Assembly: GCA_963612925.1 (NCBI GenBank)
Contig: CAVDXG010000004.1
Location: 1,084-65,083, forward strand
Direction: 5' to 3'
Source: Coriobacteriaceae bacterium
GTDB lineage: Bacteria; Bacillota_I; Bacilli_A; RFN20; CAG-826
Length of the DNA: 64,000 nucleotides
Part shown: one piece after another, positions 1 to 64,000 of the stretch
Numbering within the stretch: the first letter of the stretch is position 1
How the letters are laid out: every line of letters begins with the position of its first letter
Program-made: the position numbers and the translations under genes
The notes under the pieces: generated by a model
The model's database searches: none
What the model was told of the DNA's origin: nothing
The model's input: the letters and a program-made list of their open reading frames with translations, nothing else

Positions 1-300
1 CCAACTGATGTTGACGCCATCCGTTACTTTAACGAAAATGGTGTTTTATTTGCTCCTGGTAAAGCCAGCAATGCCGGAGGCGTGGCTGTCTCAGGCTTAG
101 AGATGAGCCAAAATGCTATTCATTTATGCTGGTCTTTTGAAGAAGTTGATGCCAAACTTAAAGACATCATGAAAAACATCTTCAAGAAATGTCATGAGAC
201 AGCAGTTAAATATGGTCAACCTAATAATCTAGCGTTAGGAGCTAATATTGCTGGATTTAATAAAGTATTAGAAGCAATGCTTGCTCAAGGTGTGTGTTAA
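1..300 (+). CDS. gdhA: Glutamate dehydrogenase, C-terminal fragment (5' end lies outside the window)
   Basis: Frame 1 is open from base 1. The translation ...KASNAGGVAVSGLEMSQNA...GANIAGFNKVLEAMLAQGVC* matches the conserved GdhA C-terminus. TAA at 298-300. Confidence 0.9.
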   Translation, partial: PTDVDAIRYFNENGVLFAPGKASNAGGVAVSGLEMSQNAIHLCWSFEEVDAKLKDIMKNIFKKCHETAVKYGQPNNLALGANIAGFNKVLEAMLAQGVC

Positions 301-1517
301 TGTCTTTTACTGTTGTTAAAGCTCCTCATATCCTTCTTCCTAAAAAAGGAACTGATTTAAACGCATATGCAACTATTGCCTGCGACCAGTTTACTTCTAA
401 TCTAGATTATTGGAATGGTGTTAAAGAGTTAACCAAAGATAAATTATCAACTTACCACATGATTTTCCCAGAAGCTTATTTAGGAAAAGTCGATGAGAAG
501 AAATATATTGATAATATCAATAAAAACATTGAGAAAAATCTTTTAGATGGCTCTTTAGAGGATATCGGAGAATGCTTTATTCTTGTCGATAGAAGCACCT
601 CAGTTGTACCTCATCGACTAGGACTTATCATCGCTGTTGATTTAGAAGAATATTCTTATCAAAAAGGTGTGAAGTCTTTGATTAGAGCAAGTGAAGCGAC
701 CATTGTTGAACGCATTCCTCCTCGACTTAAAATTCGAGAAAATGCGGCGGTGGAATTCCCACACATTCTCTTCTTATTTGATGATAAGGATAAACAGATT
801 ATCGAAAAGCTATATGAAAATAAGGACAAACTTCCAAAAGTTTATGATTTTGAGCTCAATAATGCTGGGGGACACATTATTGGCTATAAGGTCGATAACA
901 CTCAAGAAGTAATTGATAAATTTAAGGCCTTATTAAAGAAAAATAACAACGGTTTATTATTTATCGTCGGCGATGGAAATCATTCGCTCGCGACGGCAAA
1001 GGCTCATTGGGATAAGACTAAAGAGAATCTTTCTAGTGAAGAAAGAAAATCTCACCCTGCTAGATTTGCGCTTGTTGAAGCGCTTAACATCTATGACAGG
1101 GGTCTTATCTTTGAGCCGATTCATCGAATTATTTTTAATGCCGAGAATGACTTTATACCTGGCTTAAAGGCTAGACTTAATGGCGAGGCTACAAGTTATC
1201 TATATTCAAAAGAAGGTGGAAAAACGCCTTTGAAGATGATGAAAAATGCCCCGATGTGCTATAAGATTGTGCAAGATTATATCGATGAATATTTAGCTAG
1301 TCATAAAAATAGTTCAGTTGACTATATTCACGATGAAGATGAACTTATCAATGTAGCCAACAAGAATGAACATTCTTTGGCCATTGTGATGCCATCACTT
1401 AGCAAAGAAGATGTCTTTGACTACATCGCTAAAGATGAAGTCTTGCCTAGGAAAACATTTTCCATGGGGCACGCTAGTGAAAAGCGATATTATCTAGAAG
1501 GTAAAAAAATAAAATAA
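300..1517 (+). CDS. DUF1015 family protein of unknown function
   Basis: About 405-aa ORF with the DUF1015-like core FIVGDGNHSLATAKAHW. ATG at 300 overlaps the gdhA stop (TAATG) and sits 7 nt after AAGGTG. The GTG at 294 in the ORF track has no spacing to the SD. Confidence 0.8.
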   Translation: MSFTVVKAPHILLPKKGTDLNAYATIACDQFTSNLDYWNGVKELTKDKLSTYHMIFPEAYLGKVDEKKYIDNINKNIEKNLLDGSLEDIGECFILVDRSTSVVPHRLGLIIAVDLEEYSYQKGVKSLIRASEATIVERIPPRLKIRENAAVEFPHILFLFDDKDKQIIEKLYENKDKLPKVYDFELNNAGGHIIGYKVDNTQEVIDKFKALLKKNNNGLLFIVGDGNHSLATAKAHWDKTKENLSSEERKSHPARFALVEALNIYDRGLIFEPIHRIIFNAENDFIPGLKARLNGEATSYLYSKEGGKTPLKMMKNAPMCYKIVQDYIDEYLASHKNSSVDYIHDEDELINVANKNEHSLAIVMPSLSKEDVFDYIAKDEVLPRKTFSMGHASEKRYYLEGKKIK

Positions 1518-1541
1518 ATACATAGAAAGGAACTTTTAAAA

Positions 1542-2630
1542 ATGAAAGGAAATCGTATTTACAATTTCTCGGCTGGTCCAGCTATGCTTCCTGAAGAAGT
1601 GCTGGAGACTGCAGCAAATGAAATGCTTGATTATAAAGGATCAGGCATGTCAGTGATGGAGATGAGCCATCGTTCAAAAGTTTATCAAGCCATCATCGAT
1701 GAAGCAGAAAAGGATTTGCGTGAACTTATTGGCATTCCTGATAACTACAAGGTTTTATTCCTTCAAGGAGGAGCGACTTTGCAGTTCGCTTTAATTCCTC
1801 TTAATTTCATGGTGAACGGAAAAGCTGATTATATCAACACCGGCGTCTGGACTAAAAAAGCGATTAAAGATGCGAAACTTTTTGGTGAAGTCAATGTAAT
1901 CGCTACAGGTGAAGGAGATAATTTTAAAACTATTCCGGATGTTAAAAATTTAAAAGTTGATAAAGATGCAGATTATGTTTATATGTGCGATAACAACACT
2001 ATCTACGGTTCTAAGTTTAAAGAATATCCTGATACTGGTGATGTGCCTCTTATCTGCGATATGTCTAGTTGCTTCTTATCAGAGCCAATTGATATTAAAA
2101 AGTTTGGCTTAGTTTATGCTGGGGCCCAGAAAAATGTCGGTCCAGCTGGCGTAACTATTCTTATTATTCGCGATGATTTATTAGCAAGGACTCCTCGTCA
2201 TCCTCTTCCAGCTTATTTTGATTATCGTCTACATGCTGAAAATGGTTCGATGTATAACACTCCTCCAACATATGGCATTTATATTTGCGGTCTTGTCTTT
2301 AAGTGGCTACTTAAAAATGGCGGCTTAAAAGCTAGAGAAAAAGCTAATAAAGAAAAAGCGGAAATTCTCTATAACTATTTAGATCGAAGTAAATTATTTA
2401 CTCCTTATGTCAATAAGAACAATCGTTCAATCATGAATGTGACATTTAGAACTAGTAGCGATGAACTCGATGCTGAATTCTTAGAAGGAGCGAAAAAATA
2501 TCGCTTCACCAATTTAAAAGGTCACCGTTCTACCGGCGGACTAAGGGCCTCGATTTATAACGCCATGCCAAAAGAAGGCGTTGAAGCCCTTGTTAAATAC
2601 ATGAAGGAATTTGAGGAGGCTCATAAATGA
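1542..2630 (+). CDS. serC: Phosphoserine aminotransferase
   Basis: 362 aa. The N-terminus IYNFSAGPAMLPEEVLE and overall length are typical of SerC. Its TGA stop overlaps the serA ATG. Confidence 0.95.
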   Translation: MKGNRIYNFSAGPAMLPEEVLETAANEMLDYKGSGMSVMEMSHRSKVYQAIIDEAEKDLRELIGIPDNYKVLFLQGGATLQFALIPLNFMVNGKADYINTGVWTKKAIKDAKLFGEVNVIATGEGDNFKTIPDVKNLKVDKDADYVYMCDNNTIYGSKFKEYPDTGDVPLICDMSSCFLSEPIDIKKFGLVYAGAQKNVGPAGVTILIIRDDLLARTPRHPLPAYFDYRLHAENGSMYNTPPTYGIYICGLVFKWLLKNGGLKAREKANKEKAEILYNYLDRSKLFTPYVNKNNRSIMNVTFRTSSDELDAEFLEGAKKYRFTNLKGHRSTGGLRASIYNAMPKEGVEALVKYMKEFEEAHK

Positions 2631-3772
2631 ATTACAAAGTTCATTGCTTAAATAAGATTTCTCCAGTCGGTTTAAAAGCTCTACCTTCTAATTATTCTTT
2701 TACTGATGATGTTAATGAGGCTGAGGCAGTTTTAGTTCGCTCATTCAATATGCTTGAAATGGACTTGCCTGAAAAATTAATGGTTGTCGCTCGGGCTGGC
2801 GCGGGAGTTAATAACATTCCTTTAGAGAAATGTGCCGAACGAGGTGTTGTTGTTTTTAACACTCCTGGAGCCAACGCGAATGCGGTTAAAGAATTAACTA
2901 TCGCAATGTTACTTTTAGCTTGTCGCGACATCAAAGGCTCCATGAAATGGGTTGAAGATAATAAAGGCGATGAGCTCATCAATAAATCGATGGAAAAAGC
3001 TAAAAGCGCCTTCGCCGGAAGTGAAATTCTTGGCAAAACCTTAGGAATTATTGGTTTAGGTGCGATTGGTGCTTTGGTATCTCAAGCCGCCGGAGCGCTT
3101 GGAATGCACATTGTTGCAGTCGAGCCAAGCGAGGCCACAATTAATAGAAATAAACACTTACTTCCTAGCGATATTGAGTTAGTCGATTACGATACTTTAT
3201 ATGCTAAATCTGATTTCATAACTGTTCATGTTCCTCTTCTTGATTCCACTCGCGGAATGCTTAACAAAGAGGCCTTCGCTAAAATGAAAGATGGTGTTGT
3301 TATCATTAATGCTGCTCGCGATGCTTTAGTAAATGATGATGATATATCGCTGGCTTTAAAAGAAGGAAAAGTTCGAAAATATGTCACTGATTTCCCAAAT
3401 CATAAGACTGCGAATATGGAAGGCGTCATCGCTATTTCACATTTAGGTGCTTCAACTGAAGAGGCTGAAGATAACTGCGCTTTCATGGCTAGTGAAGAAC
3501 TTGTTAACTATCTGGAAAATGGCAACATTATCAATTCAGTAAACTTCCCTAGATTAGATTTAGGAAAACGCGATGGAATAAGACTTCTTGTTCTTTATAA
3601 AGCCGATAAAGAAGGCGAAATTAAAAGAATTATTGATGACAATGTCGTTGTTAAAGCCTTTGTATCAGGCAGTAAAGGTGGTTTTGGCGCCACATTATTT
3701 GAACTTGAAAAAGCAATTGATGTAGGATTAATTAAACCATATTGCTTAAAAGCTCGCTTATTAATGGATTAA
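2627..3772 (+). CDS. serA: D-3-phosphoglycerate dehydrogenase (2-hydroxyacid dehydrogenase family)
   Basis: 381 aa with the NAD-binding motif GIIGLGAIG and a C-terminal regulatory-like extension. ATGA overlap with serC. Confidence 0.9.
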   Translation: MNYKVHCLNKISPVGLKALPSNYSFTDDVNEAEAVLVRSFNMLEMDLPEKLMVVARAGAGVNNIPLEKCAERGVVVFNTPGANANAVKELTIAMLLLACRDIKGSMKWVEDNKGDELINKSMEKAKSAFAGSEILGKTLGIIGLGAIGALVSQAAGALGMHIVAVEPSEATINRNKHLLPSDIELVDYDTLYAKSDFITVHVPLLDSTRGMLNKEAFAKMKDGVVIINAARDALVNDDDISLALKEGKVRKYVTDFPNHKTANMEGVIAISHLGASTEEAEDNCAFMASEELVNYLENGNIINSVNFPRLDLGKRDGIRLLVLYKADKEGEIKRIIDDNVVVKAFVSGSKGGFGATLFELEKAIDVGLIKPYCLKARLLMD

Positions 3773-3785
3773 AGTCCTTCCTTGG

Positions 3786-3821
3786 GAGCTTCATAGGATT
3801 TACTCTTATGGAGCTCTTTTT
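3786..3821 (+). terminator. Rho-independent terminator after serA, shared hairpin between convergent serA and arcC
   Basis: A 13-bp stem (GAGCTTCATAGGA / TCTTATGGAGCTC, two G-U pairs) and 5-nt loop, followed by TTTTT. Confidence 0.75.
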
Positions 3822-3825
3822 AAAT

Positions 3826-4740
3826 TTAGCGAATTATTGTGCCTTCTTTTAATTCAAAGGCTAGATTTGCCTTCTCTAAAGAAGAAATGACCGCGACTTT
3901 ATTCTGGCTACTTTCTAAAAATTTAACGCAAGCGTTAACTTTTGGATACATGCTACCTTTGGCAAAATAGTCAGTATTAAGATAGTCTTTCATCTCGCTT
4001 AAAGTTACATTTGTTAATTTCTTTTGTGTTGGTTTATTAAAATCGATGTAGACATTACTAACGGCAGTAAGAATCATTAAGACATCGGCGTTTACAAGTT
4101 CTGCTACTTTCGCAGATGCATAATCTTTATCGATGACCGCGGCCACGCCGAGAAGTTTATTATCTTCTAAAATAACGGGAATTCCGCCTCCGCCGGCGCA
4201 GATGACGATATCACCTTTTTCAACTAAGGTTTTGATGCTTTCTTTTTCGATGACATCGATTGGAAGAGGACTTGCTACTACTCGGCGATAGCCTCTACCA
4301 GCATCTTCTTTCATCGTATAACCTTTTTCTTTGGCGATTTTTTCGGCTTCTTCTTTGCTATAGAAGGAACCAATTGGCTTAGTTGGATTTTTAAATAATG
4401 GATCATCTTTATCGACTAATACTTGGCTAACAAGTGTGACGACATTTCTTTTCAAGCCTTCTTCTTTCAAGGCGTTATCAATGGCGTTTTGAATGTGGTA
4501 GCCAATATAACCTTCGCTCATCGCTCCGCATTCCGGAAATGGCATATCTGGAGATGAAGTAGATTCTGTAAAAGCTAGATTAATCATTCCTACTTGTGGT
4601 CCATTTCCATGGACGATGATGACTTCGTGACCTAATTTGATGAGGTGGACAATGGATTTAGCTACACCAATTAACAATTCTTTTTGTTCGATAGGATTTT
4701 TTCCTAAGGCGTTCCCGCCTAGTGAAACAACATAACGCAT
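3826..4740 (-). CDS. arcC: Carbamate kinase
   Basis: 304 aa. The N-terminus MRYVVSLGGNALG, plus HGNGPQVG and the GGGGIPV motif, are diagnostic of carbamate kinase. Confidence 0.95.
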   Translation of the reverse strand: MRYVVSLGGNALGKNPIEQKELLIGVAKSIVHLIKLGHEVIIVHGNGPQVGMINLAFTESTSSPDMPFPECGAMSEGYIGYHIQNAIDNALKEEGLKRNVVTLVSQVLVDKDDPLFKNPTKPIGSFYSKEEAEKIAKEKGYTMKEDAGRGYRRVVASPLPIDVIEKESIKTLVEKGDIVICAGGGGIPVILEDNKLLGVAAVIDKDYASAKVAELVNADVLMILTAVSNVYIDFNKPTQKKLTNVTLSEMKDYLNTDYFAKGSMYPKVNACVKFLESSQNKVAVISSLEKANLAFELKEGTIIR

Positions 4741-4892
4741 ATAAGTATTGCTCCTTTAAAATTATTTATATTATAGCCAATATTGTCTCTTATTTTTTAA
4801 TTTCCTTGGCAAAGCTTGGTTTTTTAAAAGCAAAATATTGTTTTTCTATTTAAAGCGTTTTCAAAATTCAAGGTTAATTTTAGCGCGTACAC

Positions 4893-4921
4893 TTGCATGC
4901 ATGTAAGCGGTTTAGTAAAAT
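4893..4921 (+). promoter_or_regulatory. Predicted sigma-A promoter of the 15-gene operon (TTGCAT, 17 nt, TAAAAT), overlapped by a 16-bp near-palindrome
   Basis: -35 TTGCAT at 4893-4898 and -10 TAAAAT at 4916-4921. Palindrome CTTGCATG/CATGTAAG at 4892-4907. Confidence 0.45.
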
Positions 4922-4941
4922 AATTCAGTAGAGTTTAATTG

Positions 4942-5493
4942 ATGATTACAGGCATTATTCTAGCTGGTGGAAAATCGACGCGTTTCGGGGTAAATAAATT
5001 ACTTCTCACCGTTTTTGATTTACCTTTAATCAAGCAAACTATTAAAAGCGTGGAAAACATTGTCGATAAAATTGTGATTGTCACTGGTAGATATCATGAC
5101 GATTTATCCGAAGCCTTAAAAGGTTATGATGTTGCCTATAATCTAGACTATGAAAAAGGAATGTTTTCATCAGTGCTAACTGGTGTAAGAAAAGCTGAAG
5201 GAGATTTTCTCATCCTTCCTGGAGATTGCCCTTTTGTTAAAGCTGATACTTTTAAGAAAATATTGGATTCATCGGGATTAATACGCGTTCCAACCTACAA
5301 TGGAAAGCATGGTCATCCCCTCTATTTTGATAAATCGCTAAAAGAGGAATTATTGAAAGAAGACATTTCTTCATCCTTAAAAGCTTTTCGCGATAGAGTT
5401 GGTTTTACTGAAGTCGATGTCGATGATAAAAATGTCTTAAATGATATTGATACAATTGAAGATTATCTAGATTTACTACAAGCGAGGAAATGA
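4942..5493 (+). CDS. mocA: MobA-like NTP transferase; molybdenum cofactor cytidylyltransferase (MocA/YgfJ-like)
   Basis: The N-terminus ITGIILAGGKSTRFG and the LPGDCPF motif fit this family, as does the position next to Mo-hydroxylase genes. An alternative TTG start lies at 4939. Confidence 0.85.
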   Translation: MITGIILAGGKSTRFGVNKLLLTVFDLPLIKQTIKSVENIVDKIVIVTGRYHDDLSEALKGYDVAYNLDYEKGMFSSVLTGVRKAEGDFLILPGDCPFVKADTFKKILDSSGLIRVPTYNGKHGHPLYFDKSLKEELLKEDISSSLKAFRDRVGFTEVDVDDKNVLNDIDTIEDYLDLLQARK

Positions 5494-6281
5494 AGATGAA
5501 AGTTAAAAATTATGTTCGCGTAAAAAGCTTAGAGGAAGCTCACGCTTTATATTGCGCTAGTCCGCTTAATAAAATTTTAGGAGGTGGACTTTGGCTTAAA
5601 AAAGGTAACGCTTCCATCGATACTTTAATCGATTTATCTTTGCTCGGCTTAGATAAGATTGAAGAGGAAGATAACTATATCAAAGTGGGTGCATTAGTGA
5701 GCCAAAGACAATTTGAAACTAGTCCACTTATCAAAGAAGTTTTCACAGGTATGCTATCTGAGGCAACTTCTCAAATCATGGGGCCAGCTTTTCGAGAATG
5801 TGCCACGATCGGAGGCTCAATCATGGGAAAATTTGGTTTCTCGGATTTATTAACTGCCCTTTTAGCTACAGATGCTAGATTAGTTTTCTATCCATATAAA
5901 GAAATTTCGTTAGAAGAATTTCTAAATTCAGCTGCGATGAATAAAGATATTCTCACTCATGTTTTAATTCGTAAATGTCATCGCCGTTCTTATTTTAAGA
6001 AAGTGTGTTTGACTGCTTTAGATTATCCGATTGTGAATGTTGCGATCACTCATTGCATTCGCCATGACCAATATAGTATCGCTGTTGGCTCAAGAGCAGG
6101 CGTAGCCACTCTAGCTAAAGATGTGATGGATTTAGTTAATAATGGCGAAAAAGATTTTGCTAAAGCAAGTGAAGAAGTTAGTAAGCTTAAATTCACCGAT
6201 AACTTATCTGCGAAAGCGGATTATCGAGAACATTTAGCAAAAATATATGTTCGCCGCGGACTTGAGGAGGTAAATAAATAA
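5490..6281 (+). CDS. Mo-hydroxylase FAD-binding subunit (CoxM/YgfM-like), set 1
   Basis: 263 aa with a CO-dehydrogenase-flavoprotein-type FAD-binding domain (ILGGGLWL, ATIGGSI). ATGA overlap with mocA. Confidence 0.85.
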   Translation: MKMKVKNYVRVKSLEEAHALYCASPLNKILGGGLWLKKGNASIDTLIDLSLLGLDKIEEEDNYIKVGALVSQRQFETSPLIKEVFTGMLSEATSQIMGPAFRECATIGGSIMGKFGFSDLLTALLATDARLVFYPYKEISLEEFLNSAAMNKDILTHVLIRKCHRRSYFKKVCLTALDYPIVNVAITHCIRHDQYSIAVGSRAGVATLAKDVMDLVNNGEKDFAKASEEVSKLKFTDNLSAKADYREHLAKIYVRRGLEEVNK

Positions 6282-6736
6282 TGTTATTGAATTTTAAATT
6301 AAATGGTTTAGATAGAGCTGTGGATGTTAAACCTAATGAATACCTTCTTGATACTCTTAAGAGAATCGGCATTGAATCGCTTAAAAAAGGATGCGATGGC
6401 TCTTCCTGCGGAGCATGCACTATTTTAGTTAATGGTAAGCCTGCCTTATCTTGTTCGATTCTATCTTTACAAGTGGAAGGAAAAGAGGTTACCACCGTTG
6501 AGGGCATTCAAGAAGAAGCGAGCAAAATCGCTGAATGCTTTGCTTTAGAAGGCGCCGATCAATGCGGTTATTGTAATGCTTCTTTTGCTTTAACAATTTT
6601 CGCTTTATCAAAAGAGCTAAATAATCCAACTGATTTAGAAATTAAAAAATATTTAGTAGGCAATATTTGTCGATGCACTGGCTATTATGCTCAACTTAAA
6701 GCTGTTAAAAGATATTTAGGGGGTCTAAATAAATGA
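6281..6736 (+). CDS. Mo-hydroxylase [2Fe-2S] subunit, set 1
   Basis: 151 aa with the cysteine clusters CDGSSCGACTILV and QCGYC...CRCTGY, typical of the XDH-family small subunit. Confidence 0.9.
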   Translation: MLLNFKLNGLDRAVDVKPNEYLLDTLKRIGIESLKKGCDGSSCGACTILVNGKPALSCSILSLQVEGKEVTTVEGIQEEASKIAECFALEGADQCGYCNASFALTIFALSKELNNPTDLEIKKYLVGNICRCTGYYAQLKAVKRYLGGLNK

Positions 6737-9054
6737 AAAAGAAATTCAAAGTAGTCAACAATTTAACCCCTTCTCTAGATGGAAAAGGCCTTATGATGGG
6801 TCGGCCATTTTATACCGATGATTTAGCAGAGAAAAACTCACTTATCATCAAGATTTTAAGAAGCCCACATGCTTTTGCTCACATCAAAAATATAGATACG
6901 ACTGAAGCTGAAAAACTCCCAGGTGTAGAATGCGTTTTAACTCATAAAAATGTCCCACATGTATCCTATTCTCGGGCTGGACAAGGTTATCCTGAACCTT
7001 CTCCTCATGATAAATTCATCTTTGATGAATATGTCCGTTATGTTGGCGATGAAGTCGCCGCGGTGGCCGCAATAAATGAAGAAATAGCTTTAGAAGCTTT
7101 AAAACTCATCAAGGTTGAATATGAAATCTTAGAGCCAGTTTTAGATTTTGAAAAAGCTTATAAGAATAAATCTGTTATTCATCCTGAGGACGGCATAAAT
7201 GAGATGTTCCCAATTGGCTTTGATCCTAAAAACAATGTGGCGGCCTCTTATGAAATGCATGTCGGCGATGTCGATAAAGAATTTGAAAAATGTGATTATG
7301 TCGTTGAAGAAGTTTTCTATTCACAAGCCCAAGCCCACGCCATGCTCGAGCCTCATGCATGTAACGCTAGACTTGATGTCAGAAATCGCTTAGTGATTTA
7401 TTCAACTACTCAAACGCCATTCCATATGCGTCGAATCATGGCTAAAACTTTAGGCTTACCAATTGAAATGATTCGCTTTATTAAACCGCGTGTCGGCGGT
7501 GGCTTTGGAGGAAAACAAGCTTTCCATGGCGAAATGTTTGCAGCATTAGTAACTTTAAGAACGAAAAAACCTTCCAAGTGCGTCTACACTCGTGAAGAAG
7601 TATTTGGCTCAACTTATACTCGCCACCCGATGAGAATCACCATGAAAATCGGGGCTACAAAAGATGGCAAAATTCAAGTTATCGATTGCCATTCTTTAAG
7701 CGATACTGGAGCTTATGGTGAACATTCCTTAACTGTTTTTATGATTGTTGGTAGTAAAGTACTACCTTTATATAACAAAGTTAAAGCTGTTCGTTATGGC
7801 GGACTGGTAGTTTATACAAACCATGTTTCCGCTGGGGCATTTAGAGGCTATGGAGCGATTCAAGGAAATTTTGCATTAGAGTCAACGATTGATATTCTAG
7901 CTGAAAAGATGGGCGTTGACCCAGTGAAGCTAAGAGAAGATAATTCGATGAAAGAAAAAGAAACTTCCCCAATTTTTGAAATCATGGGTGAAGGAACTAA
8001 AGGCACTCCGATGATTATGGAAAGTTGCAAGCTCCCATATTGCATTAAGCGCGGAAAAGATCTCATCAATTGGGATGAGAAATATCCTTGTAAGCAAGTC
8101 GGACCTCACACAATTAGATCTGTTGGTATGGCGATTGCTATGCAAGGAAGTGGCATTCCATTCCTTGATATGGGAAGTTGCTCAATTAAATTAAATGATG
8201 GTGGCTCATTCATGGTCACTGTTGGAGCGACTGATATCGGGCAAGGAAGCGACACCGCCATTGCTCAAATTGTGGCGGAAGAGTTACAAACTAGCATCGA
8301 TAAAGTGCTTGTTTATTCTTCCGATACCGACTTAACACCTTATGACTGCGGAGCCTATGCTTCATCTACTACTTATGTAAGTGGAAATGCCGCATATAAA
8401 GCAGCCTGCAAGATGAAAGAACGCCTATTAGAAGAAGCTGCTTCTTTCTTAGAAGTTAAGGTCGATACAGTTAAATTTGATGGTAAAGAATTCACTTCTG
8501 GCGATAAGAAAGTTAGTCTTGATGAATTGTCCACTCGTCGACTTTATAACACTGACACTCATCAAATAGCGGTAGTCGAAAGCTATCACGGAAAAGTTTC
8601 TCCACCTCCTTTTATGGCGGGCTTTGCTGAAATTGAAATCGACACCGAAACATATGAATATAAAGTTTTAAATTATGTAAGCGTTGTCGACTGTGGAACC
8701 ACGATTAACCCGGGACTTGCTAAAGGACAAGTGGAAGGTGGAATTATCCAAGGTTTAGGCATGGCCTCTTATGAAGAAGTTAAATATTCGCCTAAAGGAA
8801 AATTGTTATCAAATACATTTGACACATATCACGTTCCAACTTGTATGGAAGTGAATAAATTGACGACTGAATTTGCTGATTCTTATGAAATAAGCGGTCC
8901 GTTTGGAGCAAAATCGGTTGGTGAGATTGGAATTGATACTCCTCCAGCCGTCATTGATAACGCCATTTATAATGCACTTGGAGTAAGACTACATTCATTA
9001 CCGATTACTCCTGAAAAGATTTTTGAGGCAATGAAAGAAAAGAATTCGAAATGA
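6733..9054 (+). CDS. Mo-hydroxylase molybdopterin-binding large subunit, set 1 (XdhD/aldehyde-oxidoreductase-like)
   Basis: 773 aa with motifs GGGFGGKQ, FRGYGAIQ and a C-terminal AKSVGEIG (catalytic Glu). Confidence 0.9.
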   Translation: MKKKFKVVNNLTPSLDGKGLMMGRPFYTDDLAEKNSLIIKILRSPHAFAHIKNIDTTEAEKLPGVECVLTHKNVPHVSYSRAGQGYPEPSPHDKFIFDEYVRYVGDEVAAVAAINEEIALEALKLIKVEYEILEPVLDFEKAYKNKSVIHPEDGINEMFPIGFDPKNNVAASYEMHVGDVDKEFEKCDYVVEEVFYSQAQAHAMLEPHACNARLDVRNRLVIYSTTQTPFHMRRIMAKTLGLPIEMIRFIKPRVGGGFGGKQAFHGEMFAALVTLRTKKPSKCVYTREEVFGSTYTRHPMRITMKIGATKDGKIQVIDCHSLSDTGAYGEHSLTVFMIVGSKVLPLYNKVKAVRYGGLVVYTNHVSAGAFRGYGAIQGNFALESTIDILAEKMGVDPVKLREDNSMKEKETSPIFEIMGEGTKGTPMIMESCKLPYCIKRGKDLINWDEKYPCKQVGPHTIRSVGMAIAMQGSGIPFLDMGSCSIKLNDGGSFMVTVGATDIGQGSDTAIAQIVAEELQTSIDKVLVYSSDTDLTPYDCGAYASSTTYVSGNAAYKAACKMKERLLEEAASFLEVKVDTVKFDGKEFTSGDKKVSLDELSTRRLYNTDTHQIAVVESYHGKVSPPPFMAGFAEIEIDTETYEYKVLNYVSVVDCGTTINPGLAKGQVEGGIIQGLGMASYEEVKYSPKGKLLSNTFDTYHVPTCMEVNKLTTEFADSYEISGPFGAKSVGEIGIDTPPAVIDNAIYNALGVRLHSLPITPEKIFEAMKEKNSK

Positions 9055-10364
9055 AAATTGATAAACAACTAATCAATGGTTTAGCTTTTATTTCCGGAGT
9101 TTGGGAAAAGAAAAATATCGCGATAAGCGGAGAAAAGATTGCTTATATTGGCGATGAAGTTTTCCCTGAAGGCGAAATTATCGATTGTAAAGGATTAAAA
9201 ATCCTTCCTGGGCTTATCGACCCGCATGTTCATTTTGAACTCAACTGTGGAAAGTTAACTTCCATTGATGATTTTTATTTTGGAAGCGTATCTGCCGCCT
9301 ATGGAGGAGTGACTACCATTGTTGATTTCCTCGATCCAAGTAGAAACGCCGATGAACTTCGCGAGTCCTATTATGAACGAGCTTTACTAGCCAAGAAGAG
9401 TTTAGTTGATTATCACTTTCACGCCTGCATAAAGATGCCAAATGGCGATTTAGAAGAATATGTGAAGACTACTAAAGAGCTTGGTATGAGAACAATTAAA
9501 TTGTTTACCACTTATAGCGACACCGGGCGAAGAACATATGATAAAGACATCATTGAATTATTAAAGTTGAGTCAAAAATATGATGTTTTGATACTTGCTC
9601 ATATCGAAGCGGATGATAAGATTGTTATCAAAAACGAATATACGTATAAGGATTTATGTGCCTCTAGACCATCATATGCGGAAACTTTAGAAGCCTTAAA
9701 ATTAGCTTCATATGTTAAAGAATACGGCGGTTATTTATATATGGTTCATTGCTCAAGTGGTCAAACTCTTCATGATTTAAAAGAGCAATATGGTGATTTA
9801 ATAAATAAACACCTATTCATCGAATCTTGTCCTCAATATTTCATTTTCAATAACTCCGTTTTGGATAAAGAAAATGGACAATTATTTACTTTTGCTCCTC
9901 CTTTAAGAAGTGAGAGAGAGCGACAACTACTTGTTGCGAATTTTGATGATATTAATACAATTGGCACCGATCACTGCGCCTTTAGTAAAGCTGATAAGAA
10001 TCACCCTACTCTTATTGACTTCCCACTTGGAGTTGGAGGAATTGAATATTCTTTCACTACAATGTATCGAAGATTCGGGGATAAAGTTATCGCAAAGATG
10101 AGCGAAAACGTGGCAAAAATTGAAGATTTTCCGACTAAAGGCAGTTTAAAAGTTGGATTAGATGCTGATATTTCCATCTTTAAAGAAGATGATAATTATT
10201 TCATTAATAACACTAATCACGGGAAATGCGATTATTCAATCTATGAAGGTATCTTAGCTGATGGCGAATTTATTCATACGCTTGTTAGAGGCGAGTTTGT
10301 TTTAAAGAATCGAGAAATAGTTCCTCACAAAGGAAAAGAAATAATCTGTGGAGTGACAAAATGA
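9051..10364 (+). CDS. hyuA: Cyclic amidohydrolase, D-hydantoinase/dihydropyrimidinase family (HyuA/YgeZ-like)
   Basis: 437 aa with the metal motif PGLIDPHVHF and a candidate carboxylated Lys in TIKLFT. ATGA overlaps on both sides. Confidence 0.85.
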   Translation: MKIDKQLINGLAFISGVWEKKNIAISGEKIAYIGDEVFPEGEIIDCKGLKILPGLIDPHVHFELNCGKLTSIDDFYFGSVSAAYGGVTTIVDFLDPSRNADELRESYYERALLAKKSLVDYHFHACIKMPNGDLEEYVKTTKELGMRTIKLFTTYSDTGRRTYDKDIIELLKLSQKYDVLILAHIEADDKIVIKNEYTYKDLCASRPSYAETLEALKLASYVKEYGGYLYMVHCSSGQTLHDLKEQYGDLINKHLFIESCPQYFIFNNSVLDKENGQLFTFAPPLRSERERQLLVANFDDINTIGTDHCAFSKADKNHPTLIDFPLGVGGIEYSFTTMYRRFGDKVIAKMSENVAKIEDFPTKGSLKVGLDADISIFKEDDNYFINNTNHGKCDYSIYEGILADGEFIHTLVRGEFVLKNREIVPHKGKEIICGVTK

Positions 10365-11659
10365 AAGCTTTAATCAATGTAAGAATTTATGACTATATTA
10401 ACTATATCGAAAATGGTTATGTCATTTTTGATAAAGAGGTTGTTAAAGTCGGCGCGATGAAAGATTTTAACGATGAAGGATATTCCGTTATAGATGGAAA
10501 AGGTTCTTTACTTCTTCCAAATTTTGTCTGCGCACATTCTCACATCTATTCTATCTTTGCTCGCGGTCTTTCCTTGCCATTCAATCCACATAATTTCTAT
10601 GAAATACTCGAACAAATGTGGTGGAAATTAGATGCAAAATTAACGAATGAATTGACCTATTATAGCGGCATTGCTGCCTCTAGCGAATTTCTCTTAAACG
10701 GGGTTAGCACAGTCGTTGACCATCACGCTTCAGGCGAAATAATTAATTCCTTAAACGCTTTAAAAAAGAGCGTGGTCAATGTAGCTGGATTAAGAGGAAT
10801 ATTCTGCTTTGAAACTAGCGATAGATATCAAGTTAAAGATTGCATCAGAGAAAATAAACGCTTTGCTTTAAAAAATCATGATAGTCATTGCTCTGGCTTA
10901 TTTGGTATGCACGCCTCGATGAGCTTATCTAATAAAACCTTAAAAATGGTTAAAAGAAATCTAGGTGAGATTCCCCTTCATGTCCATGTCGCAGAAAGCG
11001 AGATGGATGAAATTGATTCGATGGATAAATATTCAACATCTATCATTGAACGATTTGAAAAATATGGGTTGCTTAGCAAAGACTCTTTGCTCGTTCATGG
11101 AGTCGCTTTATCGGATAAAGAATTAGATATCATTAAAGCTCATGATTGTTTAATGGTGGTTAACACCACGAGCAATATGAACAACGCTGTCGGTTTACCG
11201 AATGTAAAAGCCTATTTAGATAAAGGCATTAAAGTGATGGTCGGAAACGATGGACTTAATTCGAATATGGCTAGCGAATTTATGAATGTTTATTACACTT
11301 CCCATTTAAGAAATGAATCTCCAACTCAGTTATCACTAAACGAGGTTAGAGAAATGATTTTAAATAGCTATGAATATGTCTCAAATAGATTGAATATCAA
11401 ACTAGGCCGAATCGAAAAAGGTTACTGCGCGGACTTTATGTTAACGCCATACAAGAATTTTACTCGCATTGATAATTCTAATGCTTTTGGACATGTTTTC
11501 TTCGGTTTATTCCCATCTTTTAAGCCAAGCGATGTTTTTATCGATGGTAAGAAAGTTGTGAAAAATTATAAATTGGTGAGAATTAAATTAATTAACGAAT
11601 TAAATAAAGCAAATGCTTATTCAGATAAATTATGGAAGAGCCTTAAGGAGGAAAACTAA
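10361..11659 (+). CDS. ssnA: Putative aminohydrolase SsnA (chlorohydrolase/deaminase family)
   Basis: 432 aa with the amidohydrolase HxH motif (CAHSHIYS). Length and context match SsnA of the E. coli ygf/yge locus. Confidence 0.8.
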   Translation: MKALINVRIYDYINYIENGYVIFDKEVVKVGAMKDFNDEGYSVIDGKGSLLLPNFVCAHSHIYSIFARGLSLPFNPHNFYEILEQMWWKLDAKLTNELTYYSGIAASSEFLLNGVSTVVDHHASGEIINSLNALKKSVVNVAGLRGIFCFETSDRYQVKDCIRENKRFALKNHDSHCSGLFGMHASMSLSNKTLKMVKRNLGEIPLHVHVAESEMDEIDSMDKYSTSIIERFEKYGLLSKDSLLVHGVALSDKELDIIKAHDCLMVVNTTSNMNNAVGLPNVKAYLDKGIKVMVGNDGLNSNMASEFMNVYYTSHLRNESPTQLSLNEVREMILNSYEYVSNRLNIKLGRIEKGYCADFMLTPYKNFTRIDNSNAFGHVFFGLFPSFKPSDVFIDGKKVVKNYKLVRIKLINELNKANAYSDKLWKSLKEEN

Positions 11660-11663
11660 ACAT

Positions 11664-12761
11664 ATGGATATTAAGACCACTTTTGATGGATTAGAATTAG
11701 CTAATCCGCTTATGCCAGCCGCCGGACCACTTGTTGGCGATGCTACAAAAATGCTTTGGCTTGAAAAAGAAGGATGTGGGGCGATTGTTTCTAAAACGAT
11801 TTCCACCAAAGACGCCCATATTCCTCATCCATGCATTTACGGCGATAAAGATTACATTCTTAACTGTGAACTTTGGACTGAATATACTAAGGAAAAATGG
11901 CTAGATGAATTCCTTCCTTATTTTAAGAAACATAGCGATGGAAGACCTTTGATTATCTCGGTTGGTTATACCAAAGAGGATATGAAAATCTTGATTCCTC
12001 TTTTAGATAAATTTGCCGATGCCTTCGAAGTTTCTACTCATTATGTCGGCAATGACTTATCTGAAATCGGCAAGACCGTAGCCACGATTCGCTCTCTTAC
12101 TAAAAAGCCAATCTATATGAAGATCAGCGCTCATATGCCTGATCCAGAAGGCTTTGCTAAAACGATAAAAGAAAATGGGGCGAATGGTGTTGTAGCAGTC
12201 AATTCACTTGGACCAAGCATGAAGATTGATATTGCTTCTAGATCGATAATTTATGGAAACAGCAAAGGCTTCGCTTGGACTAGTGGACCATATATTAAAA
12301 ATATTGCTCTAGCCACTGTTTATACAATTAAGCAAGCTGAGCCATCTTTAACTGTCATCGGTGTTGGCGGAATTCAAAGCGCAGATGATGTTGTCGAGTT
12401 CCTTTTAGCCGGGGCAAGCGGAGTTCAAATGCTATCCGCGGCGATGCTTAAAGGAAAAGGCTTATATCGTAAAATTATTGGCGATTTGCCAGCATCTTTA
12501 GCGAAATACGGCTTTAATTCCGTGCAAGAAGTCATTGATACAAAGCTTAATAATCATGCTGTTTTCGGCAAAGGGGATACGCCTAAACTTGAAAAAGCGA
12601 AATGCATAAAATGTGGAACATGTGAAAGAATATGCCCTTATTTTGCTATTGATATGAGCAATGATGGACCAATATTTAAAAGCGATAAATGTTTTAGATG
12701 TGGACTTTGCGTTTCAAAATGTCCAACTAAAGCACTTAACTACATTAAAGTTGAGGAATAA
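11664..12761 (+). CDS. Dihydroorotate/dihydropyrimidine-dehydrogenase-like flavoenzyme with a C-terminal 2x[4Fe-4S] ferredoxin domain (PreA-like)
   Basis: A DHOD-fold TIM barrel (ANPLMPAAGP...GVGGI) plus CIKCGTCERICP and CFRCGLCVSKCP. The ATG at 11664 follows AAGGAGGA. The track start at 11613 overlaps ssnA and lacks an SD. Confidence 0.85.
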   Translation: MDIKTTFDGLELANPLMPAAGPLVGDATKMLWLEKEGCGAIVSKTISTKDAHIPHPCIYGDKDYILNCELWTEYTKEKWLDEFLPYFKKHSDGRPLIISVGYTKEDMKILIPLLDKFADAFEVSTHYVGNDLSEIGKTVATIRSLTKKPIYMKISAHMPDPEGFAKTIKENGANGVVAVNSLGPSMKIDIASRSIIYGNSKGFAWTSGPYIKNIALATVYTIKQAEPSLTVIGVGGIQSADDVVEFLLAGASGVQMLSAAMLKGKGLYRKIIGDLPASLAKYGFNSVQEVIDTKLNNHAVFGKGDTPKLEKAKCIKCGTCERICPYFAIDMSNDGPIFKSDKCFRCGLCVSKCPTKALNYIKVEE

Positions 12762-12763
12762 GC

Positions 12764-14875
12764 ATGCTTCCATTTAAAAGCAAATATCCAACTTCAACAA
12801 CCAAGGTTGATCAATATATAAAAGTACGTGGTGAAGCCAAATTCACCGATGATTTTACTTTTAAAGATTTGCTTTACGCCAAAACGGTGCGAAGTAGCAT
12901 CGCAAAAGGCGATATTGTTAGCATCACTAAGCCAAATTTACCTGATGGCTATTATTGGATAGATTATCACGATATACGCGGTGATAATGTCACCAACATC
13001 ATCTTCTCTGATTGGCCGGTTTTCGCCGAAAAACATGTCAACTATATCGGAGAGGCAATAGCTTTAATCGTTGGACCAAATAAAGGTGAACTCGAGCGCT
13101 TAGTAAATGAAGTTAAAATCGAATATATTGAAGAAGAACCTGTATATGATTTAGTTGATAGCTACATCCATAAAGAATTTAAAAAAGGCAACATTGAAAT
13201 TGCTAAAAAAGAAGCTACAAAAATTATTGAAGAAGATTATACAACTTCTTATCAAGAGCAAGCCTATCTTGAACCGCAGGGAATGCTTGTCTATTTTGAT
13301 GATGAACATCGATTAACTTGCGTTGGCTCTATTCAATGTCCTTTCTATGTCCATCGAGCGGTCATGAGAGCTTGTAAACTTAATAACGATCAAGTGCGAG
13401 TAATTCAACCTGCCGTCGGCGGAGCCTTTGGAGGAAAAGAACATTATCCTTCGATGATGGCTGCTCAACTAGCGACAGCTTTATTAAAAATAAATAAACC
13501 AATTAAGATGTGCTTTGAACGACCAGAAGATTTGATGTATTCGACAAAACGTCATCCTTCAAAGACGCATTATAAAGCCTATATCGATGAAGAAAATAAC
13601 ATTTTAGGCATGGAAGTTAAGGTCGCTCTTAATGGCGGAGCATTTAAAGGTTGTAGCGGTGTTGTCTTATCGCGTGCTTTAATTGCCTGCGTCAATGTCT
13701 ATAACATTCCTTCTTTAGATGTTAAAGGTGATGTTTATATGACTAATACTGTTCCAACTGCCGCTTTCCGAGGCTTTGGTTCTCCTCAAACTATTTTTGC
13801 TATTGAAATGTTTATGAATCACATCGCTAAACGCTTAGGCGTTGATCCATTAGAATTTAGACTTAAATATCTTGTGAAAGAAGGAGATGTTACCACCAAT
13901 AGCGGTACATTCCACGATCCAATCATACTTCCTGAGCTCATCGATAAAGCGATGGAAATGAGCGATTACAAGCGAAAAATTGTTGAATATTCAAAACCAG
14001 GTTGCAATAAAGGAATTGGAATGAGTTTCTTCCTACATGGATGTGGTTTTACTGGAAGCGGTGAAAGCGACATCATCAAAGGAAAAGTTAAATTGATAAA
14101 AGATAAAAGAGATATAGTTCACGTCTATGCTTCTAGCGTTGACATGGGGCAAGGCAATAAGACCACCCTTAAAAAGATTGTAGCTAGAAATCTTGAAATT
14201 CCTGATGATCAAGTTGTATTTGATAATCCTGATACATCAATTATCCCCGACAGCGGGCCTACCGCCGCAAGTCGAACAATTATTATTGTTGGCTTCTTAA
14301 TGGAAAAGGCCGCGAAAAATTTAAAGAAAATATGGAAAAGTGGTGTCTATCAAGAACATGTTGAACCTTATGTAGGACCAAGTTACATCAAATGGGATGA
14401 AGATAGTATGCAAGGCGATGCTTATCCTTCCTATTCTTGGGGCGTAAATGTGGTGGAAGTAGAATACGATCCAATCACATATCAAATTCAAATTCTGCAT
14501 ACCTATTCGACTTATGATGTTGGTAGAGTCGTCGATGAACGCATCGCAGTAGGCCAAGCTGATGGAGGATTGCTCCAAGGTTTAGGCTATGGCTATATGG
14601 AGACGATGAAAGTTAAAGATGGAAAGTTTCAACAGAAGTCTTTAAGCGATTATATCGTTCCAACTTTCGAAGATGCTCCTTTGATGGAAACTGCCTTTAT
14701 TGATAATCCATTTATTTATGGAGCTAATGGTGCGAAAGGAATGGGCGAGTTAACTCTTGTTGGAGGAGCTCCCGCGATTGCTTTAGCTATAGAAAATGCG
14801 ATAAATAGGAAAGTTAATGACATTCCTTGCAACCCAGAATACATCATGGAGTTAGTTAAAAATGGCAAAGATTAA
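12764..14875 (+). CDS. Mo-hydroxylase molybdopterin-binding large subunit, set 2 (xanthine-dehydrogenase-like)
   Basis: 703 aa with motifs GGAFGGKE, AFRGFGSPQ and AKGMGELT. Confidence 0.9.
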   Translation: MLPFKSKYPTSTTKVDQYIKVRGEAKFTDDFTFKDLLYAKTVRSSIAKGDIVSITKPNLPDGYYWIDYHDIRGDNVTNIIFSDWPVFAEKHVNYIGEAIALIVGPNKGELERLVNEVKIEYIEEEPVYDLVDSYIHKEFKKGNIEIAKKEATKIIEEDYTTSYQEQAYLEPQGMLVYFDDEHRLTCVGSIQCPFYVHRAVMRACKLNNDQVRVIQPAVGGAFGGKEHYPSMMAAQLATALLKINKPIKMCFERPEDLMYSTKRHPSKTHYKAYIDEENNILGMEVKVALNGGAFKGCSGVVLSRALIACVNVYNIPSLDVKGDVYMTNTVPTAAFRGFGSPQTIFAIEMFMNHIAKRLGVDPLEFRLKYLVKEGDVTTNSGTFHDPIILPELIDKAMEMSDYKRKIVEYSKPGCNKGIGMSFFLHGCGFTGSGESDIIKGKVKLIKDKRDIVHVYASSVDMGQGNKTTLKKIVARNLEIPDDQVVFDNPDTSIIPDSGPTAASRTIIIVGFLMEKAAKNLKKIWKSGVYQEHVEPYVGPSYIKWDEDSMQGDAYPSYSWGVNVVEVEYDPITYQIQILHTYSTYDVGRVVDERIAVGQADGGLLQGLGYGYMETMKVKDGKFQQKSLSDYIVPTFEDAPLMETAFIDNPFIYGANGAKGMGELTLVGGAPAIALAIENAINRKVNDIPCNPEYIMELVKNGKD

Positions 14876-15344
14876 ATTCAATTTAAATAATGTTGAAATG
14901 GAAGTTGATGTCGACCCAAGTCGAAGATTGATTGATTTTCTTCGTGAGGATATGCACTTAACTGGAACCAAAGAAGGCTGCGGCGAAGGAAGCTGCGGAG
15001 CATGTGTCGTTTTACTTGATGGCTATTCCGTAAATTCATGCCTCATACCGATGGCTAATGTTATGAATCACTCAATTATCACCATTGAAGAATACAAAAA
15101 GAGTGAACGTTTCAATATTTTATATACCTGTTTTAGTGAAGAAGGCGGTTCACAATGTGGATTTTGCACACCGGGAATGATTATTGCAGCCGAATCACTT
15201 CTTTCACATAACCCTCATCCGAGCGAAGAGGAAATTCGAAAAGCGATGTCCGGGAATTTATGCCGTTGCACTGGCTATCAAGCCATTGTTAATGCCGTTA
15301 AATTAGCGAGCAAGATTGGAGATAAAGCATGGGAGAAAAAATAA
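14862..15344 (+). CDS. Mo-hydroxylase [2Fe-2S] subunit, set 2
   Basis: 160 aa with CGEGSCGACVV and QCGFCTPG...CRCTGY. Confidence 0.9.
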   Translation: MAKIKFNLNNVEMEVDVDPSRRLIDFLREDMHLTGTKEGCGEGSCGACVVLLDGYSVNSCLIPMANVMNHSIITIEEYKKSERFNILYTCFSEEGGSQCGFCTPGMIIAAESLLSHNPHPSEEEIRKAMSGNLCRCTGYQAIVNAVKLASKIGDKAWEKK

Positions 15345-16186
15345 TAGCAAATTCACTTAATGAAGCTCTTATTGCTTTAGATAGTCATAATTGCACCATC
15401 GTTGCTGGTGGAAGCGATATTATGCTACAAAAACGCAATGTTGCTGGCGAATTGCCTAAATTTTCAGGCGATGTTCTCTTTATTTCAAACTTAAAAGAAT
15501 TGCATTATGAAGTGCTTGAAGATGATGGCGTTCATATCGGTGCGACAATGACTTTGGAGGAAATTTTAGACAATGAATTCACTCCTAAAGTTTTAAAAGA
15601 TTGTATCAGTGAACTTGCGAGCGCCAACATTCGTCACTTTGCTACTCTAGCTGGAAACATTGCTAATGCCTCTCCAGCTGGCGACACCATCGTCGTGGAT
15701 GTGCTTTTAGATGCGACATTGAAGTTAACTTCCATTAATGGAAGTCGATTTGTAAAAGCTGCTGATTTTGTTAAAGGCGTTCGAAAAATTGATTTACAAA
15801 AGAATGAATTAATCGAAGAAATTATTTTTCCTAAATATGATTTTGATGAACTTGTTTTCTTCAAAGTTGGCTCTAGAAAAGCCGAATCTATCTCAAAGGT
15901 TTCCTTCGCCGGAGCTTATATGCTTGAAAATGGAATCATAAAAGATATTCGTCTTTCTTATGGCTCAGTCTTTATTAAAGCAATAAGAAGTTATGCTCTT
16001 GAAGAAGAACTTAAAGGCTTATCGATTAAAGAATTAGAGAATAGAGTTGAAGAATATGTTGATAAATATGGTGAATTTATTTCTCCAATTGATGATCAAA
16101 GATCAAATAGATTTTATCGAAAAGAGGTAGCGAAAAATATCACGAGAATGTTTTTAAATAAGGTAATTGAAGGAGGCAATAGATGA
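15329..16186 (+). CDS. Mo-hydroxylase FAD-binding subunit, set 2
   Basis: 285 aa with an FAD-binding PCMH-type domain (IVAGGSDIM, ATLAGNIANASPAGD). Confidence 0.85.
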   Translation: MGEKIIANSLNEALIALDSHNCTIVAGGSDIMLQKRNVAGELPKFSGDVLFISNLKELHYEVLEDDGVHIGATMTLEEILDNEFTPKVLKDCISELASANIRHFATLAGNIANASPAGDTIVVDVLLDATLKLTSINGSRFVKAADFVKGVRKIDLQKNELIEEIIFPKYDFDELVFFKVGSRKAESISKVSFAGAYMLENGIIKDIRLSYGSVFIKAIRSYALEEELKGLSIKELENRVEEYVDKYGEFISPIDDQRSNRFYRKEVAKNITRMFLNKVIEGGNR

Positions 16187-17427
16187 ATTATATCAAAGGG
16201 TATCGTTGTACGATATGCCACAAGTTTTTTCGTCCTGATGAGGTCGATTTAACTTGCCCTGTATGTGGCGAAAAAGGAATCCTCGATATCGAATACGATT
16301 ACGATGAATTAAAGAAAATTCTTACTAAAGATTACTTTAAGAATAACTCTAATTATTCGATGTGGCGTTATTATCCAATCATGGGAATCGAAAAGGATAA
16401 TATCGATAAAATGCTAAGAGTTGGCTGGACTCCTCTATATGAAGCTTACAATTTAGAAAAAGTATTTAATCTAAAGAAACTTTATATAAAAGATGATGGC
16501 CTTAATCCTAGCGGTTCTAGTAAAGATCGCGCTTCCGGAGTGGCGGTTTTAAAAGCTATTGAAGCTGGTGCGAAAACTATTGCTTGTTCATCAACCGGCA
16601 ATGCGGCTAGCTCTTGTGCTTGTCAAGCTGCCAGAATGGGACTTCACGCCGTTATCTTTGTGCCGAAAAGAGCACCTATTGGTAAAGTGACACAAATTGC
16701 TTTATATGGCGCTACTCTTATCTGCGTTGACGGCGATTATAAAGCAGCTTTCTCACTGTCGAAACAAGCTATTGAAAAATATGGTTGGTATAACCGCAAC
16801 GCGGCAATTAATCCATTCATGATTGAAGGTAAGAAAACTGTAGCGATGGAAATCGCTGAACAGCTCGATTTTAAAGTCACCGATTGGGTAGCTGTAAGCG
16901 TTGGCGATGGTTGCACAGTTGGAGGCGTCTATAAAGGCTTTTTAGAATTCTATAAGTTAGGTTTAATCGATAGAATTCCTAAGATTTTAGGCGTGCAGAG
17001 CAAAGGCTGCGAACCTTTTGTAGTCGCTAGTAAAACTGGCGAGCCTTTAAAAGAATGCGATGAAAACACCATTGCCGATTCTATCGCAGTGGGAATACCT
17101 CGCAATCCTATAAAAGCTTTAAATGCGATTAGCTTATCTCACGGCGCGTGGATTTCAGTAAGCGACGATGATATCATTAAAGCACAAGCTTTATTAGGTA
17201 AAAGCGAAGGCATATTTGGTGAGCCTGCAGGGGTGGCAGCAATTGCTGGAATAAAAGAAGCAATTAAAGAAGGCATCATCAAAAATAGTGAAAGTGTAAC
17301 AATGATTGTAACGGGCAATGGACTTAAAGATCCTAAAAATGCCCAAAAAGCTATCACCCAACCTAAATTAATGAAACCAAATCTAGAAGAATTGGATAAA
17401 TTTTTGAAAGAAAAAGGAGCAATTTAA
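16183..17427 (+). CDS. Fold-type II PLP enzyme, threonine-synthase-like, with an N-terminal Zn-ribbon
   Basis: 414 aa. N-terminal CTIC...CPVC, the PLP-lysine motif NPSGSSKDR, and glycine-rich SVGDGCTVGG. Confidence 0.8.
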   Translation: MNYIKGYRCTICHKFFRPDEVDLTCPVCGEKGILDIEYDYDELKKILTKDYFKNNSNYSMWRYYPIMGIEKDNIDKMLRVGWTPLYEAYNLEKVFNLKKLYIKDDGLNPSGSSKDRASGVAVLKAIEAGAKTIACSSTGNAASSCACQAARMGLHAVIFVPKRAPIGKVTQIALYGATLICVDGDYKAAFSLSKQAIEKYGWYNRNAAINPFMIEGKKTVAMEIAEQLDFKVTDWVAVSVGDGCTVGGVYKGFLEFYKLGLIDRIPKILGVQSKGCEPFVVASKTGEPLKECDENTIADSIAVGIPRNPIKALNAISLSHGAWISVSDDDIIKAQALLGKSEGIFGEPAGVAAIAGIKEAIKEGIIKNSESVTMIVTGNGLKDPKNAQKAITQPKLMKPNLEELDKFLKEKGAI

Positions 17428-17428
17428 C

Positions 17429-18799
17429 ATGTCAAAAATTCCATTTGGACCGACCTATGATGAAATGCTAAATCCAGCACATCAAGATCCAAAAACCAGA
17501 GCAGCAGCTCTAAAAGCTCTCAAAGAAAATGAGCTTGATCCAATTAACTTGTTCAACATCACTTGGAAAAATGAGCACGATCAAGTTAATAAGATAGTTC
17601 TACCGAAAGAACTAACCGGTGTCGAGGCGAACATTGTCGTTTTACTTGGCAAATATTTCCCATCAGGTTCACATAAAGTTGGACCAGCCTATTCGACGCT
17701 TATGGAAGGCTGTGTCGATGGGGAAATTATTCCAGGAAAACATACCATTTTAGGACCTTCAACAGGTAACTTTGGTATCGGTGTTTCCTACATCACTAAT
17801 TTAATGAAATATGATGCGATCGTTATCATGCCTGACAACATGAGCAAGGAAAGATATGAACGCATCTCAAAATATGGAGCGAAATTAGATTTAACTCCAG
17901 GTAGCGAATCTGATGTTATTCTTACCCTTGAAAGAACATACGAACTTAAAAAAGATCCGAAGAATCGCACACTTGCCCAATTTGAACTTCTTCCAAACTA
18001 TCGTTTCCATCGCCATGTGACTGGAAATAGCTGTGTTGAAGCAGTTAAAGGCATTGGCAATTCTCGAATTGCCTGCTTCTGCAGCGCGCCTGGAAGTGCT
18101 GGCACATTAGCCGCCGGCGATCAAATCAAAGTCGCTTTCCCAGAATGTAAAGTTGTCGCCTTAGAACCGCATGAATGTTCAACTCTCACTAACGGAGGTT
18201 TAGGACAACACCGCATCGAAGGTATTGGCGATAAGATGATCACTTTAATTCACAATGTTTTAACCACTGATTTTATCACTCAAATCATCGATGAAGATTG
18301 CGTCCGCGGATTAGCAGTAATCCATGAAGGAACTGATGTTCTTGTTAAACATGGAATTGATAAAAAAGTTGCTGAATCGATGGTCAATTTATTCGGTGTA
18401 TCCGGCATTTGTAACATCTTAGGAGCAATTAAGATGGCTAAATATCTTAAACTTGGACCTGACGATAACGTCGTCACCATTGCCACCGATAGCTTTGATA
18501 GATATCCATCAGTTATGGAAGATTTACATAAACGCGAACTCGAAGTCACTCCAAATGTTTTAGAGAGATGGTTTGAAGATGTTTTCGAAGGTGCAGATAC
18601 TCGTTATATTCTCGATACTCGTGGCGTAGAAGCCAAAGAAAAACTCTTCAAACAAAAAGAACGCGATTGGCTTAAATTCGGTTACTCCCAAGAATATCTT
18701 GATTCGATGAGAAAGCCAGAATTCTGGGAAGATGAATACAACAAAATTCATGCCTACGATAAGAAAATTAAAGACATGCGTGGAAAGGAAGTTAAATAA
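17429..18799 (+). CDS. Fold-type II PLP enzyme, long cysteine-synthase/CBS-like family
   Basis: 456 aa with the motifs SGSHKVGPA (PLP Lys), PSTGNFGIG and SAPGSAGT. Confidence 0.75.
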
Positions 18800-20022
18800 T
18801 GAAAGTTTCATTTGAAGAAGTACTTAAAAAAGCTGAATCATATAAAGCTGACATGACAAAATTCCTTCGCGATATGATCGCTATCCCTAGCGAATCATGC
18901 GATGAGAAGAAAGTCGTTCTTCGCATTAAAGAAGAAATGGAAAAAGTTGGTTTTGATAAAGTCGAAATCGATGGAATGGGCAATATTTTAGGTTATGTTG
19001 GTCATGGTAAGCACTTAATTGCTATGGATGCCCATATCGATACTGTCGGAATTGGCGAAATCAAAAACTGGAAATTTGATCCATATAAAGGCTTTGAAGA
19101 TGATGTTTATATTGGCGGACGTGGAGCTAGCGACCAAGAAGGTGGCATGGCTTCGATGGTTTACGCCGCGAAGATTATCAAAGATTTACATTTAGAAGAT
19201 GATTACACCTTATTAATTACCGGAACTGTCCAAGAAGAAGACTGCGATGGCTTGTGCTGGAAATACATCATCGAGGAAGACAAAATCCGACCGGAATTTG
19301 TCGTTTCGACTGAACCAACTAGCTGCCGAATTTATCGTGGGCATCGCGGAAGAATGGAAATCAAAGTCAATGTCCGTGGCATCTCTTGCCATGGTAGCGC
19401 CCCTGAACGTGGAGATAACGCCATCTACAAGATGGGACCTATCATTATGGATATCAAAAAACTCAATGAAGAAGGACTTGCCTACGATCCATTTATCGGA
19501 AAAGGTACAGTTACCATCTCGCAAATTTTCCATAAATCTCCATCTAGATGTGCAGTTGCAGATGGCTGTTGGATTAGTCTTGATCGACGCCTAACAGTTG
19601 GTGAAAATGATAAAACTTCCATTGCTGAAATTGAAAATTTACCTTCTGTTAAAGCAGCGAAAGCAGAAGTTAGCATGTATGAATATTCTCGTCCATCTTA
19701 TACCGGACTTGTCTATCCAATTGAATGCTATTTCCCAACCTGGGTCATTCCAGAAGAATCGATTTATTGTCAATCGATGAAGGAAGGCTACCAAAAACTC
19801 TTTAAAAAAGATCCTGTCATCGATAAATGGACCTTCTCAACCAATGGTGTTTCCATCATGGGAAGATATCATATACCTTGCATTGGCTTTGGCCCTGGAG
19901 ATGAGGAAGAAGCTCACGCTCCAAACGAAAAAACACGAAAACAAGATTTGGTAATATGTGCAGCAATGTATGCAGTCTTACCTAATATCTATTTAGAACA
20001 TTTAGAAAAAGGAGAAAAGTAA
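18799..20022 (+). CDS. ygeY: YgeY-family M20 metallo-amidohydrolase ('selenium metabolism-linked hydrolase')
   Basis: 407 aa with M20 motifs [15 protein letters not shown] and EEDCDG. TAATG overlap with the upstream gene. Confidence 0.85.
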
Positions 20023-20026
20023 AAAA

Positions 20027-21040
20027 ATGAAAAAAATAGAACCTCGTTTTGCTGGTCGTCATCTCATCACTTTGGAAGATTTTTCTAAAGAAGAAATCGA
20101 CTACATGCTTCAAGTATCGCATGACTTAAAAGATGCTTTCTACCGCAATGAAGAAACTCAATGGTTAGTTGGAAAAACTGGTTTCTTGATGTTCTTTGAA
20201 CAATCAACAAGAACAAGAAATTCATTTGAATCTGGCATGGCTCAACTTGGAGGGCACGCCACATTCTTAGACACTTCTATGATGCAAATTGCTCACGGAG
20301 AATCCGCGAAGGATACCGCGGTTATTCTTTCTTCCTTTGGTCACATGATTGCCTGTAGATATTGCAACTGGGGATTAGGCAATAAATATATTCGTGAAAT
20401 GGCTAAATGGTCGACAGTTCCTGTCATCAATTTGCAATGCGATTTATTCCATCCTATGCAAGCTTTAGCGGATTTAATGACCATTGAAGATGAATTCAAT
20501 AAAGAAGTTAAGCATTTAAAAGTTTCTGTTATTTGGGCGATGGCAACTACTCATAAAAAACCAATCTCAGTTCCAGTTAGCCAAGTGCTTTTATTCCCTC
20601 GCTATGGAATGGATGTCACCCTTGCCTATCCTGAAGGCTATGATTTACCAGATTGGGTCATTGAAAAAGCGAGAAAGAACGCTGCTGAAAATGGCGGTTC
20701 ATTAACTATTACTCATGATATGGACGCCGCTTATCGCGATGCCGATGTCGTATTCCCTAAAAACTGGGGTTCATGGGTTACAAATCAATCCACGACCGTA
20801 GTCGATGATGCTTTGTTGGCTTTAAAATCTTGGAAGTGCACACCAGAAAAGATGGCACTTGCTAAACCTCATTGCCGTTATATGCACGCTCTTCCAGCTG
20901 ACAGAGTCAACGAAGTTGTTGATGAAGTTATCGACGGGCCAAATTCCGTAATTTATCAAGAAGCTGAAAATAGAATTCATACCGCGAAAGCAGTCATGGC
21001 TCTATTTGTTCACGATAAAGTCGCTAGCGATAGACGCTAA
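20027..21040 (+). CDS. ygeW: YgeW-like carbamoyltransferase (OTC/ATC superfamily)
   Basis: 337 aa with STRTR, QIAHGES, NLQCDLFHPMQALADL, KPISVP...GMDVTLAYPEGYDL and HALPA. These blocks line up with my recollection of E. coli YgeW, although this protein is shorter. Confidence 0.8.
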   Translation: MKKIEPRFAGRHLITLEDFSKEEIDYMLQVSHDLKDAFYRNEETQWLVGKTGFLMFFEQSTRTRNSFESGMAQLGGHATFLDTSMMQIAHGESAKDTAVILSSFGHMIACRYCNWGLGNKYIREMAKWSTVPVINLQCDLFHPMQALADLMTIEDEFNKEVKHLKVSVIWAMATTHKKPISVPVSQVLLFPRYGMDVTLAYPEGYDLPDWVIEKARKNAAENGGSLTITHDMDAAYRDADVVFPKNWGSWVTNQSTTVVDDALLALKSWKCTPEKMALAKPHCRYMHALPADRVNEVVDEVIDGPNSVIYQEAENRIHTAKAVMALFVHDKVASDRR

Positions 21041-21057
21041 GACAAATTGAATTAATT

Positions 21058-21090
21058 AAGCAAGTTCATTATGGACTTGCTTTTAATTTT
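21058..21090 (+). terminator. Rho-independent terminator closing the 15-gene operon
   Basis: Stem AAGCAAGTTC / GGACTTGCTT with a 5-nt loop, followed by a T-rich tract. Confidence 0.7.
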
Positions 21091-21115
21091 AGTAAGCGCG
21101 TGTATAATTAAGGGC

Positions 21116-22348
21116 GTGAAAAGTTTAAGAAATCTCTATCGAATCGGAAGAGGACCTTCCTCTTCTCACACCATTGGTCCTGAACGAGCATCCCAATTTT
21201 TAAAGAACAAATATAGCGATGCCACATCAATTGATGTCATTTTATATGGTTCACTTGCTTTCACCGGAAAAGGTCACTTAACAGATAAAGTTATAATCGA
21301 TACTTTTTCGCCTATTCCAACGAAAGTAGTTTTTGATTATAAAAGTAAGGTAGACTTTCCTAATACCTTTGATGTGATTATCCACTTCTTAGACAAAGAA
21401 GATGTTAAAAAAAGAGTCCTTTCATTAGGCGGAGGAGCAATATCGATTGAAGGTGAAGTAGAAGAAAATGAAGCTGAAGTTTATCCAGAAAAGAACTTTG
21501 CTGAAATTAAAGAATTTTGTCAAAAAAACAATTTTACCTTGCCTCAATATGTTGAACATTATGAAGGCAAAGACATCTGGCAGTTTCTAAAAAGCATCTG
21601 GGATCAAATGTGCAAAACCATTGATGCTGGAATGCATAATAAAGGTGAATTGCCAGGAAATTTGCACATTCATCGCCGGGCTAATAGCTTTTTACTTCCT
21701 TCACATTTAAAGGAATCTAGCTTCTCTAGATCTAATAGAATGATTGATGCGTATGCTTTTGCAACGAACGAGGAAAACGCTTCTGGCGGAGTGGTTGTAA
21801 CTGCCCCGACATGTGGAAGCTCTGGAACTCTTCCAGCTGTCTTGATGCATCTTATTGACCGTTATGAATATAATGACGATAAAATCGTTAAAGCTTTAGC
21901 GGTCGCCGGAGTAATTGGCAATGTTGTTAAAGCTAATGGTTCTATCTCAGGGGCTGAAGCAGGTTGCCAAGCTGAAATTGGCACTGCTTGCTCGATGGCC
22001 GCGGCGGCGACATCATATCTAAAAGGTTTTAATCTCGATCAAATCGAATATGCTGCAGAAGCTGCAATGGAGCATTCTTTAGGGCTCACTTGTGATCCAG
22101 TGGAAGGTTATGTTCAAATTCCTTGCATCGAGCGTAACGCCATTGCTGCAACAAAAGCATTAGCCTCAACCTATCTAGCTGAATATGCATCTTCATCTCA
22201 TCGAGTTAGTTTCGATACCATCGTACAAACAATGGTGGAAACTGGCCGAGATATGAAAAAGAAATATCGCGAAACTTCTAAAGGTGGTTTGGCGAAAGAT
22301 TATTTTTTAAACAATAAAAAGAGGAGGACTCGTAAAGATGGAAATTAA
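21116..22348 (+). CDS. sdaA: L-serine ammonia-lyase (Fe-S dependent, single-chain type)
   Basis: RIGRGPSSSHTIGP near the N-terminus, plus the CGSSGT and GAEAGCQAEIGTA motifs. I placed the start at GTG 21116, giving (M)KSLRNLYRIGRGPSSSHT, which parallels the E. coli SdaA N-terminus. The track ATG at 21071 lies in the loop of the upstream terminator. Confidence 0.85.
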   Translation: MKSLRNLYRIGRGPSSSHTIGPERASQFLKNKYSDATSIDVILYGSLAFTGKGHLTDKVIIDTFSPIPTKVVFDYKSKVDFPNTFDVIIHFLDKEDVKKRVLSLGGGAISIEGEVEENEAEVYPEKNFAEIKEFCQKNNFTLPQYVEHYEGKDIWQFLKSIWDQMCKTIDAGMHNKGELPGNLHIHRRANSFLLPSHLKESSFSRSNRMIDAYAFATNEENASGGVVVTAPTCGSSGTLPAVLMHLIDRYEYNDDKIVKALAVAGVIGNVVKANGSISGAEAGCQAEIGTACSMAAAATSYLKGFNLDQIEYAAEAAMEHSLGLTCDPVEGYVQIPCIERNAIAATKALASTYLAEYASSSHRVSFDTIVQTMVETGRDMKKKYRETSKGGLAKDYFLNNKKRRTRKDGN

Positions 22349-23669
22349 GTTTTTTAATTCCTTAACTAATAAAGTGGAAGTTTTTCATTCACTTAAAGAG
22401 AAAGAAGTCTCCATCTATTGCTGCGGTCCTACTGTTTATAATGATCCTCACATCGGTAACATTCGTCCCCCATTAGTGTTTGACACCTTAGCTCGCTTTT
22501 TTACATATTTAGGCTACAAAGTTAAATATGTTTCTAACTACACCGATGTCGATGACAAAATCATCAACAAAGCTCTTGAAGAAGGGGTAAGTGAGAAAGA
22601 AATTTCTGATCGCTACATCAAAGCGTATCGAGATGCTTTAGATAAATTGAATGTTTTACCACAATACAAAAACCCGCGTGTCACCGAATATATTGTAGAT
22701 ATCATCAATTACATTGCTGATTTAGTTAAGGATGGTTCTGCCTATGTAAAAGATGGAAATGTCTATTTTAGAGTCTCATCAGTTCCTGATTATGGAGTTT
22801 TATCTAACATCAATAAAGATGATTTAGTCATCGGTTCTCGCATTGAAGAAAATAGTGACAAAGAAAATCCTCTTGATTTTGTTTTATGGAAAAAGACTGA
22901 TAAAGGCATTAAATGGGATTCTCCTTGGGGAGAAGGCCGACCTGGTTGGCATACCGAATGCTGCGTGATGATCAATTCTATCTTTAAAGGATTAATCGAT
23001 ATTCATGGAGGAGGATTTGATTTAAAATTTCCTCATCATGAGAATGAAATCGCTCAAGAAAAAGCCCATGACCATCGAAACATTGCTAACTTTTGGATGC
23101 ACAACGGCTTTGTTAATTTAGATGATCAAAAGATGTCAAAATCTTTAGGCAATGTCATCTTAGCTAAAGATGCAATAAATCTATATGGAGGAAATCTATT
23201 AAGACTAATTATTATCTCTACTTACTATCGCTCGCCGGTAAGCTTAACTGAAGCGACGATTAGCTCAGCGAGAAACGAATTAGAGAAAATTAGTAAAGCT
23301 TATTGTCAAGCCGCGGTAGTTTTACAAATCAATAACCGTTCACTAGATTTTAAGACCACTAAGATTGAACCTTTTTTAAATTGTCTTGCAGATGATTTCA
23401 ATACTTCTAATGCTTTAAGCTATCTTTATTCAGTTGTTAAAGATGTCAACATTGAACTGAGAAAGAACCCATTGGATTTAGATGTTATACAAGATTATTT
23501 CGCTTGTTTAAAAGACATGCTATCTATTTTAGGATTAAAGATTGATTATCCTATTTTAAACGATGAATTGAAGAATATTTATAACCAATATTTAGAAGCA
23601 AAGAAAGCTAAAGATTTTGCTAAAAGCGATGAATTAAGAAAAATACTTATTAAAAATAAAATACTATAA
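22338..23669 (+). CDS. cysS: Cysteine--tRNA ligase
   Basis: 443 aa with CGPTVYNDPHIGN (HIGH) and KMSKS. An AGGAGG SD precedes the start, and the gene overlaps the sdaA end. Confidence 0.97.
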   Translation: MEIKFFNSLTNKVEVFHSLKEKEVSIYCCGPTVYNDPHIGNIRPPLVFDTLARFFTYLGYKVKYVSNYTDVDDKIINKALEEGVSEKEISDRYIKAYRDALDKLNVLPQYKNPRVTEYIVDIINYIADLVKDGSAYVKDGNVYFRVSSVPDYGVLSNINKDDLVIGSRIEENSDKENPLDFVLWKKTDKGIKWDSPWGEGRPGWHTECCVMINSIFKGLIDIHGGGFDLKFPHHENEIAQEKAHDHRNIANFWMHNGFVNLDDQKMSKSLGNVILAKDAINLYGGNLLRLIIISTYYRSPVSLTEATISSARNELEKISKAYCQAAVVLQINNRSLDFKTTKIEPFLNCLADDFNTSNALSYLYSVVKDVNIELRKNPLDLDVIQDYFACLKDMLSILGLKIDYPILNDELKNIYNQYLEAKKAKDFAKSDELRKILIKNKIL

Positions 23670-23671
23670 AA

Positions 23672-24412
23672 ATGAAGTTTGAGACTAAATTAGACAAAAA
23701 TATGCGAAACTTAATATACGGGAGAAATCCTCTATTGAGTTTTATCGCAAGTGGAGATATCCAGGAGGTATATCTGCAAAATAACTTTTCCGATAAAAGA
23801 ATATTGGATGAAATCACTAGCAGACATATACCTTTCACTTATTTATCTTTAAGCGAGCTAAATAAGCTGACGGAAAATGGCAACCACCAAGGTGTGGCGG
23901 CCTCTGTTAAGCCATTTCAATATTCATCTCTACAGGAAATCATCGAAAAAGCTAAAAACAAACTACAACCTCTTGTAGTAATCCTTGACGAGGTAGTTGA
24001 CCCTCATAATCTTGGGGCCATCATTCGTTCTTGTGACGCCTTTGACGTCGATGGGTTGATCATCAAATCCCGCAATCAAGTTCCAGTTAATATGACAGTA
24101 GTTAAAGTTTCCACTGGAGCTAGCAAATTTGTTAAGATTGCGATGGTCAACAATTTAGTTAACGCGATTAGAGTTTTGAAAGATAATGGATTTTGGGTCT
24201 ATGCTAGCGATGGCAAAGCCGAAAAGAGTTATTCCGAAATTTCTTATGATGGTAAAGTTGCCCTGATAATGGGCTCTGAAGGGAAAGGCATATCTTCACT
24301 TGTTCTTAAAAATTCTGATTTCATCGTGAAAATTCCTATGACTGGTCACGTTAATTCGCTAAATGTTAGTGTAGCAACAGCTATTTTGTTAAGTCGCATT
24401 AGAAATCGTTAA
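23672..24412 (+). CDS. rlmB: SpoU/TrmH-family 23S rRNA 2'-O-ribose methyltransferase (RlmB-like)
   Basis: 246 aa with an N-terminal SpoU-substrate-binding region and the C-terminal motifs MGSEGKGIS and SLNVSVA. Position after cysS matches Bacillus. Confidence 0.9.
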   Translation: MKFETKLDKNMRNLIYGRNPLLSFIASGDIQEVYLQNNFSDKRILDEITSRHIPFTYLSLSELNKLTENGNHQGVAASVKPFQYSSLQEIIEKAKNKLQPLVVILDEVVDPHNLGAIIRSCDAFDVDGLIIKSRNQVPVNMTVVKVSTGASKFVKIAMVNNLVNAIRVLKDNGFWVYASDGKAEKSYSEISYDGKVALIMGSEGKGISSLVLKNSDFIVKIPMTGHVNSLNVSVATAILLSRIRNR

Positions 24413-24461
24413 TTAATTCTCCTTCCATCACTCAAATATCAATTGATAAAGGAGGCATTGT

Positions 24462-25070
24462 ATGCTATCAAGTTTAAGTGATGAAGATATTATCCTGAAA
24501 GGAAAAACTAAAGAAAGTTATGACTTACTTTTGAAGCGATATCTCAAAAATTTTAAAAGCATTGTTCATGATGTTGCTATTACACTCAATCAAAAGCATT
24601 ACGAGGTTGATGATTATTTCTTTGAATTCTACACCTGCTTTCACAAAGCATTTGTAAAATACGATTCAATTAAAGGGAATTTTTATTCCTTTTTTAAAAC
24701 TATCTTTAAAAGAAAAGTAACTCTTAAAATGCTCTCAATAATTAAATCTAGAGATGCCTTGGATCACTCTATTTCTTTGAATTTTCAAATTGAAGAAGGA
24801 ACATCTTTGTTCGATTTAATCGAAAACAGGAATGCGGATGACCCGGTGAGCAGTTTTAGAGTTAATAACGCCAAACTAGTTTTAAAAGAAGCAATTCAAG
24901 ATGAATCTAGAAGAGGGAATGCTCGATATAAAGCTTTAATGCTTCGCGCGGACGGACTAACTTATAAAGAAATAGCGAAGAAGTTAGCGACTTCAATTTC
25001 CAAAGTCAGGCGATTAGTTGACACCAATAGCGACCTTCGCTTGAAAGATATTAAGCTTGATCTTAAATAA
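24462..25070 (+). CDS. sigH: Sigma-70 family sigma factor, SigH-like by position
   Basis: 202 aa with region-2-like and region-4 HTH (LTYKEIAKKLATSISKVRR) segments. It occupies the sigH slot between rlmB and rpmG-secE-nusG. Confidence 0.7.
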   Translation: MLSSLSDEDIILKGKTKESYDLLLKRYLKNFKSIVHDVAITLNQKHYEVDDYFFEFYTCFHKAFVKYDSIKGNFYSFFKTIFKRKVTLKMLSIIKSRDALDHSISLNFQIEEGTSLFDLIENRNADDPVSSFRVNNAKLVLKEAIQDESRRGNARYKALMLRADGLTYKEIAKKLATSISKVRRLVDTNSDLRLKDIKLDLK

Positions 25071-25122
25071 TTTATCTTTCTTTTTAGTATAATAATTGTG
25101 TTTTAGAAAGAAGGTTAATTTT

Positions 25123-25941
25123 ATGTCTGATTGCAATCATGAATGTGGAAACTGTGAAGTCTCCGACTGCCAAGAGAGAACATTTGAAAAGATTAAGCCT
25201 CATCAAGGCACCTCAATTAAGAAAATATTTGCCATCATAAGTGGCAAAGGTGGAGTTGGTAAATCACTTTTTACCTCTTTACTTGCTGTTGAACTAGCTA
25301 GAGCTGGTAAAAAAGTAGCGATTGTCGATGCCGATGTGACTGGACCAAGTATTCCGCAGGCCTTCGGACTAAAAGGGATGATGGCTTATAGCGATGAAAC
25401 CACGATTTATCCAGTTGTTTCTAAAACTGGTATCAAAATTATGTCCGCGAATTTATTGCTTCAAGATAATGAAGCTCCAATTATTTGGCGGGGGCCACTT
25501 GTCGCTGGCTTTGTTCAACAATTATTCACCGATGTTGATTATGGCGATATCGATTATATGCTCATCGATATGCCACCTGGAACAAGCGACATTCCTTTAA
25601 CTGTTTTCCAAATGATACCAATCGATGCTGCTTTAGTGGTTAGCTCTCCTCAAGAGCTCGTTTCCATGGTGGTAGCTAAATCAGTCAATATGGCTAAGAT
25701 GATGAACATTAATCTCCTCGGCGTGGCAATGAATATGGCTTATATTTCTTGCCCTGATTGCCATAAGAAAATTAATGTATTTGGTACCTCCTATAAAAAG
25801 GAAATCGCAAAACACAATCTTGATATTCTTGCCGAACTTCCGATTGACCCATCTCTAGCAAAATTTGTCGATGAAGGGCGCATTGAAGAATATAAAACCA
25901 CTGAATTGAAGAAACTACTTAAAAAAGTTCTTTCCGAATAA
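25123..25941 (+). CDS. Mrp/NBP35/ApbC-family Fe-S cluster carrier ATPase
   Basis: Deviant Walker A SGKGGVGKS and an N-terminal Cys-rich CNHECGNCEVSDC. The ATG at 25123 follows GAAAGAAGG. Confidence 0.9.
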   Translation: MSDCNHECGNCEVSDCQERTFEKIKPHQGTSIKKIFAIISGKGGVGKSLFTSLLAVELARAGKKVAIVDADVTGPSIPQAFGLKGMMAYSDETTIYPVVSKTGIKIMSANLLLQDNEAPIIWRGPLVAGFVQQLFTDVDYGDIDYMLIDMPPGTSDIPLTVFQMIPIDAALVVSSPQELVSMVVAKSVNMAKMMNINLLGVAMNMAYISCPDCHKKINVFGTSYKKEIAKHNLDILAELPIDPSLAKFVDEGRIEEYKTTELKKLLKKVLSE

Positions 25942-26005
25942 AATAACCGTTTTTTAGGTGTTTTGCCTAGATAATGGAGCAATTTTAAGTTAATACAATA
26001 AAAAG

Positions 26006-26040
26006 AAAACAGTTGTGGCTTGGCCGTTGCTGTTTTATTT
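26006..26040 (+). terminator. Probable terminator after the mrp-like gene
   Basis: Imperfect hairpin AAAACAG...CTGTTTT followed by a T-run. Confidence 0.45.
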
Positions 26041-26067
26041 AAAAGGTTTAAGGTGGAGGATAAAAAT

Positions 26068-26244
26068 ATGTCAATTAAAAACAAAGTTAAACTTTATAAC
26101 ATCTCTAAAAAAGTTGTGTTAGTCTTGCTTGGTTCGTTTATCCTTGCTCTGGCTGACGCACTTTTTATAATGCCTTGTTTAGTCATTAACTGAGATATTG
26201 ACTCGATTGGAGTTATCATCAATTTTATTTTAAAGAGGCTTTAG
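26068..26244 (+). pseudogene. Remnant of a YitT-family (DUF2179) membrane protein N-terminus
   Basis: A strong SD (AAGGTGGAGGA) precedes an ATG. The reading MSIKNK...LLGSFILALADALFIMPCLVIN is interrupted by TGA at 26191, continues as DIDSIGVIINFILKRL, then stops. There is no remainder of the gene. Confidence 0.4.
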
Positions 26245-26348
26245 GCTTTGAACTTCTTCGATTTTCTCCTCGTTCATTAAGAAGAATTTTGCATTATTAT
26301 GGCATCAAAACAAAAGAAGATATTGCTAAGGAGAAACAGGCTCATTAA
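26202..26348 (+). pseudogene. Start-less remnant resembling the C-terminal HTH of a regulator
   Basis: The open frame has no start codon. It reads ...EALGFELLRFSPRSLRRILHYYGIKTKEDIAKEKQAH*, resembling Fis-type 'LGISRSTLYRKLKKYGI' C-termini. Confidence 0.3.
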
Positions 26349-26429
26349 GATGTTCTTCAAATTCTATTTGACTTTGAGATTACTTTAGTCGTAAAGTTTA
26401 TAAGCAAGATGTTAATAGGGTAACGCTAA

Positions 26430-26576
26430 ATGAGAAAGAAAATAATTTTAATTTGCCCCGAATGCTTGTCGCGAAACTATACGACTAGCAAAAAAGAAGA
26501 AGATAACAAACGTCTTGAAATCAAAAAATATTGTCCAACTTGTAACAAGATGACCTTGCACAAGGAAAGCAAATAA
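26430..26576 (+). CDS. rpmG: 50S ribosomal protein L33
   Basis: Hand-translated 48 aa: [48 protein letters not shown]. It has two CxxC pairs and sits just upstream of secE. It is absent from the ORF track because of the size cut-off. Confidence 0.9.
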
Positions 26577-26589
26577 AAGGAGGTTACTC

Positions 26590-26862
26590 ATGGGTGTTAA
26601 AAAATATAGTCAAGAAGTAATCAAAGAAGGTAAGCGTGTTCGCTGGCCAAAGAAAGAACAATTCTTTCCAACCTTAATCGCGGTTATCGTTGTCTGCGCC
26701 TTTACCGCTTTAATATTGACGATTGAAGACTGGGGAGCCGGAACGCTTATTGGTCAATTAAAAGAATTATTTAAAGGTTTAAAAAAGAATGATGGAACAA
26801 GTAGCGATAGCACATCAGTAGAAACTGCTATTCGAATTGTACGCATGTTCCTTGGGAGGTAA
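26590..26862 (+). CDS. secE: Preprotein translocase subunit SecE
   Basis: 90 aa with KRVRWPKKEQ followed by a single TM segment. Canonical position between rpmG and nusG. It carries a C-terminal extension after the TM. Confidence 0.9.
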   Translation: MGVKKYSQEVIKEGKRVRWPKKEQFFPTLIAVIVVCAFTALILTIEDWGAGTLIGQLKELFKGLKKNDGTSSDSTSVETAIRIVRMFLGR

Positions 26863-26864
26863 TT

Positions 26865-27425
26865 ATGGCAGAGCTAGCAGAAAAGCATTGGTATATTGTT
26901 AACACTTATTCTCAACACGAGAAGAAAGTGGCTGACAATCTAAGAAAAAGAATTGAAACATTAGGACTTCAAGATTATATCTTCAATGTCCTCGTGGCCG
27001 AACAAGAAGTGCCAGTTATCGACAAAGATAGTGGACTTCCTAAACCAGGAAAGACAAAAACCAAAAACCTCTATCCAGGTTATATCTTCGTGGAAATGAT
27101 TATGACTGATAAGGTTTGGTATGATGTTAGAAACACTCCAGGAGTTACCGGTATTGCTGGTTCCGCCGGTGGAGGACAAAAGCCAACACCTGTTTCACGC
27201 GTGGAAATGGAACCTGTCTTAAAACGCATGAACTTGATCGATTCTTCAATGTATGAAAACTACAATATTGGCGATCGAGTCAAAGTTATCCGCGGACCTC
27301 TTGAAGGTACCGAAGGCAAGATTCTCTCCATCAATAAAGATACTGGAGCGTGTCGAGTTGAAACCATCTTCTTTGGTCGACCTACACCAGTTGATGTGGA
27401 ATTCTCCGAGATTGAACGTTTATAA
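26865..27425 (+). CDS. nusG: Transcription termination/antitermination factor NusG
   Basis: 186 aa with an NGN domain (KHWYIVNTYSQHEKKV) and a KOW domain (GDRVKVIRGPLEG). Confidence 0.97.
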   Translation: MAELAEKHWYIVNTYSQHEKKVADNLRKRIETLGLQDYIFNVLVAEQEVPVIDKDSGLPKPGKTKTKNLYPGYIFVEMIMTDKVWYDVRNTPGVTGIAGSAGGGQKPTPVSRVEMEPVLKRMNLIDSSMYENYNIGDRVKVIRGPLEGTEGKILSINKDTGACRVETIFFGRPTPVDVEFSEIERL

Positions 27426-27435
27426 TATATAAGGG

Positions 27436-27458
27436 GCCTCAAAATGTTGAGGCTTTTT
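27436..27458 (+). terminator. Rho-independent terminator after nusG
   Basis: GCCTC, 8-nt loop, GAGGC, followed by TTTTT. Confidence 0.75.
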
Positions 27459-27471
27459 GTATCCTCATTTC

Positions 27472-29976
27472 ATGATTAATAAAATAAAGTTAGTTTTATT
27501 GTCTGTAACAACATCTCTACTTTTTGCCAGTGTTTCTTTTTCTAATATAACGGATAGATTAATTGATGTAGATGCCTATTCTTACCCCTCTCTTCCTAAA
27601 TCAATAAATCTAAACGATACAGAAGATGATGACATTCGTAGCTATTATTCTGAACTAAATTCTTACGATGAGAGCGAGAAAAGAGGAACTAATCTACTTA
27701 AAAATCTTAAAGGTATTTTAAGAAAAAATTTTCAATATTATCAGTATGATAATGTCTGGAAAATTTATGAAATAACTGATCGCGATTGGGTGTTATCGCC
27801 TGCAAGTGAATCCACAGCCGGAACATACGATTCTTCGACTAATTATTTATCTAATTATACATACGGCACTAATGTAAGCCCCCCAACCGGTGATAATCCA
27901 TATGTTCGCGCTTTATATCGCGATCAAACTAGTGAAAAAAGAGTCATTCATGCTTGGGACGGACATAGTGCAAGTTATGGAGATCAATCTAGAGGTAATT
28001 TAAATCGTGAGCATGTATGGCCTAAATCATATGGATTTTCAAAATCTGATCATGATGCTGAAGCATACAAAAAAGGCCCAGCCGGAACTGATGTTCATCA
28101 TTTAATAGCCGCGGATGATGCGGTTAATCAAAACCTTCATGGCAATTATTTCTACGGCAATGTTGACACAACATTAGAGTATACTTCTGGCGCTACTACA
28201 TATGCTACAGAAGCTAATAAAAAGGGCAAAAGCGTTCATTCTGAAGTCACTGCTACAGTTTTTGAACCTTTAGACCAGGATAAAGGCGATATTGCTAGAG
28301 CTATCTTTTATATGTGTGCAATGTATAACAGTTATGACGATTCTACTCCGACTGCATATGATCCTAATTTAGCTATTTCTAGCAATCCCACCGATTATAA
28401 CTGGCAAACCATTTCATCAACAAAAGATAGTCCTGCCACCTATGGCATCCTTTCCGATTTATTAGAATGGAACAAACTCGATCCAGTTGATGATTATGAG
28501 ATACATCGAAATAACTTAATTTATAACAACTATCAATACAATCGCAATCCATTTGTTGATTTCCCTGAATGGGCGGATTTGATTTGGGGAGATAAAAATA
28601 CAACTGGTAATTACGCTAATCCAGCGACTGATTCAATTAATAATATAAGCGAAGATTTCACAATATCTTTAGATAAAACCGCAATTAATTTAAGCGTTGG
28701 TGAAACAATTACGATAAATGCTACTTGCTCTCAAAGTGTGACTTGGACAGTTACTGATAGCGATATTATTTCTTTATCAGGAAGTGGCAACAGTCAAATA
28801 ATAACTGCTTTGAAAGAAGGGAGCACACTAATTACGGCGAGCTATGGAACTGTATCTGCCTCATGTAGCGTAACTATTAATGAAAATCTTCAATTAGATA
28901 AAGAAAGTTTATCTCTTTATGTTGGAGATGAAGGAACTATTGAAGCTAACAAAGAAGTTACTTGGTCGACTTCTTCAAGTGACATCATTTCTCTTTCTTC
29001 CACGAGCGGAACATCTCTAACTATTAAAGGATTAAGTGAAGGTGAAGCAACAGTTACTGCGACTGATGGGAAAACGACATTGTCTTGTCAGATAACAGTG
29101 CGTAAAAAATCATATTCAGGAAGTATAGAAAATAAAGATATAACGCTTTCTCCATCGTCTACTTTCACGTCGTCATCTATTCCTGTAGGGGCATCCAACA
29201 CAATAACAGAGGAGCAATTTGCTTTAGCTGATTATAAAGAAGATACTTCAAAACTTACTTTTGCTATCTCAGGGGCATACAGATCATCATCAAATGCTGG
29301 ATACTGGATATTTGTTAAGGACAAAAATCCCTATATCTATAACAAAGATAATTTAGGAAAAATAACAAGCGTATCCATCACTTTTGCCTCAGGGTCTTCT
29401 GACTATGGACAATACAAAGTTTCTTTTTCTGATTCTATTTTGAGCACGCCGGTAACTGATTCTAGCAGTCCTGCTACTGCTGGAGAAACTGTAACTATTA
29501 ATAATGATAATGATAATTACGGATATTTCCAAATCGCTTTCAGCGGAGCAAATGTTCGCGTTGCATCTATAACAATTAATTATTCTTTATATTCTTCTAA
29601 CGTTTTTGCGGAAGAATTTTTAAAGACGATGAACTGCGACTCTACTGGCGTTAGAAAAGCTTCATTAGATAATTGGAATATTACAAAAGAGTCGTTTAAT
29701 AATTTAAATAGCGCTGAACAAGAACTTCTTAAAAGTGCTACTGCAAATATTGAGGATATCCCATTAGGAAAATGCACTTATCAATACGATTATATCGTCA
29801 ATAAATATTCTTTCGAGGATTACATGGGAAGAAAATCTAGTAACGCCTCTTCTAATTCTTATTTAAATAACAAAAAAGATCTTTATTTAATGATTATGGT
29901 GTCAGTAACACTTGTTGGAACTATCGCTATTTCGATTTATTTTTATAGTTGTTATAAGCATAAAAAAGTAATTTAA
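27472..29976 (+). CDS. Surface-anchored endonuclease I family nuclease with two Big_2-like Ig repeats and a C-terminal TM anchor
   Basis: Signal peptide MINKIKLVLLSVTTSLLFASVSFS. Endonuclease I motifs NREHVWPKS, DVHHLIAADDAVNQ, KGDIARAIFYM and NRNPFVDFPEWA. Two repeats of the type LSVGETITINA...TWTVTDSDIISLSG. A terminal hydrophobic segment is followed by KHKKVI. The track TTG start at 27457 lies in the terminator T-tract. Confidence 0.85.
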   Translation: MINKIKLVLLSVTTSLLFASVSFSNITDRLIDVDAYSYPSLPKSINLNDTEDDDIRSYYSELNSYDESEKRGTNLLKNLKGILRKNFQYYQYDNVWKIYEITDRDWVLSPASESTAGTYDSSTNYLSNYTYGTNVSPPTGDNPYVRALYRDQTSEKRVIHAWDGHSASYGDQSRGNLNREHVWPKSYGFSKSDHDAEAYKKGPAGTDVHHLIAADDAVNQNLHGNYFYGNVDTTLEYTSGATTYATEANKKGKSVHSEVTATVFEPLDQDKGDIARAIFYMCAMYNSYDDSTPTAYDPNLAISSNPTDYNWQTISSTKDSPATYGILSDLLEWNKLDPVDDYEIHRNNLIYNNYQYNRNPFVDFPEWADLIWGDKNTTGNYANPATDSINNISEDFTISLDKTAINLSVGETITINATCSQSVTWTVTDSDIISLSGSGNSQIITALKEGSTLITASYGTVSASCSVTINENLQLDKESLSLYVGDEGTIEANKEVTWSTSSSDIISLSSTSGTSLTIKGLSEGEATVTATDGKTTLSCQITVRKKSYSGSIENKDITLSPSSTFTSSSIPVGASNTITEEQFALADYKEDTSKLTFAISGAYRSSSNAGYWIFVKDKNPYIYNKDNLGKITSVSITFASGSSDYGQYKVSFSDSILSTPVTDSSSPATAGETVTINNDNDNYGYFQIAFSGANVRVASITINYSLYSSNVFAEEFLKTMNCDSTGVRKASLDNWNITKESFNNLNSAEQELLKSATANIEDIPLGKCTYQYDYIVNKYSFEDYMGRKSSNASSNSYLNNKKDLYLMIMVSVTLVGTIAISIYFYSCYKHKKVI

Positions 29977-29977
29977 G

Positions 29978-30883
29978 CTAATCTAACTTTAATAATTGTT
30001 TAGAAACTTCAATTGTCTTTATATAATTCTTTTTCATGTGTTTAGTTATCTTGTTTTCTTTTGGATAGCCAGACATATTATTAATTCCTCTAGGCCCCAT
30101 AAACAAAGATTCATCCTTATCTAGTAGAGCAATTGTTGATAACGCTGCTTTCTTCGGGGAATGGAACACTAATTTCATAAAAGCAACGGCTATATTAGCG
30201 AACCATTTTGGATAGGCTTTAAAGATTAATGGTGTCGCGGTGACACCAGGATGAACTAATTGAGAAATTACATTGCTATCTTTATATAATTTGCATAAAT
30301 ACAAATAGAAATGAACGATTGCTAGCTTACTTTCAGCATAAGTATTGAATTTAGTTGTCTTTGATAGGGCAGTAAAATCTTCATAGCATATTCTTGCATG
30401 TTTTGCAGTTATAGAAGTGGTTAAGATTATTCTTAAAGGATGCTTTAAAGTAAGGAAGTAGTCATCTAATTTACTAATCAATAAAAATGGACCAAGGAAG
30501 TTAGTCATTATGACTCTTTCATAACCATCTTTAGTTAACTCTTTTGGTAAATTGAAGGTTCCTGCATTGTTATAAAAATAATCAAAGTCAATTTCCTCAT
30601 CTTTGATTTTATTTACGAATTGATTAATAGATTCAATAGATGATGTATCCAAAATTAGATAACGTATATGCACTTTTGGATACAACGAGGTTATTTCTTT
30701 AACCGTTTTCTCTCCTTTAGATGGTGATCTAACAGTTAAAATAATGTTCATCTTTAAATAAGCACAATATTTAATAACTTCTAAGCCTATTCCAGAGTTA
30801 CCTCCGGTGATTAGAAGGGTTTTATTTTTTAATTGTTCTTTATGAATGTTTTTATCAATCCAATTCAAGTATTTATTTTTCAT
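29978..30883 (-). CDS. Short-chain dehydrogenase/reductase (SDR)
   Basis: The TLLITGGNSGIG Rossmann motif and the YAESK active-site motif. The ORF extends to 30985, but that region contains the cadA promoter and SD, so I prefer the internal Met at 30883 (or 30901). The start remains uncertain. Confidence 0.75.
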   Translation of the reverse strand: MKNKYLNWIDKNIHKEQLKNKTLLITGGNSGIGLEVIKYCAYLKMNIILTVRSPSKGEKTVKEITSLYPKVHIRYLILDTSSIESINQFVNKIKDEEIDFDYFYNNAGTFNLPKELTKDGYERVIMTNFLGPFLLISKLDDYFLTLKHPLRIILTTSITAKHARICYEDFTALSKTTKFNTYAESKLAIVHFYLYLCKLYKDSNVISQLVHPGVTATPLIFKAYPKWFANIAVAFMKLVFHSPKKAALSTIALLDKDESLFMGPRGINNMSGYPKENKITKHMKKNYIKTIEVSKQLLKLD

Positions 30884-30932
30884 TAAATTGAATTTTAGCA
30901 TAAAGCGAGAAAAAAGAAATTTATCGTTTCGC

Positions 30933-30961
30933 TTGACAGCAATTTTATTAATACTATTATA
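30933..30961 (+). promoter_or_regulatory. Predicted promoter of the P-type ATPase gene (TTGACA, about 16 nt, TATTAT)
   Basis: cgcTTGACAgcaattttattaatacTATTATatag, followed by SD GCGAGGT and ATG at 30988. Coordinates are approximate. Confidence 0.5.
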
Positions 30962-30987
30962 TAGAAAGTTAAGCGAGGTTAACATTT

Positions 30988-33201
30988 ATGAAAAAAATTG
31001 TCTACCATATCTCTGGATTTGATTGCCCTAACTGTGCAGCTAAAGTTGAGCGATATTTGAATAAGGACGAAAAGATTAATGAAGCAACATTAGATTTTGC
31101 TAACGATCGACTTTACATCAATTATCGAGAAGAGCCTTACACTCTTGATGAGCTAAAAGCGAAGATTAAAGAAGTGGAAAGCGATCCTCTTCGCATTGAA
31201 CTTATCAATAAAGGTGTCAGATCAAAAACTAAGATATTAACGAAGAAATTTATCTTTGATTTATCGCGAATTATATTAGCAATTATTTTCTTTACGGTTG
31301 CCATCATCTTAGAGCATACAGTTGGTGCCTCACATAGTGAAGGCATGCACGATATGAGAATGGCAAGCATGTGGAACGTCTATAACTGGGTCGCGAATAT
31401 TTTATACATGTTATCAGCATTGATAATGCTATATGACATAACTTGGAAGCTCATTCAAAATATCATTCATAAACGCAACCCAATTGACATGAATTTACTA
31501 TTAACTATTTCATGCGTTGGAGTGTTTGTTTTAGCCTATTTAAGTGCTTATAACATCATAAATGTTACTGACTTTGACATTGAAATGCACGAAGGTGCGA
31601 TGGTTGTCATTCTTTATCAAATAGGCGAATTAATCGAAGCTATTGCAACCGGAAAGTCAAAAGCCGCAATTTCAAAAGCTATCGATTTACGGGCGGATAC
31701 CGCCAATTTAGTATGCGACGATAAAATCGTTCAAGTTAAACCTGAAACATTAAAAGTAGGGGACGTCATCATCGTTAGAATTGGCGAAATTATTCCGGCT
31801 GATGGTGAAGTAATTGAAGGACAAGGAACGCTTGATATGTCCTCTTTAACAGGCGAGCCAATGCCTGTTGATGCCTTAATTGGTTCAAATGCTTTAAGTG
31901 GTTCAATTCTTAGAAGCGGTTCGATCACTGTTCGCATCAATAAAGTCTTCGCAGATTCTACGATTTCGAAAATTCTTGAACTCGTCGAATCTAGCGGTGA
32001 ACGCAAAGCCAAAGTGGAGAAATTCATCGATAAATTCGCAAAAATATATACTCCTACTGTCTTTGTAATCGGCGTATTATTTGCCATTATCTCTGGCTTA
32101 ATTAGCCAAGATTGGGCTAAATCGCTATTTTATGGCTTAGCTATACTGGTTGTTTCCTGCCCTTGCGCAATTGTAATATCGGTTCCTCTAGCCTATTTTG
32201 CCGGCATCGGATTAGCTAGTAAAAGAGGAGTCATTATTAAAGGCGCAAACTATCTTGATTCATTGTGCAATATCGGCGTTTTATTCCTTGATAAAACAGG
32301 CACATTAACCTATGGCAATTTTGAAGTGAAAGAAATGGTCCCAAATGGAGTTAGTGAAGAAGAACTTAAGACTTCTTTACTCGCCGCGGAATCGCGTTCA
32401 AATCACCCAATTGCCAAAGCCATTATCCTTCATCAAAATGTTTCAGAATTAGCCTTAAAACAAAGCAAATATGAAGAAATTGCAGGTTTAGGTACAAAAA
32501 CCGAATATGATGGGCACATAATTTATGCAGGTAACCAAGAATTGCTAGAAAAACATGGCATTTCTGCTCCTGATATCGAAGCGGCCGGAACACTCATTTA
32601 TGTGGCAAAAGATGGAAAATATATTGGTTATGTCCTTCTTCAGGATGTGATTAGAAATAAAGCCAAAGAACTCATCAAAAAATTGGATTCATTAGGCGTT
32701 AAAACTGTCCTACTTTCTGGTGATAAATTATCAACCGTTGAATATGTTGCTCACGAGGTTGGAATTAAGTATTATCACGCCAAATTGTTGCCTCAAGATA
32801 AGACTAAATTTGTCGAGGAAGAAATTGAGAAAAATAAGACAAAAAAGTTGGTCGCATTTGCAGGAGATGGAATTAACGATACTCCATCAATTATTCGCGC
32901 GGATGTCGGCTTTGCAATGGGCGGAATTGGAAGCGATGTCGCTGTTGAAAATGCCGATGTTGTCATCATGCAAGATCATCCATTAAAGATTTATGATTCA
33001 ATTGTTATCGCAAAAAAGACTCGATTCATCGCATTATTTAACATCATTTTCTCATTATTAGTTAAAGTGACGGTCATCGTTTTGCTCATGGTTGGAATTC
33101 TTGGAAGCAATGCGATGATGATTGCCATGCTTGCCGATACCGGACTTACAGTTTTGATGACTTTGAATTCCTTGTTACTCATTTATCGCAAGATTAGTTA
33201 A
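30988..33201 (+). CDS. cadA: Heavy-metal (Cd/Zn/Pb-type, P1B) translocating P-type ATPase
   Basis: 737 aa with an N-terminal HMA domain (GFDCPNCAAKVE), a transmembrane CPC motif (VSCPCAIV), the DKTGTLT phosphorylation site and the GDGINDTP hinge. Confidence 0.93.
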   Translation: MKKIVYHISGFDCPNCAAKVERYLNKDEKINEATLDFANDRLYINYREEPYTLDELKAKIKEVESDPLRIELINKGVRSKTKILTKKFIFDLSRIILAIIFFTVAIILEHTVGASHSEGMHDMRMASMWNVYNWVANILYMLSALIMLYDITWKLIQNIIHKRNPIDMNLLLTISCVGVFVLAYLSAYNIINVTDFDIEMHEGAMVVILYQIGELIEAIATGKSKAAISKAIDLRADTANLVCDDKIVQVKPETLKVGDVIIVRIGEIIPADGEVIEGQGTLDMSSLTGEPMPVDALIGSNALSGSILRSGSITVRINKVFADSTISKILELVESSGERKAKVEKFIDKFAKIYTPTVFVIGVLFAIISGLISQDWAKSLFYGLAILVVSCPCAIVISVPLAYFAGIGLASKRGVIIKGANYLDSLCNIGVLFLDKTGTLTYGNFEVKEMVPNGVSEEELKTSLLAAESRSNHPIAKAIILHQNVSELALKQSKYEEIAGLGTKTEYDGHIIYAGNQELLEKHGISAPDIEAAGTLIYVAKDGKYIGYVLLQDVIRNKAKELIKKLDSLGVKTVLLSGDKLSTVEYVAHEVGIKYYHAKLLPQDKTKFVEEEIEKNKTKKLVAFAGDGINDTPSIIRADVGFAMGGIGSDVAVENADVVIMQDHPLKIYDSIVIAKKTRFIALFNIIFSLLVKVTVIVLLMVGILGSNAMMIAMLADTGLTVLMTLNSLLLIYRKIS

Positions 33202-33216
33202 TATTCAATTTATTCC

Positions 33217-33246
33217 AAAAAGGGCGATTCGTTCGCCTTTTTTAGT
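33217..33246 (+). terminator. Rho-independent terminator after cadA
   Basis: AAAAAGGGCGA, loop TTCGT, TCGCCTTTTTT. Confidence 0.85.
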
Positions 33247-33509
33247 AGTAAAAAACTTTTAAAGGTTTGAACATGCACTATCTTGATCAGCTTTAAGTCA
33301 TAAAAGTTTATCTCCGCCTAACTTTCAGGAAAGCATTGCCTCTAAGTTCAATCCAGTTAAAGCCTCACCGACTGTTTTGGAATGGCCGAAGCATAAGTCA
33401 TTCTCCCTTTTTAGAGCAAGTTACCTCAATCATGGGAGCCAATTTTTCTTATTTGATAGGATTTTTATTCGATTGTATGGAATTTAGTCCCCGACTTTAG
33501 AACTTCTTA

Positions 33510-33538
33510 TTGCACACGCGTATATATTTTGATAAAAT
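33510..33538 (+). promoter_or_regulatory. Predicted promoter of the rplK-rplA operon (TTGCAC, 17 nt, TAAAAT)
   Basis: -35 at 33510-33515 and -10 at 33533-33538. Confidence 0.55.
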
Positions 33539-33544
33539 CACTTT

Positions 33545-33672
33545 CGCATATATCGATTTCACGGGATGAGCGTGCAATCGCACATGTGTAATGCGTATTG
33601 TGGAAGAGCTTAGATTTAGCTCATTAAGGACCACAACACGGACAAAATCTTAAAAGAAGGAGGAAATGTCAC
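33545..33672 (+). promoter_or_regulatory. Structured 5' leader of rplK-rplA, a candidate L1-binding autoregulatory element
   Basis: About 128 nt with nested helices (CGCAT...ATGCG; GTGCaatcGCAC; TGTGG-GAGCT-loop-AGCTC-CCACA) and a GGGAUG element just upstream of the SD. Confidence 0.35.
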
Positions 33673-34083
33673 GTGAGTAAAAAAATCGTCAAAGTTGTGA
33701 AGATGGAACTCCCTGGTGGCGAAGCTAAACCAGGACCAAAACTCGCTTCTGCCGGTGTCATCATGCCAAAGTTCTGCACGGACTTCAACGCTAAGACAGC
33801 CGATAGACGTGGAGAAATCGTTCCAGTCATCATCACAGCTTATGAAGACAAGTCCCATGACTTTGTAATCAAGACTTCTCCAGTTGCAGGCTTATTATTA
33901 AAAGCTGCTGGCATAAAGAAAGGCTCAGCGAATCCTAAAAACATCGTTGGTCATATCAGCCAAGCTCAACTTAGAGAAATTGCTGAATACAAATTGCCAG
34001 ACTTAAATTGTGACAACGTTGAAGCAGCGATGAAAGTCGTTGAAGGCAGCGCTCGCAATATGGGAATCGCGGTTGACAAGTAA
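33673..34083 (+). CDS. rplK: 50S ribosomal protein L11
   Basis: 136 aa. GTG start 9 nt after AGGAGG. KMELPGGEAKPGPKLASAGV and the overall pattern fit L11. Confidence 0.95.
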   Translation: MSKKIVKVVKMELPGGEAKPGPKLASAGVIMPKFCTDFNAKTADRRGEIVPVIITAYEDKSHDFVIKTSPVAGLLLKAAGIKKGSANPKNIVGHISQAQLREIAEYKLPDLNCDNVEAAMKVVEGSARNMGIAVDK

Positions 34084-34085
34084 TT

Positions 34086-34769
34086 ATGAAACTTTCCAAA
34101 AATTATAAGAAAGCTCTTGAACTTGTTGAAGCGGGCAAAGTTTATTCTCTTGAAGAAGCTTGTGAACTTGTTAAGAAAACATCAACCGTCAAGTTTGACG
34201 CCACAGTCGATGTCTCATTCCACTTAAATGTGGATACGACAAAAGCCGACCAACAAATCAGAGGAACACTCATCCTACCTCATGGAAATGGTAAGACTAA
34301 AAAGATTTGTGCAATCACCACTAAAGTTGATGAAGCTAAGAGCGCCGGCGCGGATTATGCCGGGGGCAAAGACTTGCTCGAAAAGATCCAAAAAGAGAAT
34401 TGGTTTGACTTTGATGTCATCGTCGCCACACCTGAAATGATGGGTGAATTAGGTAAGATGGGACGTCTATTAGGACCTAAAGGCTTGATGCCTAATCCTA
34501 AGACCGGAACAGTTACCGTCGACATCGCCAAAGCTATCAAGGAAATTAAACTTGGAAAAGTTGAATACCGCCTTGACAAAGATGCCAATATGGCGCTTAG
34601 CATTGGACGCGTCAGCTTCAAAACCGATGATCTAGTAGACAATTTAAAAGCCTTGACAACTACATTAGTTAAAGTTCGTCCAGCTGCTGTTAAAGGAAGC
34701 TACATCAAATCCGCAGTTGTTCACACAACTATGGGTCCAAGCATTCGTTTCAATTTCGAAGGAATGTAA
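34086..34769 (+). CDS. rplA: 50S ribosomal protein L1
   Basis: 227 aa with typical L1 sequence (...DATVDVSFHLNVD...LGPKGLMPNPKTGTVT...). Confidence 0.97.
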   Translation: MKLSKNYKKALELVEAGKVYSLEEACELVKKTSTVKFDATVDVSFHLNVDTTKADQQIRGTLILPHGNGKTKKICAITTKVDEAKSAGADYAGGKDLLEKIQKENWFDFDVIVATPEMMGELGKMGRLLGPKGLMPNPKTGTVTVDIAKAIKEIKLGKVEYRLDKDANMALSIGRVSFKTDDLVDNLKALTTTLVKVRPAAVKGSYIKSAVVHTTMGPSIRFNFEGM

Positions 34770-34879
34770 TAGAGCACAATATACCATAGACAGCAACGGC
34801 CACGGGGCTTAATAATGTTGCCCAGGTAATCCCAAGTATATTGATACTCTCCATCAAATTTTACAAAGGAGGTAGAACA
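34770..34879 (+). promoter_or_regulatory. rplJ 5' leader, a candidate L10(L12)4-binding ribosomal-protein leader
   Basis: A 110-nt non-coding spacer between rplA and rplJ, at the position where Firmicutes carry the L10 leader. It contains GC-rich paired segments (GGCCACGGGGC...GCCCAGG). Confidence 0.4.
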
Positions 34880-35371
34880 ATGAATCAGAAAACTCTCGAC
34901 TCTAAAAAAGAGATTGTTAGTTCCATTGAGAATTCTCTAAAAGATGCTCAATCATTCGCAATCGTCGAATATCGCGGTCTAACAGTCGCTGAAATTAGTG
35001 ATTTGAGAAAGTCTCTAAAAGCGGTTAACGCCTCATTCAATGTCTACAAGAACACTCTCGTTCGTCGAGCCAGTGACAATCTTGGACACAAGCAATTAGA
35101 CGAATACCTCTCTGGTAGCAATGCCTATGTCTTCTCAAGCGATGCCACAGGAATGCCTAAAGTATTAGCTAAATTTGCTAAGAAGAATGACAAACTCGTT
35201 CTCAAAGCAGGTCTAGTGGAAGGCAATTTCGTAGATGCAGACGGCTTAAAAGAAGTCGCTAAACTACCAAACCGTGAAGGCTTATTAGCCATGTTCTTAT
35301 CGTGCTTGCAAGCACCTATCCGCAGTTTCGCTTGCACAGTCAAAGCAGTCGCGGATAGCAAAAATGCCTAA
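34880..35371 (+). CDS. rplJ: 50S ribosomal protein L10
   Basis: 163 aa starting MNQKTLDSKKEIV, directly after AAAGGAGGT. The track start at 34841 is an upstream TTG extension. Confidence 0.95.
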   Translation: MNQKTLDSKKEIVSSIENSLKDAQSFAIVEYRGLTVAEISDLRKSLKAVNASFNVYKNTLVRRASDNLGHKQLDEYLSGSNAYVFSSDATGMPKVLAKFAKKNDKLVLKAGLVEGNFVDADGLKEVAKLPNREGLLAMFLSCLQAPIRSFACTVKAVADSKNA

Positions 35372-35387
35372 TTAGGAGGAAATTATT

Positions 35388-35765
35388 ATGGCAAAACTTA
35401 CAAAAGAAGAAATCGTCGCTTCCTTGAAGGAAATGACTGTTCTTGAACTCAATGACTTAGTCAAAGCCGTCGAAGAAGAATTCGGCGTCACCGCTGCAGC
35501 ACCTGTCGCTACTGTTGCTGCTGCACCAGCTGAAGAAGAAGTTAAAGCTGGACCAACTGAAGTTAATTTAGTGTTAAAGAGCTGTGGAGCAGCCAAAGTT
35601 GCTGTTATCAAAGCAGTTCAAGCCATTACAGGTTTAGGCCTCATGGACGCTAAGAAACTTGTTGATACTGCACCATGCAATATCAAAGAAAAGATTTCAC
35701 CAGTCGAAGCAGAAGAACACAAGAAAGCTCTTGTCGCTGCTGGTGCTGAAGTTGAAATTAAATAA
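35388..35765 (+). CDS. rplL: 50S ribosomal protein L7/L12
   Basis: 125 aa with an Ala/Glu-rich hinge and the C-terminal domain KLVDTAP...[19 protein letters not shown]. Confidence 0.97.
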
Positions 35766-35773
35766 GCATTTGA

Positions 35774-36385
35774 ATGAACTCTCATTATTTTGTTAACGAT
35801 AAATCCTTAGCTAGCAAGCCGAGAATTGTTAAGTATCAAATTAATGGGAAAATGTTTGAACTTAATTCAGACATTGGCGTCTTTTCAAAAAATGAACTGG
35901 ATTATGGGAGTAAACTCCTCATCGAGACCTTGCTCCCATATCCGTTTCAAGGAAAGATGCTCGATATCGGCTGTGGAATAGGCCCTATTGGCTTAACTCT
36001 GGCCTACTATAACAAAGATCTTATAGTCACATGCTCCGATATCAACACGCGCGCATTGGCATTATGTAGAGAAAATGCGCGAAAGCTCCAGTTAAGCCAA
36101 CGAGTCACCTGCCTTCAAAGTGACATCTATGTAGAGATTGAAGGATTATATGATTCAATTGTGAGCAATCCGCCGATAAGGGCTGGTAAGAAAGTTACCT
36201 ATGCCATCTACATCGGTGCGAAATCTCATTTAATTGATGGCGGTTCACTTTATGTGGTCGTGCGAAAAGCACAAGGTGCATTATCCGTCAAAGCATATTT
36301 AGAAGAAATCTTCGGAAATTCCGAAGTCTTAAAAAGAAGCAAAGGTTATTACATCCTGAAAGCTACTAAAGTGAATTCATTATAA
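35774..36385 (+). CDS. Class I SAM-dependent methyltransferase (RsmC/YbxB-like)
   Basis: 203 aa with the SAM motif LDIGCGIGPIG and the NPPIRAG motif. It occupies the ybxB slot between rplL and rpoB. Confidence 0.85.
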   Translation: MNSHYFVNDKSLASKPRIVKYQINGKMFELNSDIGVFSKNELDYGSKLLIETLLPYPFQGKMLDIGCGIGPIGLTLAYYNKDLIVTCSDINTRALALCRENARKLQLSQRVTCLQSDIYVEIEGLYDSIVSNPPIRAGKKVTYAIYIGAKSHLIDGGSLYVVVRKAQGALSVKAYLEEIFGNSEVLKRSKGYYILKATKVNSL

Positions 36386-36397
36386 AGGAGCCATTAC

Positions 36398-39300
36398 ATG
36401 AGCAATACTTACAAAAATTATCCATTGCTACCAAATGACAGAATTAACTTTTCCAAAATTTCTGGTAACTTGGAACTCCCAAACTTAGTCGAAATCCAAA
36501 CTGATTCCTATCAGTGGTTCCTCGAAAAAGGCATCGATGAAGTAATGCGTGAAGTTTTTCCAATCGCAAACTACACTGAAAATGTCTTTGTCGAATATGT
36601 TTCTAGCGAACTAAAAGAGCCAAAGCATACTTTCTTAGAATGCAAAGCTCATGGCTATACATATAGCTCACAGTTATATGCCAAACTTCGCCTTAGAAAC
36701 GAAGAGACTGGCGAAATCAAAGAACCTGCCACCGTCTTTATGGGCGATGTTCCTTTGATGAGCGCATCCGGCACATTTGTCATCAATGGTGCAGAACGCG
36801 TCATCGTCAGCCAAATCGTTCGTTCGCCAGGCGCTTATTTATCTAAAACACTCGATAAATCAGGCCGTTATGTCTATAACGCCGATTTAATTCCAACTCG
36901 TGGAACCTGGTTAGAATTTGAAACTGATCAAAAGAATATGATCAATGTCCGCATCGACAGACAAAAGAAGATGCCGGCGACAGTTCTACTCAAAGCTATT
37001 GGTTTAGAAGATCCAAAACTTTTAATTAAGTTATTTGGTAATAACGAAATGTTGGAGAATACCATTGAAAAAGATAAAGAAACCGTCAACGCTTTCGATG
37101 CTTTGGTCACCATCTTTAAAAAACTTAAGCCTGGCGAGCCAATCACTCAAGAAGGTGTGGCAACTTTCCTCATTCAAAAATTCTTCGACCATAGACGTTA
37201 CGACGTCGGTCCTGCTGGCCGATTCAAATGTCGTAGCAAACTCGGAATTTATGCCCGTCTTCCTGGCCGTTATATAGCTGAAGATATCGTCAATAATGAT
37301 GGCGAAATTCTCTTTAAAAAAGGCGATTATCTCTCCAAGAGCGATGTCTTAACACTCATGGACAAGGAAGTCTTTGAAAATAGCGAACATCACACAAAAC
37401 ATCTAAAAGCTAATAAAGAATTAATTGAGGCTCTCTATAAGAGCGCTCCAAAAGGCAAGAAAGATAAAGTTTTAAAATCCGAGCTCGACCAAACCTTTGC
37501 TGGAAATGTCAACATGCTCAAAGTTTATGTTGATGATAAAAAAGATAAAGTCGAAAACATCATCGGAACTGATTTAAATCTCACCATTCAATGGATGGGA
37601 TTTAGCGATATCATCGCCTTGTTTAGCTATTTGATGAACATTATGGCGGGATTTGGCGATGTCGATGATATTGATAACCTTGGAAACCGTCGTATTCGAT
37701 GCGTCGGCGAACTTGTGCAAACTCAATTTAGAATCGGTCTATCAAAGATGGTGAAAACCATTCAACAAAAGATGTCGATTTCTGATTTGACTACCACATC
37801 TGTCCAATCGCTTATCATCATCAAACCACTTACTTCTTCAATTCGCGAATTTTTTGCCACCAACCAACTCTCGCAAGTCATGGACCAAGTCAATCCTCTT
37901 TCAGAATTGACCAATAAGCGTCGTATTTCCGCGTTAGGTCCAGGTGGTATTACCCGTGAACGCGCCTCAATGGCTATTCGAGACGTTCACCCAACCCATT
38001 ACGGAAGAATTTGTCCGATTGAAACTCCAGAAGGTCAAAATATTGGTTTGATCAATAACTTAGCAAGTTATGCGAAAGTTAATAAATATGGATTTATCGA
38101 AACTCCATATCGTATTGTTAAAAAAGATAAAAATGGTCTTAAAGTCACCGACGAATATGAATATTTATCCGCGGATATGGAAAAAGACCACTATATCGCT
38201 AGCGATGATGTCCATTTAGAGGATGGTTACATCATCGATAAAGAAGTTGTCGCCCGTCACAATGGTGAAAATATCTTAGTCGATGCCAATTTAATCGATT
38301 ACATGGATGTATCACCTAAACAAGTTGTTTCGGTCGCTTCTGCTTGTATTCCTTTCTTAGAAAATGACGACGCTAAGCGTGCTTTGATGGGCGCGAACAT
38401 GCAACGTCAAGCTTTGCCACTTCTTAGACCAAGCGCTCCATTCGTGGGAACTGGTTTAGAATCAAAAGTCGCCAAGGATAGCGGCCTTGCTATCGTCTCA
38501 GCCGGCGATGGTGAAGTTAGCTATGTCGATAGCCAACGCATACGCGTAAAAGAAGGAAAGAACGTGCGCGAGTACGCGTTACAAAAATTTGAACGCAGCA
38601 ACCAAGGCACATGCATTAACCAAAAAGCCATCGTGAAAGTTGGTGATAAAGTAGTCAAAGGACAAATCATTGCCGATGGTCCTGCTATGGATCATGGCGA
38701 TCTAGCCTTAGGACAAAACGTCACTGTCGCCTTCATGACTTGGGATGGTTATAACTACGAAGATGCGGTCATCATGTCTGAAAGACTTGTAAAAGATGAC
38801 ACCTATACTTCAATTCACATCGAAGAATATGTTGTCGATTGCCGCGACACTAAACTTGGGCCTGAGGAAATCACTCGCGATATTCCTAACATTAAAGAAA
38901 GCAAGAAAGCTTTCCTTGATGAAAGAGGTATTGTCATCGTCGGTACTGAAGTCCACGAAGATGATATCATCGTCGGAAAAGTCACACCTAAAGGTCAAAG
39001 TGAACCAACTCCAGAAGAAAAACTCTTGATGGCTATTTTCGCTGAAAAGACCAAAGACATGAAGGATTCTTCTAAACGCGTCCCTCATGGCGGAGCTGGT
39101 ATTGTTCTTGACGTCAAAGTTTACAGCCGTGAAAATGGCGATGAACTACCACTCGGCGTTAAGAAATCCGTCCACGTCTTCATCGCTCAAAAGAGAAAAA
39201 TCTCCGAAGGAGATAAGATGAGCGGACGTCACGGAAATAAAGGCGTTATTTCTCGCATTCTTCCAGTGGAAGATATGCCGTTCCTCGCGGATGGAACTCC

Positions 39301-40048
39301 AGTTGACATCATGCTCAACCCTCTTGGCGTTCCTTCTCGTATGAACATCGGTCAGATTCTTGAGATGCACTTAGGCCTTGCTTGTAAAAAACTTGGCTTA
39401 AAAGTTGCTACTCCAGTCTTTGATGGCATCTCTAACGAAGAAATCTTTGATTTGATGAAACAAGCCAAAATTGATCCAGATGGTAAGACCACTCTTTACG
39501 ATGGCCGAACCGGTGAAAGATTCGACGAAAGAATTTCCGTCGGTGTGATGTATATGATTAAACTTGTTCACATGGTCGATGATAAACTTCACGCCCGTGC
39601 GACAGGACCATATAGCTTAGTCACTCAACAACCGCTTGGAGGAAAAGCTCAAAACGGTGGTCAAAGATTTGGTGAAATGGAAGTCTGGGCTCTTGAAGCT
39701 TATGGAGCTGCCAACACCTTGCAAGAAATTCTTACCATTAAATCAGATGATCGCGTCGGAAGAAGAAAAGCTTACGAATCGATTATCAAAGGCACGAAAA
39801 TGCCAAAACCAGGCATTCCAGAAGCCTTCAAAGTCCTTGTTAAAGAACTTAAAGGTCTCTGCATGGATGTCAAACTTCTTGATAAAGACAACCACATCAT
39901 CGATACCGATGCCTTAGCGATGGAAGCTCAACAAGAAGAAAGAAAAATTAATTCCGCAATTCGCAATATAACTGGCTCAAGCCACAGCGATGAGGAAATC
40001 GACTTCGCTAACGCCACAGACTACGACGTTGACGAAGATATCAAATAA
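36398..40048 (+). CDS. rpoB: DNA-directed RNA polymerase subunit beta
   Basis: 1216 aa with unmistakable RpoB blocks ([51 protein letters not shown]). Confidence 0.99.
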
Positions 40049-40063
40049 GGGAGGAAATGAAAA

Positions 40064-43000
40064 ATGTTTGATGTCAAAAATTTAGCTTCAATCAGTGTTG
40101 GACTTGCCTCCCCTGAGCGCATCCGCAGCTGGTCACATGGTGAAATCACCAAAGCCGAAACCATTAACTATCGTTCACAAAAGCCAGAACCTGATGGTTT
40201 ATTTTGTGAAAAGGTTTTCGGTCCTAGCAAAGACTACGAATGCCACTGCGGTAAATACAAAAAGATTAAAGACGCTGGTCGCGTCTGTGAAAAATGCGGA
40301 GTCGAAGTAATCTCGAAAGATGTTCGTCGTGAACGCATGGGTCACATTGAATTGGTTTCACCTTGCACCCACATCTGGTATTTAAAAGGTATTCCTAGCC
40401 GCATCGGTTTAATACTTGATATTCCACCTAAGCAAGTGGAAGAAGTGGTTTATTTCATCTCTCACCTTTGCTTAAATCCTGGAACTTCCAAGGTTTTAAA
40501 ATACCGTCAATTCCTCGATGAGAAAACGGCTCGAGAAATCTTTGTAGCCACTATTCAAGAAATTTTACCTAATATCGATCCAGAAAGTGCTGATTATGAA
40601 AACGCTCAAACATATATTGAAAATTTGAGCAATGAGCACGAAGCGTTCGACTTCTTAACTGTTTCTAAATTCATCAGCAAATATACCGGCGCTGAATTTG
40701 GCGAAGGTGCTGAAGCTATTAAAAGATTATTAAAAGAAGTTGACCTCGATAAAGACTTTGCTGAAGTGAGCGCAGAAGTTGCTAATTCAACTGGTCAAAA
40801 AAGAGCCAAATACATTAAGCGACTTGAAGCAATTAATGCTTTTAGAAATTCAAACAATCGCCCTGAATGGATGGTTCTTGATGTCATTCCAGTGATTCCA
40901 CCTGATCTACGCCCAATGCTTCAACTCGACGGCGGTCGATTTGCCGCGAGCGACTTAAACGATTTGTATCGCCGAGTTATCACTCGTAATGCTCGTCTTA
41001 AAAAGATGATCGATTTAAACGCTCCTAATGTCATTTTGATGAACGGACGAAGAATGCTTCAAGAAGCTGTTGATGCCCTCATCGATAACGGACGAAGAAA
41101 TAAACCTGTTCAAGGCTCTTCTGGAAGAGCTCTTAAATCATTATCATCGAGCTTAAAAGGTAAACAAGGTCGCTTTAGACAAAACCTTCTTGGTAAACGT
41201 GTCGACTATTCCGGCCGAAGCGTCATTGCCGTTGGTCCAGATTTAAAGATGTATCAATGTGGTTTACCTCGTGAAATGGCTATTCAATTATTAAAGCCAT
41301 ACATCATCAATATTTTAATTAATCGTGGCATTGCAACTGCTCATAAAACAGCGGAAGAATGCATTGACCATTATCAGCCAGTTGTCTTCGATATCGTTGA
41401 AGAAATCATTGGCGATCACCCAGTGTTACTTAACCGTGCTCCAACCTTGCACCGCTTAGGTATCCAAGCTTTCCAACCTAAATTAGTGGAAGGACGTGCT
41501 ATTCGACTTCATCCTCTTGTCTGCGCTGGATTTAACGCTGACTTCGATGGCGACCAAATGGCGGTCCATCTACCTCTATCAAAAGCTGCTCAACAAGAAG
41601 CTCTTGAATTGATGTTAGCTAGCAACAATATTCTCGGTCCTAAAGATGGAAAACCAATCGTTACTCCATCTCAGGACATGGTGCTTGGTAACTATTACCT
41701 CACATTAGAAGAGACTAAAGAGAATCTTCTCGCTCGAGCTGGAAGAAGAAAAGCGAAAGGTGATTTAGAAGAATACGAACTATTTACCATTTATGGTAAT
41801 GCCGAAGGTAAAGTTTACCGCAGCATTGATGAGGTCATCATGGCTTATCAAACTAAGCAAGCTCACCTTCACACTCGTATCGCTATCCGTGGTTCAAGTC
41901 TAAATAAGACTGGTTTCACTGAAAAGATGAATCATTCCTATTTATTAACCACCGTTGGAAAAGTGATTTTTAACCTCATTTTCCCAGCTGATTTCCCATA
42001 TCTAAATAGTCCTGATAAGAGAAATCTCAAAGCTGACTTAGATGAATTCTTTGTTCCATTTGGTAGCAACATTAAAGAAGAAATCGCTAAACGCGAAGTC
42101 ATCGCTCCATTTAAGAAAAAAGATTTAGCCAATATCATCGATGAAATCTATCATCGTTATGGCACATCTAAGACCAGTGCGGTTCTTGATAAGATGAAAG
42201 ACCAAGGATTTAAATATTCCACCTGTGCCGGATTTACTATCTCATTTACCGATGTCCCAATTCTTAAAAACAAAGAAGAAATCATCGCCAAAGGTGATAA
42301 AGAAGTCGCAGTGTTGAATAAACTTTATAACAAAGGTTTACTCACCGAAGAAGAACACCATAAAGAAGTTTGCGATGTTTGGAACAATGTCAAAGGTGAA
42401 ATCACTAATAAATTGTCTGCTCAATTTGAGCAAGATAAACGAAACCCAATCTTCATGATGCAAGATAGCGGTGCTCGTGGTTCAATTGGTAACTTAACTC
42501 AATTATCCGGCATCAGAGGTTTGATGCAGAGCCCGAAAGGCGAAACCATCGAACTTCCTATTAAGTCTTGCTTTAGAGAAGGTATGACAGTTGGTGAATA
42601 CTTCATCGGTACTCACGGTGCCCGTAAGGGTGGCGCGGATACTGCCTTAAAGACAGCTGACTCTGGCTATTTGACTCGTCGACTTGTCGACGTCAGCCAA
42701 GATGTCATCGTTAGAGAAGAAGATTGCCACACTGACCACGGCTTTAAAGTCTCAGCAATTGTTGACCATGTCAAAAACATCATCATTGTGCCTTTATATG
42801 ACCGATTAGTTGGCCGTTTCTCACTACATGATATTGTCAATCCTTCAACAGGTGAGGTCATTGTAGCTAGTAACACAATGATCGATGAACTCAAAGCTAA
42901 AGAAATCGAAGCTGCCGGCATTAAAGAGGTTGAAATCCGTTCCTTATTTGGCTGCGAAACCAAAAATGGTGTCTGCGTGCACTGCTATGGTCGTAACCTC

Positions 43001-43921
43001 GCAACTGGCAAAGTCGTCTCTTTAGGCGAAGCAGTTGGTATTATGGCTGCTCAATCAATTGGTGAACCTGGTACACAGTTAACGATGAGAACCTTCAACA
43101 CTGGCGGTGTTGCTGGAAGCGATATTACTTCTGGTTTACCTCGTGTCCAAGAACTTGTCGAAGCTCGTAATCCTAAAGGCGAAGCTTTAATCAGTGAAAT
43201 TGCTGGTAAAGTAACCAAGATTGAAGAAAATAATGGCAAATACACCTTCACAGTTACTAACGATCTAGAAGAAAAAGAATTCGTCTCCGCTTTCGGAGCT
43301 CATGCTTGTGTTAAAGTTGGCGATGAAGTCAAAAGCGGTGAAAAGCTCACAATTGGAGCCATCGCACCTAAGAAACTTCTTGAAGTTTCCACCATTGTGG
43401 ATGTGGAAAACTACATGCTTAAAGAAATTCAAAAGGTGTATCGTGAACAATCCATCTCCATTTCTGATAAGCACCTTGAAGTTATCATTCGACAAATGCT
43501 TAAGAAAATCCTTGTCATCGATAATGGCGACACCGATTTAATCCCAGGCACACGCATCGACATCGATGAATTCAGTAAGAAAAACGAAGATGCTTTAATT
43601 GAAGGCAAGCGTCCTGCTACCGGTAAGATTTTGATTCTCGGAATCACTAAAGCGGCTTTGGAAACTAAATCATTCCTCTCCGCGGCTAGCTTCCAAGAAA
43701 CAACTCGTGTTCTCACCGATGCTTCCATTAAAGCGAAAAACGATCCACTTCATGGCTTAAAAGAAAACGTCATCACTGGTAAACTCATCCCAGCTGGCGA
43801 AGGTCTATTAAGCGAAGAAGAAGCTACTGAACATCTCAAAGACTTCTCAGTTGCTGAAAAGATGAAAGAAGTGAAGCAACAATATATTGAAGCTCACGAT
43901 CGTCCTGACGAAACTGAATAA
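40064..43921 (+). CDS. rpoC: DNA-directed RNA polymerase subunit beta'
   Basis: 1285 aa with the Zn finger CHCGKYK...CEKCGVEV and the catalytic [12 protein letters not shown]. Confidence 0.99.
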
Positions 43922-43941
43922 GAGTTAGATCTACATTATTA

Positions 43942-43968
43942 AGTGTCATCTTCGGATGGCACTTTTTA
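43942..43968 (+). terminator. Rho-independent terminator after rpoC
   Basis: GTGTCATC, loop TTCG, GATGGCAC, then TTTTT. Confidence 0.85.
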
Positions 43969-44043
43969 AATACAAAATATCGTTAAAATCGAATGAAAAT
44001 AGATGTTAAGCAAATTGTGCGAAAAAATATCTAAAAAAAGAAT

Positions 44044-44071
44044 TTGACTAGTAAAAAAAGATAATTATAAT
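44044..44071 (+). promoter_or_regulatory. Predicted promoter of the rpsL-rpsG-fusA(-tuf) operon (TTGACT, 16 nt, TATAAT)
   Basis: -35 at 44044-44049 and -10 at 44066-44071. It is followed by an approximately 100-nt leader with two hairpins. Confidence 0.6.
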
Positions 44072-44174
44072 TATCAACATAACGCATGGCCCTACGGGTC
44101 TTATTATTTACGGATAATAAAGACACACCGGGAAATGTGTGCATAAGATAGTTAGATTGAAAGGAGGACAATCA

Positions 44175-44594
44175 ATGCCAACTATTAACCAATTAGTTAA
44201 AAATGGTCGTTCCCGCGCAGAAAAGAAATCGAAGACACCTGCTCTTGGTAAAAGATGGAATTCACTTAAGAGCCGTGAAACTAATCAACCTTCTGCTCAG
44301 AAAAGAGGAGTTTGCACTCGTGTCGGTACCATGACACCTAAAAAACCTAACTCTGCTTTAAGAAAATACGCTCGTGTTCGTCTATCAAATGGATACGAAG
44401 TTACGGCCTATATCGGCGGTGAAGGACACAACCTACAAGAACACTCCACAGTTATCATTCGTGGAGGCCGTGTTAAAGACTTGCCAGGTGTTCGTTATCA
44501 CATCGTCCGCGGCACGCTTGACTGCGCTGGTATTGAAGCTCGTCGTCAAGGTCGAAGCCAATACGGTACAAAAAAACCAAAAAAAGCTAGTTAA
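44175..44594 (+). CDS. rpsL: 30S ribosomal protein S12
   Basis: 139 aa starting [12 protein letters not shown] after GAAAGGAGG. The track start at 44139 is an upstream extension. Confidence 0.98.
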
Positions 44595-44618
44595 TAAATT
44601 TAGAAAGGAGAAAATAAT

Positions 44619-45089
44619 ATGCCACGTAAAGGAAGTGTTGCTAAACGTGAAGTCTTACCAGACCCAATATATAATTCCAAATTGGTCACACGTTTAATCA
44701 ATCGCATTATGCTCGATGGTAAAAGAGGTACCGCTCAAACCATTCTCTACAATGCCTTTAAGATTATTGAAAAGACAACTGGCAAACCTGCTATGGATGT
44801 CTTTGCAACCGCGATTAAAAATATAATGCCTGAAGTCGAACTAAAAGTTCGTCGTATCGGCGCGGCTAACTATCAAGTACCTGTTGAAGTTAGCGATGAA
44901 AGAAAAGTTACCCTCGGCTTAAGATGGTTAGTCACTTATTCAAGACTAAGAAACGAAAAGTCGATGGAAGAAAAATTAGCACATGAAATTATCGATGCTG
45001 CTAATGGAACAGGTGCATCTGTTAAGAAAAGAGAGGATACGCACAAGATGGCAGAAGCCAACAAAGCGTATGCTCATTATCGCTGGTAA
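44619..45089 (+). CDS. rpsG: 30S ribosomal protein S7
   Basis: 156 aa starting [28 protein letters not shown]. Confidence 0.98.
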
Positions 45090-45101
45090 GAGGACTGATT
45101 T

Positions 45102-47180
45102 ATGTCTCGTGAATATGATTTAGCCCATACCAGAAATATCGGTATCATGGCTCACATCGATGCTGGTAAAACTACAACGACTGAAAGAATTCTTTATTTC
45201 ACCGGAAAGATTCATAAAATCGGGGAAGTCCACGAAGGGGCGGCCACGATGGACTGGATGGCGCAGGAACAAGAGAGAGGTATTACAATTACCTCCGCTG
45301 CGACAACTGCTTTCTGGAAACATAATCGAATTAACATCATCGACACTCCGGGGCACGTCGACTTCACTGTGGAAGTTGAGCGTTCACTCCGCGTTCTTGA
45401 TGGTGCTGTCACCGTTCTAGATGGTAAAAACGGGGTCGAGCCACAAACCGAAACCGTTTGGAGACAAGGCACAAAATATGGTGTTCCTCGTATCGTTTTT
45501 GTCAATAAACTCGATGCAATCGGCGCCGACTTTGATATGTGCGTTGCTTCCTTACATGAACGCTTAGCCGCGAATGCGGAAGCTGTTCAATATCCGATTG
45601 GCACTGAGAGCAATTTCATCGGTGTCATCGATATCATCGAAAAAAAAGCTTGGATGTATCATACCGATAAGGATGAGGCTCCAACTGAAGCTGCTATTCC
45701 AGAAGAATACAAAGACAAAGTTGAAACACTTCGTCAAAAACTTCTCGAAGCTCTTGCTGCCTTCGATGATGATCTAATGATGCTTGTTCTTGATGGACAA
45801 GATGTCCCAATTGAGATGATTAAAAGTACCATTAGAAAAGCTGTTCTAACTGGCGAATTCTTCCCAGTCTTCTGCGGTTCCGCTTATAAAAATAAAGGTA
45901 TCCAGTTGCTACTTGATGGCGTCGTTGACTATCTACCTAGCCCACTTGATATCCCAGCTGCAGTTGGCGAAGATGAACTCGGCAACAAAGTCGCTTGCAT
46001 TCCTGATGACAATGAGCCTCTTAGAGCTCTTGCCTTCAAGATTGCGACTGACCCATTCATTGGTCGTCTTGCTTATGTTAGAGTTTACTCTGGCACGCTT
46101 AAATCCGGTTCTTATGTCCTTAACTCCACCAAAGGTGCGAAGGAAAGAATCGCTCGTGTCGTCTTGATGCACTCTAACCATCGTCAAGAAGTTGATGCTC
46201 TTCACGCTGGTGATATCGGCGCAGTTGTCGGATTGAAAAATACCACAACCGGCGATACTCTCTGCGATGAAAATAGTCCATTGATTCTTGAGAAGATGGA
46301 ATTCCCTGAACCTGTTATTGAAGAAGCGGTGGAACCAAAATCCAAAGCTGATCAAGAGAAGATGGGAATTGCTCTACAAAAATTAGCGGAAGAAGACCCA
46401 ACCTTTAAAGTTCACACCAACGTTGAAACTGGACAGACAATCATCGCTGGTGTTGGCGAACTTCACCTCGATATCATCGTTGATCGTATGAGAAGAGAAT
46501 TCGGCGTCCAAGTCAATGTCGGTACTCCACAAGTTGGGTATCGTGAAACCATTCGTCAAAGCGCTGAATGTGAAGGCAAATACATCAAACAATCCGGTGG
46601 CCGTGGACAATATGGTCACGTCTGGATTCGCTTTGAACCAAACCCAGGCAAAGGCTTTGAATTCGTCGATGCAGTTGTCGGAGGAAGCGTTCCTAGAGAA
46701 TACATTCGCCCAACTGAAGATGGACTTGAAGATGCCTTGAATAGAGGATTGATCGCTGGTTATCCAGCAATCGATATCAAAGCGACCCTCTTCGATGGTT
46801 CAAGCCACGATGTTGATAGCTCGGAAGCTGCTTATAAGATTGCAGCTAGCATGGCTTTAAAAGAAGCCGCCAAGAAGTGCAATCCAGTAATTCTTGAGCC
46901 TATCATGAAAATCGAAGTCACCGTTCCTGAACAATATTATGGTGATGTCATCGGAGATATTTCTCGAAGAAGAGGTAATATGACCGGCGAATCACAAAGA
47001 GGAAACGCTAAAATCGTTGAAGCGGAAGTACCTCTTGCCGAAATGTTTGGTTACGTCACTGACTTAAGAAGCTTCACCCAAGGTCGAGGCAACTACACAA
47101 TGCAGTTCGATCATTATGGTGAATGTCCTCGCTTTGTCCAAGATGAAATTATCAAAAAATCTGGAATGAGCAATCGATAA
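45102..47180 (+). CDS. fusA: Elongation factor G
   Basis: 692 aa with the G domain [23 protein letters not shown] and NKLD. Confidence 0.99.
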
Positions 47181-47277
47181 TTTTATCTAAACACTATTGT
47201 GTTGATTTTACAAAAAACTTGCTATATTATGATTTCGTTGAATTAAAACACGAAACAAACAAGGAGGAAATTCAATT

Positions 47278-48456
47278 ATGGCAAAAGCAAAATTCGATAG
47301 AAGCAAACCACACTTAAATATTGGTACTATCGGTCACGTTGACCATGGTAAAACCACTTTAACTGCTGCTATCACAAAATACCTTGCTAAACAAGGTGGA
47401 GCTGTGGCTACTGCATACGATCAAATCGATGCTGCTCCTGAAGAAAAAGCCCGTGGTATCACAATCAATACCGCACACATTGAATACCAAACAGCCAATC
47501 GTCACTATGCTCACGTTGACTGCCCGGGACACGCTGACTATGTTAAAAACATGATCACCGGTGCTGCCCAAATGGATGGTGCAATTCTTGTTGTCGCGGC
47601 TACTGATGGTGTTATGCCACAAACCCGTGAACACATCTTACTTGCCCGTCAAGTCGGTGTTCCTTACATTGTTGTGTTCTTAAATAAATGCGACTTAGTC
47701 GATGATCCTGAATTAATCGACATCGTTGAAATGGAAGTCCGTGAACTTCTCACTAGCTATGGTTATCCAGGCGATGATGTTCCAGTTATCCGCGGTTCAG
47801 CTAAAGTTGCTCTTGATGGCGGTGATGACACCTGCATCAAAGAACTCATGGACGCTGTCGATGCTTACATCCCACTTCCTACTCACGATAAAGACAAACC
47901 ATTCCTTCTCCCTATTGAAGATGTTCTCACCATCACTGGTCGAGGAACCGTCGTCACTGGTAGAGTTGAACGTGGTATTGTCAAACTCAACGACGAAGTT
48001 GAAATCGTTGGTATTCGTCCAACTCAAAAATCCGTCGTCACTGGTCTAGAAATGTTCAGAAAACTTCTTGACTTCGCCGAACCTGGAGATAACGTTGGTG
48101 TTCTTCTCCGTGGTATCAACCGCGATCAAGTCGTCCGTGGACAAGTTCTTGCCAAACCAGGATCAATCACTCCTCATACCAAATTCACTGCTTCAGTTTA
48201 CGTTTTGAAGAAAGAAGAAGGTGGACGTCACACTGCTTTCTTAAGCAACTATCGTCCTCAATTCTACTTCAACACAACTGATATTACCGGTGTCATCACC
48301 CTTCCTAGCGGTGTTGAAATGGTTATGCCAGGTGATAACGTTGAGCTCACTGTTGAACTCATTCACCCAGTTGCTATTGAAAAAGGAACCAAATTCTCCA
48401 TCCGTGAAGGTGGACGTACAGTTGGCTCTGGTTCAGTCACTGAAATCCTTAAATAA
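47278..48456 (+). CDS. tuf: Elongation factor Tu
   Basis: 392 aa with [18 protein letters not shown] and NKCD. AAGGAGG SD. Confidence 0.99.
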
Positions 48457-48470
48457 GGAAAAAAATCTAT

Positions 48471-48496
48471 AAGGTCACTTCGGTGGCCTTTTTTCT
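48471..48496 (+). terminator. Rho-independent terminator after tuf
   Basis: AAGGTCAC, loop TTCG, GTGGCCTT, then TTTTCTT. Confidence 0.85.
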
Positions 48497-48543
48497 TCGA
48501 TTTAATTTGCATTTAGTCGAATTTTAAAGACAATTATATATAC

Positions 48544-49698
48544 ATGAAAAAACAAACATTGCCCCAGCATACATTACTCGCTTCACAAGGCCCTCGAATT
48601 GGAGCTTTTGTAATCGATGCCGCGATAACATTGGCGCTTTTCATGGTCTTCTTTTTCGGTTGCTTTAATCTCATCTTTAACAGCACGATTAATTACTACG
48701 ATCAAAAACTGCACACTTTTGAAGTTAATTCTCATCTTGTTTATGAGGATGAAAAAGGAGTGACTCAAATCTATAATTCAACTGAGGATTATAAAGTCTA
48801 TGAAACTCCGATGACATATTATTTTTTCTCCTATTTAACTGGGGAAAACATCATAGTTCCAGAAGGCGGAGACACATCTAATATCTATTTATATGCTGCG
48901 CCTAATTATAATGAAGAATTAACTCTTGATGATGGCTTAAAAGTTTTACCAAAAGATTATTATTCAATTGAATGGTATAACAAAAATATTTTAGAGATTA
49001 ATGATGAAAATCTCGATGAAGAAAAGTCGACGGCATTATTTACTTATTATAAAGATGAAAATGGCGAATTCGATAAGAGTAAACTTGGGGTGCCAAAAAG
49101 CAAATATTACAATACGAGCACCGAAAAGGTCGAAGAGGTTACTAAAACTGATTTAGCCAAGTTTTACACCAATAAATATATTGAAGCGTATAAACATTTT
49201 AAAGCTCAATCTTTCTATCAAAGCTATGAACTTCCACGCAACTTCTATAATGGCTTAAGTGCAACACTAGCTATAAATGTCGCTGGAATGGTGAACTATA
49301 TTCTTTTCCCTTGTCTATTTAAAGGCGGAGCCACCCTTGGCAAGAAATTCTTTAAATTAGGCTTAGCTAATTTTGAAGGTTACGCGGTTAAAAAATATCA
49401 GATTCCGCTTCGGTTTATTCCTTATTTTATTACTTCACTTGCGGTGATGTTTTTATCCACAAATTATGTAATCATGGTTTTAATTCCGATTATTGTCTTA
49501 TTGTCTTCCTTTGGCTTAATGATGGCTTCGCCGAAGAAAAGTGCTATTCACGATTATCTAGCTAGAACTATCGTCATCGATAATAAGTCATCAATTATCT
49601 TTTCGGATGTAATTGAAGAAGAAAAATATTTAGTTAATGAAGAAGAAGAGGAGATCATTCATGGCGGAGAAGAGCCTGAACTTAGATACGAAAAGTGA
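48544..49698 (+). CDS. RDD-family membrane protein with a large extracytoplasmic insertion (paralog 1)
   Basis: 384 aa. The RDD signature is split: an N-terminal PRIGAFVIDAAITLALF TM, about 200 aa of hydrophilic Y/N/E-rich region, C-terminal TMs and HDYLARTIVID. Confidence 0.75.
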   Translation: MKKQTLPQHTLLASQGPRIGAFVIDAAITLALFMVFFFGCFNLIFNSTINYYDQKLHTFEVNSHLVYEDEKGVTQIYNSTEDYKVYETPMTYYFFSYLTGENIIVPEGGDTSNIYLYAAPNYNEELTLDDGLKVLPKDYYSIEWYNKNILEINDENLDEEKSTALFTYYKDENGEFDKSKLGVPKSKYYNTSTEKVEEVTKTDLAKFYTNKYIEAYKHFKAQSFYQSYELPRNFYNGLSATLAINVAGMVNYILFPCLFKGGATLGKKFFKLGLANFEGYAVKKYQIPLRFIPYFITSLAVMFLSTNYVIMVLIPIIVLLSSFGLMMASPKKSAIHDYLARTIVIDNKSSIIFSDVIEEEKYLVNEEEEEIIHGGEEPELRYEK

Positions 49699-50941
49699 TA
49701 ACGAAATGAAGATTTCCTCGATTATTGAGGCTTCTTTTGTTCGTCGCATCGTCGCATCCGCGATTGATTTTTTACTGGCTATCTTTGTTTGGTTTACTCT
49801 TTTGATGCTTGTGATGTCGCCAATTGCTAATTCGACGATGAACTATTCTAAGAAGATGTCACTTGGGCTAAATTATCAAATCGCCACCCATCTATATGTT
49901 TATCAACAGCAAGAAGAAAACGGCGATATTTCCACGATTGAAGTGAAAGATTTTACTGAAAAGGTGAATCTAACTTTGACTAGTGAAGTAATCTCGTTAA
50001 CTAAACTGAGCGATTTTACGCCTAACTATTATTTTGAGCATCTTCGCTATTATTACCGTTCTTTCTTAACTGGTGAAAACGTTGAACTGCCTAACAATAC
50101 ATCAACTAAAAGTTATGATATGGTAGAAGACCATTATGTCTCAGCTGATTATAAAAATCTTGTAGGCGATTCTAATAAATATCCTTCTGAATATTATACA
50201 GAGCGATATTTTAACGAAAATATCCTTAAAGTTGAGGAAGATGGAAGTGCATATTTTTCAGTTAATTCATTAGATGAAATCGCCTCTATTAAAGAAGGAG
50301 TCGATGAAACTGAAGCTAAAAAATATCTCATCAATTTGATATCTAGTGCCAGTAGCGACTTCTATTCTCGAAACTATTTTGTATCGCTAAATAATGAACT
50401 CAAACGTATTCAATTATTTATGATTTTAGTCCCATATGCTTTTGTGATGGGCATCTTTTATCTGTTGTTTCCAATGTTATTAAAAGATGGAGTAACTCTT
50501 GGTAAACGCTTTATGCATATTTCTATTATCGATAAAAGCGGTTATGCCGCGAAAAAAAGACAGATACTTTTCCGCTTCTTCGTTTTTCTATTTGAATTAT
50601 CATTCTGCCTATTTGTGATCGGCATCGGCACGACAAGCTTCATCACTTTAGGAGTTGGTCTAACTATTTTGATGATATTTACGCTTATAAATAAAGATAA
50701 AAGAGCGCCACATGACTACGCTGCTCACACTCTTGTCATCGATGCGGATAAATCGGTGTTCTTTAAAAACGCTGATGAGGAAAGAAAAGCGGAAATAGAA
50801 CTGCAAGCTAAACTAGATAAATATAAATCCCAAAAAGTTGAAAACAACAACATCATTCAAGTTGGTTCAACGATTGTAAACGAGAAAGTTAAAGAAGAAT
50901 TTTTAGCTTCTAAAGAATCAGAAAAGAGCGAAAAAGAATAA
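49661..50941 (+). CDS. RDD-family membrane protein with a large extracytoplasmic insertion (paralog 2)
   Basis: About 426 aa. VRRIVASAIDFLLAIF...PHDYAAHTLVID. The ATG at 49661 follows AAGAGGAG and overlaps the paralog 1 end. It shares blocks with paralog 1 (YY..FLTGEN, ..NENIL). Confidence 0.75.
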   Translation: MAEKSLNLDTKSDNEMKISSIIEASFVRRIVASAIDFLLAIFVWFTLLMLVMSPIANSTMNYSKKMSLGLNYQIATHLYVYQQQEENGDISTIEVKDFTEKVNLTLTSEVISLTKLSDFTPNYYFEHLRYYYRSFLTGENVELPNNTSTKSYDMVEDHYVSADYKNLVGDSNKYPSEYYTERYFNENILKVEEDGSAYFSVNSLDEIASIKEGVDETEAKKYLINLISSASSDFYSRNYFVSLNNELKRIQLFMILVPYAFVMGIFYLLFPMLLKDGVTLGKRFMHISIIDKSGYAAKKRQILFRFFVFLFELSFCLFVIGIGTTSFITLGVGLTILMIFTLINKDKRAPHDYAAHTLVIDADKSVFFKNADEERKAEIELQAKLDKYKSQKVENNNIIQVGSTIVNEKVKEEFLASKESEKSEKE

Positions 50942-50956
50942 AATATTGCACTTTTG

Positions 50957-50993
50957 AGGGGATTTTAACTCAAATTGAAAATCCCTTCTTTTA
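50957..50993 (+). terminator. Rho-independent terminator after the RDD pair
   Basis: AGGGGATTTT, loop, AAAATCCCT, followed by TCTTTTATT. Confidence 0.7.
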
Positions 50994-51019
50994 TTAATAA
51001 AAGCGCTTTCTTTTTTTAA

Positions 51020-51049
51020 TTGGAGATTAGAATATATCTATGTTAAAAT
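51020..51049 (+). promoter_or_regulatory. Predicted promoter of the ABC/nuclease operon with an extended -10 (TTGGAG, 18 nt, TGtTAAAAT)
   Basis: -35 at 51020-51025, TG at 51041-51042 and -10 TAAAAT at 51044-51049. Confidence 0.55.
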
Positions 51050-51100
51050 TTCCGTGTAGTAAACAGCTACGTAATTTACACCATAGGAGGTATTAACTAC

Positions 51101-52642
51101 ATGGAAGTAAGAATCGAAAATCTTACGAAAACCTTCGTCGGTCGAAAAGGTGTTAAAACAACTGCTGTAAGTCAAATGTCTTTCACTATACCTGACGGCA
51201 AACTCGTCGGTCTTTTGGGCCCATCTGGCTGCGGTAAGTCGACAACCCTTTACATGATTGCAGGTTTGCATAAACCGACTGACGGTCATATCTGGTTTGG
51301 CGATGAAGATGTTACAAACTTACCCCCTGAAAATCGTGGAATTGGTTTAGTCTTCCAAAACTATGCTCTATATCCTCATCTTTCAGTTAGGCAAAACATC
51401 GAATTCCCTCTAGACAATGTTCGCTTTCCTGGCCCTTTTGGCGAAGAAAACAATAGAATCGCCAACATCAAGCATGACCAAAAACAAACGCTCGCGGATT
51501 TAAAAGCCAACGAAAAAGCGATTGTTAAAGCGAATAAACAAATTGAGAAATGTACAGCTCGATTAGAAAAAAGTGGAGAGCTTCTAGATGAAGAAGAAGC
51601 AACTCATCTTAACGATTTAGTTACTTTGTCTAAAGAAACTATTGCTGAATCAGAAGAAAGAGTCGCCTCACTTCATAAGCGTTTAGAATATCTTGAAGGC
51701 GAATTAGCCAACGCTTTACAAGCCCTTGAAGATGCAAAAGTTGCCTTTGAAGAACTAAAATTGAGCGATCCTGAAGCAGCTGCTTTAAAAGCGAGAACTC
51801 GCCTTTCTAAACAAGATAAAGACGCCATCGCATTAGAGATGGCTAATATCGTCGATATTGTGCCTTATCTTGATCGCAAACCAAAAGAGCTCAGCGGTGG
51901 TCAACAACAACGTGTGGCGATTGCTCGTGCACTTGCGAAAAAACCTCGCGTCTTACTTCTTGATGAACCTTTATCAAACTTAGATGCTCGTCTTCGTTTA
52001 CAGACTCGTGAAGAGATTAAACGAATTCAACGTGAAACAGGAATTACGACAGTCTTCGTCACTCACGACCAAGAAGAAGCTATGTCAATTTCTGATACCA
52101 TCGTCGTCATGAAACTTGGTGTCATTCAACAAATTGACGAACCTCAAAAGGTTTACGAAGAACCAGCTAATCTTTTCGTTGCTAAATTCTTAGGATCTCC
52201 TGCTATCAATGTTTTCGACGGCGAAATTAAAGGTGGAAAATTATATCTTAACAATGCTTTATTTGATGCTGATCCAGTTTATAAAAAAGAACATGTTTTA
52301 CTACTTGATGAAGAAGTTGAAGAAACTCTTGAAACTGGTGAAGTCGTTAAAAAGACTATTCAAGTTGAGAAGAGACTTAGCGACCGCAAAGTCAAAATTG
52401 CTGTCCGTCCAGAAGCTTTCGTCTACGATGAAAAAGATGGACGTATCAGCGTCGATGTCGATCAAATTGAAAACATTGGTCGAGACATCAACGTTGTTGG
52501 CTCTATCACCAATCAAAAAGAAAATAGAGTCAAAATCATCATTCCTAGCGAACTCCGCAATAAGATTTTAGGTAAAGATGTACTCAAATTCTCTCAAAAA
52601 CGCTTCTATGTCTTTGAAGAGAGTGGTGAAAGGATTAAATAA
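51101..52642 (+). CDS. ABC transporter ATP-binding protein (MalK/UgpC/MsmK type) with an approximately 125-aa coiled-coil insertion
   Basis: Walker A GPSGCGKST, Q-loop FQNYALYP, signature LSGGQQQRV, Walker B LLLDEPLS and a C-terminal TOBE-like region. 513 aa against roughly 370 for canonical members. Confidence 0.92.
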   Translation: MEVRIENLTKTFVGRKGVKTTAVSQMSFTIPDGKLVGLLGPSGCGKSTTLYMIAGLHKPTDGHIWFGDEDVTNLPPENRGIGLVFQNYALYPHLSVRQNIEFPLDNVRFPGPFGEENNRIANIKHDQKQTLADLKANEKAIVKANKQIEKCTARLEKSGELLDEEEATHLNDLVTLSKETIAESEERVASLHKRLEYLEGELANALQALEDAKVAFEELKLSDPEAAALKARTRLSKQDKDAIALEMANIVDIVPYLDRKPKELSGGQQQRVAIARALAKKPRVLLLDEPLSNLDARLRLQTREEIKRIQRETGITTVFVTHDQEEAMSISDTIVVMKLGVIQQIDEPQKVYEEPANLFVAKFLGSPAINVFDGEIKGGKLYLNNALFDADPVYKKEHVLLLDEEVEETLETGEVVKKTIQVEKRLSDRKVKIAVRPEAFVYDEKDGRISVDVDQIENIGRDINVVGSITNQKENRVKIIIPSELRNKILGKDVLKFSQKRFYVFEESGERIK

Positions 52643-52665
52643 CTTAAGTTATTTGCTTAAAAATT

Positions 52666-53802
52666 ATGTTCAAGAAAAAAGAAATTCAAACTGAACAATT
52701 AGCAAATGAACAATTAGTTGTGAATGCCGACGGCTCTTTAGCTAGCGATGCGACAAAAAAACGTCTCATCTCTAAAAGACGCCGCGTGAGCTTGCCTCAA
52801 TGGGCTACCGCTTGGCTTGTCTTGATACCAGCGATGATTTTCCTAGTGATGTTTATGTTTTATCCAATTCTAAACACCTTCTTCATGGCTTTCATTCAAG
52901 ACTTCAGATGGTCAGTCGGTGCCGGTAGTTTTGCCTTAGGAAATTTCATCTCTTCTTTGGTAAATCGAAACGCCAACTTCACTGATCCTTCTTTTGGCTT
53001 TAACAATTTTGCGATTGTCTTCCAGGATTCTGTATTTCCTAAGACAATTCTTAACACTGTTGAGCTAGTCGTCATTGAAGTTCCTCTCACAATTATTATT
53101 GCTTTACTAATTGCGACATTCCTTAATTCAATTAAGGCTTTGCGAGGCTTATTTCAAACCATTTTCTTCTTGCCATATGTTACAAATACAATCGCTCTTG
53201 GATTAGTATTCTCTATACTTTTCTCTAACGGTTCAGGCGGTATCGTCAACATCATCTTAAAAGGATTATTCAATGTTGATCCAATTAACTGGTTGTCGCG
53301 ATTTACTACCGATACTCAAGGAGCGGCCTCTAGATTCCATCAAGGTGTTGTTATTGTTACCTATGCAATTTGGAATGGTTTAGCTTTTAAGATTTTAATC
53401 TTCATGTCGGGCTTAGCTACGATTGATAAGCAGTATTATGACGCTGCTAAAATTGATGGTTCCTCAAGCTTTACGATTTGGCGAAGAATCACTCTTCCAT
53501 TATTAAGTCCTCAAATTTTATACATTACCATCACATCCTTTATCGGTGCCTTCAAGATGTATACAGGTGTTCTATCTGTCTATTCATCTCAACCAGCCTT
53601 ATCAACTGGTCTAGATAACTTTGGTGGTGCTAAAGGTAAAGAATGGATGCCAATCGTTGGCTGGATTTATGAACAACTTCGTTCTCCTGAAGGTCAACTT
53701 CAACCAGGTGTTGCGGCAGCTGGCTCAATTGTTTTGCTTTGCATCATCTTATTTATCACGCTCGTGCAATTTGCTGTAAGCAAAAAACGAGTCCATTATT
53801 AG
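52666..53802 (+). CDS. ABC transporter permease (MalF/UgpA-like)
   Basis: 378 aa, multi-TM, with the EAA-type loop DAAKIDGSSSFTIWRRITLPLL. Confidence 0.9.
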   Translation: MFKKKEIQTEQLANEQLVVNADGSLASDATKKRLISKRRRVSLPQWATAWLVLIPAMIFLVMFMFYPILNTFFMAFIQDFRWSVGAGSFALGNFISSLVNRNANFTDPSFGFNNFAIVFQDSVFPKTILNTVELVVIEVPLTIIIALLIATFLNSIKALRGLFQTIFFLPYVTNTIALGLVFSILFSNGSGGIVNIILKGLFNVDPINWLSRFTTDTQGAASRFHQGVVIVTYAIWNGLAFKILIFMSGLATIDKQYYDAAKIDGSSSFTIWRRITLPLLSPQILYITITSFIGAFKMYTGVLSVYSSQPALSTGLDNFGGAKGKEWMPIVGWIYEQLRSPEGQLQPGVAAAGSIVLLCIILFITLVQFAVSKKRVHY

Positions 53803-53817
53803 AAAGGAGTTAACAAA

Positions 53818-54768
53818 ATGGCAGAACACGCGATGTACTTTAAAGATGATAGTGAATATCGTCGTTATCGTATAAAATTTGTTATTAAAAAAGTTCTCGT
53901 ATATTTATTTATTACGATTTTTGCTTTGTTCATGTTACTTCCTTTCGTCTTCATGATTGTTGCATCTTTTATCGATGCGAACGAATTTATTCTTTTCTCA
54001 GCAACTGGTGATTTCTCTAAATTAGGCTTTGAGAATTGGACGATAGATAACTATAAGACGATTTTCTCACCTGTTTATGAAACAGCTGGAACTCAACTTA
54101 CCCGTCCTTCCTTTGCTCAATATTTCTTAAACACCTTTATCGTTGCTATAAGTTCTACTTTAGTCACGATTGTAACAGCGGTTTTAGCTTCCTTTGCTTT
54201 CGCTAGACTTGAATTTAAAGGAAAGAATTTATTGTTCACCTTGCTTCTTGCAACGATGATGATTCCTGGGGAAATGATGGTTATTACTAACTATCAAACT
54301 ACTATTCAACTTGGATGGAAGTTCACTTTCGCGGCCTTGATCTTTGTTCACGGCGTGAGCGTATTCTATATCTTCTATCTAAGACAAACTTTCCAACAAA
54401 TTCCAAACGAATTATATCTAGCCGCGAAAGTCGATGGCGTTAGCGACATTGGCTATCTATGGAAAGTCATGATTCCAATTGCGATGCCAGCGATTATGAC
54501 AATTGTCATTCTTTCGCTCATGGGAAGCTGGAATAGCTACGTTTGGCCAACACTAGTTGCTAACGGTTATTGGAAATACAACAAATCTTACGATATGAAA
54601 CTCGTCTCTAACGGTCTTATGTCTTTATTCTCCTCGACTCAAGGTCAAGGAAAAGACGCCGTTAAGATTGCTGGTTCCATGGTCGTTACAGCCCCTCTAT
54701 TTATCTTCTTTATCTGCTTTAGAAAATACATCATGCGTGGTGTATCGCGAAGCGGAATTAAAGGTTAA
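53818..54768 (+). CDS. ABC transporter permease (MalG/UgpE-like)
   Basis: 316 aa, multi-TM, with the EAA-type loop LAAKVDGVSDIGYLWKVMIPIAMP. Confidence 0.9.
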   Translation: MAEHAMYFKDDSEYRRYRIKFVIKKVLVYLFITIFALFMLLPFVFMIVASFIDANEFILFSATGDFSKLGFENWTIDNYKTIFSPVYETAGTQLTRPSFAQYFLNTFIVAISSTLVTIVTAVLASFAFARLEFKGKNLLFTLLLATMMIPGEMMVITNYQTTIQLGWKFTFAALIFVHGVSVFYIFYLRQTFQQIPNELYLAAKVDGVSDIGYLWKVMIPIAMPAIMTIVILSLMGSWNSYVWPTLVANGYWKYNKSYDMKLVSNGLMSLFSSTQGQGKDAVKIAGSMVVTAPLFIFFICFRKYIMRGVSRSGIKG

Positions 54769-54814
54769 TATGGTATTATCGCTTAGGCGTTAATATAAAT
54801 TGAAAGGAGAATTT

Positions 54815-56344
54815 ATGCATAGAAATGCAAAAATTACTACCGCAGTTATTCTAGGTGCTCTCATTGCGGGAGGTGCATCTGGCTGTGGAGCGAGTGCTGA
54901 CCTCATTCTTTGGACAGGTTTCGGTGCTGCATACACGCAAATGCTCAATAGCACATTGGTCACTCCTTATAATACCGATGCCGGTATTGTAATTGAAAAC
55001 CAAAGCCAAGGATCATACGATAAACTTCAATCAAACATTAATAACTCCATTTCAACACAGAGTTATCCTAATTTTGCTAATGGTTATCCAGATCACTTTG
55101 CTGGCTATATTAAGAGCAACATTCAAGTTCCTCTTGATGATTATATTGCTGCTTATGATAAAGAACATGGCACCAATTTAATCGCTGACTATTATCCAGA
55201 ATATATGACCGAAAACACCACGCTTAAATATAAAGCTGATGGCACAGGTTATATCATGGGGCTTCCATTTAATAAGTCTACCGAAGTCATGGGTTACAAC
55301 GGATACTTTATGGAATATGCCAAAAGCGTCGATTCTTCGATTAAAGTTCCTGAAACATGGGACGAATGGAAAGTAGAAGGACCTAAGATGCTTAAAGTCA
55401 TGGAAAATCTTTATGGCAAATATTTATTCGGCACAGTAGATGCCTCTGATCCAGATAAGATTTCTAATTTTGAAGTTATGGATTCAGCAACTGGTCCAGA
55501 TGGTAAAGAATTACTACTTGATTGCTCAACAGTTACCAAAGATCGTTTCCGACTCTTAAGCTGGGATAGCTCTGATAACATGTTCATCACTATTGTTAGA
55601 CAATGGGGTGGCGAATACACAAGCTATACATCTGAAGACGCCAAAAAATATCAACACGGTTGGGCAGAATTTGCCAGCGGTGAAAATCGCGAGAAAACAT
55701 TAGAAGCTCTCAACTATTTCCTCGATTTATATAACAATGGTATCTTTGGTTTACCAGGAAATATTTCCGATAGCTCATATTCTTCAACGGCTTTCAAAGC
55801 CAATCAATGCATGTTCACCATTTGTTCATCTGGTGGTTTAAGCTACAACATCGGAACCTTTAGATTTAAAGTTGCTCCAATTCCTTACAAAGATGCTGAT
55901 AAGAAATATGTCATCTCACAAGGAACTAGCTTAGGACTATTTGATCAAGATAGTGAAGAAAAGCAACAACAAGCTTTCAATGCGATGGTGGCTTTTACAA
56001 CTGGTGACCTCCAAGGTGCTTGGGCGGCTGAAACTGGTTATTATCCAGCTAGCAAATCTGCGACTAACAGCGCAGTTTACCAAGAATTAATCAATGGTAC
56101 CGCTAGCATCGATAATGAAACCAAGAGAACTTATATGGAATCAGCTCAACTCAACGAAAATTATTACATGAACTCAGAATCTGGCTGGAAGAAATTCGTC
56201 GATCCAGGATTCGTTGGTTCATCAGTTATTCGAACTGAAGTTGGCACCATTATGGGTATCGTCTTGGCTAAAGAGAAAACACCTGAGACAATTCTCGATG
56301 AGAGTATTGCTACATTAGCTAACTACGACCCAACTAAAAAATAA
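54815..56344 (+). CDS. Extracellular solute-binding lipoprotein of the ABC transporter
   Basis: ATG after AAAGGAG. Signal peptide plus lipobox (LIAGGASGC). About 509 aa with SBP family-1-like composition. The substrate is unknown. Confidence 0.8.
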   Translation: MHRNAKITTAVILGALIAGGASGCGASADLILWTGFGAAYTQMLNSTLVTPYNTDAGIVIENQSQGSYDKLQSNINNSISTQSYPNFANGYPDHFAGYIKSNIQVPLDDYIAAYDKEHGTNLIADYYPEYMTENTTLKYKADGTGYIMGLPFNKSTEVMGYNGYFMEYAKSVDSSIKVPETWDEWKVEGPKMLKVMENLYGKYLFGTVDASDPDKISNFEVMDSATGPDGKELLLDCSTVTKDRFRLLSWDSSDNMFITIVRQWGGEYTSYTSEDAKKYQHGWAEFASGENREKTLEALNYFLDLYNNGIFGLPGNISDSSYSSTAFKANQCMFTICSSGGLSYNIGTFRFKVAPIPYKDADKKYVISQGTSLGLFDQDSEEKQQQAFNAMVAFTTGDLQGAWAAETGYYPASKSATNSAVYQELINGTASIDNETKRTYMESAQLNENYYMNSESGWKKFVDPGFVGSSVIRTEVGTIMGIVLAKEKTPETILDESIATLANYDPTKK

Positions 56345-56354
56345 TAAATAATTT

Positions 56355-57917
56355 ATGAAAAACAAATCGTGGACACTGTTACTGGCTAGCCTTGCTTCAA
56401 TTGCAAGTTTATCCTCTTGCGGAAGTGATATTTACGCCACTCCCTTGACGGATGAGTTAAAGCTCAGCGAAACTTTTAGCGAAACTGATATCTTTACTTC
56501 GCCTAGTGATGGCGTCCACGCGATTGGTGAAATTACTATCTGCAATGTCGTCGATGGAGATACATTTGATTTCTACAATGGAAAAGATGTTGACACCAAA
56601 AAGACTAAAGATATTAGTTACACCGTTCGCTTAAACGGCATTAACACACCTGAAAGTACCGCAAAAATTGAACCATGGGGTGTTAAAGCTAGCCAATATG
56701 TGAAATCAATTCTTTGGGATTCTATTAACGAAAAGCAAAAACCTTACAGCGTTGTTCTAATTAACGATGTTGCTACTTATGGGCAAATCGATGGAACAAG
56801 TGAACGCTATATCGGCTTTGTTTGGTATAAGATGACTGAAGATTCTGATTATCGATTATTGAATTTAGAAATTATCGAACAATGCTATTCACTTAATTTA
56901 TTGAATGCATATTCAGATTATTGTCCATATTATTCTTCCTTTGTTGAAGCTGCTCGTATCGCTAAACAAAGTGGAAAAAGAGTAAATGGCGAAAAAGATC
57001 CTGATTATGATTACACCGATAAAATTTGGGATGTCACGATTCGATATGTTCGCGAAAATTATCAAGCTCTAGGCGTTTCTGATACCGATGATAGCGAATC
57101 ATCTAGTTCCGGAAATAGACTTAGAGTTACCGCTCTTATACTAGGCTTCAGCGGAGATAATCTCTTTCTTAGAGATGTTAAAGATCCGGATAGCGATGGA
57201 CAATATGCTTCCATTTATGCTTATACTGCTTTAACAGTTACCGCTGCTGCTAAGACATTTAAAGTTGGACAAATTGTTACCTTAGTTTGTAAGGCGACAA
57301 AATATAAAAACAATGTACAATTAACTGATGTTAAGAATGTTACTACCAGTCGAAGCGACGATGACAAAATCAAAATTGTCTTCGATCCAAGAACTGTGGT
57401 TCGTAAAATTACTGGTAATACGACCTTAGCTAACATCAGTCAAGAGCAATGGGATGATGCAGATATTTATAAGCAAATTAAAGATGCAGCAGCTGAACTC
57501 GGCTATGGCTATGATTTAAATGCTTATGATTGCGTCGATACCTTCAATCAAATTAGCGATATTTCTTCATTTGATAATTACTTAGGTGGATTTTTGAAAA
57601 TCAAAGTCACTGTTCGCAAAGGCGATGAAGATGATCAAAAACCTACGATGAATGAGCAAACTGAAGACTATTTCCGTTACGATAGCGATGGTAAAAGTTT
57701 GACATTCTTTGCCAAGACTTCTTCTGGAGTGAAAATCTCTTTAAGAAGTGTTGACTATGGACTTGGTTATTTCGGTAAGGACAACTTTGAAGTTGACAAA
57801 TCTTATTATGTTATTGGTCAACTTGCACGTCATGAAAAAACATATCAACTAGTTTTTGTTAATAGAAATCTAGTTTCTCCTGCTAAAGGAAATGGATATG
57901 TTGTTCTTGCTGAATAG
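56355..57917 (+). CDS. Lipoprotein with a staphylococcal (thermo)nuclease-like domain and a C-terminal beta-rich domain
   Basis: Lipobox LASLSSC. SNase blocks VVDGDTFDF, VRLNGINTPES, EPWGVKASQYV and ERYIGFVWY. 520 aa. Confidence 0.85.
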   Translation: MKNKSWTLLLASLASIASLSSCGSDIYATPLTDELKLSETFSETDIFTSPSDGVHAIGEITICNVVDGDTFDFYNGKDVDTKKTKDISYTVRLNGINTPESTAKIEPWGVKASQYVKSILWDSINEKQKPYSVVLINDVATYGQIDGTSERYIGFVWYKMTEDSDYRLLNLEIIEQCYSLNLLNAYSDYCPYYSSFVEAARIAKQSGKRVNGEKDPDYDYTDKIWDVTIRYVRENYQALGVSDTDDSESSSSGNRLRVTALILGFSGDNLFLRDVKDPDSDGQYASIYAYTALTVTAAAKTFKVGQIVTLVCKATKYKNNVQLTDVKNVTTSRSDDDKIKIVFDPRTVVRKITGNTTLANISQEQWDDADIYKQIKDAAAELGYGYDLNAYDCVDTFNQISDISSFDNYLGGFLKIKVTVRKGDEDDQKPTMNEQTEDYFRYDSDGKSLTFFAKTSSGVKISLRSVDYGLGYFGKDNFEVDKSYYVIGQLARHEKTYQLVFVNRNLVSPAKGNGYVVLAE

Positions 57918-57944
57918 CTATATAACTTTTTGAAAGGAAAATTT

Positions 57945-59171
57945 ATGAAAACAAAAAGAGTTATTGGATTATTGCTCGGTTGCTTAACCATGAGCATTCT
58001 AACATCATGTGGAAATCCTGAAGAGGAACAAAAGGCTTTAGCTAAAGTCATTGATGGCGGTATCGCATCATCGTTTAGTTCTGGTACTCCACTTCTCGCT
58101 CAAGATGGTGATCAAAAAAATGAAACCTCGATGACAGGCGATGAGAACGAATCTTTAAGCGTCACCTCAAAGCAAATCACCAAAGTTAATGGAAACCAAT
58201 ACACTGTTAATTTTGAATGGAAATGGGACAATCAATTCAAGGATGTAATTTCCATAAGAGATCTTAAAGATGATGAATATCATAAACACTTATGCTTCAA
58301 TTATCCTGGCATTGACGAATCTGATTTAAGCGTTACCTTCAAAGTTGTGGCAAAATGTGGCTCTCAATCCACCGAAAAAACATTTAATGTTTTATTAACC
58401 CACACAACACTTAAATATGATGATGTCTCTATTTCTAGTTTATACAAGACAAATGCGGCTGGCACTAACTTCGAAATCGTCGATGAAACAACTGGCTACA
58501 TTAAGGCCAATTACAATCAAAAATATTATTATGTTTCTGTATCTGGAAAAGTAATTTATGTGGCTGTCGATAAGAACTGGGCTTTAATTGCTAATGGCAA
58601 AGATGTTCTTCAACTCTACCGTGTTGATGAAGCTAACGATAAAGACCTTGTTGAAGTCGGAAACTATGTCAAAGTTTTTGGCGATATGTCTAATGGTTAT
58701 GGCAACCTTCAATTAGCCTATATTAGCAAAGTTGAATTGCTTAGCGATCATAGTGCTATTGCTGATTTAGTCGAACAAGAAGTTCCAAATGGCTTAAACA
58801 ATAAAAGTGATGCAGGATTTAAATCCTTCTTCTCTGGCATTTCTAATGCAGTTACAACTTTCACTGGAACTGCAAACGCTAAAATTACTTTCTCTGGAAT
58901 TGTCCGTGCAACTTTAAAATTAAATCTCGATGGCGCTGATGGAAACTTCATCACAATTGCTTATGACTACCACTCTGGTACTCCTGATAAATCAACTTTA
59001 AATGAAACCGGAACAGCTTATAAAACTATTTTCGATCAAGTTGTAAAAGGTACAAAAATTAAAGTTAGAGGAACATTGCGCTGGTCTGACGCTAGTGGCA
59101 ATAATACTATCAGCGCGAATGGTAGCTGGACAATTACTCCATTTGACGTAACTGACATTTCTCTTGCCTAA
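57945..59171 (+). CDS. Lipoprotein of unknown function, last gene of the operon
   Basis: ATG after AAAGGAA. Lipobox MSILTSC. About 408 aa. It has a segment resembling OB-fold modules of secreted nucleases (YVSVSGKVIYV...VGNYVKVFGDMSNGYGNLQL). That similarity is only an inference. Confidence 0.7.
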   Translation: MKTKRVIGLLLGCLTMSILTSCGNPEEEQKALAKVIDGGIASSFSSGTPLLAQDGDQKNETSMTGDENESLSVTSKQITKVNGNQYTVNFEWKWDNQFKDVISIRDLKDDEYHKHLCFNYPGIDESDLSVTFKVVAKCGSQSTEKTFNVLLTHTTLKYDDVSISSLYKTNAAGTNFEIVDETTGYIKANYNQKYYYVSVSGKVIYVAVDKNWALIANGKDVLQLYRVDEANDKDLVEVGNYVKVFGDMSNGYGNLQLAYISKVELLSDHSAIADLVEQEVPNGLNNKSDAGFKSFFSGISNAVTTFTGTANAKITFSGIVRATLKLNLDGADGNFITIAYDYHSGTPDKSTLNETGTAYKTIFDQVVKGTKIKVRGTLRWSDASGNNTISANGSWTITPFDVTDISLA

Positions 59172-59189
59172 TTAAGTACATATTAAATT

Positions 59190-59215
59190 GGCTCACGCTT
59201 CGGCGTGGGCCTTTT
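59190..59215 (+). terminator. Rho-independent terminator after the ABC/nuclease operon
   Basis: A 9-bp stem GGCTCACGC / GCGTGGGCC with a TTCG tetraloop, followed by TTTT. Confidence 0.9.
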
Positions 59216-59372
59216 ATTATGGTTCTACGAAATCTATCGCGGACAATACATTCTTATTGATGGTTATAATGATGTTAAGAGCGAAGAAAAATATCAATTT
59301 TATTGTTTAGTCTCACCTTCGTTTTTCTCGTTGCAAGAAAAGATACTTTAGTATATATTTAATAAGTGCTCT

Positions 59373-59448
59373 GCACCATTAGCTCAGCTGGTAGAGCAAC
59401 TGACTCTTAATCAGTGGGTCACAGGTTCGATCCCTGCATGGTGTACCA
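59373..59448 (+). tRNA. tRNA-Lys (anticodon CUU), CCA encoded
   Basis: Manual cloverleaf: acceptor GCACCAT/ATGGTGT, D arm GCTC-AGCTGGTA-GAGC, anticodon arm ACTGA-CTCTTAA-TCAGT, T arm ACAGG-TTCGATC-CCTGC, then ACCA. It closely parallels Bacillus tRNA-Lys. Confidence 0.9.
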
Positions 59449-59460
59449 ACTAAAAGTTAG

Positions 59461-59483
59461 CCACAGCGATGTGGTTTTCTTTT
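59461..59483 (+). terminator. Weak terminator after tRNA-Lys
   Basis: CCACA, loop GCGA, TGTGG, followed by TTTTCTTTT. Confidence 0.45.
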
Positions 59484-59562
59484 ATGTAATCGCTTTTATG
59501 GATTTATTAATCAATTTCAATTAGTTGAAAACAATCGCGATGCTATAATTTGCTCGTCAATT

Positions 59563-60075
59563 ATGAGAACATTTATTCTTCTTTCCGCCGTTCCGGGCGC
59601 CGGAAAATCCACTTGGGCGGAGCAATATCGCTTAACTCATCGACATGTTTTTGTCGTTTCTAGCGATGAGCTCAGAAAAGAATTGACTGGCGTTTATCAA
59701 AACTTCGAACACGAAAAAGAGATGTGGGATTTGTTTTTAAAACGCATTAATGAATATGGCGCAAAATATGAAGATTCCACAGTTATCGCTGATGCGACTA
59801 ATTTAGAGAATAAATTTAGAAGTTTTTATGCCGATAATACAGTCGGTTTCGATCGCAAGATACTTGTGGTCATTAAAAAGCCATATGATGTTGTACTTAG
59901 ACAAAACAAACAAAGAAATGAAAATAAGATTGTTCCTGAAGATGTCATTGAAAGAATGTGGAGGACTTTTGAAGAGCCTACACAAGAAGTCATCGATAAA
60001 TATGATGAATACATCGTCATCTATAAATGGTTTAATTCTAGCAAGGTAAAAGAATCGTTCCATTATAAGCCTTAA
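59563..60075 (+). CDS. P-loop kinase (AAA_33 / polynucleotide-kinase-like ATP-binding protein)
   Basis: 170 aa with Walker A SAVPGAGKST at the extreme N-terminus. Its small size is typical of PNK-like or gluconate-kinase-like P-loop kinases. Confidence 0.7.
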   Translation: MRTFILLSAVPGAGKSTWAEQYRLTHRHVFVVSSDELRKELTGVYQNFEHEKEMWDLFLKRINEYGAKYEDSTVIADATNLENKFRSFYADNTVGFDRKILVVIKKPYDVVLRQNKQRNENKIVPEDVIERMWRTFEEPTQEVIDKYDEYIVIYKWFNSSKVKESFHYKP

Positions 60076-60099
60076 TTATTTGCTATAATAAAGTCATCT

Positions 60100-60507
60100 A
60101 TGAACAAGACCTTAGCAAAAAAATATCTTTCAAGTATCAAAAATTACAAAAAGAAATATTTAACAAGCGAAACATTATCTCGAATTAATGGCATTTATCC
60201 AGAGATTATTTCTAGTGAATTAAGTTATTTTGAACCGATGCTTGCGATGGATCCTTCCTACAATTTAAAAGACTTAATTCCTCAAATCGAAGATTACATT
60301 GCTTCTTTAGAAGCTAGCAAAGAAAAAGTTAAGCATTTTGAAGCTAAAAAAGAGAGCAAAAAATATAATGGAGTAACCGATTTTGTCTATAAAAAGATGA
60401 CCGTGGTTAATGGCTTAGTTGATAAGTCAATTGTTCTTAGCGATGAGGATTTAAAAGTTCTAAGAAAATTAGTTAACGAAGAATTAGCCAATCGAAAAAA
60501 GAAATAA
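60100..60507 (+). CDS. Small protein with a Rex-N-terminal-like winged-helix region and a Lys/Glu-rich C-terminus
   Basis: 135 aa. YLTSETLSRINGIYPEIISSELSYFEPML..PSYNLKDLI resembles the Rex DNA-binding N-domain (R.SS.ELS...G....IR.DFSYFG..G..GYGYNV..L). No Rossmann domain is present. Confidence 0.5.
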   Translation: MNKTLAKKYLSSIKNYKKKYLTSETLSRINGIYPEIISSELSYFEPMLAMDPSYNLKDLIPQIEDYIASLEASKEKVKHFEAKKESKKYNGVTDFVYKKMTVVNGLVDKSIVLSDEDLKVLRKLVNEELANRKKK

Positions 60508-60528
60508 TTGTAAAAACTTAGTCTATGT

Positions 60529-60554
60529 AATCGGTTTCAAAGCCGATTTTTTTA
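60529..60554 (+). terminator. Probable terminator upstream of PFOR
   Basis: AATCGG, loop, CCGATT, followed by TTTTTT. Confidence 0.55.
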
Positions 60555-60615
60555 TTGAATAGACATATTGCTAAATTTATAATTTAAGTAATCTTTTTTA
60601 TAGGAGTTTACTTTA

Positions 60616-63600
60616 ATGAATAGTAAAAAAACATTTCTCTCTGTTGATGGAAATACTGCTGCAGCGATTGGCAGTTATTATTTCACTGAAATCGCCGGCA
60701 TTTATCCAATCACCCCAAGTTCCCCGATGGCGGAATTAGTTGATGTTTATGCCTCTCAAGGCAAAAAGAATTTCTTCAACACTCCTGTCAAAGTTGTGGA
60801 AATGCAATCTGAAGCTGGCGCATCTGGTACTGTCCATGGTGCTCTTCAAGCTGGTGCTTTAGCTACCACTTATACAGCATCGCAAGGTTTATTGCTCATG
60901 ATTCCAAACCTTTATAAGTGGTGTGGCGAACTTCTCCCGGCGGTCTTACATGTCTCCGCGCGAAGCTTAGCTACTCGTTCACTTTCAATTTTTGGCGATC
61001 ATCAAGACATTTATGCTTGCCGACAAACGGGTGCGACAATGATCTGCGCCCACTCGGTGCAAGAAGTTGCTGACTTAGCTCCAATTGCTCACTTAATCGC
61101 GATTGAATCTAGCACTCCTGTTCTACATTTCTTTGATGGTTTTAGAACATCACATGAAATTCAAAATGTCGAATTTGTTGATGCTGAAGTTTATCGAAAA
61201 ATGCTTCCAATGGATAAAGTGGAAGAATTTAGAGCTCGAGCTTTAAATCCTCACACTCATCCAGTTACTCGTGGAGGAGCTGAAAACGATGATATTTACT
61301 TCCAAGGTCGTGAAGCTCAAAACGCTCATTATGATAAGGTCGTTGAAATTGCTGATAAATATTTCAAGAAAGCAAGCAAGATTACTGGAAGAAAATACGC
61401 ACCATTTGTCTATTATGGCGATCCAAAAGCTAAATTTGTCATCGTGGCGATGGGTTCAGTCACTGAAACTACTGAAGAAGTTATCGATGAACTCACTAAA
61501 CACGGTCGTTCAGTTGGCTTAGTTAAAGTTCATCTATATCGTCCATTCGCACCTAGCTATTTATCTAAAGTTTTACCGCGAAGTGTTAAACGCGTGGCAG
61601 TTTTAGATAGAACTAAAGAAATGGGGGCAACTGGAGAACCTTTATATCTAGACGTTGTTGCTGCTCTTAAACAAGTTGGCCGTAAAAATATTGAAGTCTA
61701 TGGAGGCCGTTATGGCTTATCTAGCAAAGACACTCAGCCAAAACACATCAAAGCAGTTTACGATTTCTTAGAAAAAGAACCATTCCACAATTTCACTGTC
61801 AGCATTGATGATGATGTCACACATCGTTCCATTCCAGTCGATGATTCCTTCCATGTTAAAGCAGATTACACCTCTTGCTTATTCTATGGTTTAGGATCTG
61901 ATGGAACTGTCAGCGCGAATAAATCTTCAATTAAGATTATCGGCGATGCCACTCATCAATATGCTCAAGCTTATTTCCAATATGACTCAAGAAAAGCTGG
62001 AGGCGTCACTCGTTCGCACCTTCGTTTTGGCCATTCTCCGATTAGATCAACATATTATGTCGAGAATGCGGACTTTATTTCCTGCTCGCTTGATACTTAT
62101 GTCTTAAAATTTGACATGCTTAAGAATTTAAAAGATGGCGGTACATTCTTGCTTAACACTGATATGAGCGATGAACAATTAAAAGCATCTCTTCCAAATC
62201 GTGTTAAATATCAATTAGCTAGCAAACATCTTAAATTCTATGTCATCGACGCGAATAAAATTGCTTCTGAAATTGGTATGGGTCGACACACCAACACCAT
62301 TCTTCAAGCCTCATTCTTCTATCTAAATCAAAACATTATGCCTTACAGCGAAGCTAATGAATGGATGAAGAAATTTGCTAAGAAGACTTATAGCAAAAAA
62401 GGCGAAGAAGTTGTCCAACTTAACTACAAAGCAATCGACGCCGGAACTGAAGGCTTAAGAGAAGTCAAAGTTGATCCTGAATGGGCTAAACTTCCTCACT
62501 TAAGAGTTCGCGAAAATAGCGGTGATGAATATTTTGATAGCTATGTCAATGTTATAGGTACGCTTGATGGTGATACTCTTCCTGTCTCTAAATTCACTGA
62601 ATTTGAATTGCTCGACGGCACGATGAATAATGACATCACCTTCAAAGAGAAGCGTTCAATCGCCGACAGAGTTCCTGTTTGGAATAGCGCTGACTGCATT
62701 CAATGCAATAACTGCGCCTTTGTTTGCCCTCACGCCACGATTAGACCATTCTTACTCAACGATGAAGAACTTAAAAGCGCTCCTGAAATTGTTAAAAAAG
62801 ATGTCTTACCAGCGATGGGCGTTCCAAATTTAAAATATCGTTTACAAGTTTCACCTGAAAACTGTGTCGGATGCTCACTTTGTGTCACCGAATGTAACGC
62901 CAATAAGATTGGCAAGAAAGCTCTTTACATGGCTGAAGCTAAATCGCAATTTGCTCAAGAAGAAGGCGCGGATTATTTATATAAACACGTCTCTTATAAA
63001 GCAGATGCTCTTCCAGTAGCCTTACAAAGTTCAGTTAAAGGCGTTGGCTTCTTAATGCCTTATATGGAAATCAGTGGTGCCTGCGCTGGATGTGGAGAAA
63101 CTCCATATTATCGACTTGTCAGTCAATTATTTGGCAAAGATATGCTCGTTGCTAACGCTACCGGATGTTCTTCAATTTATTCCGGCTCAACTCCATTAAC
63201 TCCATTCTGCACTGATAAAAATGGTGAAGGTGTGGCTTGGGCTAACTCATTATTTGAAGATAATGCCGAATTTGGCTATGGTATGCGTGCAGCGACTGAT
63301 TATCGCTTAGGACAAATTGCTTCCATCTTTGAAGCAGCGCTTAAACGACGTGGAGTTGAAAAAGAACTTAAAGATGTCATTAAAACTTACTTAGCTAACA
63401 TTAAAAACAAACAAGAAGTGAGAAAATTATTGCCTCATCTTGTTGAATTAGTTAAAGCTAGCAAAGATAAACAAATTAAAGAAGTCTTAGCTTATGAACG
63501 CGATTTACTCGACAAATCAGTTTGGATTATCGGCGGAGATGGCTGGAGCTATGATATCGGTTACGGCGGACTTGATCATGTTATCGCTAACGACCAAGAT

Positions 63601-64000
63601 GTTAATATTCTTGTGCTTGATACTGAAGTTTATTCCAATACCGGTGGTCAATCTTCTAAATCTTCACAAACTGGTTCCATCGCTAAATTTACTGCCTCTG
63701 GAAAGACTGGCGAAAAGAAGAACTTAGCCCTTATCGCGATGAGCTATGGTCATGTCTATGTTGCTCAAATCTCTTTAGGTGCTAATCCTGCTAAAGCAAT
63801 TCAAGCTCTTAAAGAAGCTGAAAGCTATGATGGGCCTTCCTTAATCATCTGCTATTCACCATGCGCAAACCATGGTATCAAAGGCGGACTTTCCAACTCC
63901 ATGAAAGTTGAGAAGAAAGCGGTTGAATGTGGCTACTTTGTCCCATTTAGATATGATCCAAGAAATCTTGAAAAAGGATTGCCAGCCTTAACTCTTGACG
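60616..64000 (+). CDS. nifJ: Pyruvate:ferredoxin (flavodoxin) oxidoreductase, 3' end outside the window
   Basis: Hand-translated from ATG 60616, which follows TAGGAG. MNSKKTFLSVDGNTAAAIGSYYFTEIAGIYPITPSSPMAE...; ferredoxin domain WNSADCIQCNNCAFVCPHATIRP near 62680; TPP domain GGDGWSYDIGYGGLDH near 63535. The frame stays open to base 64000, so it is absent from the ORF track. Confidence 0.95.
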   Translation, partial: MNSKKTFLSVDGNTAAAIGSYYFTEIAGIYPITPSSPMAELVDVYASQGKKNFFNTPVKVVEMQSEAGASGTVHGALQAGALATTYTASQGLLLMIPNLYKWCGELLPAVLHVSARSLATRSLSIFGDHQDIYACRQTGATMICAHSVQEVADLAPIAHLIAIESSTPVLHFFDGFRTSHEIQNVEFVDAEVYRKMLPMDKVEEFRARALNPHTHPVTRGGAENDDIYFQGREAQNAHYDKVVEIADKYFKKASKITGRKYAPFVYYGDPKAKFVIVAMGSVTETTEEVIDELTKHGRSVGLVKVHLYRPFAPSYLSKVLPRSVKRVAVLDRTKEMGATGEPLYLDVVAALKQVGRKNIEVYGGRYGLSSKDTQPKHIKAVYDFLEKEPFHNFTVSIDDDVTHRSIPVDDSFHVKADYTSCLFYGLGSDGTVSANKSSIKIIGDATHQYAQAYFQYDSRKAGGVTRSHLRFGHSPIRSTYYVENADFISCSLDTYVLKFDMLKNLKDGGTFLLNTDMSDEQLKASLPNRVKYQLASKHLKFYVIDANKIASEIGMGRHTNTILQASFFYLNQNIMPYSEANEWMKKFAKKTYSKKGEEVVQLNYKAIDAGTEGLREVKVDPEWAKLPHLRVRENSGDEYFDSYVNVIGTLDGDTLPVSKFTEFELLDGTMNNDITFKEKRSIADRVPVWNSADCIQCNNCAFVCPHATIRPFLLNDEELKSAPEIVKKDVLPAMGVPNLKYRLQVSPENCVGCSLCVTECNANKIGKKALYMAEAKSQFAQEEGADYLYKHVSYKADALPVALQSSVKGVGFLMPYMEISGACAGCGETPYYRLVSQLFGKDMLVANATGCSSIYSGSTPLTPFCTDKNGEGVAWANSLFEDNAEFGYGMRAATDYRLGQIASIFEAALKRRGVEKELKDVIKTYLANIKNKQEVRKLLPHLVELVKASKDKQIKEVLAYERDLLDKSVWIIGGDGWSYDIGYGGLDHVIANDQDVNILVLDTEVYSNTGGQSSKSSQTGSIAKFTASGKTGEKKNLALIAMSYGHVYVAQISLGANPAKAIQALKEAESYDGPSLIICYSPCANHGIKGGLSNSMKVEKKAVECGYFVPFRYDPRNLEKGLPALTLD

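Follow-up and report, generated by a model that had tools for sequence, protein, structure and literature searches.

Anaerobic urate breakdown through the "2,8-dioxopurine / reductive urate" pathway was reconstituted in vitro in 2025 with enzymes of E. coli, C. sporogenes and C. difficile (bioRxiv 10.1101/2025.04.24.650524 and 10.1101/2025.05.19.654654); in E. coli, the final step is assigned to YgeX. UacX, a replacement for YgfK, has already been described in C. difficile, and a PreA-like reductase near hyuA, ygeW, ygeY, ssnA, xdh and yqeA was reported in 2013 (PMC4016543). In the survey by Liu et al., every urate degrader carries SelD and YqeB/YqeC. DNA or RNA induces a gene cluster with XDH, Fe–S and dihydropyrimidinase genes in a cultured wall-less species, Hujiaoplasma nucleasis (PMC10470597); this cluster is a possible homologue of the one described here.

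We analysed a 64-kb stretch of DNA (hereafter the window), in which the block at positions 3826–21040 does form a compact operon for anaerobic urate/purine breakdown. This block probably encodes a complete variant of the reductive urate pathway; the pathway and its enzyme order are taken from the in vitro reconstitution, and every substrate named below is predicted from the genes. The first-pass annotation had read an anaerobic urate/purine locus of the ygeW-ygeY-hyuA-ssnA-xdh type that gains ATP via a carbamoyltransferase and carbamate kinase. This core reading holds, and the order of chemistry proposed with it closely matches the reconstituted pathway; the remark that several steps lack a biochemical assignment no longer applies to the canonical enzymes.

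Operon layout and flanking signals

The list of open reading frames (ORFs) reproduces the block, with arcC (3826–4740, minus strand) divergent from a plus-strand run at 4939–21040, as had been claimed. The run contains 14 genes, or 15 with arcC, so that the tight packing described earlier stands while the count of 15 genes from 4942 onwards does not. All seven overlaps noted earlier are present in the ORF list: five are 4-nt ATGA-type overlaps (5490, 6733, 9051, 10361 and 16183) and two are 1-nt overlaps (6281 and 18799). The remaining junctions are gaps of ≤4 nt or overlaps of ≤16 nt, and junctions of the translational-coupling type span the whole block. The gene order is retained in many independent assemblies, a conservation far beyond chance.

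The sequence between arcC and the run (4741–4938, 198 nt, read directly) is the sole sizeable intergenic space of the region and the one place where promoters for the two transcription units could plausibly lie; no Rfam riboswitch was found in it. A promoter proposed at 4893–4921 (TTGCAT-17-TAAAAT) is unsupported: it falls under the scan threshold because its −35 hexamer matches at only 3/6 positions, and promoter-like sites are rarer in the region than in shuffled sequences (35 versus 58.9). At the other end, a terminator had been placed at 21058–21090. The scan does find a plus-strand hairpin 3′ of the carbamoyltransferase gene (21058–21082; 11 pairs, 4 of them G–C), but its quality as a terminator is low, with a poor T-tract and the ATG of sdaA (21071) in the loop. 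It is possibly a weak terminator or attenuator.

The sdaA gene itself (21071–22348, plus strand) encodes an L-serine dehydratase (TIGR00720, 362.6 against a cut-off of 345.1) that had been counted among the pathway enzymes. Only the closest relatives (L001, L002, L006–L009, L011 and L015) have it 3′ of the cluster, and this adjacency is not kept in L003 or the more distant loci, which makes its membership of the pathway doubtful.

Molybdenum enzymes, ring reduction and ring opening

Two sets of Mo-hydroxylase genes are present on the plus strand. In hydroxylase 1, the FAD subunit (5490–6281) has only weak NCBIfam matches to XDH-family FAD subunits, and among E. coli proteins it matches YgfM best (27% identity, 54 bits), ahead of XdhB. 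The 2×[2Fe-2S] subunit (6281–6736) matches XdhC/pucE-type models at 118–137 bits. The Mo subunit (6733–9054) is closer to E. coli XdhD (37%, 496 bits) than to XdhA (359 bits), and also carries the XdhD-specific insertion with the Glu606 equivalent; its best PDB match is 4-hydroxybenzoyl-CoA reductase, a reductive dehydroxylase. Judged by these similarities, the set is XdhD/YgfM-like and of the urate dehydroxylase (2,8-dioxopurine dehydrogenase) type, with a predicted substrate and direction.

In hydroxylase 2, the best PDB matches of the Mo subunit (12764–14875) are bovine xanthine dehydrogenase/oxidase (203 bits), and its best E. coli match is XdhA. Its motifs GGAFGGKE and AAFRGFGSPQ align with the positions of bovine Glu802 and Arg880, which we take to be signature residues of xanthine dehydrogenase. 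The 2×[2Fe-2S] subunit (14862–15344) matches pucE and XdhC models (160–174 bits), and the FAD subunit (15329–16186) matches XdhB models (133–138 bits), with XdhB also its best E. coli match. The predicted active site is that of a true xanthine dehydrogenase, and substrate and direction are again predictions. Two complete Mo-hydroxylases had been annotated; the combination of a xanthine dehydrogenase with a urate dehydroxylase is canonical. Hydroxylase 2 (12764–16186) would oxidise hypoxanthine and xanthine to urate, and hydroxylase 1 (5490–9054), with its Fe–S domain as a separate subunit, would then take the C6 oxygen off urate to give 2,8-dioxopurine. The Mo cofactor may be matured by a MocA/MobA-like nucleotidyltransferase (cofactor cytidylylation; 4939–5493, plus strand), which shares 28% identity with E. 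coli MocA and scores 118.1 with TIGR03310 (MocA/YgfJ; cut-off 186) and 127.6 with the DVU_1551 NTP-transferase family.

The UacX-type reductase (11664–12761, plus strand; PF01180 and Fer4 in Pfam) stands in for YgfK. It combines a DHODH/PydA-like flavin domain with a C-terminal 2×[4Fe-4S] domain, the architecture described for UacX of C. difficile. Its ORF is listed from 11613; the ATG at 11664 sits behind an AAGGAGG site and is most likely the start, giving 365 aa as in the L001 homologue. The stand-alone PreA-like reductase is present as annotated, and its UacX type is already known from C. difficile. This enzyme would dearomatise 2,8-dioxopurine, after which an SsnA-like and a HyuA-like amidohydrolase could open both rings to yield 2,3-diureidopropionate.

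The SsnA-like protein (10361–11659, plus strand), predicted to cleave the ring of 2,8-dioxopurine after its reduction, shares 31.5% identity with E. coli SsnA and scores 346.2 with NF005540 (cut-off 444; next family just 134.8). The divergent HyuA-like protein (9051–10364, plus strand), predicted to open the hydantoin ring, shares 29% identity with E. coli HyuA, and its top NCBIfam match is the D-hydantoinase model TIGR02033 (220.8, cut-off 393). Its position ahead of SsnA is conserved in relatives. A profile-HMM comparison suggested with the first-pass annotation thus gives a divided result: YgeY and carbamate kinase (see below) pass, whereas SsnA, HyuA, MocA and the carbamoyltransferase fall under their equivalog cut-offs, and the specificity of these four could differ from that of the E. 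coli enzymes.

Ureido groups, ATP and the PLP enzymes

YgeY, an M20 hydrolase (18799–20022, plus strand), is 69.8% identical to its E. coli counterpart (TIGR03526, 692.9, cut-off 321.5), and the carbamate kinase of ArcC/YqeA type (3826–4740) shares 52.6% identity with E. coli YqeA (TIGR00746, 382.2, cut-off 358.25). Between them in function would act a short carbamoyltransferase (20027–21040, plus strand; 337 aa), which fails both the OTC model TIGR00658 (262.5, cut-off 280.85) and the YgeW model TIGR03316 (182, cut-off 500). Besides failing the OTC model, it lacks the OTC ornithine motif DxxxSMG and has HALP in place of HCLP. Alignment to E. coli YgeW (PDB 3q98) reveals the shared motifs NLQCD, W-A-x5-KPxSVP, PKxW and WxCT, which are conserved in 56 orthologues. 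The earlier name YgeW is thus borne out by YgeW-specific motifs but not by the equivalog model, and the protein is a short form. We propose that it releases one ureido group by phosphorolysis as carbamoyl phosphate, from which the divergently encoded carbamate kinase would make ATP; in more distant loci, the kinase gene is directly 3′ of the short carbamoyltransferase gene. YgeY would hydrolyse the other ureido group to leave 2,3-diaminopropionate.

Two PLP enzymes follow, which had been described as unrelated. Both belong to PF00291, the fold family that also includes YgeX. PLP1 (16183–17427, plus strand; PF00291, 248 bits) is ThrC-like with an N-terminal CxxC...CxxC zinc ribbon. It passes the thrC model TIGR00260 (208.6, cut-off 167.1); despite this, a true threonine synthase is rejected because the phosphate-binding residues are absent, with NPx[LM][VI]EGKKT for the ThrC motif NPxR[IL]EGQKT and STGNA for STGNT in 68/68 orthologues. 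PLP2 (17429–18799, plus strand; 456 aa) belongs to an uncurated family of the CysK superfamily, in the slot of E. coli ygeX, and scores just 133 with the cysK model TIGR01139 (cut-off 351). Its PLP lysine and STGN loop are conserved in ≥90% of 80 orthologues; its AlphaFold model is poor (pLDDT 68), and so lends no structural support to any substrate.

In 61 of 80 loci, the PLP1 gene immediately precedes that of PLP2. We propose that PLP2 is a β-eliminating lyase acting on diaminopropionate (or ureido-alanine) via an aminoacrylate intermediate to give pyruvate and ammonia, and that PLP1 is its partner, a helper in diaminopropionate processing. Most likely, the pair converts diaminopropionate to pyruvate.

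Distribution and comparison with known loci

Matches to RpoB and the PLP enzymes bear the name "MAG: Bacilli bacterium". Izemoplasmatales, Acholeplasmataceae and Mycoplasmatota genomes, and also some Bacillota MAGs of the same type, contain related loci with 66–77% PLP2 identity and the same core order (HyuA to carbamoyltransferase). Liberiplasma polymorphum C05PYG and Mycoplasmatota strain zrk2 are cultured examples with this type of cluster. The support for the "Mollicutes-like" label given earlier is only indirect.

As annotated, the window lacks YgeX, YgfK, YqeB and YqeC (tblastn with the E. coli proteins), and SelD is missing among the window ORFs scanned with Pfam/NCBIfam, which were all but rpoC, fusA, tuf and several short reading frames. 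In lacking SelD, YqeB and YqeC, the 64-kb window differs from the urate degraders of Liu et al. No purine permease or deaminase was found within the 64 kb. Both observations weigh against the proposed pathway.

Relatives of PLP2 number at least 593 in the GTDB species genomes. Other urate-cluster genes are present in 73 of 80 PLP2 species loci (YgeY in 62, Mo subunit in 58, short carbamoyltransferase in 56, UacX in 51 and canonical YgeW in 3), while YgeX is present in only 2. This replacement pattern across genomes is directly observed. In two loci (L045 and L051), PLP2 occurs together with a true YgeX, with RidA between the two, which argues against a simple one-for-one replacement; both also contain YgeY, the short carbamoyltransferase and carbamate kinase in succession inside otherwise canonical clusters with YgfK, YgeX and HyuA.

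A sister family, PLP2L (∼485 aa, 34–42% identity to PLP2), is directly 3′ of canonical YgeW in 6/7 contexts from six phylum-level groups (Ignavibacteriae, Deltaproteobacteria, Cloacimonadales, Thermoanaerobaculia, a PVC-group contig and a 6-Mb contig). A Bacteroidota locus (L092) has the order PLP2L-YgeY-short carbamoyltransferase, and an otherwise complete cluster in L093 has PLP2L as its sole PLP enzyme. The two vitamin-B6 enzymes that would act at the last step of the pathway are widespread across bacterial phyla. Three loci (L032, L036 and L039) are arranged as YgeW-PLP2-YqeA-PLP1-YgeY, with PLP2 in the very position that ygeX holds in E. coli.

Layout and gene content of the urate-type locus

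The locus represents a variant of a known pathway, which two preprints of 2025 (Liu et al. and Li et al.; bioRxiv 10.1101/2025.04.24.650524 and 10.1101/2025.05.19.654654) reconstituted and in which urate is converted to 2,8-dioxopurine by XdhD/DOPDH, reductively dearomatised by YgfK or UacX, and opened by SsnA and HyuA to 2,3-diureidopropionate. YgeW then turns one ureido group into carbamoyl phosphate, from which ATP is gained via YqeA, the other ureido group is hydrolysed by YgeY, and the resulting 2,3-diaminopropionate is converted to pyruvate by YgeX. Our results support the core reading of the first-pass annotation (i.e. an anaerobic urate/purine catabolic locus), and the chemistry that it inferred closely matches the reconstituted pathway; its remark that several steps were biochemically unassigned has been overtaken by the preprints.

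The carbamate kinase gene arcC lies on the reverse strand (3826–4740) and is followed on the forward strand by a run of 14 genes (4939–21040), where 15 had been counted earlier. The tight packing described from the sequence is reproduced by the ORF list: genes overlap by 4 nt at 5490, 6733, 9051, 10361 and 16183 and by 1 nt at 6281 and 18799, as claimed, and all gaps within the run are of 4 nt or less. The reductase gene (11664–12761) most likely starts at the ATG at 11664, giving a protein of 365 aa, because a close homologue on the related locus L001 also has 365 aa and an AAGGAGG site precedes this start. The GC content of the cluster is uniform with that of its flanks, and the ORFs are intact under table 11, so the genetic code is standard. 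The promoter proposed at 4893–4921 fares less well: the candidate sequence there (TTGCAT-17-TAAAAT) is not recovered by a consensus −35/−10 scan, and promoter-like sites in this region are rarer than in shuffled sequences. The proposed terminator is found as a terminator-like hairpin with an 11-bp stem (21058–21082), the loop of which contains the start codon of sdaA (21071–22348). Through this hairpin, translation of sdaA could be linked to termination of the purine operon; alternatively, the annotated sdaA start may be mis-set. No riboswitch was detected by Rfam, either over the whole window at gathering thresholds or in a permissive pass over 3700–5100; the search returned one tRNA only.

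We scored the window proteins against NCBIfam models with curated cut-offs and compared them with the Escherichia coli MG1655 proteins (L086). This profile check, proposed with the first reading, separates the enzymes into two sets. Only the carbamate kinase (TIGR00746, 382.2 versus a cut-off of 358.25; 52.6% identity to YqeA) and the M20 hydrolase YgeY (TIGR03526, 692.9 versus 321.5; 69.8% identical to E. coli YgeY) pass, while the SsnA-, HyuA-, MocA- and YgeW-like proteins fall below their cut-offs. The SsnA-like protein scores 346.2 with NF005540 (cut-off 444) and 316 with TIGR03314 (455.5), has SsnA as its best family by more than 200 bits, is syntenic and shares 31.5% identity with E. coli SsnA; an exact-sequence look-up returned no record for it. 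The HyuA-like protein (D-hydantoinase TIGR02033, 220.8 versus 393.25) shares 29% identity with E. coli HyuA at a conserved position, and the MocA-like protein scores 118 with TIGR03310 (cut-off 186).

The two molybdenum hydroxylases recognised earlier are indeed present as two sets, one of XdhD type (5490–9054) and one of xanthine-dehydrogenase type (12764–16186). The Mo subunit of the first shares 37% identity and 496 bits with XdhD versus 359 bits with XdhA, and the best E. coli match of its FAD subunit is YgfM. It also has the XdhD-specific insertion with an equivalent of Glu606, a residue singled out as orienting urate (Li et al. 2025). Among solved structures, the best match to this Mo subunit is 4-hydroxybenzoyl-CoA reductase, which is a reductive dehydroxylase. 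These features suggest that the first hydroxylase is an XdhD/DOPDH-type enzyme, i.e. a putative urate dehydroxylase. The closest solved structure to the second Mo subunit is bovine xanthine dehydrogenase, and its best E. coli match is XdhA (26%). It carries the motifs GGAFGGKE and AAFRGFGSPQ, which we take to mark the positions of bovine Glu802 and Arg880, typical of xanthine-specific enzymes. Two hydroxylases of these types match the needs of the known pathway, in which xanthine is oxidised to urate and urate is then converted to 2,8-dioxopurine.

The reductase combines PF01180 with two 4Fe-4S motifs, the architecture that Li et al. named UacX in Clostridioides difficile, and by this architecture alone it would be a dearomatising reductase of the UacX type. 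A 2013 synteny study had already tied a "dehydrogenase X1" to hyuA, ygeW, ygeY, ssnA, xdh and yqeA (PMC4016543). The reported lack of YgfK and YgeX holds: tblastn with the E. coli protein finds no YgfK homologue in the 64-kb window, and no YgeX/DpaL orthologue is found there either, the sole match being the ThrC-like PLP enzyme PLP1 (23–26% identity, 46–57 bits), which scores 56.3 with the diaminopropionate ammonia-lyase model NF006058 (cut-off 276).

SelD and YqeB/YqeC occur in every urate-degrading strain of Liu et al. (2025). In agreement with the first-pass annotation, tblastn finds neither YqeB nor YqeC in the 64-kb window, and no SelD appears among the window ORFs scanned against Pfam and NCBIfam, a scan that covered all but rpoC, fusA, tuf and a few short ORFs. 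Purine permeases and deaminases are likewise not found in the window, while the PFOR noted at 60616 is confirmed, being encoded from there onwards. Several other genes of the window deserve mention. A protein of 839 aa with an endonuclease I domain is encoded at 27457–29976, ∼6 kb downstream of the cluster, and three consecutive lipobox proteins follow an ABC transporter at 54800–59171 (i.e. a solute-binding protein, a 520-aa protein with a weak SNase domain and a 413-aa protein). The endonuclease and the run of lipoproteins with its SNase-like member suggest extracellular nucleic-acid foraging, in keeping with reports that Izemoplasmatales and Hujiaoplasma scavenge nucleic acids. A three-gene unit encoding DUF1015, a SerC-like class-V aminotransferase and a SerA-like D-2-hydroxyacid dehydrogenase (294–3772) stands just upstream of arcC; the purine cluster is thus embedded in serine-related genes, with sdaA and cysS downstream. 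Two adjacent, overlapping genes for RDD-family membrane proteins (384 and 434 aa) follow tuf at 48544–50941. In the closest assembly, GCA_963657885.1, both RpoB and the CysK-like PLP enzyme PLP2 are 96% identical to those of the window.

The short carbamoyltransferase and the two PLP enzymes

The 337-aa carbamoyltransferase (20027–21040, forward strand) lies between two families. As a YgeW equivalog it is far below the cut-offs (TIGR03316, 182 versus 500; NF005538, 190 versus 453), and it also falls below that of ornithine carbamoyltransferase (OTC; TIGR00658, 262.5 versus 280.85). Its identity to Pyrococcus OTC (40.7%) hardly differs from that to E. coli YgeW (39.7%, or 35.5% in the comparison with the MG1655 proteins). 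The ornithine motif DxxxSMG is missing, with FPKNWGSW where OTC reads DVWASMG, and HALP stands at the HCLP position, so that OTC was rejected as an identity. The protein shares with YgeW the motifs NLQCD, PKxW and WxCT and the insertion W-A-x5-KPxSVP, and its YgeW-type motifs are conserved in 56 orthologues. No arginine deiminase is found among the annotated ORFs of the window. In two clusters of Desulfitobacterium and Desulfosporosinus MAGs (L045 and L051), the short form occurs in the order YgeY–carbamoyltransferase–carbamate kinase, and the surroundings are otherwise canonical (i.e. YgfK, YgeX, HyuA and a urate permease). The enzyme is thus probably a short, isofunctional relative of YgeW, as judged from its motifs and neighbours.

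Both PLP enzymes belong to PF00291, the fold family of YgeX. PLP1 (16183–17427, forward strand) has an N-terminal CxxC...CxxC ribbon and passes the thrC model (TIGR00260, 208.6 versus 167.1), yet it was rejected as a genuine threonine synthase. PLP1 has Leu or Met in place of the Arg of NPxR[IL]EGQKT that three solved threonine synthases share, Ala in place of the Thr of STGNT, and VGDGC in place of VGNAGN, with its Asn; these replacements are found in all 68 of 68 orthologues. The residues replaced we take to be the phosphate-binding residues of ThrC, as in the Thermus thermophilus structures. Their replacement makes it unlikely that PLP1 uses O-phosphohomoserine.

PLP2 (456 aa; 17429–18799, forward strand) shares only its fold with the cysteine synthases CysK/CysM (TIGR01139, 133 versus 350.95), and this identity was rejected too. 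Its PLP lysine (GSHKVG), STGN loop and glycine-rich loop are conserved in at least 90% of 80 orthologues, and the protein has extensions of ∼55 aa at the N-terminus and ∼90 aa at the C-terminus. An AlphaFold2 model from a shallow alignment (pLDDT 68, pTM 0.75, with region 77–190 disordered) returned generic Foldseek matches to CysK, beta-cyanoalanine synthase and the CysK-like Fn1055 at a TM-score of ∼0.38, which are uninformative on the substrate. No informative fusions were seen among the longer PLP2-like representatives scanned; two of these contain a second PALP stretch and an ABC ATPase, respectively, and are probably gene-calling artefacts.

Distribution of PLP2-type enzymes and readings of the last steps

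The PLP2 family is small and distinct, with 117 representatives at E ≤ 1e-30 in a representative-library search. At least 593 relatives turned up when one genome per GTDB species was scanned with an alignment of seven PLP2 sequences, one of 14 having been too diverse. We then compared the loci of the best 80 of these relatives (66–93% identical), fetching up to 10 kb on either side of PLP2 and scoring the ORFs by blastp against the window and E. coli reference proteins. These 80 come from rumen and gut "Bacilli/Erysipelotrichaceae" MAGs, Izemoplasmatales, Acholeplasmataceae, the Mycoplasmatota strain zrk2 and Liberiplasma polymorphum, as well as from Moorella, Desulfitobacterium, Desulfosporosinus, Negativicutes and Acidobacteriota.

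At least one other urate-cluster gene accompanies PLP2 in 73 of the 80 loci. PLP1 is present in 72 (directly upstream in 61), YgeY in 62, a Mo subunit in 58, the short carbamoyltransferase in 56, UacX in 51 and carbamate kinase in 18; canonical YgeW is found in three, and YgfK and YgeX in two each. Even where no other cluster gene is seen, the neighbours are purine-related, namely a fragment of a PucR-family regulator (L029:11385–11819) and an IMP dehydrogenase (L048:11482–13002). Three loci (L032, L036 and L039) have the order YgeW–PLP2–YqeA–PLP1–YgeY, with PLP2 exactly at the position of E. coli ygeX. Across these loci, carbamoyltransferase type and PLP-enzyme type vary independently of each other, as would be expected of modular replacements. 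PLP2 and YgeX can also coexist, as in L045 (PLP1–PLP2–RidA–YgeX) and L051 (PLP2–RidA–YgeX). A RidA (L-PSP) gene adjoins the PLP genes in these two loci and in L038.

A sister family of ∼485 aa (PLP2L), 34–42% identical to PLP2, is very abundant and ∼70% identical across Cloacimonadota, Ignavibacteria, Bacteroidota, Myxococcota, KSB1 and the PVC group. Seven of its contexts were re-scored against the window and E. coli references, with flanks of 6–9 kb. The PLP2-like gene directly follows a canonical YgeW (57–66% identical to that of E. coli) in six, the seventh (L092) reading PLP2L–YgeY–short carbamoyltransferase, and a YgeX orthologue appears in none of the seven fetched flanks. In a Thermanaerobaculia-type MAG (L093), PLP2L is the only PLP enzyme of a cluster with MocA, M20, YgfK, two amidohydrolases, YgeW, carbamate kinase, an XdhD-like fusion, YqeB and YqeC. 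The case that PLP2-type enzymes fill the role of E. coli YgeX rests most strongly on these contexts. The sister family often occurs in a compact cluster (PLP1-like, HyuA-like, XDH Mo, Fe-S, YgeW and PLP2-like) whose fetched flank lacks SsnA, the reductase and YgeY, and which may represent a shorter or different N-heterocycle pathway. Mobile and toxin–antitoxin genes (i.e. Y1 transposase, RHH/ParE and MNT/HepT) interrupt two urate-type clusters of Cloacimonadales and Bacteroidota MAGs (L091:5122–5694 and 11433–11919; L092:2230–2881).

Taken further, the PLP2 family, its sister family and PLP1 could form an unrecognised core of anaerobic purine breakdown that is partnered with YgeW-type carbamoyltransferases and replaces YgeX in most phyla outside Enterobacteria and some Clostridia, perhaps via a different reaction such as ureido-alanine beta-elimination or serine formation. 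We advance this broader proposal tentatively. If it were true with a different reaction, most environmental and gut anaerobes would depart from the E. coli/Clostridium sporogenes model in the lower half of the pathway.

Our main model has PLP2 converting 2,3-diaminopropionate, which builds up in ygeX mutants of E. coli or C. sporogenes, into pyruvate in place of YgeX. Three alternatives to it remain because of the coexistence of PLP2 with YgeX, the SHMT and sdaA neighbours and the sister-family clusters lacking YgeY. In the first, the pathway is the same as far as the ureido-amino acids, and PLP2 acts on 3-ureido-alanine (albizziin), the beta-ureido group of which would be eliminated or replaced, yielding urea together with pyruvate or serine; the lower pathway would in that case depart from the E. 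coli model. Elimination of beta-leaving groups via aminoacrylate is established for CysK-type enzymes, and the carbamoyltransferase is the most constant neighbour of PLP2-type genes, directly upstream in six of the seven sister-family contexts. Four sister-family loci (L087, L088, L090 and L094) also have no YgeY in the fetched flank, but with flanks of 6–9 kb it may sit just beyond, and YgeY does accompany PLP2 in most loci of the window's own subfamily (62/80). The preprints disagree on which ureido group YgeW removes, which directly affects whether the pathway contains any ureido-alanine whose alpha-amine is free: Li et al. (2025) report albizziin as the product, whereas the 3-amino-2-ureidopropanoate of Liu et al. 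has a blocked alpha-amine and so cannot serve as a PLP substrate. We regard this alternative as unlikely.

Somewhat less probable still is that PLP2 exchanges the beta-amino group of diaminopropionate for water to give serine, which would pass to pyruvate via PLP1 or SdaA, or to glycine and a C1 unit via SHMT. Such a route would account for the need of two enzymes, and serC/serA-like genes stand just upstream of arcC. Fn1055, which makes serine from cysteine, is among the closest sequence and structure matches of PLP2, but this resemblance is at family level only (91.5 bits versus 103.8 for the best cysteine synthase). Similarly, sdaA directly follows the cluster in the window and its closest relatives, but this adjacency is lost beyond them, and SHMT genes adjoin PLP1/PLP2 in only three of the 80 loci (L049, L051 and L053, of Clostridia type). 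Thirdly, PLP1 rather than PLP2 may be the YgeX equivalent; in L051, YgeX is present and PLP1 is missing.

Two further readings are very improbable. One places ordinary pathways beside the xanthine dehydrogenases, i.e. a reductive pyrimidine route (PreA/PydA and dihydropyrimidinase) and an arginine deiminase route (OTC and carbamate kinase), with PLP1 and PLP2 as biosynthetic threonine and cysteine synthases. The first-pass annotation had named such pathways as what would overturn it, and the top NCBIfam names (dihydropyrimidinase, dihydroorotate dehydrogenase/PreA, OTC and threonine synthase) do point this way, as does the thrC score of PLP1. However, HMM scores, motifs and synteny largely refute this reading. 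Except for thrC, no such model reaches its cut-off (e.g. PreA NF006183, 115.4 versus 335; dihydropyrimidinase, 220.8 versus 393; CysK for PLP2, 133 versus 351), YgeY is a strong equivalog match, the carbamoyltransferase carries YgeW motifs in place of DxxxSMG and HCLP, PLP1 has lost the phosphate-binding Arg throughout its orthologues, and the whole set travels with SsnA and XDH across phyla. The other makes PLP2, perhaps with PLP1, a maturation factor that draws on cysteine or selenocysteine to supply the labile S/Se ligand of the Mo cofactor with sulfide or selenide, and that would thereby make up for the absent YqeB/YqeC/SelD neighbourhood. In its favour, PLP2 is often the direct neighbour of a Mo subunit or of YqeB/YqeC (L046, L055, L053, L070 and Acidobacteriota loci), and CysK-family enzymes such as Fn1055 can desulfhydrate cysteine. 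Against it, PLP2-like genes share clusters with YqeB/YqeC/XdhC (L088 and L093) and so are no replacement, their association with the carbamoyltransferase and YgeY is tighter, and no conserved persulfide-carrier feature was identified.

Significance and comparison with known systems

The replacement of YgfK by UacX is already known. By contrast, neither the short YgeW-like transferase nor the PLP1/PLP2 pair in place of YgeX is mentioned in the two 2025 preprints or the 2013 synteny study (PMC4016543), and full-text literature searches brought up no description of either; what deserves follow-up is how widely they occur across phyla. Surveys of urate degraders query with E. coli or C. sporogenes proteins (e.g. 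YgeW at ≥63% and YgeX at 50% identity), while others count any PF00291 neighbour as YgeX. Clusters like that of the window fail two or three of these survey criteria or are mislabelled; such surveys therefore probably underestimate how widespread the pathway is and overlook the identity of its last steps. Three enzymes merit characterisation, i.e. the two conserved PLP enzymes (with at least 593 relatives for PLP2) and the short transferase. PLP1, which passes the threonine-synthase model without a phosphate site, is a likely source of systematic ThrC misannotation. In ecological terms, the gene content would link purine fermentation with a substrate-level ATP gain to uncultured Bacilli carrying putative secreted nucleases.

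The clostridial xanthinase route (Rabinowitz) is likewise an anaerobic purine fermentation that starts from a selenium-dependent XDH-type enzyme. It leads via xanthine amidohydrolase and imidazole intermediates to formiminoglycine and glycine, whereas the window encodes the SsnA-like, HyuA-like, YgeY and carbamoyltransferase enzymes of the reductive route. The uricolytic variant of C. difficile (Li et al. 2025) resembles the window, by architecture, in that a PydA/DHODH-like FMN and Fe-S reductase, UacX, replaces YgfK. There, however, the hydrolase UacY replaces YgeW and YqeA in a step that yields no ATP, while the window retains carbamoyltransferase and carbamate kinase, and XdhD has no YgfM subunit, which the window does have.

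The E. coli cluster (ygeW-ygeX-ygeY-hyuA-yqeA...mocA-ygfK-ssnA-ygfM-xdhD) has in common with the window the XdhD/YgfM-type hydroxylase, SsnA-like and HyuA-like proteins, YgeY, carbamate kinase and a MocA-like protein, and a second xanthine-dehydrogenase set lies nearby in both. The window differs in several respects: (i) a UacX-type reductase stands instead of YgfK; (ii) the YgeW-like form has 337 aa, compared to 396 aa for the knotted E. coli YgeW; (iii) ThrC-like and CysK-like PLP enzymes take the place of YgeX; (iv) the Fe-S domain of XdhD is a separate subunit; and (v) YqeB/YqeC, a regulator and a permease are missing.

A further likeness is to the xanthine-dehydrogenase loci of Izemoplasmatales and Hujiaoplasma nucleasis zrk29, wall-less, Firmicutes-derived nucleic-acid scavengers with XDH-centred purine loci. 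In strain zrk29, an XDH/Fe-S/dihydropyrimidinase cluster is induced by nucleic acid (PMC10470597). The papers on these organisms assign the pathway no further than xanthine dehydrogenase, and the window organism is from an uncultured "Bacilli bacterium" lineage, its nearest relatives being MAGs from rumen and gut. Genomes of Izemoplasmatales, Acholeplasmataceae and Mycoplasmatota share with the window the core order HyuA–SsnA–UacX–XDH–PLP1–PLP2–YgeY–carbamoyltransferase.

Follow-up and report, generated by a model that had tools for sequence, protein, structure and literature searches.

The diaminopropionate ammonia-lyase YgeX (DpaL) is a two-base enzyme, active on both D- and L-2,3-diaminopropionate (DAP). 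The roles of the genes of the reductive urate pathway are taken here from PMC12507026 and bioRxiv 2025.04.24.650524, those of the hydantoinase, SsnA and UacX slots from the former. For the cysteine (hydroxyl) lyase Fn1055 of Fusobacterium nucleatum, residue roles, including that of Asp232, and the ability of the scaffold to swap a beta-substituent for water have been described (PMC12940168, PMC9865163). We found no description, in the literature consulted, of YgeX replaced by the gene pair analyzed in this work.

The DNA studied, from here on the window, is a 64-kb stretch from a Coriobacteriaceae bacterium (GCA_963612925.1, contig CAVDXG010000004.1), whose relevant features are collected in Table 1. 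Its gene cluster represents the reductive (2,8-dioxopurine) route of urate breakdown in a UacX-type form. The UacX-like reductase carries a 4Fe-4S domain, the Mo subunit of hydroxylase set 1 has XdhD as its nearest E. coli protein (37% identity), the corresponding FAD subunit (FAD1) is 27% identical to E. coli YgfM, and the SsnA and HyuA counterparts share 32 and 29% identity with the E. coli proteins. The carbamoyltransferase after ygeY had been taken for a YgeW-type enzyme in a preliminary description of this DNA; this has to be corrected, the protein being similar to OTC and putrescine carbamoyltransferases and reaching 182-190 bits with YgeW models whose cut-offs are 453-500. An OTC-like carbamoyltransferase adjoins YgeY in related loci too. 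Apart from an Acidobacteriota cluster (L046), only the closest relatives keep the SdaA-type L-serine ammonia-lyase gene adjacent, and this enzyme may be an accessory to the PLP module. A cysS gene is found near the module, and serC and a PGDH-like gene are also within the window.

Table 1. Features of the 64-kb window, with coordinates on the stretch as analyzed
Feature	Coordinates	Strand	Evidence or remark
Carbamate kinase (YqeA-like)	3826..4740	-	TIGR00746 382 bits vs 358; 53% identical to E. coli YqeA
MocA-like cytidylyltransferase, then Mo-hydroxylase set 1 (FAD, 2Fe-2S, Mo)	4939..9054	+	Mo subunit 37% identical to XdhD, FAD subunit 27% to YgfM
Hydantoinase-like (HyuA slot), SsnA-like aminohydrolase, UacX-like DHODH/PydA-type reductase	9051..12761	+	
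Mo-hydroxylase set 2 (Mo, 2Fe-2S, FAD)	12764..16186	+	Last stop overlaps PLP1 start
PLP1, ThrC-derived fold-type II PLP enzyme, 414 aa	16183..17427	+	PALP E = 1.3e-73
Zn-ribbon motif of PLP1, C9-x2-C12 ... C25-x2-C28	16207..16266	+	Translation
Lys114 codon, PLP1 Schiff-base lysine	16522..16524	+	HMMER alignment to 1uim and alignment columns
Asp242 codon, PLP1; replaces ThrC Asn188; family-invariant	16906..16908	+	Alignment
PLP2, CysK-fold PLP enzyme, 456 aa	17429..18799	+	PALP E = 2.9e-20
Lys83 codon, PLP2 Schiff-base lysine	17675..17677	+	CysK-structure alignment; invariant
G265-I-G-D268-K269 motif, PLP2	18221..18235	+	HMMER alignment to 5b53
YgeY-family M20 hydrolase	18799..20022	+	TIGR03526 692.9 bits vs 321.5 cut-off; 70% identical to E. 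coli YgeY
OTC/putrescine-carbamoyltransferase-like enzyme, YgeW slot	20027..21040	+	Domain/HMM matches; 36% identical to E. coli YgeW
Single-chain Fe-S L-serine ammonia-lyase (SdaA-type)	21071..22348	+	TIGR00720 362.6 bits vs 345.1 cut-off

PLP1 and PLP2 are translationally coupled and lie between the gene for a Mo-hydroxylase FAD subunit, assigned with Pfam, and ygeY. The preliminary description had given this placement, the sizes and motifs of both proteins and the three gene junctions, and the open reading frames, their translations and the DNA itself agree with it throughout. Both products are significant Pfam PALP proteins; PLP1 contains NPSGSSKDR, with Lys114 within it, and PLP2 contains SGSHKVGPA (Lys83) and PSTGNFGIG. 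The FAD-subunit gene and PLP1 share ATGA (16183-16186), in which the stop of the former overlaps the start of the latter, the PLP1/PLP2 junction consists of TAA, one base and ATG (17425-17431), and PLP2 overlaps ygeY as TAATG (18797-18801). Shine-Dalgarno-like sequences (GGAGG/AAGGAG) precede both PLP starts.

As had been suspected, neither protein is of the DpaL type. The DpaL model PRK08206 gives 56.3 bits with PLP1 and 24.1 with PLP2, far under its cut-off of 276, and BLASTP identities to E. coli YgeX are 23 and 21%, respectively. No third fold-type II PLP open reading frame and no dpaL were found within the 64-kb window, and no open reading frame in around 160 related loci had YgeX as its best match, a comparison made at the level of loci.

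PLP1 is 35-39% identical to solved threonine synthases (ThrC) across the entire catalytic domain, its Lys114 pairing with Lys61 of the Thermus enzyme (HMMER alignment, 1uim). However, ThrC residues T88, S155, R160 and N188, which we take to be those that bind the phosphate, an assignment said to go back to Omi et al. 2003 and Murakawa et al. 2011, are replaced in PLP1 by A141, A208, M213 and D242; the numbering and the invariance in real ThrCs agree with that assignment. This signature was compared between 53 PLP2 neighbours and four ThrC structures, all four of which retain T, S, R and N, and a second time between 63 signature-bearing and 13 canonical ThrC homologs. PLP1-like neighbours of PLP2 in Bacilli, Clostridia, Negativicutes, Acidobacteriota and Chloroflexota carry T88A, S155A/G, R160M/L/T and N188D. 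The ThrC segments NAGN, EGQKT and ATAI read DGCT, EGKKT and ADSI in PLP1. With the four phosphate-pocket residues replaced, PLP1 is probably unable to bind O-phosphohomoserine any longer and is not a housekeeping ThrC. With ThrC models, it passes the older TIGR00260 (208.6 bits, cut-off 167.1) and falls under PRK08197 (275 bits, cut-off 303). The Zn ribbon, previously considered unusual on a ThrC-like enzyme, is not so: PRK08197 and PRK05638 cover this region, aligning to PLP1 from residues 2-8 on, and the ribbon cysteines are kept in PLP1 orthologs and canonical ThrC controls alike, all four being aligned in 11 of 13 ThrC homologs whose active site is fully canonical (the other two are cut at the N-terminus). 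Judged from these alignments, the ribbon is ancestral within this ThrC branch.

The AlphaFold2 model of PLP2 (pLDDT 93.6) matched CysK, CAS and CBS cores in Foldseek (TMt ~0.85, TMq ~0.6), with helical extensions at the N-terminus (residues ~1-55) and the C-terminus (~360-456). O-ureido-L-serine synthase (3x43), a CysK-fold enzyme that uses a ureido nucleophile, was also among the hits of PLP2. Scores with the cysK and CysM models were 133 and 86 bits, against cut-offs of 351 and 394. All of 108 members of the PLP2 family (34-92% identity) keep K83, STGN[FY], Q184, the S/T of the phosphate loop, S325 and GIGDK, the sole exception to the last being K269Q in one homolog, and Asp268 pairs with Asp232 of Fn1055 (HMMER alignment, 5b53). 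PLP2 thus looks like a distinct, catalytically intact family derived from CysK. Orthology of the two genes to housekeeping thrC and cysK, which would have spoken against a role in this pathway, does not hold: the phosphate pocket of PLP1 is lost, PLP2 stays below the CysK and CysM cut-offs, and both families follow urate genes.

This last association, proposed as a check in the preliminary description, was observed from both sides. A PLP2 relative is encoded at at least 592 loci of GTDB species representatives. Among loci picked by similarity, many of them phylogenetically non-independent, those of PLP2 with 5 kb or more on each side had PLP1 in 35 of 51 cases and at least two pathway markers in 30 of 51, while signature-bearing PLP1 loci on metagenome contigs with at least 5-kb flanks had PLP2 in 12 of 20 and either PLP2 or at least two markers in 17 of 20, compared with none of five canonical ThrCs with a Zn ribbon, taken as controls with flanks of that length. 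In some 160 loci of several phyla, PLP1 and PLP2 occur together and are clustered with the genes for SsnA, YgeY, a carbamoyltransferase and carbamate kinase, PLP1 preceding PLP2, following it or being separated from it by YgeY. The swap is found in every known pathway architecture, i.e. YgeW/YgfK-type (L015), OTC-like/UacX-type (the window) and hydrolytic UacY-type (L017, L040). Either family alone can close a lower-pathway operon, as in L045 (...OTC-CK-SsnA-PLP2, no PLP1) and L114 (YgeY-YgeW-CK-PLP1, then a PEP/pyruvate-utilising enzyme). About one fifth of the long-flank PLP2 loci, for example in Clostridium sp. ZS2-4 and some Caldilineaceae, have neither PLP1 nor pathway genes, and in Caldilineaceae and Chloroflexia the pair is located amid housekeeping genes, so the module is not strictly bound to urate clusters. 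In single loci, a RidA gene overlaps the PLP1 start (L017) and a racemase-family gene comes after PLP2, PLP1 being absent (L020).

Comparative genomics and active-site analysis together favour, with a probability of about 0.65, that PLP1 and PLP2 form a conserved, non-orthologous two-gene replacement of YgeX/DpaL and carry out the last conversion of the reductive urate pathway (DAP to pyruvate and two NH3), in line with the slot proposed for them at the outset. Urate would be converted to 2,3-diureidopropionate by the two Mo-hydroxylases, the UacX-type reductase and the SsnA-like and hydantoinase-like amidohydrolases; YgeY and the OTC-like carbamoyltransferase would strip both ureido groups to give DAP, the latter by phosphorolytic cleavage to carbamoyl phosphate, from which carbamate kinase would obtain ATP, and the PLP module would carry out the final conversion. 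In PLP1, the invariant Asp at the former phosphate site would suit a cationic beta-amino leaving group and, as the phosphate that ThrC needs to steer the addition of water is missing, the enzyme would be expected to default to elimination, yielding 2-aminoacrylate and then pyruvate. Since PLP2 keeps the PLP- and carboxylate-binding residues of CysK and adds an invariant Asp-Lys at the side-chain pocket, it is probably a second enzyme of beta-elimination or beta-replacement, acting on a beta-amino alanine. Tentatively, and with considerable doubt, the two might be lyases that complement each other, one acting on D-DAP and the other on L-DAP, jointly replacing the D/L-active YgeX, a division based solely on that dual activity, the unsettled stereochemistry and one racemase neighbour. 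Both genes are mislabelled as "threonine synthase" and "cysteine synthase" in public records, and current surveys of urate-degrading gut bacteria would overlook the swap, which recurs in many bacterial phyla.

A route through serine is unlikely; in it PLP2, as a 'DAP (hydroxyl) lyase', would swap the beta-amino group of DAP for water, and the serine formed would be deaminated to pyruvate either by PLP1, working as a serine dehydratase, or by the neighbouring Fe-S L-serine dehydratase. The correspondence with Fn1055, which turns Cys and H2O into Ser and H2S, and the invariance of GIGDK are consistent with it, as is the Fe-S serine dehydratase gene present after the operon in the window, L003, L004 and L006 and occurring also in the Acidobacteriota cluster, to which an SDH_alpha-only gene in L040 can be added. 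However, these SDH-family neighbours are confined to three lineages, clusters with PLP1 only (L114, L135, L145) would be left without the DAP-to-serine step, the invariant Asp of the PLP1 pocket is better suited to a cationic leaving group than to a hydroxyl, and passing through serine brings no energetic gain.

Distinctly improbable is that the pathway yields D-DAP, which PLP1 racemises so that an L-specific, CysK-type PLP2 can eliminate ammonia. The intermediates have been proposed to be (R)-configured, in a stereochemistry acknowledged as unsettled, the gene directly after PLP2 in L020 belongs to the Asp/Glu/hydantoin-racemase family, and PLP2-only urate operons (L042, L045, L047) have no recognisable hydantoinase; but the racemase neighbour is one case, no racemase derived from ThrC is known to us, and PLP1-only clusters would be deprived of a lyase, whereas the pyruvate/PEP-utilising enzyme that follows PLP1 in L114 is expected if PLP1 itself yields pyruvate.

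We regard as very improbable that the module acts on another intermediate, by beta-elimination of urea from 3-ureidoalanine (albizziin) or by diverting aminoacrylate or DAP to cysteine or serine biosynthesis. The match of PLP2 with the ureido-nucleophile enzyme 3x43, the presence of cysS near the module in the window and in Caldilineaceae, and serC with the PGDH-like gene in the window would fit; yet in most clusters the module is joined by YgeY and a carbamoyltransferase or UacY, so both ureido groups are already catered for, the cysS/serC adjacency is restricted to close relatives, and urate catabolism is a high-flux, energy-yielding process. Finally, an ordinary biosynthetic threonine synthase and cysteine synthase, placed in the operon by chance, can almost certainly be discarded in spite of the names in public records and the TIGR00260 score, given the four residues gone from PLP1 and its PRK08197 score, the low CysK and CysM scores, extra domains and GIGDK (where the CysK loop is usual) of PLP2, the translational coupling within a catabolic operon, and the fact that both families follow urate-pathway genes across phyla, which canonical ThrCs do not.

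The proposed replacement of YgeX can be set against the known enzymes. With YgeX/DpaL (E. coli b2871; PDB 4D9G family) the pair shares the fold-type II PLP class, the position in the urate/2,8-dioxopurine cluster adjoining ygeY and a carbamoyltransferase, and the expected net reaction, but, besides the low identity, there are two genes instead of one, and Asp120, the second catalytic base of YgeX, pairs with Thr in both proteins. PLP1 resembles short ThrCs of the Zn-ribbon/archaeal-bacterial type (2ZSJ, 1UIM, 2D1F, 6CGQ; PRK08197, TIGR00260) in its Lys, S-T-G-N loop and N-terminal ribbon, and differs from them in that all four residues holding the phosphate of substrate or product are A, A, M and D, and in that its gene lies among those of purine catabolism instead of beside hom/thrB. 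For a Zn-ribbon scaffold of ThrC origin adapted to a C3 substrate, the beta-replacing cysteate synthase (TIGR03844) is a precedent; its model aligns over residues 8-386 of PLP1, although with 79.5 bits against a cut-off of 324.9, and the enzyme keeps a phosphorylated substrate, for which PLP1 lacks the phosphate pocket. PLP2 shares with the core of CysK, beta-cyanoalanine synthase and CBS the fold, the Schiff-base Lys, the Asn loop, Gln184, the Gly-rich phosphate loop and Ser325, at only 25-29% identity, with ~55 N-terminal and ~95 C-terminal extra helical residues that have no structural match and GIGDK in place of a GIGAGF-type loop. Fn1055 (5B53/5B55) is no nearer to PLP2 than ordinary CysKs (E = 5e-25), lacks the terminal extensions and acts on cysteine, but Asp232 in its EGISD motif corresponds to Asp268 in the EGIGD of PLP2.

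The gene content of the window matches the published reductive urate pathway, in which XdhD reduces urate to 2,8-dioxopurine, YgfK (UacX in C. difficile) dearomatises the ring, ring opening by SsnA and HyuA yields 2,3-diureidopropionate, YgeY together with YgeW (or UacY) takes off the ureido groups, with YgeW and YqeA giving ATP, and YgeX (DpaL) splits the resulting 2,3-diaminopropionate (DAP) into pyruvate and ammonia (two 2025 studies, including PMC12507026). As in the clusters described in PMC12507026, an XdhD-type Mo enzyme, a UacX reductase, SsnA, HyuA, ureido cleavage, YgeY and carbamate kinase are co-located, so that the window carries the UacX-type variant of the pathway; the set was delimited with HMMs and by comparison with E. 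coli proteins. In the slot of YgeX there are two genes for fold-type II PLP enzymes, the ThrC-like PLP1 and the CysK-like PLP2. Both are found where the preliminary description had placed them, and the junctions it reported were recovered from the DNA: an ATGA overlap between PLP1 and the stop of the FAD-subunit gene, one base separating PLP1 from PLP2, and a TAATG overlap between PLP2 and the next gene, which does encode a YgeY-family hydrolase (692.9 bits against a cut-off of 321.5 bits; 70% identity to E. coli YgeY). The motifs noted before are also present, C9xxC12...C25xxC28 and NPSGSSKDR (with Lys114) in PLP1 and SGSHKVGPA (with Lys83) and PSTGNFGIG in PLP2, and both proteins match Pfam PALP (E = 1.3e-73 and 2.9e-20, respectively).

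Features of the window and of related loci (L handles; GTDB genomes or metagenome contigs)
Locus	Feature	Positions	Strand	Remarks
Window	DUF1015 protein, SerC (phosphoserine transaminase), PGDH-like 2-hydroxyacid dehydrogenase	294-3772		just upstream of divergent carbamate kinase
Window	Urate gene set	3826-21040
Window	Carbamate kinase	within 3826-21040	opposite to operon
Window	MocA-like cytidylyltransferase	within 3826-21040
Window	Mo-hydroxylase set 1			Mo subunit nearest E. coli XdhD (37%); FAD subunit YgfM-like
Window	Hydantoinase-like protein and SsnA-like protein	within 3826-21040
Window	DHODH/PydA-type reductase with ferredoxin domain	within 3826-21040
Window	Mo-hydroxylase set 2			5' of PLP1, PLP2, YgeY, carbamoyltransferase
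Window	PLP1 gene	16183-17427	+	414 aa
Window	PLP2 gene	17429-18799	+	456 aa
Window	OTC/putrescine-carbamoyltransferase-like carbamoyltransferase	20027-21040		3' of ygeY
Window	Single-chain Fe-S L-serine ammonia-lyase	21071-22348		directly 3' of operon, cysS next
Window	Protein with Endonuclease I and Big_2 domains	27457-29976		839 aa
L015	PLP1 ortholog	12857-14119
L017	UacY-like amidohydrolase, PLP1, YgeY-family M20 hydrolase, PLP2	602-11353		lower-pathway-only cluster
L017	RidA (PF01042) gene	7040-7429		overlaps PLP1 start
L020	Asp/Glu/hydantoin-racemase/Amdase-family gene	11399-12070		directly after PLP2; PLP1 absent
L040	Sigma-54 regulator, amino-acid ABC transporter, PLP1, UacY-like amidohydrolase, YgeY-family M20 hydrolase, PLP2, SDH_alpha-only gene	139-11359		lower-pathway-only cluster
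L114	Poly-gamma-glutamate-hydrolase-like gene	5450-6148		between YgeW and carbamate kinase
L114	PPDK_N/PEP-utiliser (PEP/pyruvate-utilising) protein	8702-10429		next after PLP1
L139	PnrA/Bmp-type nucleoside/purine ABC transporter	4888-9964		between carbamate kinase and PLP1; metagenomic cluster

The carbamoyltransferase of the operon is not of the knotted YgeW type (182-190 bits on the YgeW models against cut-offs of 453-500); it scored 262.5 bits on orni_carb_tr, with a cut-off of 280.85, and 237 bits on the putrescine carbamoyltransferase model. An OTC-like enzyme of this kind accompanies YgeY in most PLP1/PLP2 clusters. Albizziin being a lower homologue of citrulline, the OTC-like form may be relevant to which of the ureido groups undergoes phosphorolysis. 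The adjacent Fe-S serine dehydratase is kept in closest relatives (L003, L004 and L006), and an SdaA-like gene and an SDH_alpha-only gene are found in the Acidobacteriota cluster L046 and the Veillonellaceae cluster L040, respectively; its presence in three lineages only led us to reject it as an obligatory neighbour. SerC and its neighbours lie on the other flank. Farther downstream, the protein with Endonuclease I and Big_2 domains is probably a secreted or surface nuclease, and could be a source of nucleic-acid-derived purines for the pathway.

The preliminary description had seen DpaL-type motifs in neither PLP protein, and that neither is a DpaL holds on three counts. With the curated cut-offs of PRK08206, TIGR03528 and TIGR01747 as the membership test, PLP1 and PLP2 reached 56.3 and 24.1 bits on PRK08206, where 276 are required, and 21.5 bits were obtained on TIGR03528 against a cut-off of 532; identity to E. 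coli YgeX was 23% for PLP1 and 21% for PLP2. The third count concerns Asp120 of YgeX, which according to structural work on the E. coli enzyme is the second catalytic base, opposite Lys77, that permits action on D-DAP. At the aligned position (motif TTDGNHG), PLP1 has Thr138 and PLP2 has Thr112, so that the second base is absent from both. A six-frame scan of the 64-kb window revealed no fold-type II PLP ORF besides these two, and thus no YgeX ortholog within it.

PLP1 shares 35-39% identity with solved threonine synthases (E = 4.5e-66 to 2zsj), and has their fold-type II PLP fold; its Schiff-base Lys114, within a motif of the NPxGSxKDR form, aligns with Lys61 of Thermus ThrC (1uim). The alignment, numbered to 1uim, reproduces Lys61, the S84-T85-G86-N87-T88 loop, N154-S155, R160 and N188. 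Thr88, Ser155, Arg160 and Asn188, which reportedly hold the O-phosphohomoserine phosphate in the Thermus enzyme (Omi et al., 2003), correspond in PLP1 to Ala141, Ala208, Met213 and Asp242, respectively. Four solved ThrCs and 13 canonical controls keep all four without exception, which, like the residue numbering, is consistent with this assignment. Other ThrC motifs are changed as well (NAGN to DGCT, EGQKT to EGKKT, ATAI to ADSI). PLP1 passed TIGR00260 (208.6 bits, cut-off 167.1) and fell below the cut-off of its best-matching model, PRK08197 (275 against 303 bits), and the ORFs annotated in the 64-kb window include neither hom nor thrB. The Zn ribbon, earlier considered unusual on a ThrC-like enzyme, turned out to be an ordinary feature: ThrC NCBIfam models align from the N-terminus, and canonical homologs with T/S/R/N-A-G-N also carry CxxC...CxxC. 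Public records (NCBI, JGI) call members of the PLP1 family threonine synthase, which is likely a systematic misannotation, and several PLP1 and PLP2 homologs are named threonine synthase or cysteine synthase. At least one PLP1 family member passes an NCBIfam equivalog threonine synthase model: the ortholog in L015, a cluster of E. coli-like architecture, reached 309.9 bits on PRK08197 (NF006050; cut-off 303) despite its altered pocket.

PLP2 shares 25-29% identity with the cores of CysK, beta-cyanoalanine synthase and CBS and scored far below the cysK/cysM cut-offs (133.0 against 351 bits on TIGR01139, 131.5 against 344 on TIGR01136, 85.6 against 394 on TIGR01138). Its AlphaFold2 model (pLDDT 93.6, pTM 0.93) predicts a CysK core fold with the Lys, the carboxylate-binding Asn loop and the Gly-rich PLP-phosphate loop; in Foldseek searches it matched CysK structures with TMt values of 0.82-0.88 over around 60% of the query, and no structural match was obtained for the helical extensions at the N-terminus (approximately residues 1-55) and the C-terminus (approximately 360-456). 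Only 117 clusters, many of which are fragments, reached E ≤ 1e-30 when 1.84 billion cluster representatives were searched exhaustively with HMMER. Across 108 members, 34-92% identical, K83, S111, T112, N114, Q184, H194 and S325 are invariant, as are S223 and T226 of the phosphate loop, and position 115 is F or Y. A G-I-G-D268-K269 motif is equally invariant, save for Gln in place of K269 in one member; the aligned CysK sequences have an uncharged stretch after the conserved G-I-[GS], AGF in three and PGF in one. Three distant full-length relatives (P0239, P0159 and P0190; 25-28% identity) have lost the Schiff-base Lys, replaced by Q, Y or H, and may be pseudoenzymes or regulatory paralogs. Fusion proteins were uninformative as Rosetta-stone clues, since the long candidates (P0188, P0196, P0222) are either a plant-type CysK tandem or frameshifted gene calls.

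Co-occurrence of both families with purine-locus genes, a check proposed in the preliminary description, was observed from either side, in loci chosen by similarity, some of which are not independent of one another. When one genome for each GTDB species was scanned with a pattern, at least 592 loci encoding a PLP2 relative were obtained. ORFs were called in the best 80 and compared with the proteins of the window and of the E. coli urate cluster; a PLP1-like gene was present in 51 of the 72 loci that have 1.5 kb or more of upstream sequence, directly adjoining in 33. Of the 51 loci flanked by 5 kb or more on each side, PLP1 was found in 35, and 30 had at least two markers of the pathway (SsnA, YgeY, carbamoyltransferase, carbamate kinase, reductase, hydantoinase or Mo subunit). 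YgeX was the best match of no ORF in these best 80 loci. Among the taxa represented are uncultured rumen and gut Bacilli, nearest to the window, as well as Izemoplasmatales, Acholeplasmataceae, Liberiplasma, Peptococcaceae, Moorellaceae, Veillonellaceae, Acidobacteriota, Gemmatimonadales, Chloroflexota and BRC1; a cultured carrier of both genes is Liberiplasma polymorphum C05PYG (L022). The PLP1-like neighbours carry, at the four pocket positions, the signature Ala; Ala or Gly; Met, Leu or Thr; and Asp. A metagenome scan seeded with the PLP1 alignment yielded 63 homologs that bear the signature and 13 that have the canonical ThrC one. Among those with flanks of at least 5 kb, PLP2 was present at 12 of the 20 signature-bearing loci, and PLP2 or at least two markers at 17 of them, compared with none of the five canonical controls in either case; YgeX was found in neither group. 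Linkage to urate genes goes with the altered signature and not with ThrC homology as such. The orthology to housekeeping thrC and cysK that would have spoken against a pathway role is not borne out by active sites, HMM scores or context, and is rejected on these grounds.

Among the loci sampled, the swap of YgeX was found in every known pathway architecture: the E. coli-like one with YgeW, YqeA, YgeY and YgfK (L015), the OTC-like/UacX one of the window, and the hydrolytic UacY one (L017 and L040). L040 is a lower-pathway-only cluster, from which the Mo enzyme and SsnA are both absent, and it and L017 suggest uptake of an external ureido or diamino acid, i.e. cross-feeding on pathway intermediates. 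Gene order varies, with PLP1 before PLP2, PLP2 before PLP1 in a divergent clade with a PLP2 of around 490 aa, or PLP1-YgeY-PLP2. Three loci (L042, L045, L047) end in OTC-CK-SsnA-PLP2 after YgeY without PLP1, and four (L114, L127, L135, L145) have PLP1 without PLP2; since either family can end an operon alone, an obligate PLP1-PLP2 heteromer is unlikely. In L114 (YgeY-YgeW-CK-PLP1) two additional genes were noted (Table), and the purine transporter inside the L139 cluster is consistent with a purine-catabolic role of the module. The RidA and racemase neighbours were each seen in one locus only and rejected as general patterns. Outside urate clusters, the pair is found together among housekeeping genes in Caldilineaceae and Chloroflexia, and a solitary PLP2 adjoins an SNF-family transporter in Clostridium sp. 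ZS2-4.

The genomic slot and the co-occurrence lead us to propose, with a probability of roughly two in three, that PLP1 and PLP2 together are a non-orthologous replacement of YgeX, converting DAP to pyruvate and ammonia. With its pocket residues replaced, PLP1 would be unable to bind a phosphorylated substrate, and the invariant Asp at the former phosphate site would suit the beta-ammonium of DAP. In ThrC it is reportedly the phosphate set free that steers the addition of water (Murakawa et al., 2011), so that a phosphate-free descendant should eliminate rather than replace. PLP2 appears to retain the full CysK catalytic apparatus and to add an Asp-Lys pair at the side-chain pocket. For the DAP step, YgeX is the only enzyme named in the two primary papers and in a commentary, and no description of a two-enzyme replacement was found in the literature searched. 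The sequence-similarity-network analysis of one primary paper took as YgeX any PF00291 protein near SsnA (PMC12507026), a criterion that would count PLP1 and PLP2 as YgeX and thus hide a different enzyme pair. A published MAG survey identified YgeX by BLAST at 50% identity or more and scored a MAG as positive only if at least four of seven proteins matched; the organism of the window would probably fail, and lineages like the present Bacilli of rumen and gut would be missed. The pathway, which was not worked out until 2025, is being followed up with a view to probiotics against gout and hyperuricaemia, and for the engineering of uricolytic strains the module is a source of alternative parts.

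How the two enzymes would divide the work is less clear. The division that we favour, as a possible one, is that they are complementary D- and L-DAP lyases replacing YgeX, which is active on both enantiomers; either family finishes operons alone, the pair is kept in two gene orders, and pathway stereochemistry is acknowledged as open in the literature. A sequential route via serine, to which the serine dehydratase neighbours and the match of PLP2 Asp268 to a residue of Fn1055, the cysteine (hydroxyl) lyase of Fusobacterium nucleatum (PDB 5B53/5B55), would lend themselves, is unlikely, and the pairing of a racemase with a lyase is very unlikely. Taken together, both families could tentatively be seen as new activities on old scaffolds: a ThrC-derived PLP1, with an acidic pocket in place of the phosphate pocket, that eliminates ammonia from DAP, and an extended CysK-type PLP2 with GIGDK that takes the other enantiomer or converts DAP to serine as a 'hydroxyl-lyase', in an undescribed two-enzyme ending of anaerobic urate degradation. 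If confirmed, this would give two new reaction specificities for the ThrC and CysK families; such an ending, if true, would settle the stereochemistry question, and the module provides a direct way to find out by experiment whether D-DAP, L-DAP or both arise in the pathway. Among known enzymes, Fn1055 has the CysK fold and swaps the cysteine thiol for water (PMC12940168, PMC9865163). Asp268 of PLP2 (EGIGD) aligns with its Asp232 (EGISD; index 236 in the PDB chain, which has a 4-residue tag); PLP2 is not nearer to Fn1055 than to ordinary CysKs, with 5b53 in sixth place (E = 5.2e-25) behind several of them.

Follow-up and report, generated by a model that had tools for sequence, protein, structure and literature searches.

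A six-gene nuclease-coupled ABC importer operon in a standard-code gut bacterium, a probable counterpart of the mycoplasma lipoprotein-SNase-ABC cluster

The 64,000-nucleotide stretch of DNA analysed here (the window) carries a six-gene operon that couples an ABC importer to a nuclease, a known kind of system previously reported in mycoplasmas. Sequence comparisons and structure models suggest that the locus is probably a unit for scavenging nucleic acids at the surface and importing them, corresponding, in a genome with the standard code, to the lipoprotein-SNase-ABC cluster of mycoplasmas. The nucleic-acid-scavenging idea is not new: a 2013 publication advanced it for M. agalactiae, and reviews have echoed it. 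Here the nuclease-importer unit is found to be widespread in standard-code relatives of the mycoplasmas.

A sequence-only reading of the window had proposed six ORFs on the plus strand, and these were confirmed, as were their gene types by Pfam (ABC_tran, two BPD_transp_1, SBP_bac_8, and SNase; Table 1). The six genes (51101-59171) lie on the same strand with intergenic gaps of 23, 15, 46, 10, and 27 nt, and are probably transcribed as a single unit. The three proteins called lipoproteins do have lipoboxes: GASGC (Cys24) in the solute-binding protein (SBP), LSSC (Cys22) in the nuclease, and LTSC (Cys22) in the third. The strong downstream terminator is borne out by a hairpin scan and folding, the hairpin at 59190-59211 being the top-scoring one in a 13-kb scan. 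Because strong hairpin terminators are found at both 50956-50998 and 59190-59219, the operon appears to be insulated on both sides. The claim of a single promoter stands in part: the site at 51021-51049 is present, but such sites are not enriched relative to shuffled sequence (40 found, 41.6 expected), so this promoter is plausible and is not evidence alone. The near-identical initiation region of two of the lipoprotein genes corresponds to TTGAAAGGARAATTTATG, which is present exactly twice, at 54800 and 57930 (0.03 expected by chance).

Table 1. Features of the operon and its flanks (positions in the window)
Feature	Position	Strand	Basis or details
Upstream terminator-like hairpin and U-run	50956..50998	+	11-bp stem, -13 kcal/mol, z -3.95; ends RDD gene
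Promoter-like site	51021..51049	+	TGGAGA, 17 nt, TAAAAT; TG upstream of -10; 9/12 matches
UgpC/MalK-type ABC ATPase, 513 aa, with C-terminal regulatory domain	51101..52642	+	ABC_tran 6.8e-37
Charged helical insert, ~130 aa (aa ~105-235), in ATPase helical subdomain	51413..51805	+	alignment to relatives
CUT1 permease 1 (MalF/UgpA-like), 378 aa	52666..53802	+	Pfam BPD_transp_1, NCBIfam
CUT1 permease 2 (UgpE/MalG-like), 316 aa	53818..54768	+	Pfam BPD_transp_1, NCBIfam, tree
SBP lipoprotein, 509 aa from ATG, UgpB/glycerophosphocholine (GPC)/UpG (U3G) clade	54815..56344	+	SBP_bac_8, profile and motif comparison
Nuclease lipoprotein, 520 aa: lipobox, SNase core, two C-terminal OB folds	56355..57917	+	Pfam, alignment, predicted structure
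SNase catalytic core (aa ~55-210)	56517..56984	+	alignment; TM 0.80 to 1stn (staphylococcal nuclease)
First OB fold of nuclease (aa ~253-332)	57111..57350	+	fold matches Teb1, TEBP, POT1-like
Second OB fold of nuclease (aa ~410-505)	57582..57869	+	structure comparison
Third lipoprotein, 408 aa: beta-sandwich (aa 40-152) and two SSB/RPA-like OB folds (aa ~194-266, ~303-400)	57945..59171	+	predicted structure
Intrinsic terminator	59190..59219	+	9-bp stem (7 GC), UUCG loop, U-run; -19 kcal/mol, z -5.7

The linkage of nuclease and importer, as had been proposed, is conserved in standard-code relatives. Starting from the nuclease, we compared 79 loci from uncultured Bacilli, Acholeplasma, Izemoplasmatales, and MAGs labelled Erysipelotrichaceae; the order ATPase-permease-permease-SBP (one or two copies)-SNase is held wherever upstream sequence exists. 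In the reverse direction, the SBP profile was searched against 400 class-level genomes and the result compared by eye with that of the nuclease search: in 75 genomes from about 12 families, the nuclease gene begins immediately 3' of the SBP gene and shares its contig and strand. The gene 3' of the nuclease is nearly always another lipoprotein: it matches the HMM of the third lipoprotein in about 45 of the 79 loci. Elsewhere the downstream genes encode OB and Big_2 lipoproteins, and six loci have a Metallophos/5'-nucleotidase lipoprotein downstream. The coupling is frequent and not obligatory, since three close relatives (G253 and G351, both of the same genus as the host, and G365) lack the nuclease in the operon, the SBP being directly followed by the OB lipoprotein. 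Two further families have, at the position of the nuclease, a giant aBig_2/LTD/OB lipoprotein.

The Mycoplasma precedent invoked in the sequence-only reading is real. The same set of genes is found, permuted, in code-4 genomes, where adjacent genes encode an MG185-family lipoprotein, an SNase, an ATPase, and two permeases, in agreement with the literature (PMC3585158, PMC9740415). In one mycoplasma-type locus (L116), these are followed by a DHH/DHHA1 phosphoesterase, and the MG185-family lipoprotein matches our SBP profile (E 1.3e-11); the arrangement in a second (L118) is similar. MAG_5040 of M. agalactiae is transcribed polycistronically with ABC genes and P80, and in the published model the nuclease supplies nucleotide precursors to the transporter (PMC3585158), a model also given in reviews (PMC9740415). 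The clusters compared are M. agalactiae MAG_5030 (P80)-MAG_5040-MAG_5050-5070, M. pneumoniae MPN133-136, M. genitalium MG185-189, M. hyopneumoniae mhp379, and M. hominis MHO_0730. They have in common with this locus a surface SNase lipoprotein adjoining an SBP-like lipoprotein, a Ugp/Mal-type ATPase with extra sequence in the same region, and two permeases that form one clade with those described here. In contrast to the mycoplasmas, where the SBP and nuclease genes precede the ABC genes, they follow them here; the nuclease has two extra OB folds and an Asn at the Asp40 position, and a separate OB-fold lipoprotein is present. The SBP is a recognisable SBP_bac_8, whereas the mycoplasma equivalent belongs to the highly diverged MG185/Lipoprotein_X family, and the genetic code is standard rather than code 4.

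The ATPase aligns to E. coli UgpC (aa 3-104 and 216-512 to UgpC 4-101 and 88-356; 33-45% identical, including the regulatory domain), which is also its top NCBIfam match (337 bits, under the 432 cut-off). At the site of the charged insert, the extra length ranges among relatives from roughly none to ~250 aa; the insert is missing from Acholeplasma-like loci, and mycoplasma-type ATPases have extra sequence in the same region. Permease 2 is placed by the tree in a clade of nuclease-linked transporters (support 98/98). The mycoplasma-type permeases, which form a long branch, cluster with those of the window, apart from the genome's CUT1 paralogs and UgpE (98/98).

The Pfam SNase match in the nuclease lipoprotein scores 22.1 bits against a cut-off of 21. 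Residues D69, R92, T98, E100, and R151 of the core are invariant in the alignment, and the protein is probably an active nuclease. N97 stands in place of the Ca2+ ligand Asp40, and is Asn across this nuclease family, whereas the mycoplasma SNase enzymes retain GIDTPE in the Ca2+ ligand region. The first OB folds of the nuclease and of the third lipoprotein are homologous (probability 95.5%). The latter protein, described earlier as an extra OB-like lipoprotein, has only a faint OB-fold match in Pfam; its predicted structure (pLDDT 88) and a fold search identify it as OB-fold and SSB-like, with SSB and RPA as top matches, along with AspRS/LysRS OB domains. As modelled, the OB folds of both lipoproteins may bind nucleic acids. 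The window also carries a second surface nuclease, Endonuclease_1.

We propose that the lipid-anchored SNase protein would grip extracellular DNA or RNA via its two OB folds and cut it. SNase-family enzymes yield 3'-phosphorylated mono-, di-, and short oligonucleotides, and these would be the products of this step. The third lipoprotein, with its two SSB-like OB folds, would catch single-stranded nucleic acid or fragments at the membrane. The UgpB/U3G-clade SBP would then hold a phosphodiester- or phosphate-bearing product via its invariant Tyr/Ser tetrad, and the two CUT1 permeases and the UgpC-like ATPase would take it in. Once imported, this product would be turned into usable nucleotides by NrnA-type DHH phosphoesterases and nucleotidases. 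The transported molecule is, in our view, more likely to be a nucleotide, a dinucleotide, or a short oligonucleotide than a nucleoside. The scavenging module suggested by the sequence-only reading is supported by all in silico tests run (linkage, mycoplasma precedent, OB folds, and SBP clade).

The host genome (1.21 Mb, 96% complete) encodes NrdD and, elsewhere, NrnA-like and nucleotidase-like genes. Searches of this genome for the purine and pyrimidine synthesis markers AICARFT_IMPCHas (PurH) and OMPdecase (PyrF) gave no match, nor did a search for the Bmp/PnrA-type nucleoside binder, the only type of nucleoside transporter covered. An operon of surface nuclease, OB lipoprotein, and importer is carried here by a small-genome gut bacterium without these nucleotide-synthesis markers.

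By sequence comparison, the SBP belongs to the phosphate-ester-binding UgpB clade, and its closest solved relative is a dinucleotide binder. The family profile has its best PDB match in 7C0F/7C0X (E 6e-36), compared with 5.5e-26 for E. coli UgpB and ~1e-9 for typical sugar binders; the single sequence matches 7C0F with an E of 7.6e-12. 7C0F is the uridylyl-3'-5'-phosphoguanosine (U3G, UpG dinucleotide) binder of Thermus thermophilus (7C0F and mutants; Chandravanshi et al. 2021, FEBS J; PMC12718374), which shares with the SBP the PFNKS, SSAG, and GYxP motifs bearing the phosphate-binding Ser and Tyr. Five residues do not vary across the SBP family (Y68, S155, S338, Y409, and R473): the Tyr/Tyr/Ser/Ser phosphate tetrad and an Arg. 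Unlike the U3G-binding protein, the SBP is lipid-anchored and encoded beside a nuclease, and it is ~100 aa longer than its solved relatives (insertions around aa 115-140 and 200-280). E. coli UgpB aligns with the SBP from end to end (hhalign probability 99.4%) and has the same phosphate-binding residues, but its glycerol clamp (Trp169/Trp172) maps to a variable region of the family and is absent, and the position of its Glu66 has another residue, which is part of an invariant YPDH motif. These features agree with the earlier view of uptake of nucleotides, nucleosides, or oligonucleotides rather than of sugar or glycerol-3-phosphate (G3P).

The leading alternative, although unlikely, is that the transporter resembles Ugp in function and takes up sn-glycerol-3-phosphate or glycerophosphodiesters to scavenge phosphate or lipid precursors, with the nuclease and OB lipoproteins merely co-located or acting as parallel phosphate suppliers. 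The CUT1 architecture is that of E. coli UgpBAEC and the top NCBIfam names are UgpC, UgpE, UgpA, and UgpB, but every score is far under the equivalog cut-offs and no GlpQ/UgpQ-type glycerophosphodiesterase is found in or beside the operon. The phosphate tetrad of the SBP is common to UgpB and the glycerophosphocholine binder (PMC12718374). The U3G-binding protein has, according to the title of its paper, a second, 'moonlighting' function. The moonlighting function is reportedly the binding of glycerophospho compounds, and closeness to this protein is therefore compatible with G3P or glycerophosphodiesters. The two Trp residues with which G3P binders clamp glycerol are not conserved. In M. pneumoniae, mutation of MPN133 impairs growth on glycerol (Grosshennig 2013, as cited in PMC4766277), and the nuclease is missing in some close relatives; however, nuclease-less loci still keep nucleic-acid-type OB or LTD lipoproteins, and the additions to the cluster in relatives are nucleotidases, not lipid enzymes.

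Next, and also improbable, is the import of nucleosides or base-sugars, in which the nuclease and a surface nucleotidase would complete digestion outside and the SBP would bind the unphosphorylated product. Surface nucleotidase lipoproteins occur in the same cluster in six relatives, nucleotidase-like genes exist in the host, and CUT1 systems usually carry sugars; in addition, as the host has no PnrA-type binder, another system must, by this argument, take nucleosides. However, the nucleotidase is absent from this operon, and the four phosphate-coordinating residues of the solved relatives are invariant in the SBP. In M. agalactiae, the SNase-linked system coexists with a distinct nucleoside importer of the PnrA type, P48, which argues for a different cargo for each (PMC12892991).

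An ordinary carbohydrate or oligosaccharide importer, with OB domains as oligosaccharide-binding modules, is very unlikely. It would fit the SBP_bac_8 and CUT1 assignments, the ability of OB folds to bind sugars, and the Big_2/aBig_2 domains of relatives' downstream lipoproteins, which are common in glycan-utilisation proteins. Yet the SBP profile rates sugar binders ~25 orders of magnitude below phosphate-ester binders, the cluster has no glycoside hydrolase, the OB folds match SSB, RPA, and tRNA-anticodon types, and the SNase partner is conserved in at least 75 genomes. Least probable of all are lipoproteins for defence or colonisation (extracellular traps, biofilm DNA, DNA tethering) that are functionally separate from the transporter: in mycoplasmas, nucleases at the cell surface break down extracellular traps and serve as cytotoxins (PMC9740415), but the relatives are gut and rumen commensal-type MAGs, and the SBP-nuclease adjacency outlasts the gene-order permutation between the mycoplasma and present arrangements and spans about 12 families, a pattern that would be difficult to account for if the two had no function in common.

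The combination of tRNA_anti-codon-type OB folds with an SNase domain at the cell surface, seen in this probable scavenging locus, is also that of Bacillus subtilis YhcR. YhcR is a wall-anchored nuclease with OB-fold, SNase, and 5'-nucleotidase modules. In contrast to this single sortase-anchored polypeptide, the modules here are separate lipoproteins within an ABC importer operon. Relatives of the locus encode a Metallophos/5_nucleotid_C lipoprotein alongside, and the three modules of YhcR are therefore present, split over separate genes.

The operon comprises exactly the six open reading frames given by the sequence-only reading (see the table), and Pfam assigns them to ABC_tran, BPD_transp_1 (both permeases), SBP_bac_8 for the solute-binding protein (SBP) and SNase for the nuclease lipoprotein. 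The genes are separated by 10-46 nt, and the lipobox cysteines lie at positions 24 (SBP), 22 (nuclease protein) and 22 (third lipoprotein). The strong terminator proposed after the operon is the strongest hairpin of the region; a terminator-like hairpin also lies 3' of the upstream RDD gene, and the operon is thus bracketed at both ends. The proposed promoter is plausible as a site but statistically unremarkable. The initiation region said to be shared by the SBP and third lipoprotein genes, TTGAAAGGARAATTTATG, is real (two exact matches against 0.03 expected by chance) and is a Shine-Dalgarno sequence with its spacer.

Features of the operon and other loci in the window
Feature	Position	Strand	Length
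Second predicted surface nuclease	27457-29976		839 aa
Two tandem RDD-family membrane proteins	48544-50941		
Terminator-like hairpin	50956-50998		
Promoter-like site	51021-51049		
ATPase	51101-52642	+	513 aa
Extra segment of the ATPase	51413-51805		~130 aa
Permease 1	52666-53802	+	378 aa
Permease 2	53818-54768	+	316 aa
SBP lipoprotein	54815-56344	+	509 aa
Nuclease lipoprotein	56355-57917	+	520 aa
Third lipoprotein	57945-59171	+	408 aa
Terminator hairpin	59190-59211		
tRNA-like stretch	~59373-59448		
P-loop kinase and adjacent protein	59563-60507		170 aa and 135 aa

The linkage was sought from both sides. A scan with the nuclease, keeping one genome per species, gave 79 loci, all from uncultured Bacilli, Acholeplasma, Izemoplasmatales or Erysipelotrichaceae-labelled metagenome-assembled genomes. 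Synteny holds across these relatives: at every locus whose sequence extends upstream, the genes run ATPase, permease, permease, SBP (often duplicated) and nuclease. From the other side, an SBP profile built from 24 orthologs (A3) was searched against 400 class-level genomes, and its positions were matched by eye to those of the nuclease search. In 75 genomes, drawn from about 12 sampled families, the nuclease gene lies directly 3' of the SBP gene, with both genes on one contig and one strand. The nuclease-ABC unit is thus not confined to mycoplasmas but is conserved as a module in small-genome, mostly uncultured Bacilli from gut, rumen and sediment.

The next gene 3' of the nuclease nearly always encodes another lipoprotein. 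A hidden Markov model of the third lipoprotein recognizes it in about 45 of the 79 loci, in a family that ranges from 150-aa forms with the N-terminal domain alone to larger forms of 766-952 aa. Other lipoproteins encoded 3' of the nuclease combine an OB fold with Big_2 or, in six loci, are of the Metallophos/5'-nucleotidase type. Some loci lack the nuclease gene altogether. One genome of the same genus (G253, locus L121 on contig C32) encodes ATPase, permease, permease, SBP and OB lipoprotein, and two further close relatives (G351, same genus, L122 on C1; G365, L123 on C1) have the OB lipoprotein directly after the SBP. In two further families (L124-L128), the place of the SNase after the SBP is taken by a lipoprotein of 1400-1600 aa that bears a lamin-tail domain and aBig_2 repeats; one of the three giant proteins examined has a weak OB-fold match, and the SBPs of these loci bear an N-terminal extension of ~140-210 aa. 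These exceptions show that the constant core is the ABC system, the SBP and surface lipoproteins. At most loci the surface lipoproteins carry nucleic-acid-type domains, and the SNase is the usual, not the obligatory, partner.

The transporter has the components of the CUT1 family (TC 3.A.1.1): MalF/UgpA and MalG/UgpE permeases, a MalK/UgpC-type ATPase and a cluster-D SBP. Both permeases match BPD_transp_1 (52 and 54 bits), and their best NCBIfam names are MalF/UgpA and UgpE. Against the equivalog cut-offs of NCBIfam, the scores are 337 versus 432 bits for UgpC, 78 versus 297 for UgpE, 54 versus 335 for UgpA and 32.5 versus 411 for UgpB. With every best name far under its cut-off, this CUT1 system resembles Ugp without being Ugp. 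Residues 4-101 and 88-356 of E. coli UgpC, a span that includes the regulatory domain, align with the ATPase, whose extra segment lies between the two aligned blocks. Among relatives, the length of the insert at this site varies between almost zero and ~250 aa, and ATPases of the mycoplasma type also have extra sequence in this region (~470 aa in L118, a mycoplasma-type locus). We rejected the insert as a decisive shared derived marker because its length is variable and Acholeplasma-like loci lack it.

The SBP matches SBP_bac_8 (4.6e-18) and belongs to cluster D (SBP_bac_1/8). As a single sequence searched against the PDB, it best matches Thermus thermophilus entries described as 'sugar-binding protein' (7C0F and others, E 7.6e-12), and UgpB-type proteins come second. 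The A3 profile matches 7C0F/7C0X at E 6e-36, E. coli UgpB at 5.5e-26, the marine G1P/G3P binder 9LFF at 7e-25 and the M. tuberculosis glycerophosphocholine (GPC) binder 6R1B at 5e-14. The entry 7C0F is a uridylyl-3'-5'-phosphoguanosine (U3G) binding protein, according to the supplement of PMC12718374. Two tyrosines and two serines that coordinate phosphate are strictly conserved in UgpB, GPC and U3G binders, and a clamp of glycerol by a tryptophan pair is found only in G3P/G1P binders (PMC12718374). In the 24 SBP family members, Y68, S155, S338 and Y409 are invariant and correspond, by both MAFFT and hhalign, to UgpB Y42, S121, the SSG serine and the GYLP tyrosine. R473, which is likewise invariant, corresponds to the arginine with which UgpB binds the hydroxyl groups of glycerol; D251, N255, F257 and Q369 are invariant as well. 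Where UgpB has its W169/W172 pair, the family shows, in both alignments, an inserted stretch of variable sequence without a conserved tryptophan. The SBP is thus predicted to bind a phosphate ester without being specific for G3P; it stands closest to the U3G dinucleotide binder, to our knowledge the only dinucleotide-binding SBP known and solved. The U3G of that binder came to light as a co-purified ligand. Import of G3P or a glycerophosphodiester would be in keeping with the phosphate tetrad, which the family shares with UgpB, but the missing tryptophan pair speaks against G3P, and we regard this cargo as unlikely.

The SNase domain (PF00565) of the nuclease protein scores 22.1 bits in Pfam against a cut-off of 21, and a single-sequence search of the PDB gave no meaningful match. 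In the AlphaFold model (pLDDT 84), the SNase core superposes on staphylococcal nuclease 1stn with a TM-score of 0.80 and an rmsd of 3.2 A. The model also contains a tandem OB module, for which Foldseek finds the ssDNA-binding proteins Teb1, TEBP-alpha and POT1. Five residues are invariant in 24 relatives (staphylococcal numbering in parentheses): D69 (Asp21), R92 (Arg35), T98 (Thr41), E100 (Glu43) and R151 (Arg87); Arg35, Glu43 and Arg87 are the catalytic residues of staphylococcal nuclease, and Asp21 and Thr41 are Ca2+ ligands. The third Ca2+ ligand, Asp40, is replaced by asparagine (Asn97, motif GINTPES) in more than 90% of the family, and the aspartate is kept (GIDTPE) in all eight mycoplasma-type homologs. 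Since Asp40 tolerates replacement better than the other metal ligands of SNase do, the nuclease is expected from its residues to be active, perhaps with an altered metal preference. A second predicted surface nuclease of the window combines Endonuclease_1 and Big_2 domains.

The third lipoprotein had been described as OB-like, and its modelled structure bears this out. Pfam gives only a faint OB-fold match and the single sequence has no meaningful match in the PDB; a homologous-protein search found ten relatives, and the model built from them recognizes a much wider family. The predicted structure (pLDDT 88) comprises a beta-sandwich (aa 40-152) and two OB folds. In structural comparison it most resembles bacterial single-stranded DNA-binding proteins (SSB and SsbA), RPA and the domains with which AspRS and LysRS bind the anticodon (probability 1.0, TM to target 0.5-0.66). 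The first OB fold is homologous to the first OB fold of the nuclease protein (hhalign probability 95.5%). The modelled fold makes the third lipoprotein a putative nucleic-acid-binding OB protein of the SSB/RPA type.

A precedent in Mycoplasma had been proposed for this operon, and two loci from genomes with the mycoplasma code, in which TGA encodes tryptophan (L116 and L118), indeed carry lipoprotein-SNase-ABC clusters. L116 encodes, in order, a 781-aa lipoprotein, a 276-aa SNase lipoprotein, a 577-aa ATPase and two permeases, and L118 is equivalent. The 781-aa lipoprotein belongs to the MG185/Lipoprotein_X family and matches the window SBP profile (E 1.3e-11). Directly after the permeases, L116 encodes a DHH/DHHA1 (NrnA-like) phosphoesterase (L116 14502-15470); M. 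genitalium MG190 (mgpA) presumably occupies the same position. The gene order of the mycoplasma clusters is a permutation of that of the window, whereas the adjacency of SBP and nuclease is common to both. In a permease tree, the mycoplasma sequences of the L116/L118 type fall, on a long branch, inside the nuclease-linked clade (22 rows, support 98/98). Outside this clade are E. coli UgpE, a further ABC system from mycoplasma and the four other CUT1 paralogs of the window genome. Three relatives (L024, L030 and L031) have a paralogous second ATPase-permease-permease-SBP set a few kb 3' of the nuclease (about 15200-20800); this set follows a nucleotidase lipoprotein, and its permease is inside the same clade.

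In five other code-4 genomes (L111-L115), which belong to a single genus, the SNase homolog has no ABC gene closer than 9 kb. The ABC system near the SNase of L117 was rejected as a cluster member: its gene order differs and its permease falls outside the clade. The SNase-ABC linkage is thus not universal in mycoplasmas. In M. agalactiae, MAG_5040 is polycistronic with ABC genes and P80, and a model in which the nuclease feeds the transporter was proposed in 2013 (PMC3585158); reviews repeat it for MPN133, Mhp379, MHO_0730 and MbovNase (PMC9740415). In the literature we found no report of an established substrate for the 'Ugp-like' transporter that mycoplasmas have beside the nuclease, and publications treat its uptake of nucleotides as a model. 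The nucleoside-binding lipoprotein P48 of M. agalactiae (mBio 2025; PMC12892991) was considered and rejected, being the PnrA-type SBP of a different transporter, the nucleoside importer characterised in this species in 2025. The existence of this separate importer suggests that the cargo of the SNase-linked system is not nucleosides. Nucleoside import by that system appears quite unlikely.

The host genome (1.21 Mb, 96% complete) encodes an anaerobic ribonucleotide reductase, and searches of it for PurH (AICARFT_IMPCHas), OMP decarboxylase and Bmp/PnrA gave no match. Judged from these missing genes, the host is probably auxotrophic for purines and pyrimidines and probably lacks the ABC importer commonly used for nucleosides, the search having covered the PnrA type. 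An NrnA-like DHH gene adjoins a 5'-nucleotidase-like gene elsewhere in the genome (contig C10, 28303-31563).

SNase-family enzymes yield 3'-phosphorylated mono- and dinucleotides (EC 3.1.31.1). We consider it probable that the operon, proposed earlier as a nucleic-acid scavenging module, serves the surface capture and cleavage of nucleic acid followed by ABC import. Nucleic acid would be captured and cut at the cell surface, and a phosphate-bearing fragment would then be imported by the ABC system. In an economical version, a dinucleotide-type binder would take the SNase products and a cytoplasmic NrnA would convert them to 5'-NMPs. More tentatively, a dedicated importer of intact di- or short oligonucleotides, with surface OB lipoproteins as nucleic-acid receptors and cytoplasmic NrnA yielding 5'-NMPs, might be the ancestral means of nucleotide acquisition in the entire Mollicutes-related lineage; the long-unassigned transporters MG187-189 and MPN134-136 of minimal mycoplasma genomes would then share this function. 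Sugar import is very improbable; the A3 profile matches maltose- and oligosaccharide-type binders at E about 1e-9 or worse. That the lipoproteins are purely defensive or adhesive is the least credible reading.

The kind of system is already known, and the hypothesis has been published for mycoplasmas. What is new is its breadth in standard-code relatives, the permuted gene order, the co-clustered nucleotidases, the OB-fold extensions of the nuclease together with a separate OB lipoprotein family, and the position of the SBP beside the dinucleotide binder, its own phosphate tetrad being invariant. Because the nearest solved relative of the SBP binds a dinucleotide and the phosphate residues are invariant, the ligand hypothesis is concrete, and the standard genetic code means that genes for the SBP, nuclease and OB lipoprotein need no recoding for expression in E. 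coli. Import of oligonucleotides, if true, would explain how organisms without the de novo purine and pyrimidine markers draw nucleotides from extracellular DNA and RNA, and many 'sugar / G3P ABC transporter' genes would be re-annotated.

The two RDD-family proteins are encoded between tuf and the operon; clusters in relatives often lie 3' of these genes, and most of the 79 loci show tuf, two RDD genes and the ABC operon in this order. The RDD genes may have a functional connection with the module. On the 3' side, the tRNA-like stretch precedes the gene of an AAA_33/KTI12-like P-loop kinase, which is followed by the 135-aa protein; this kinase and its neighbor are syntenic in the nearest relatives.
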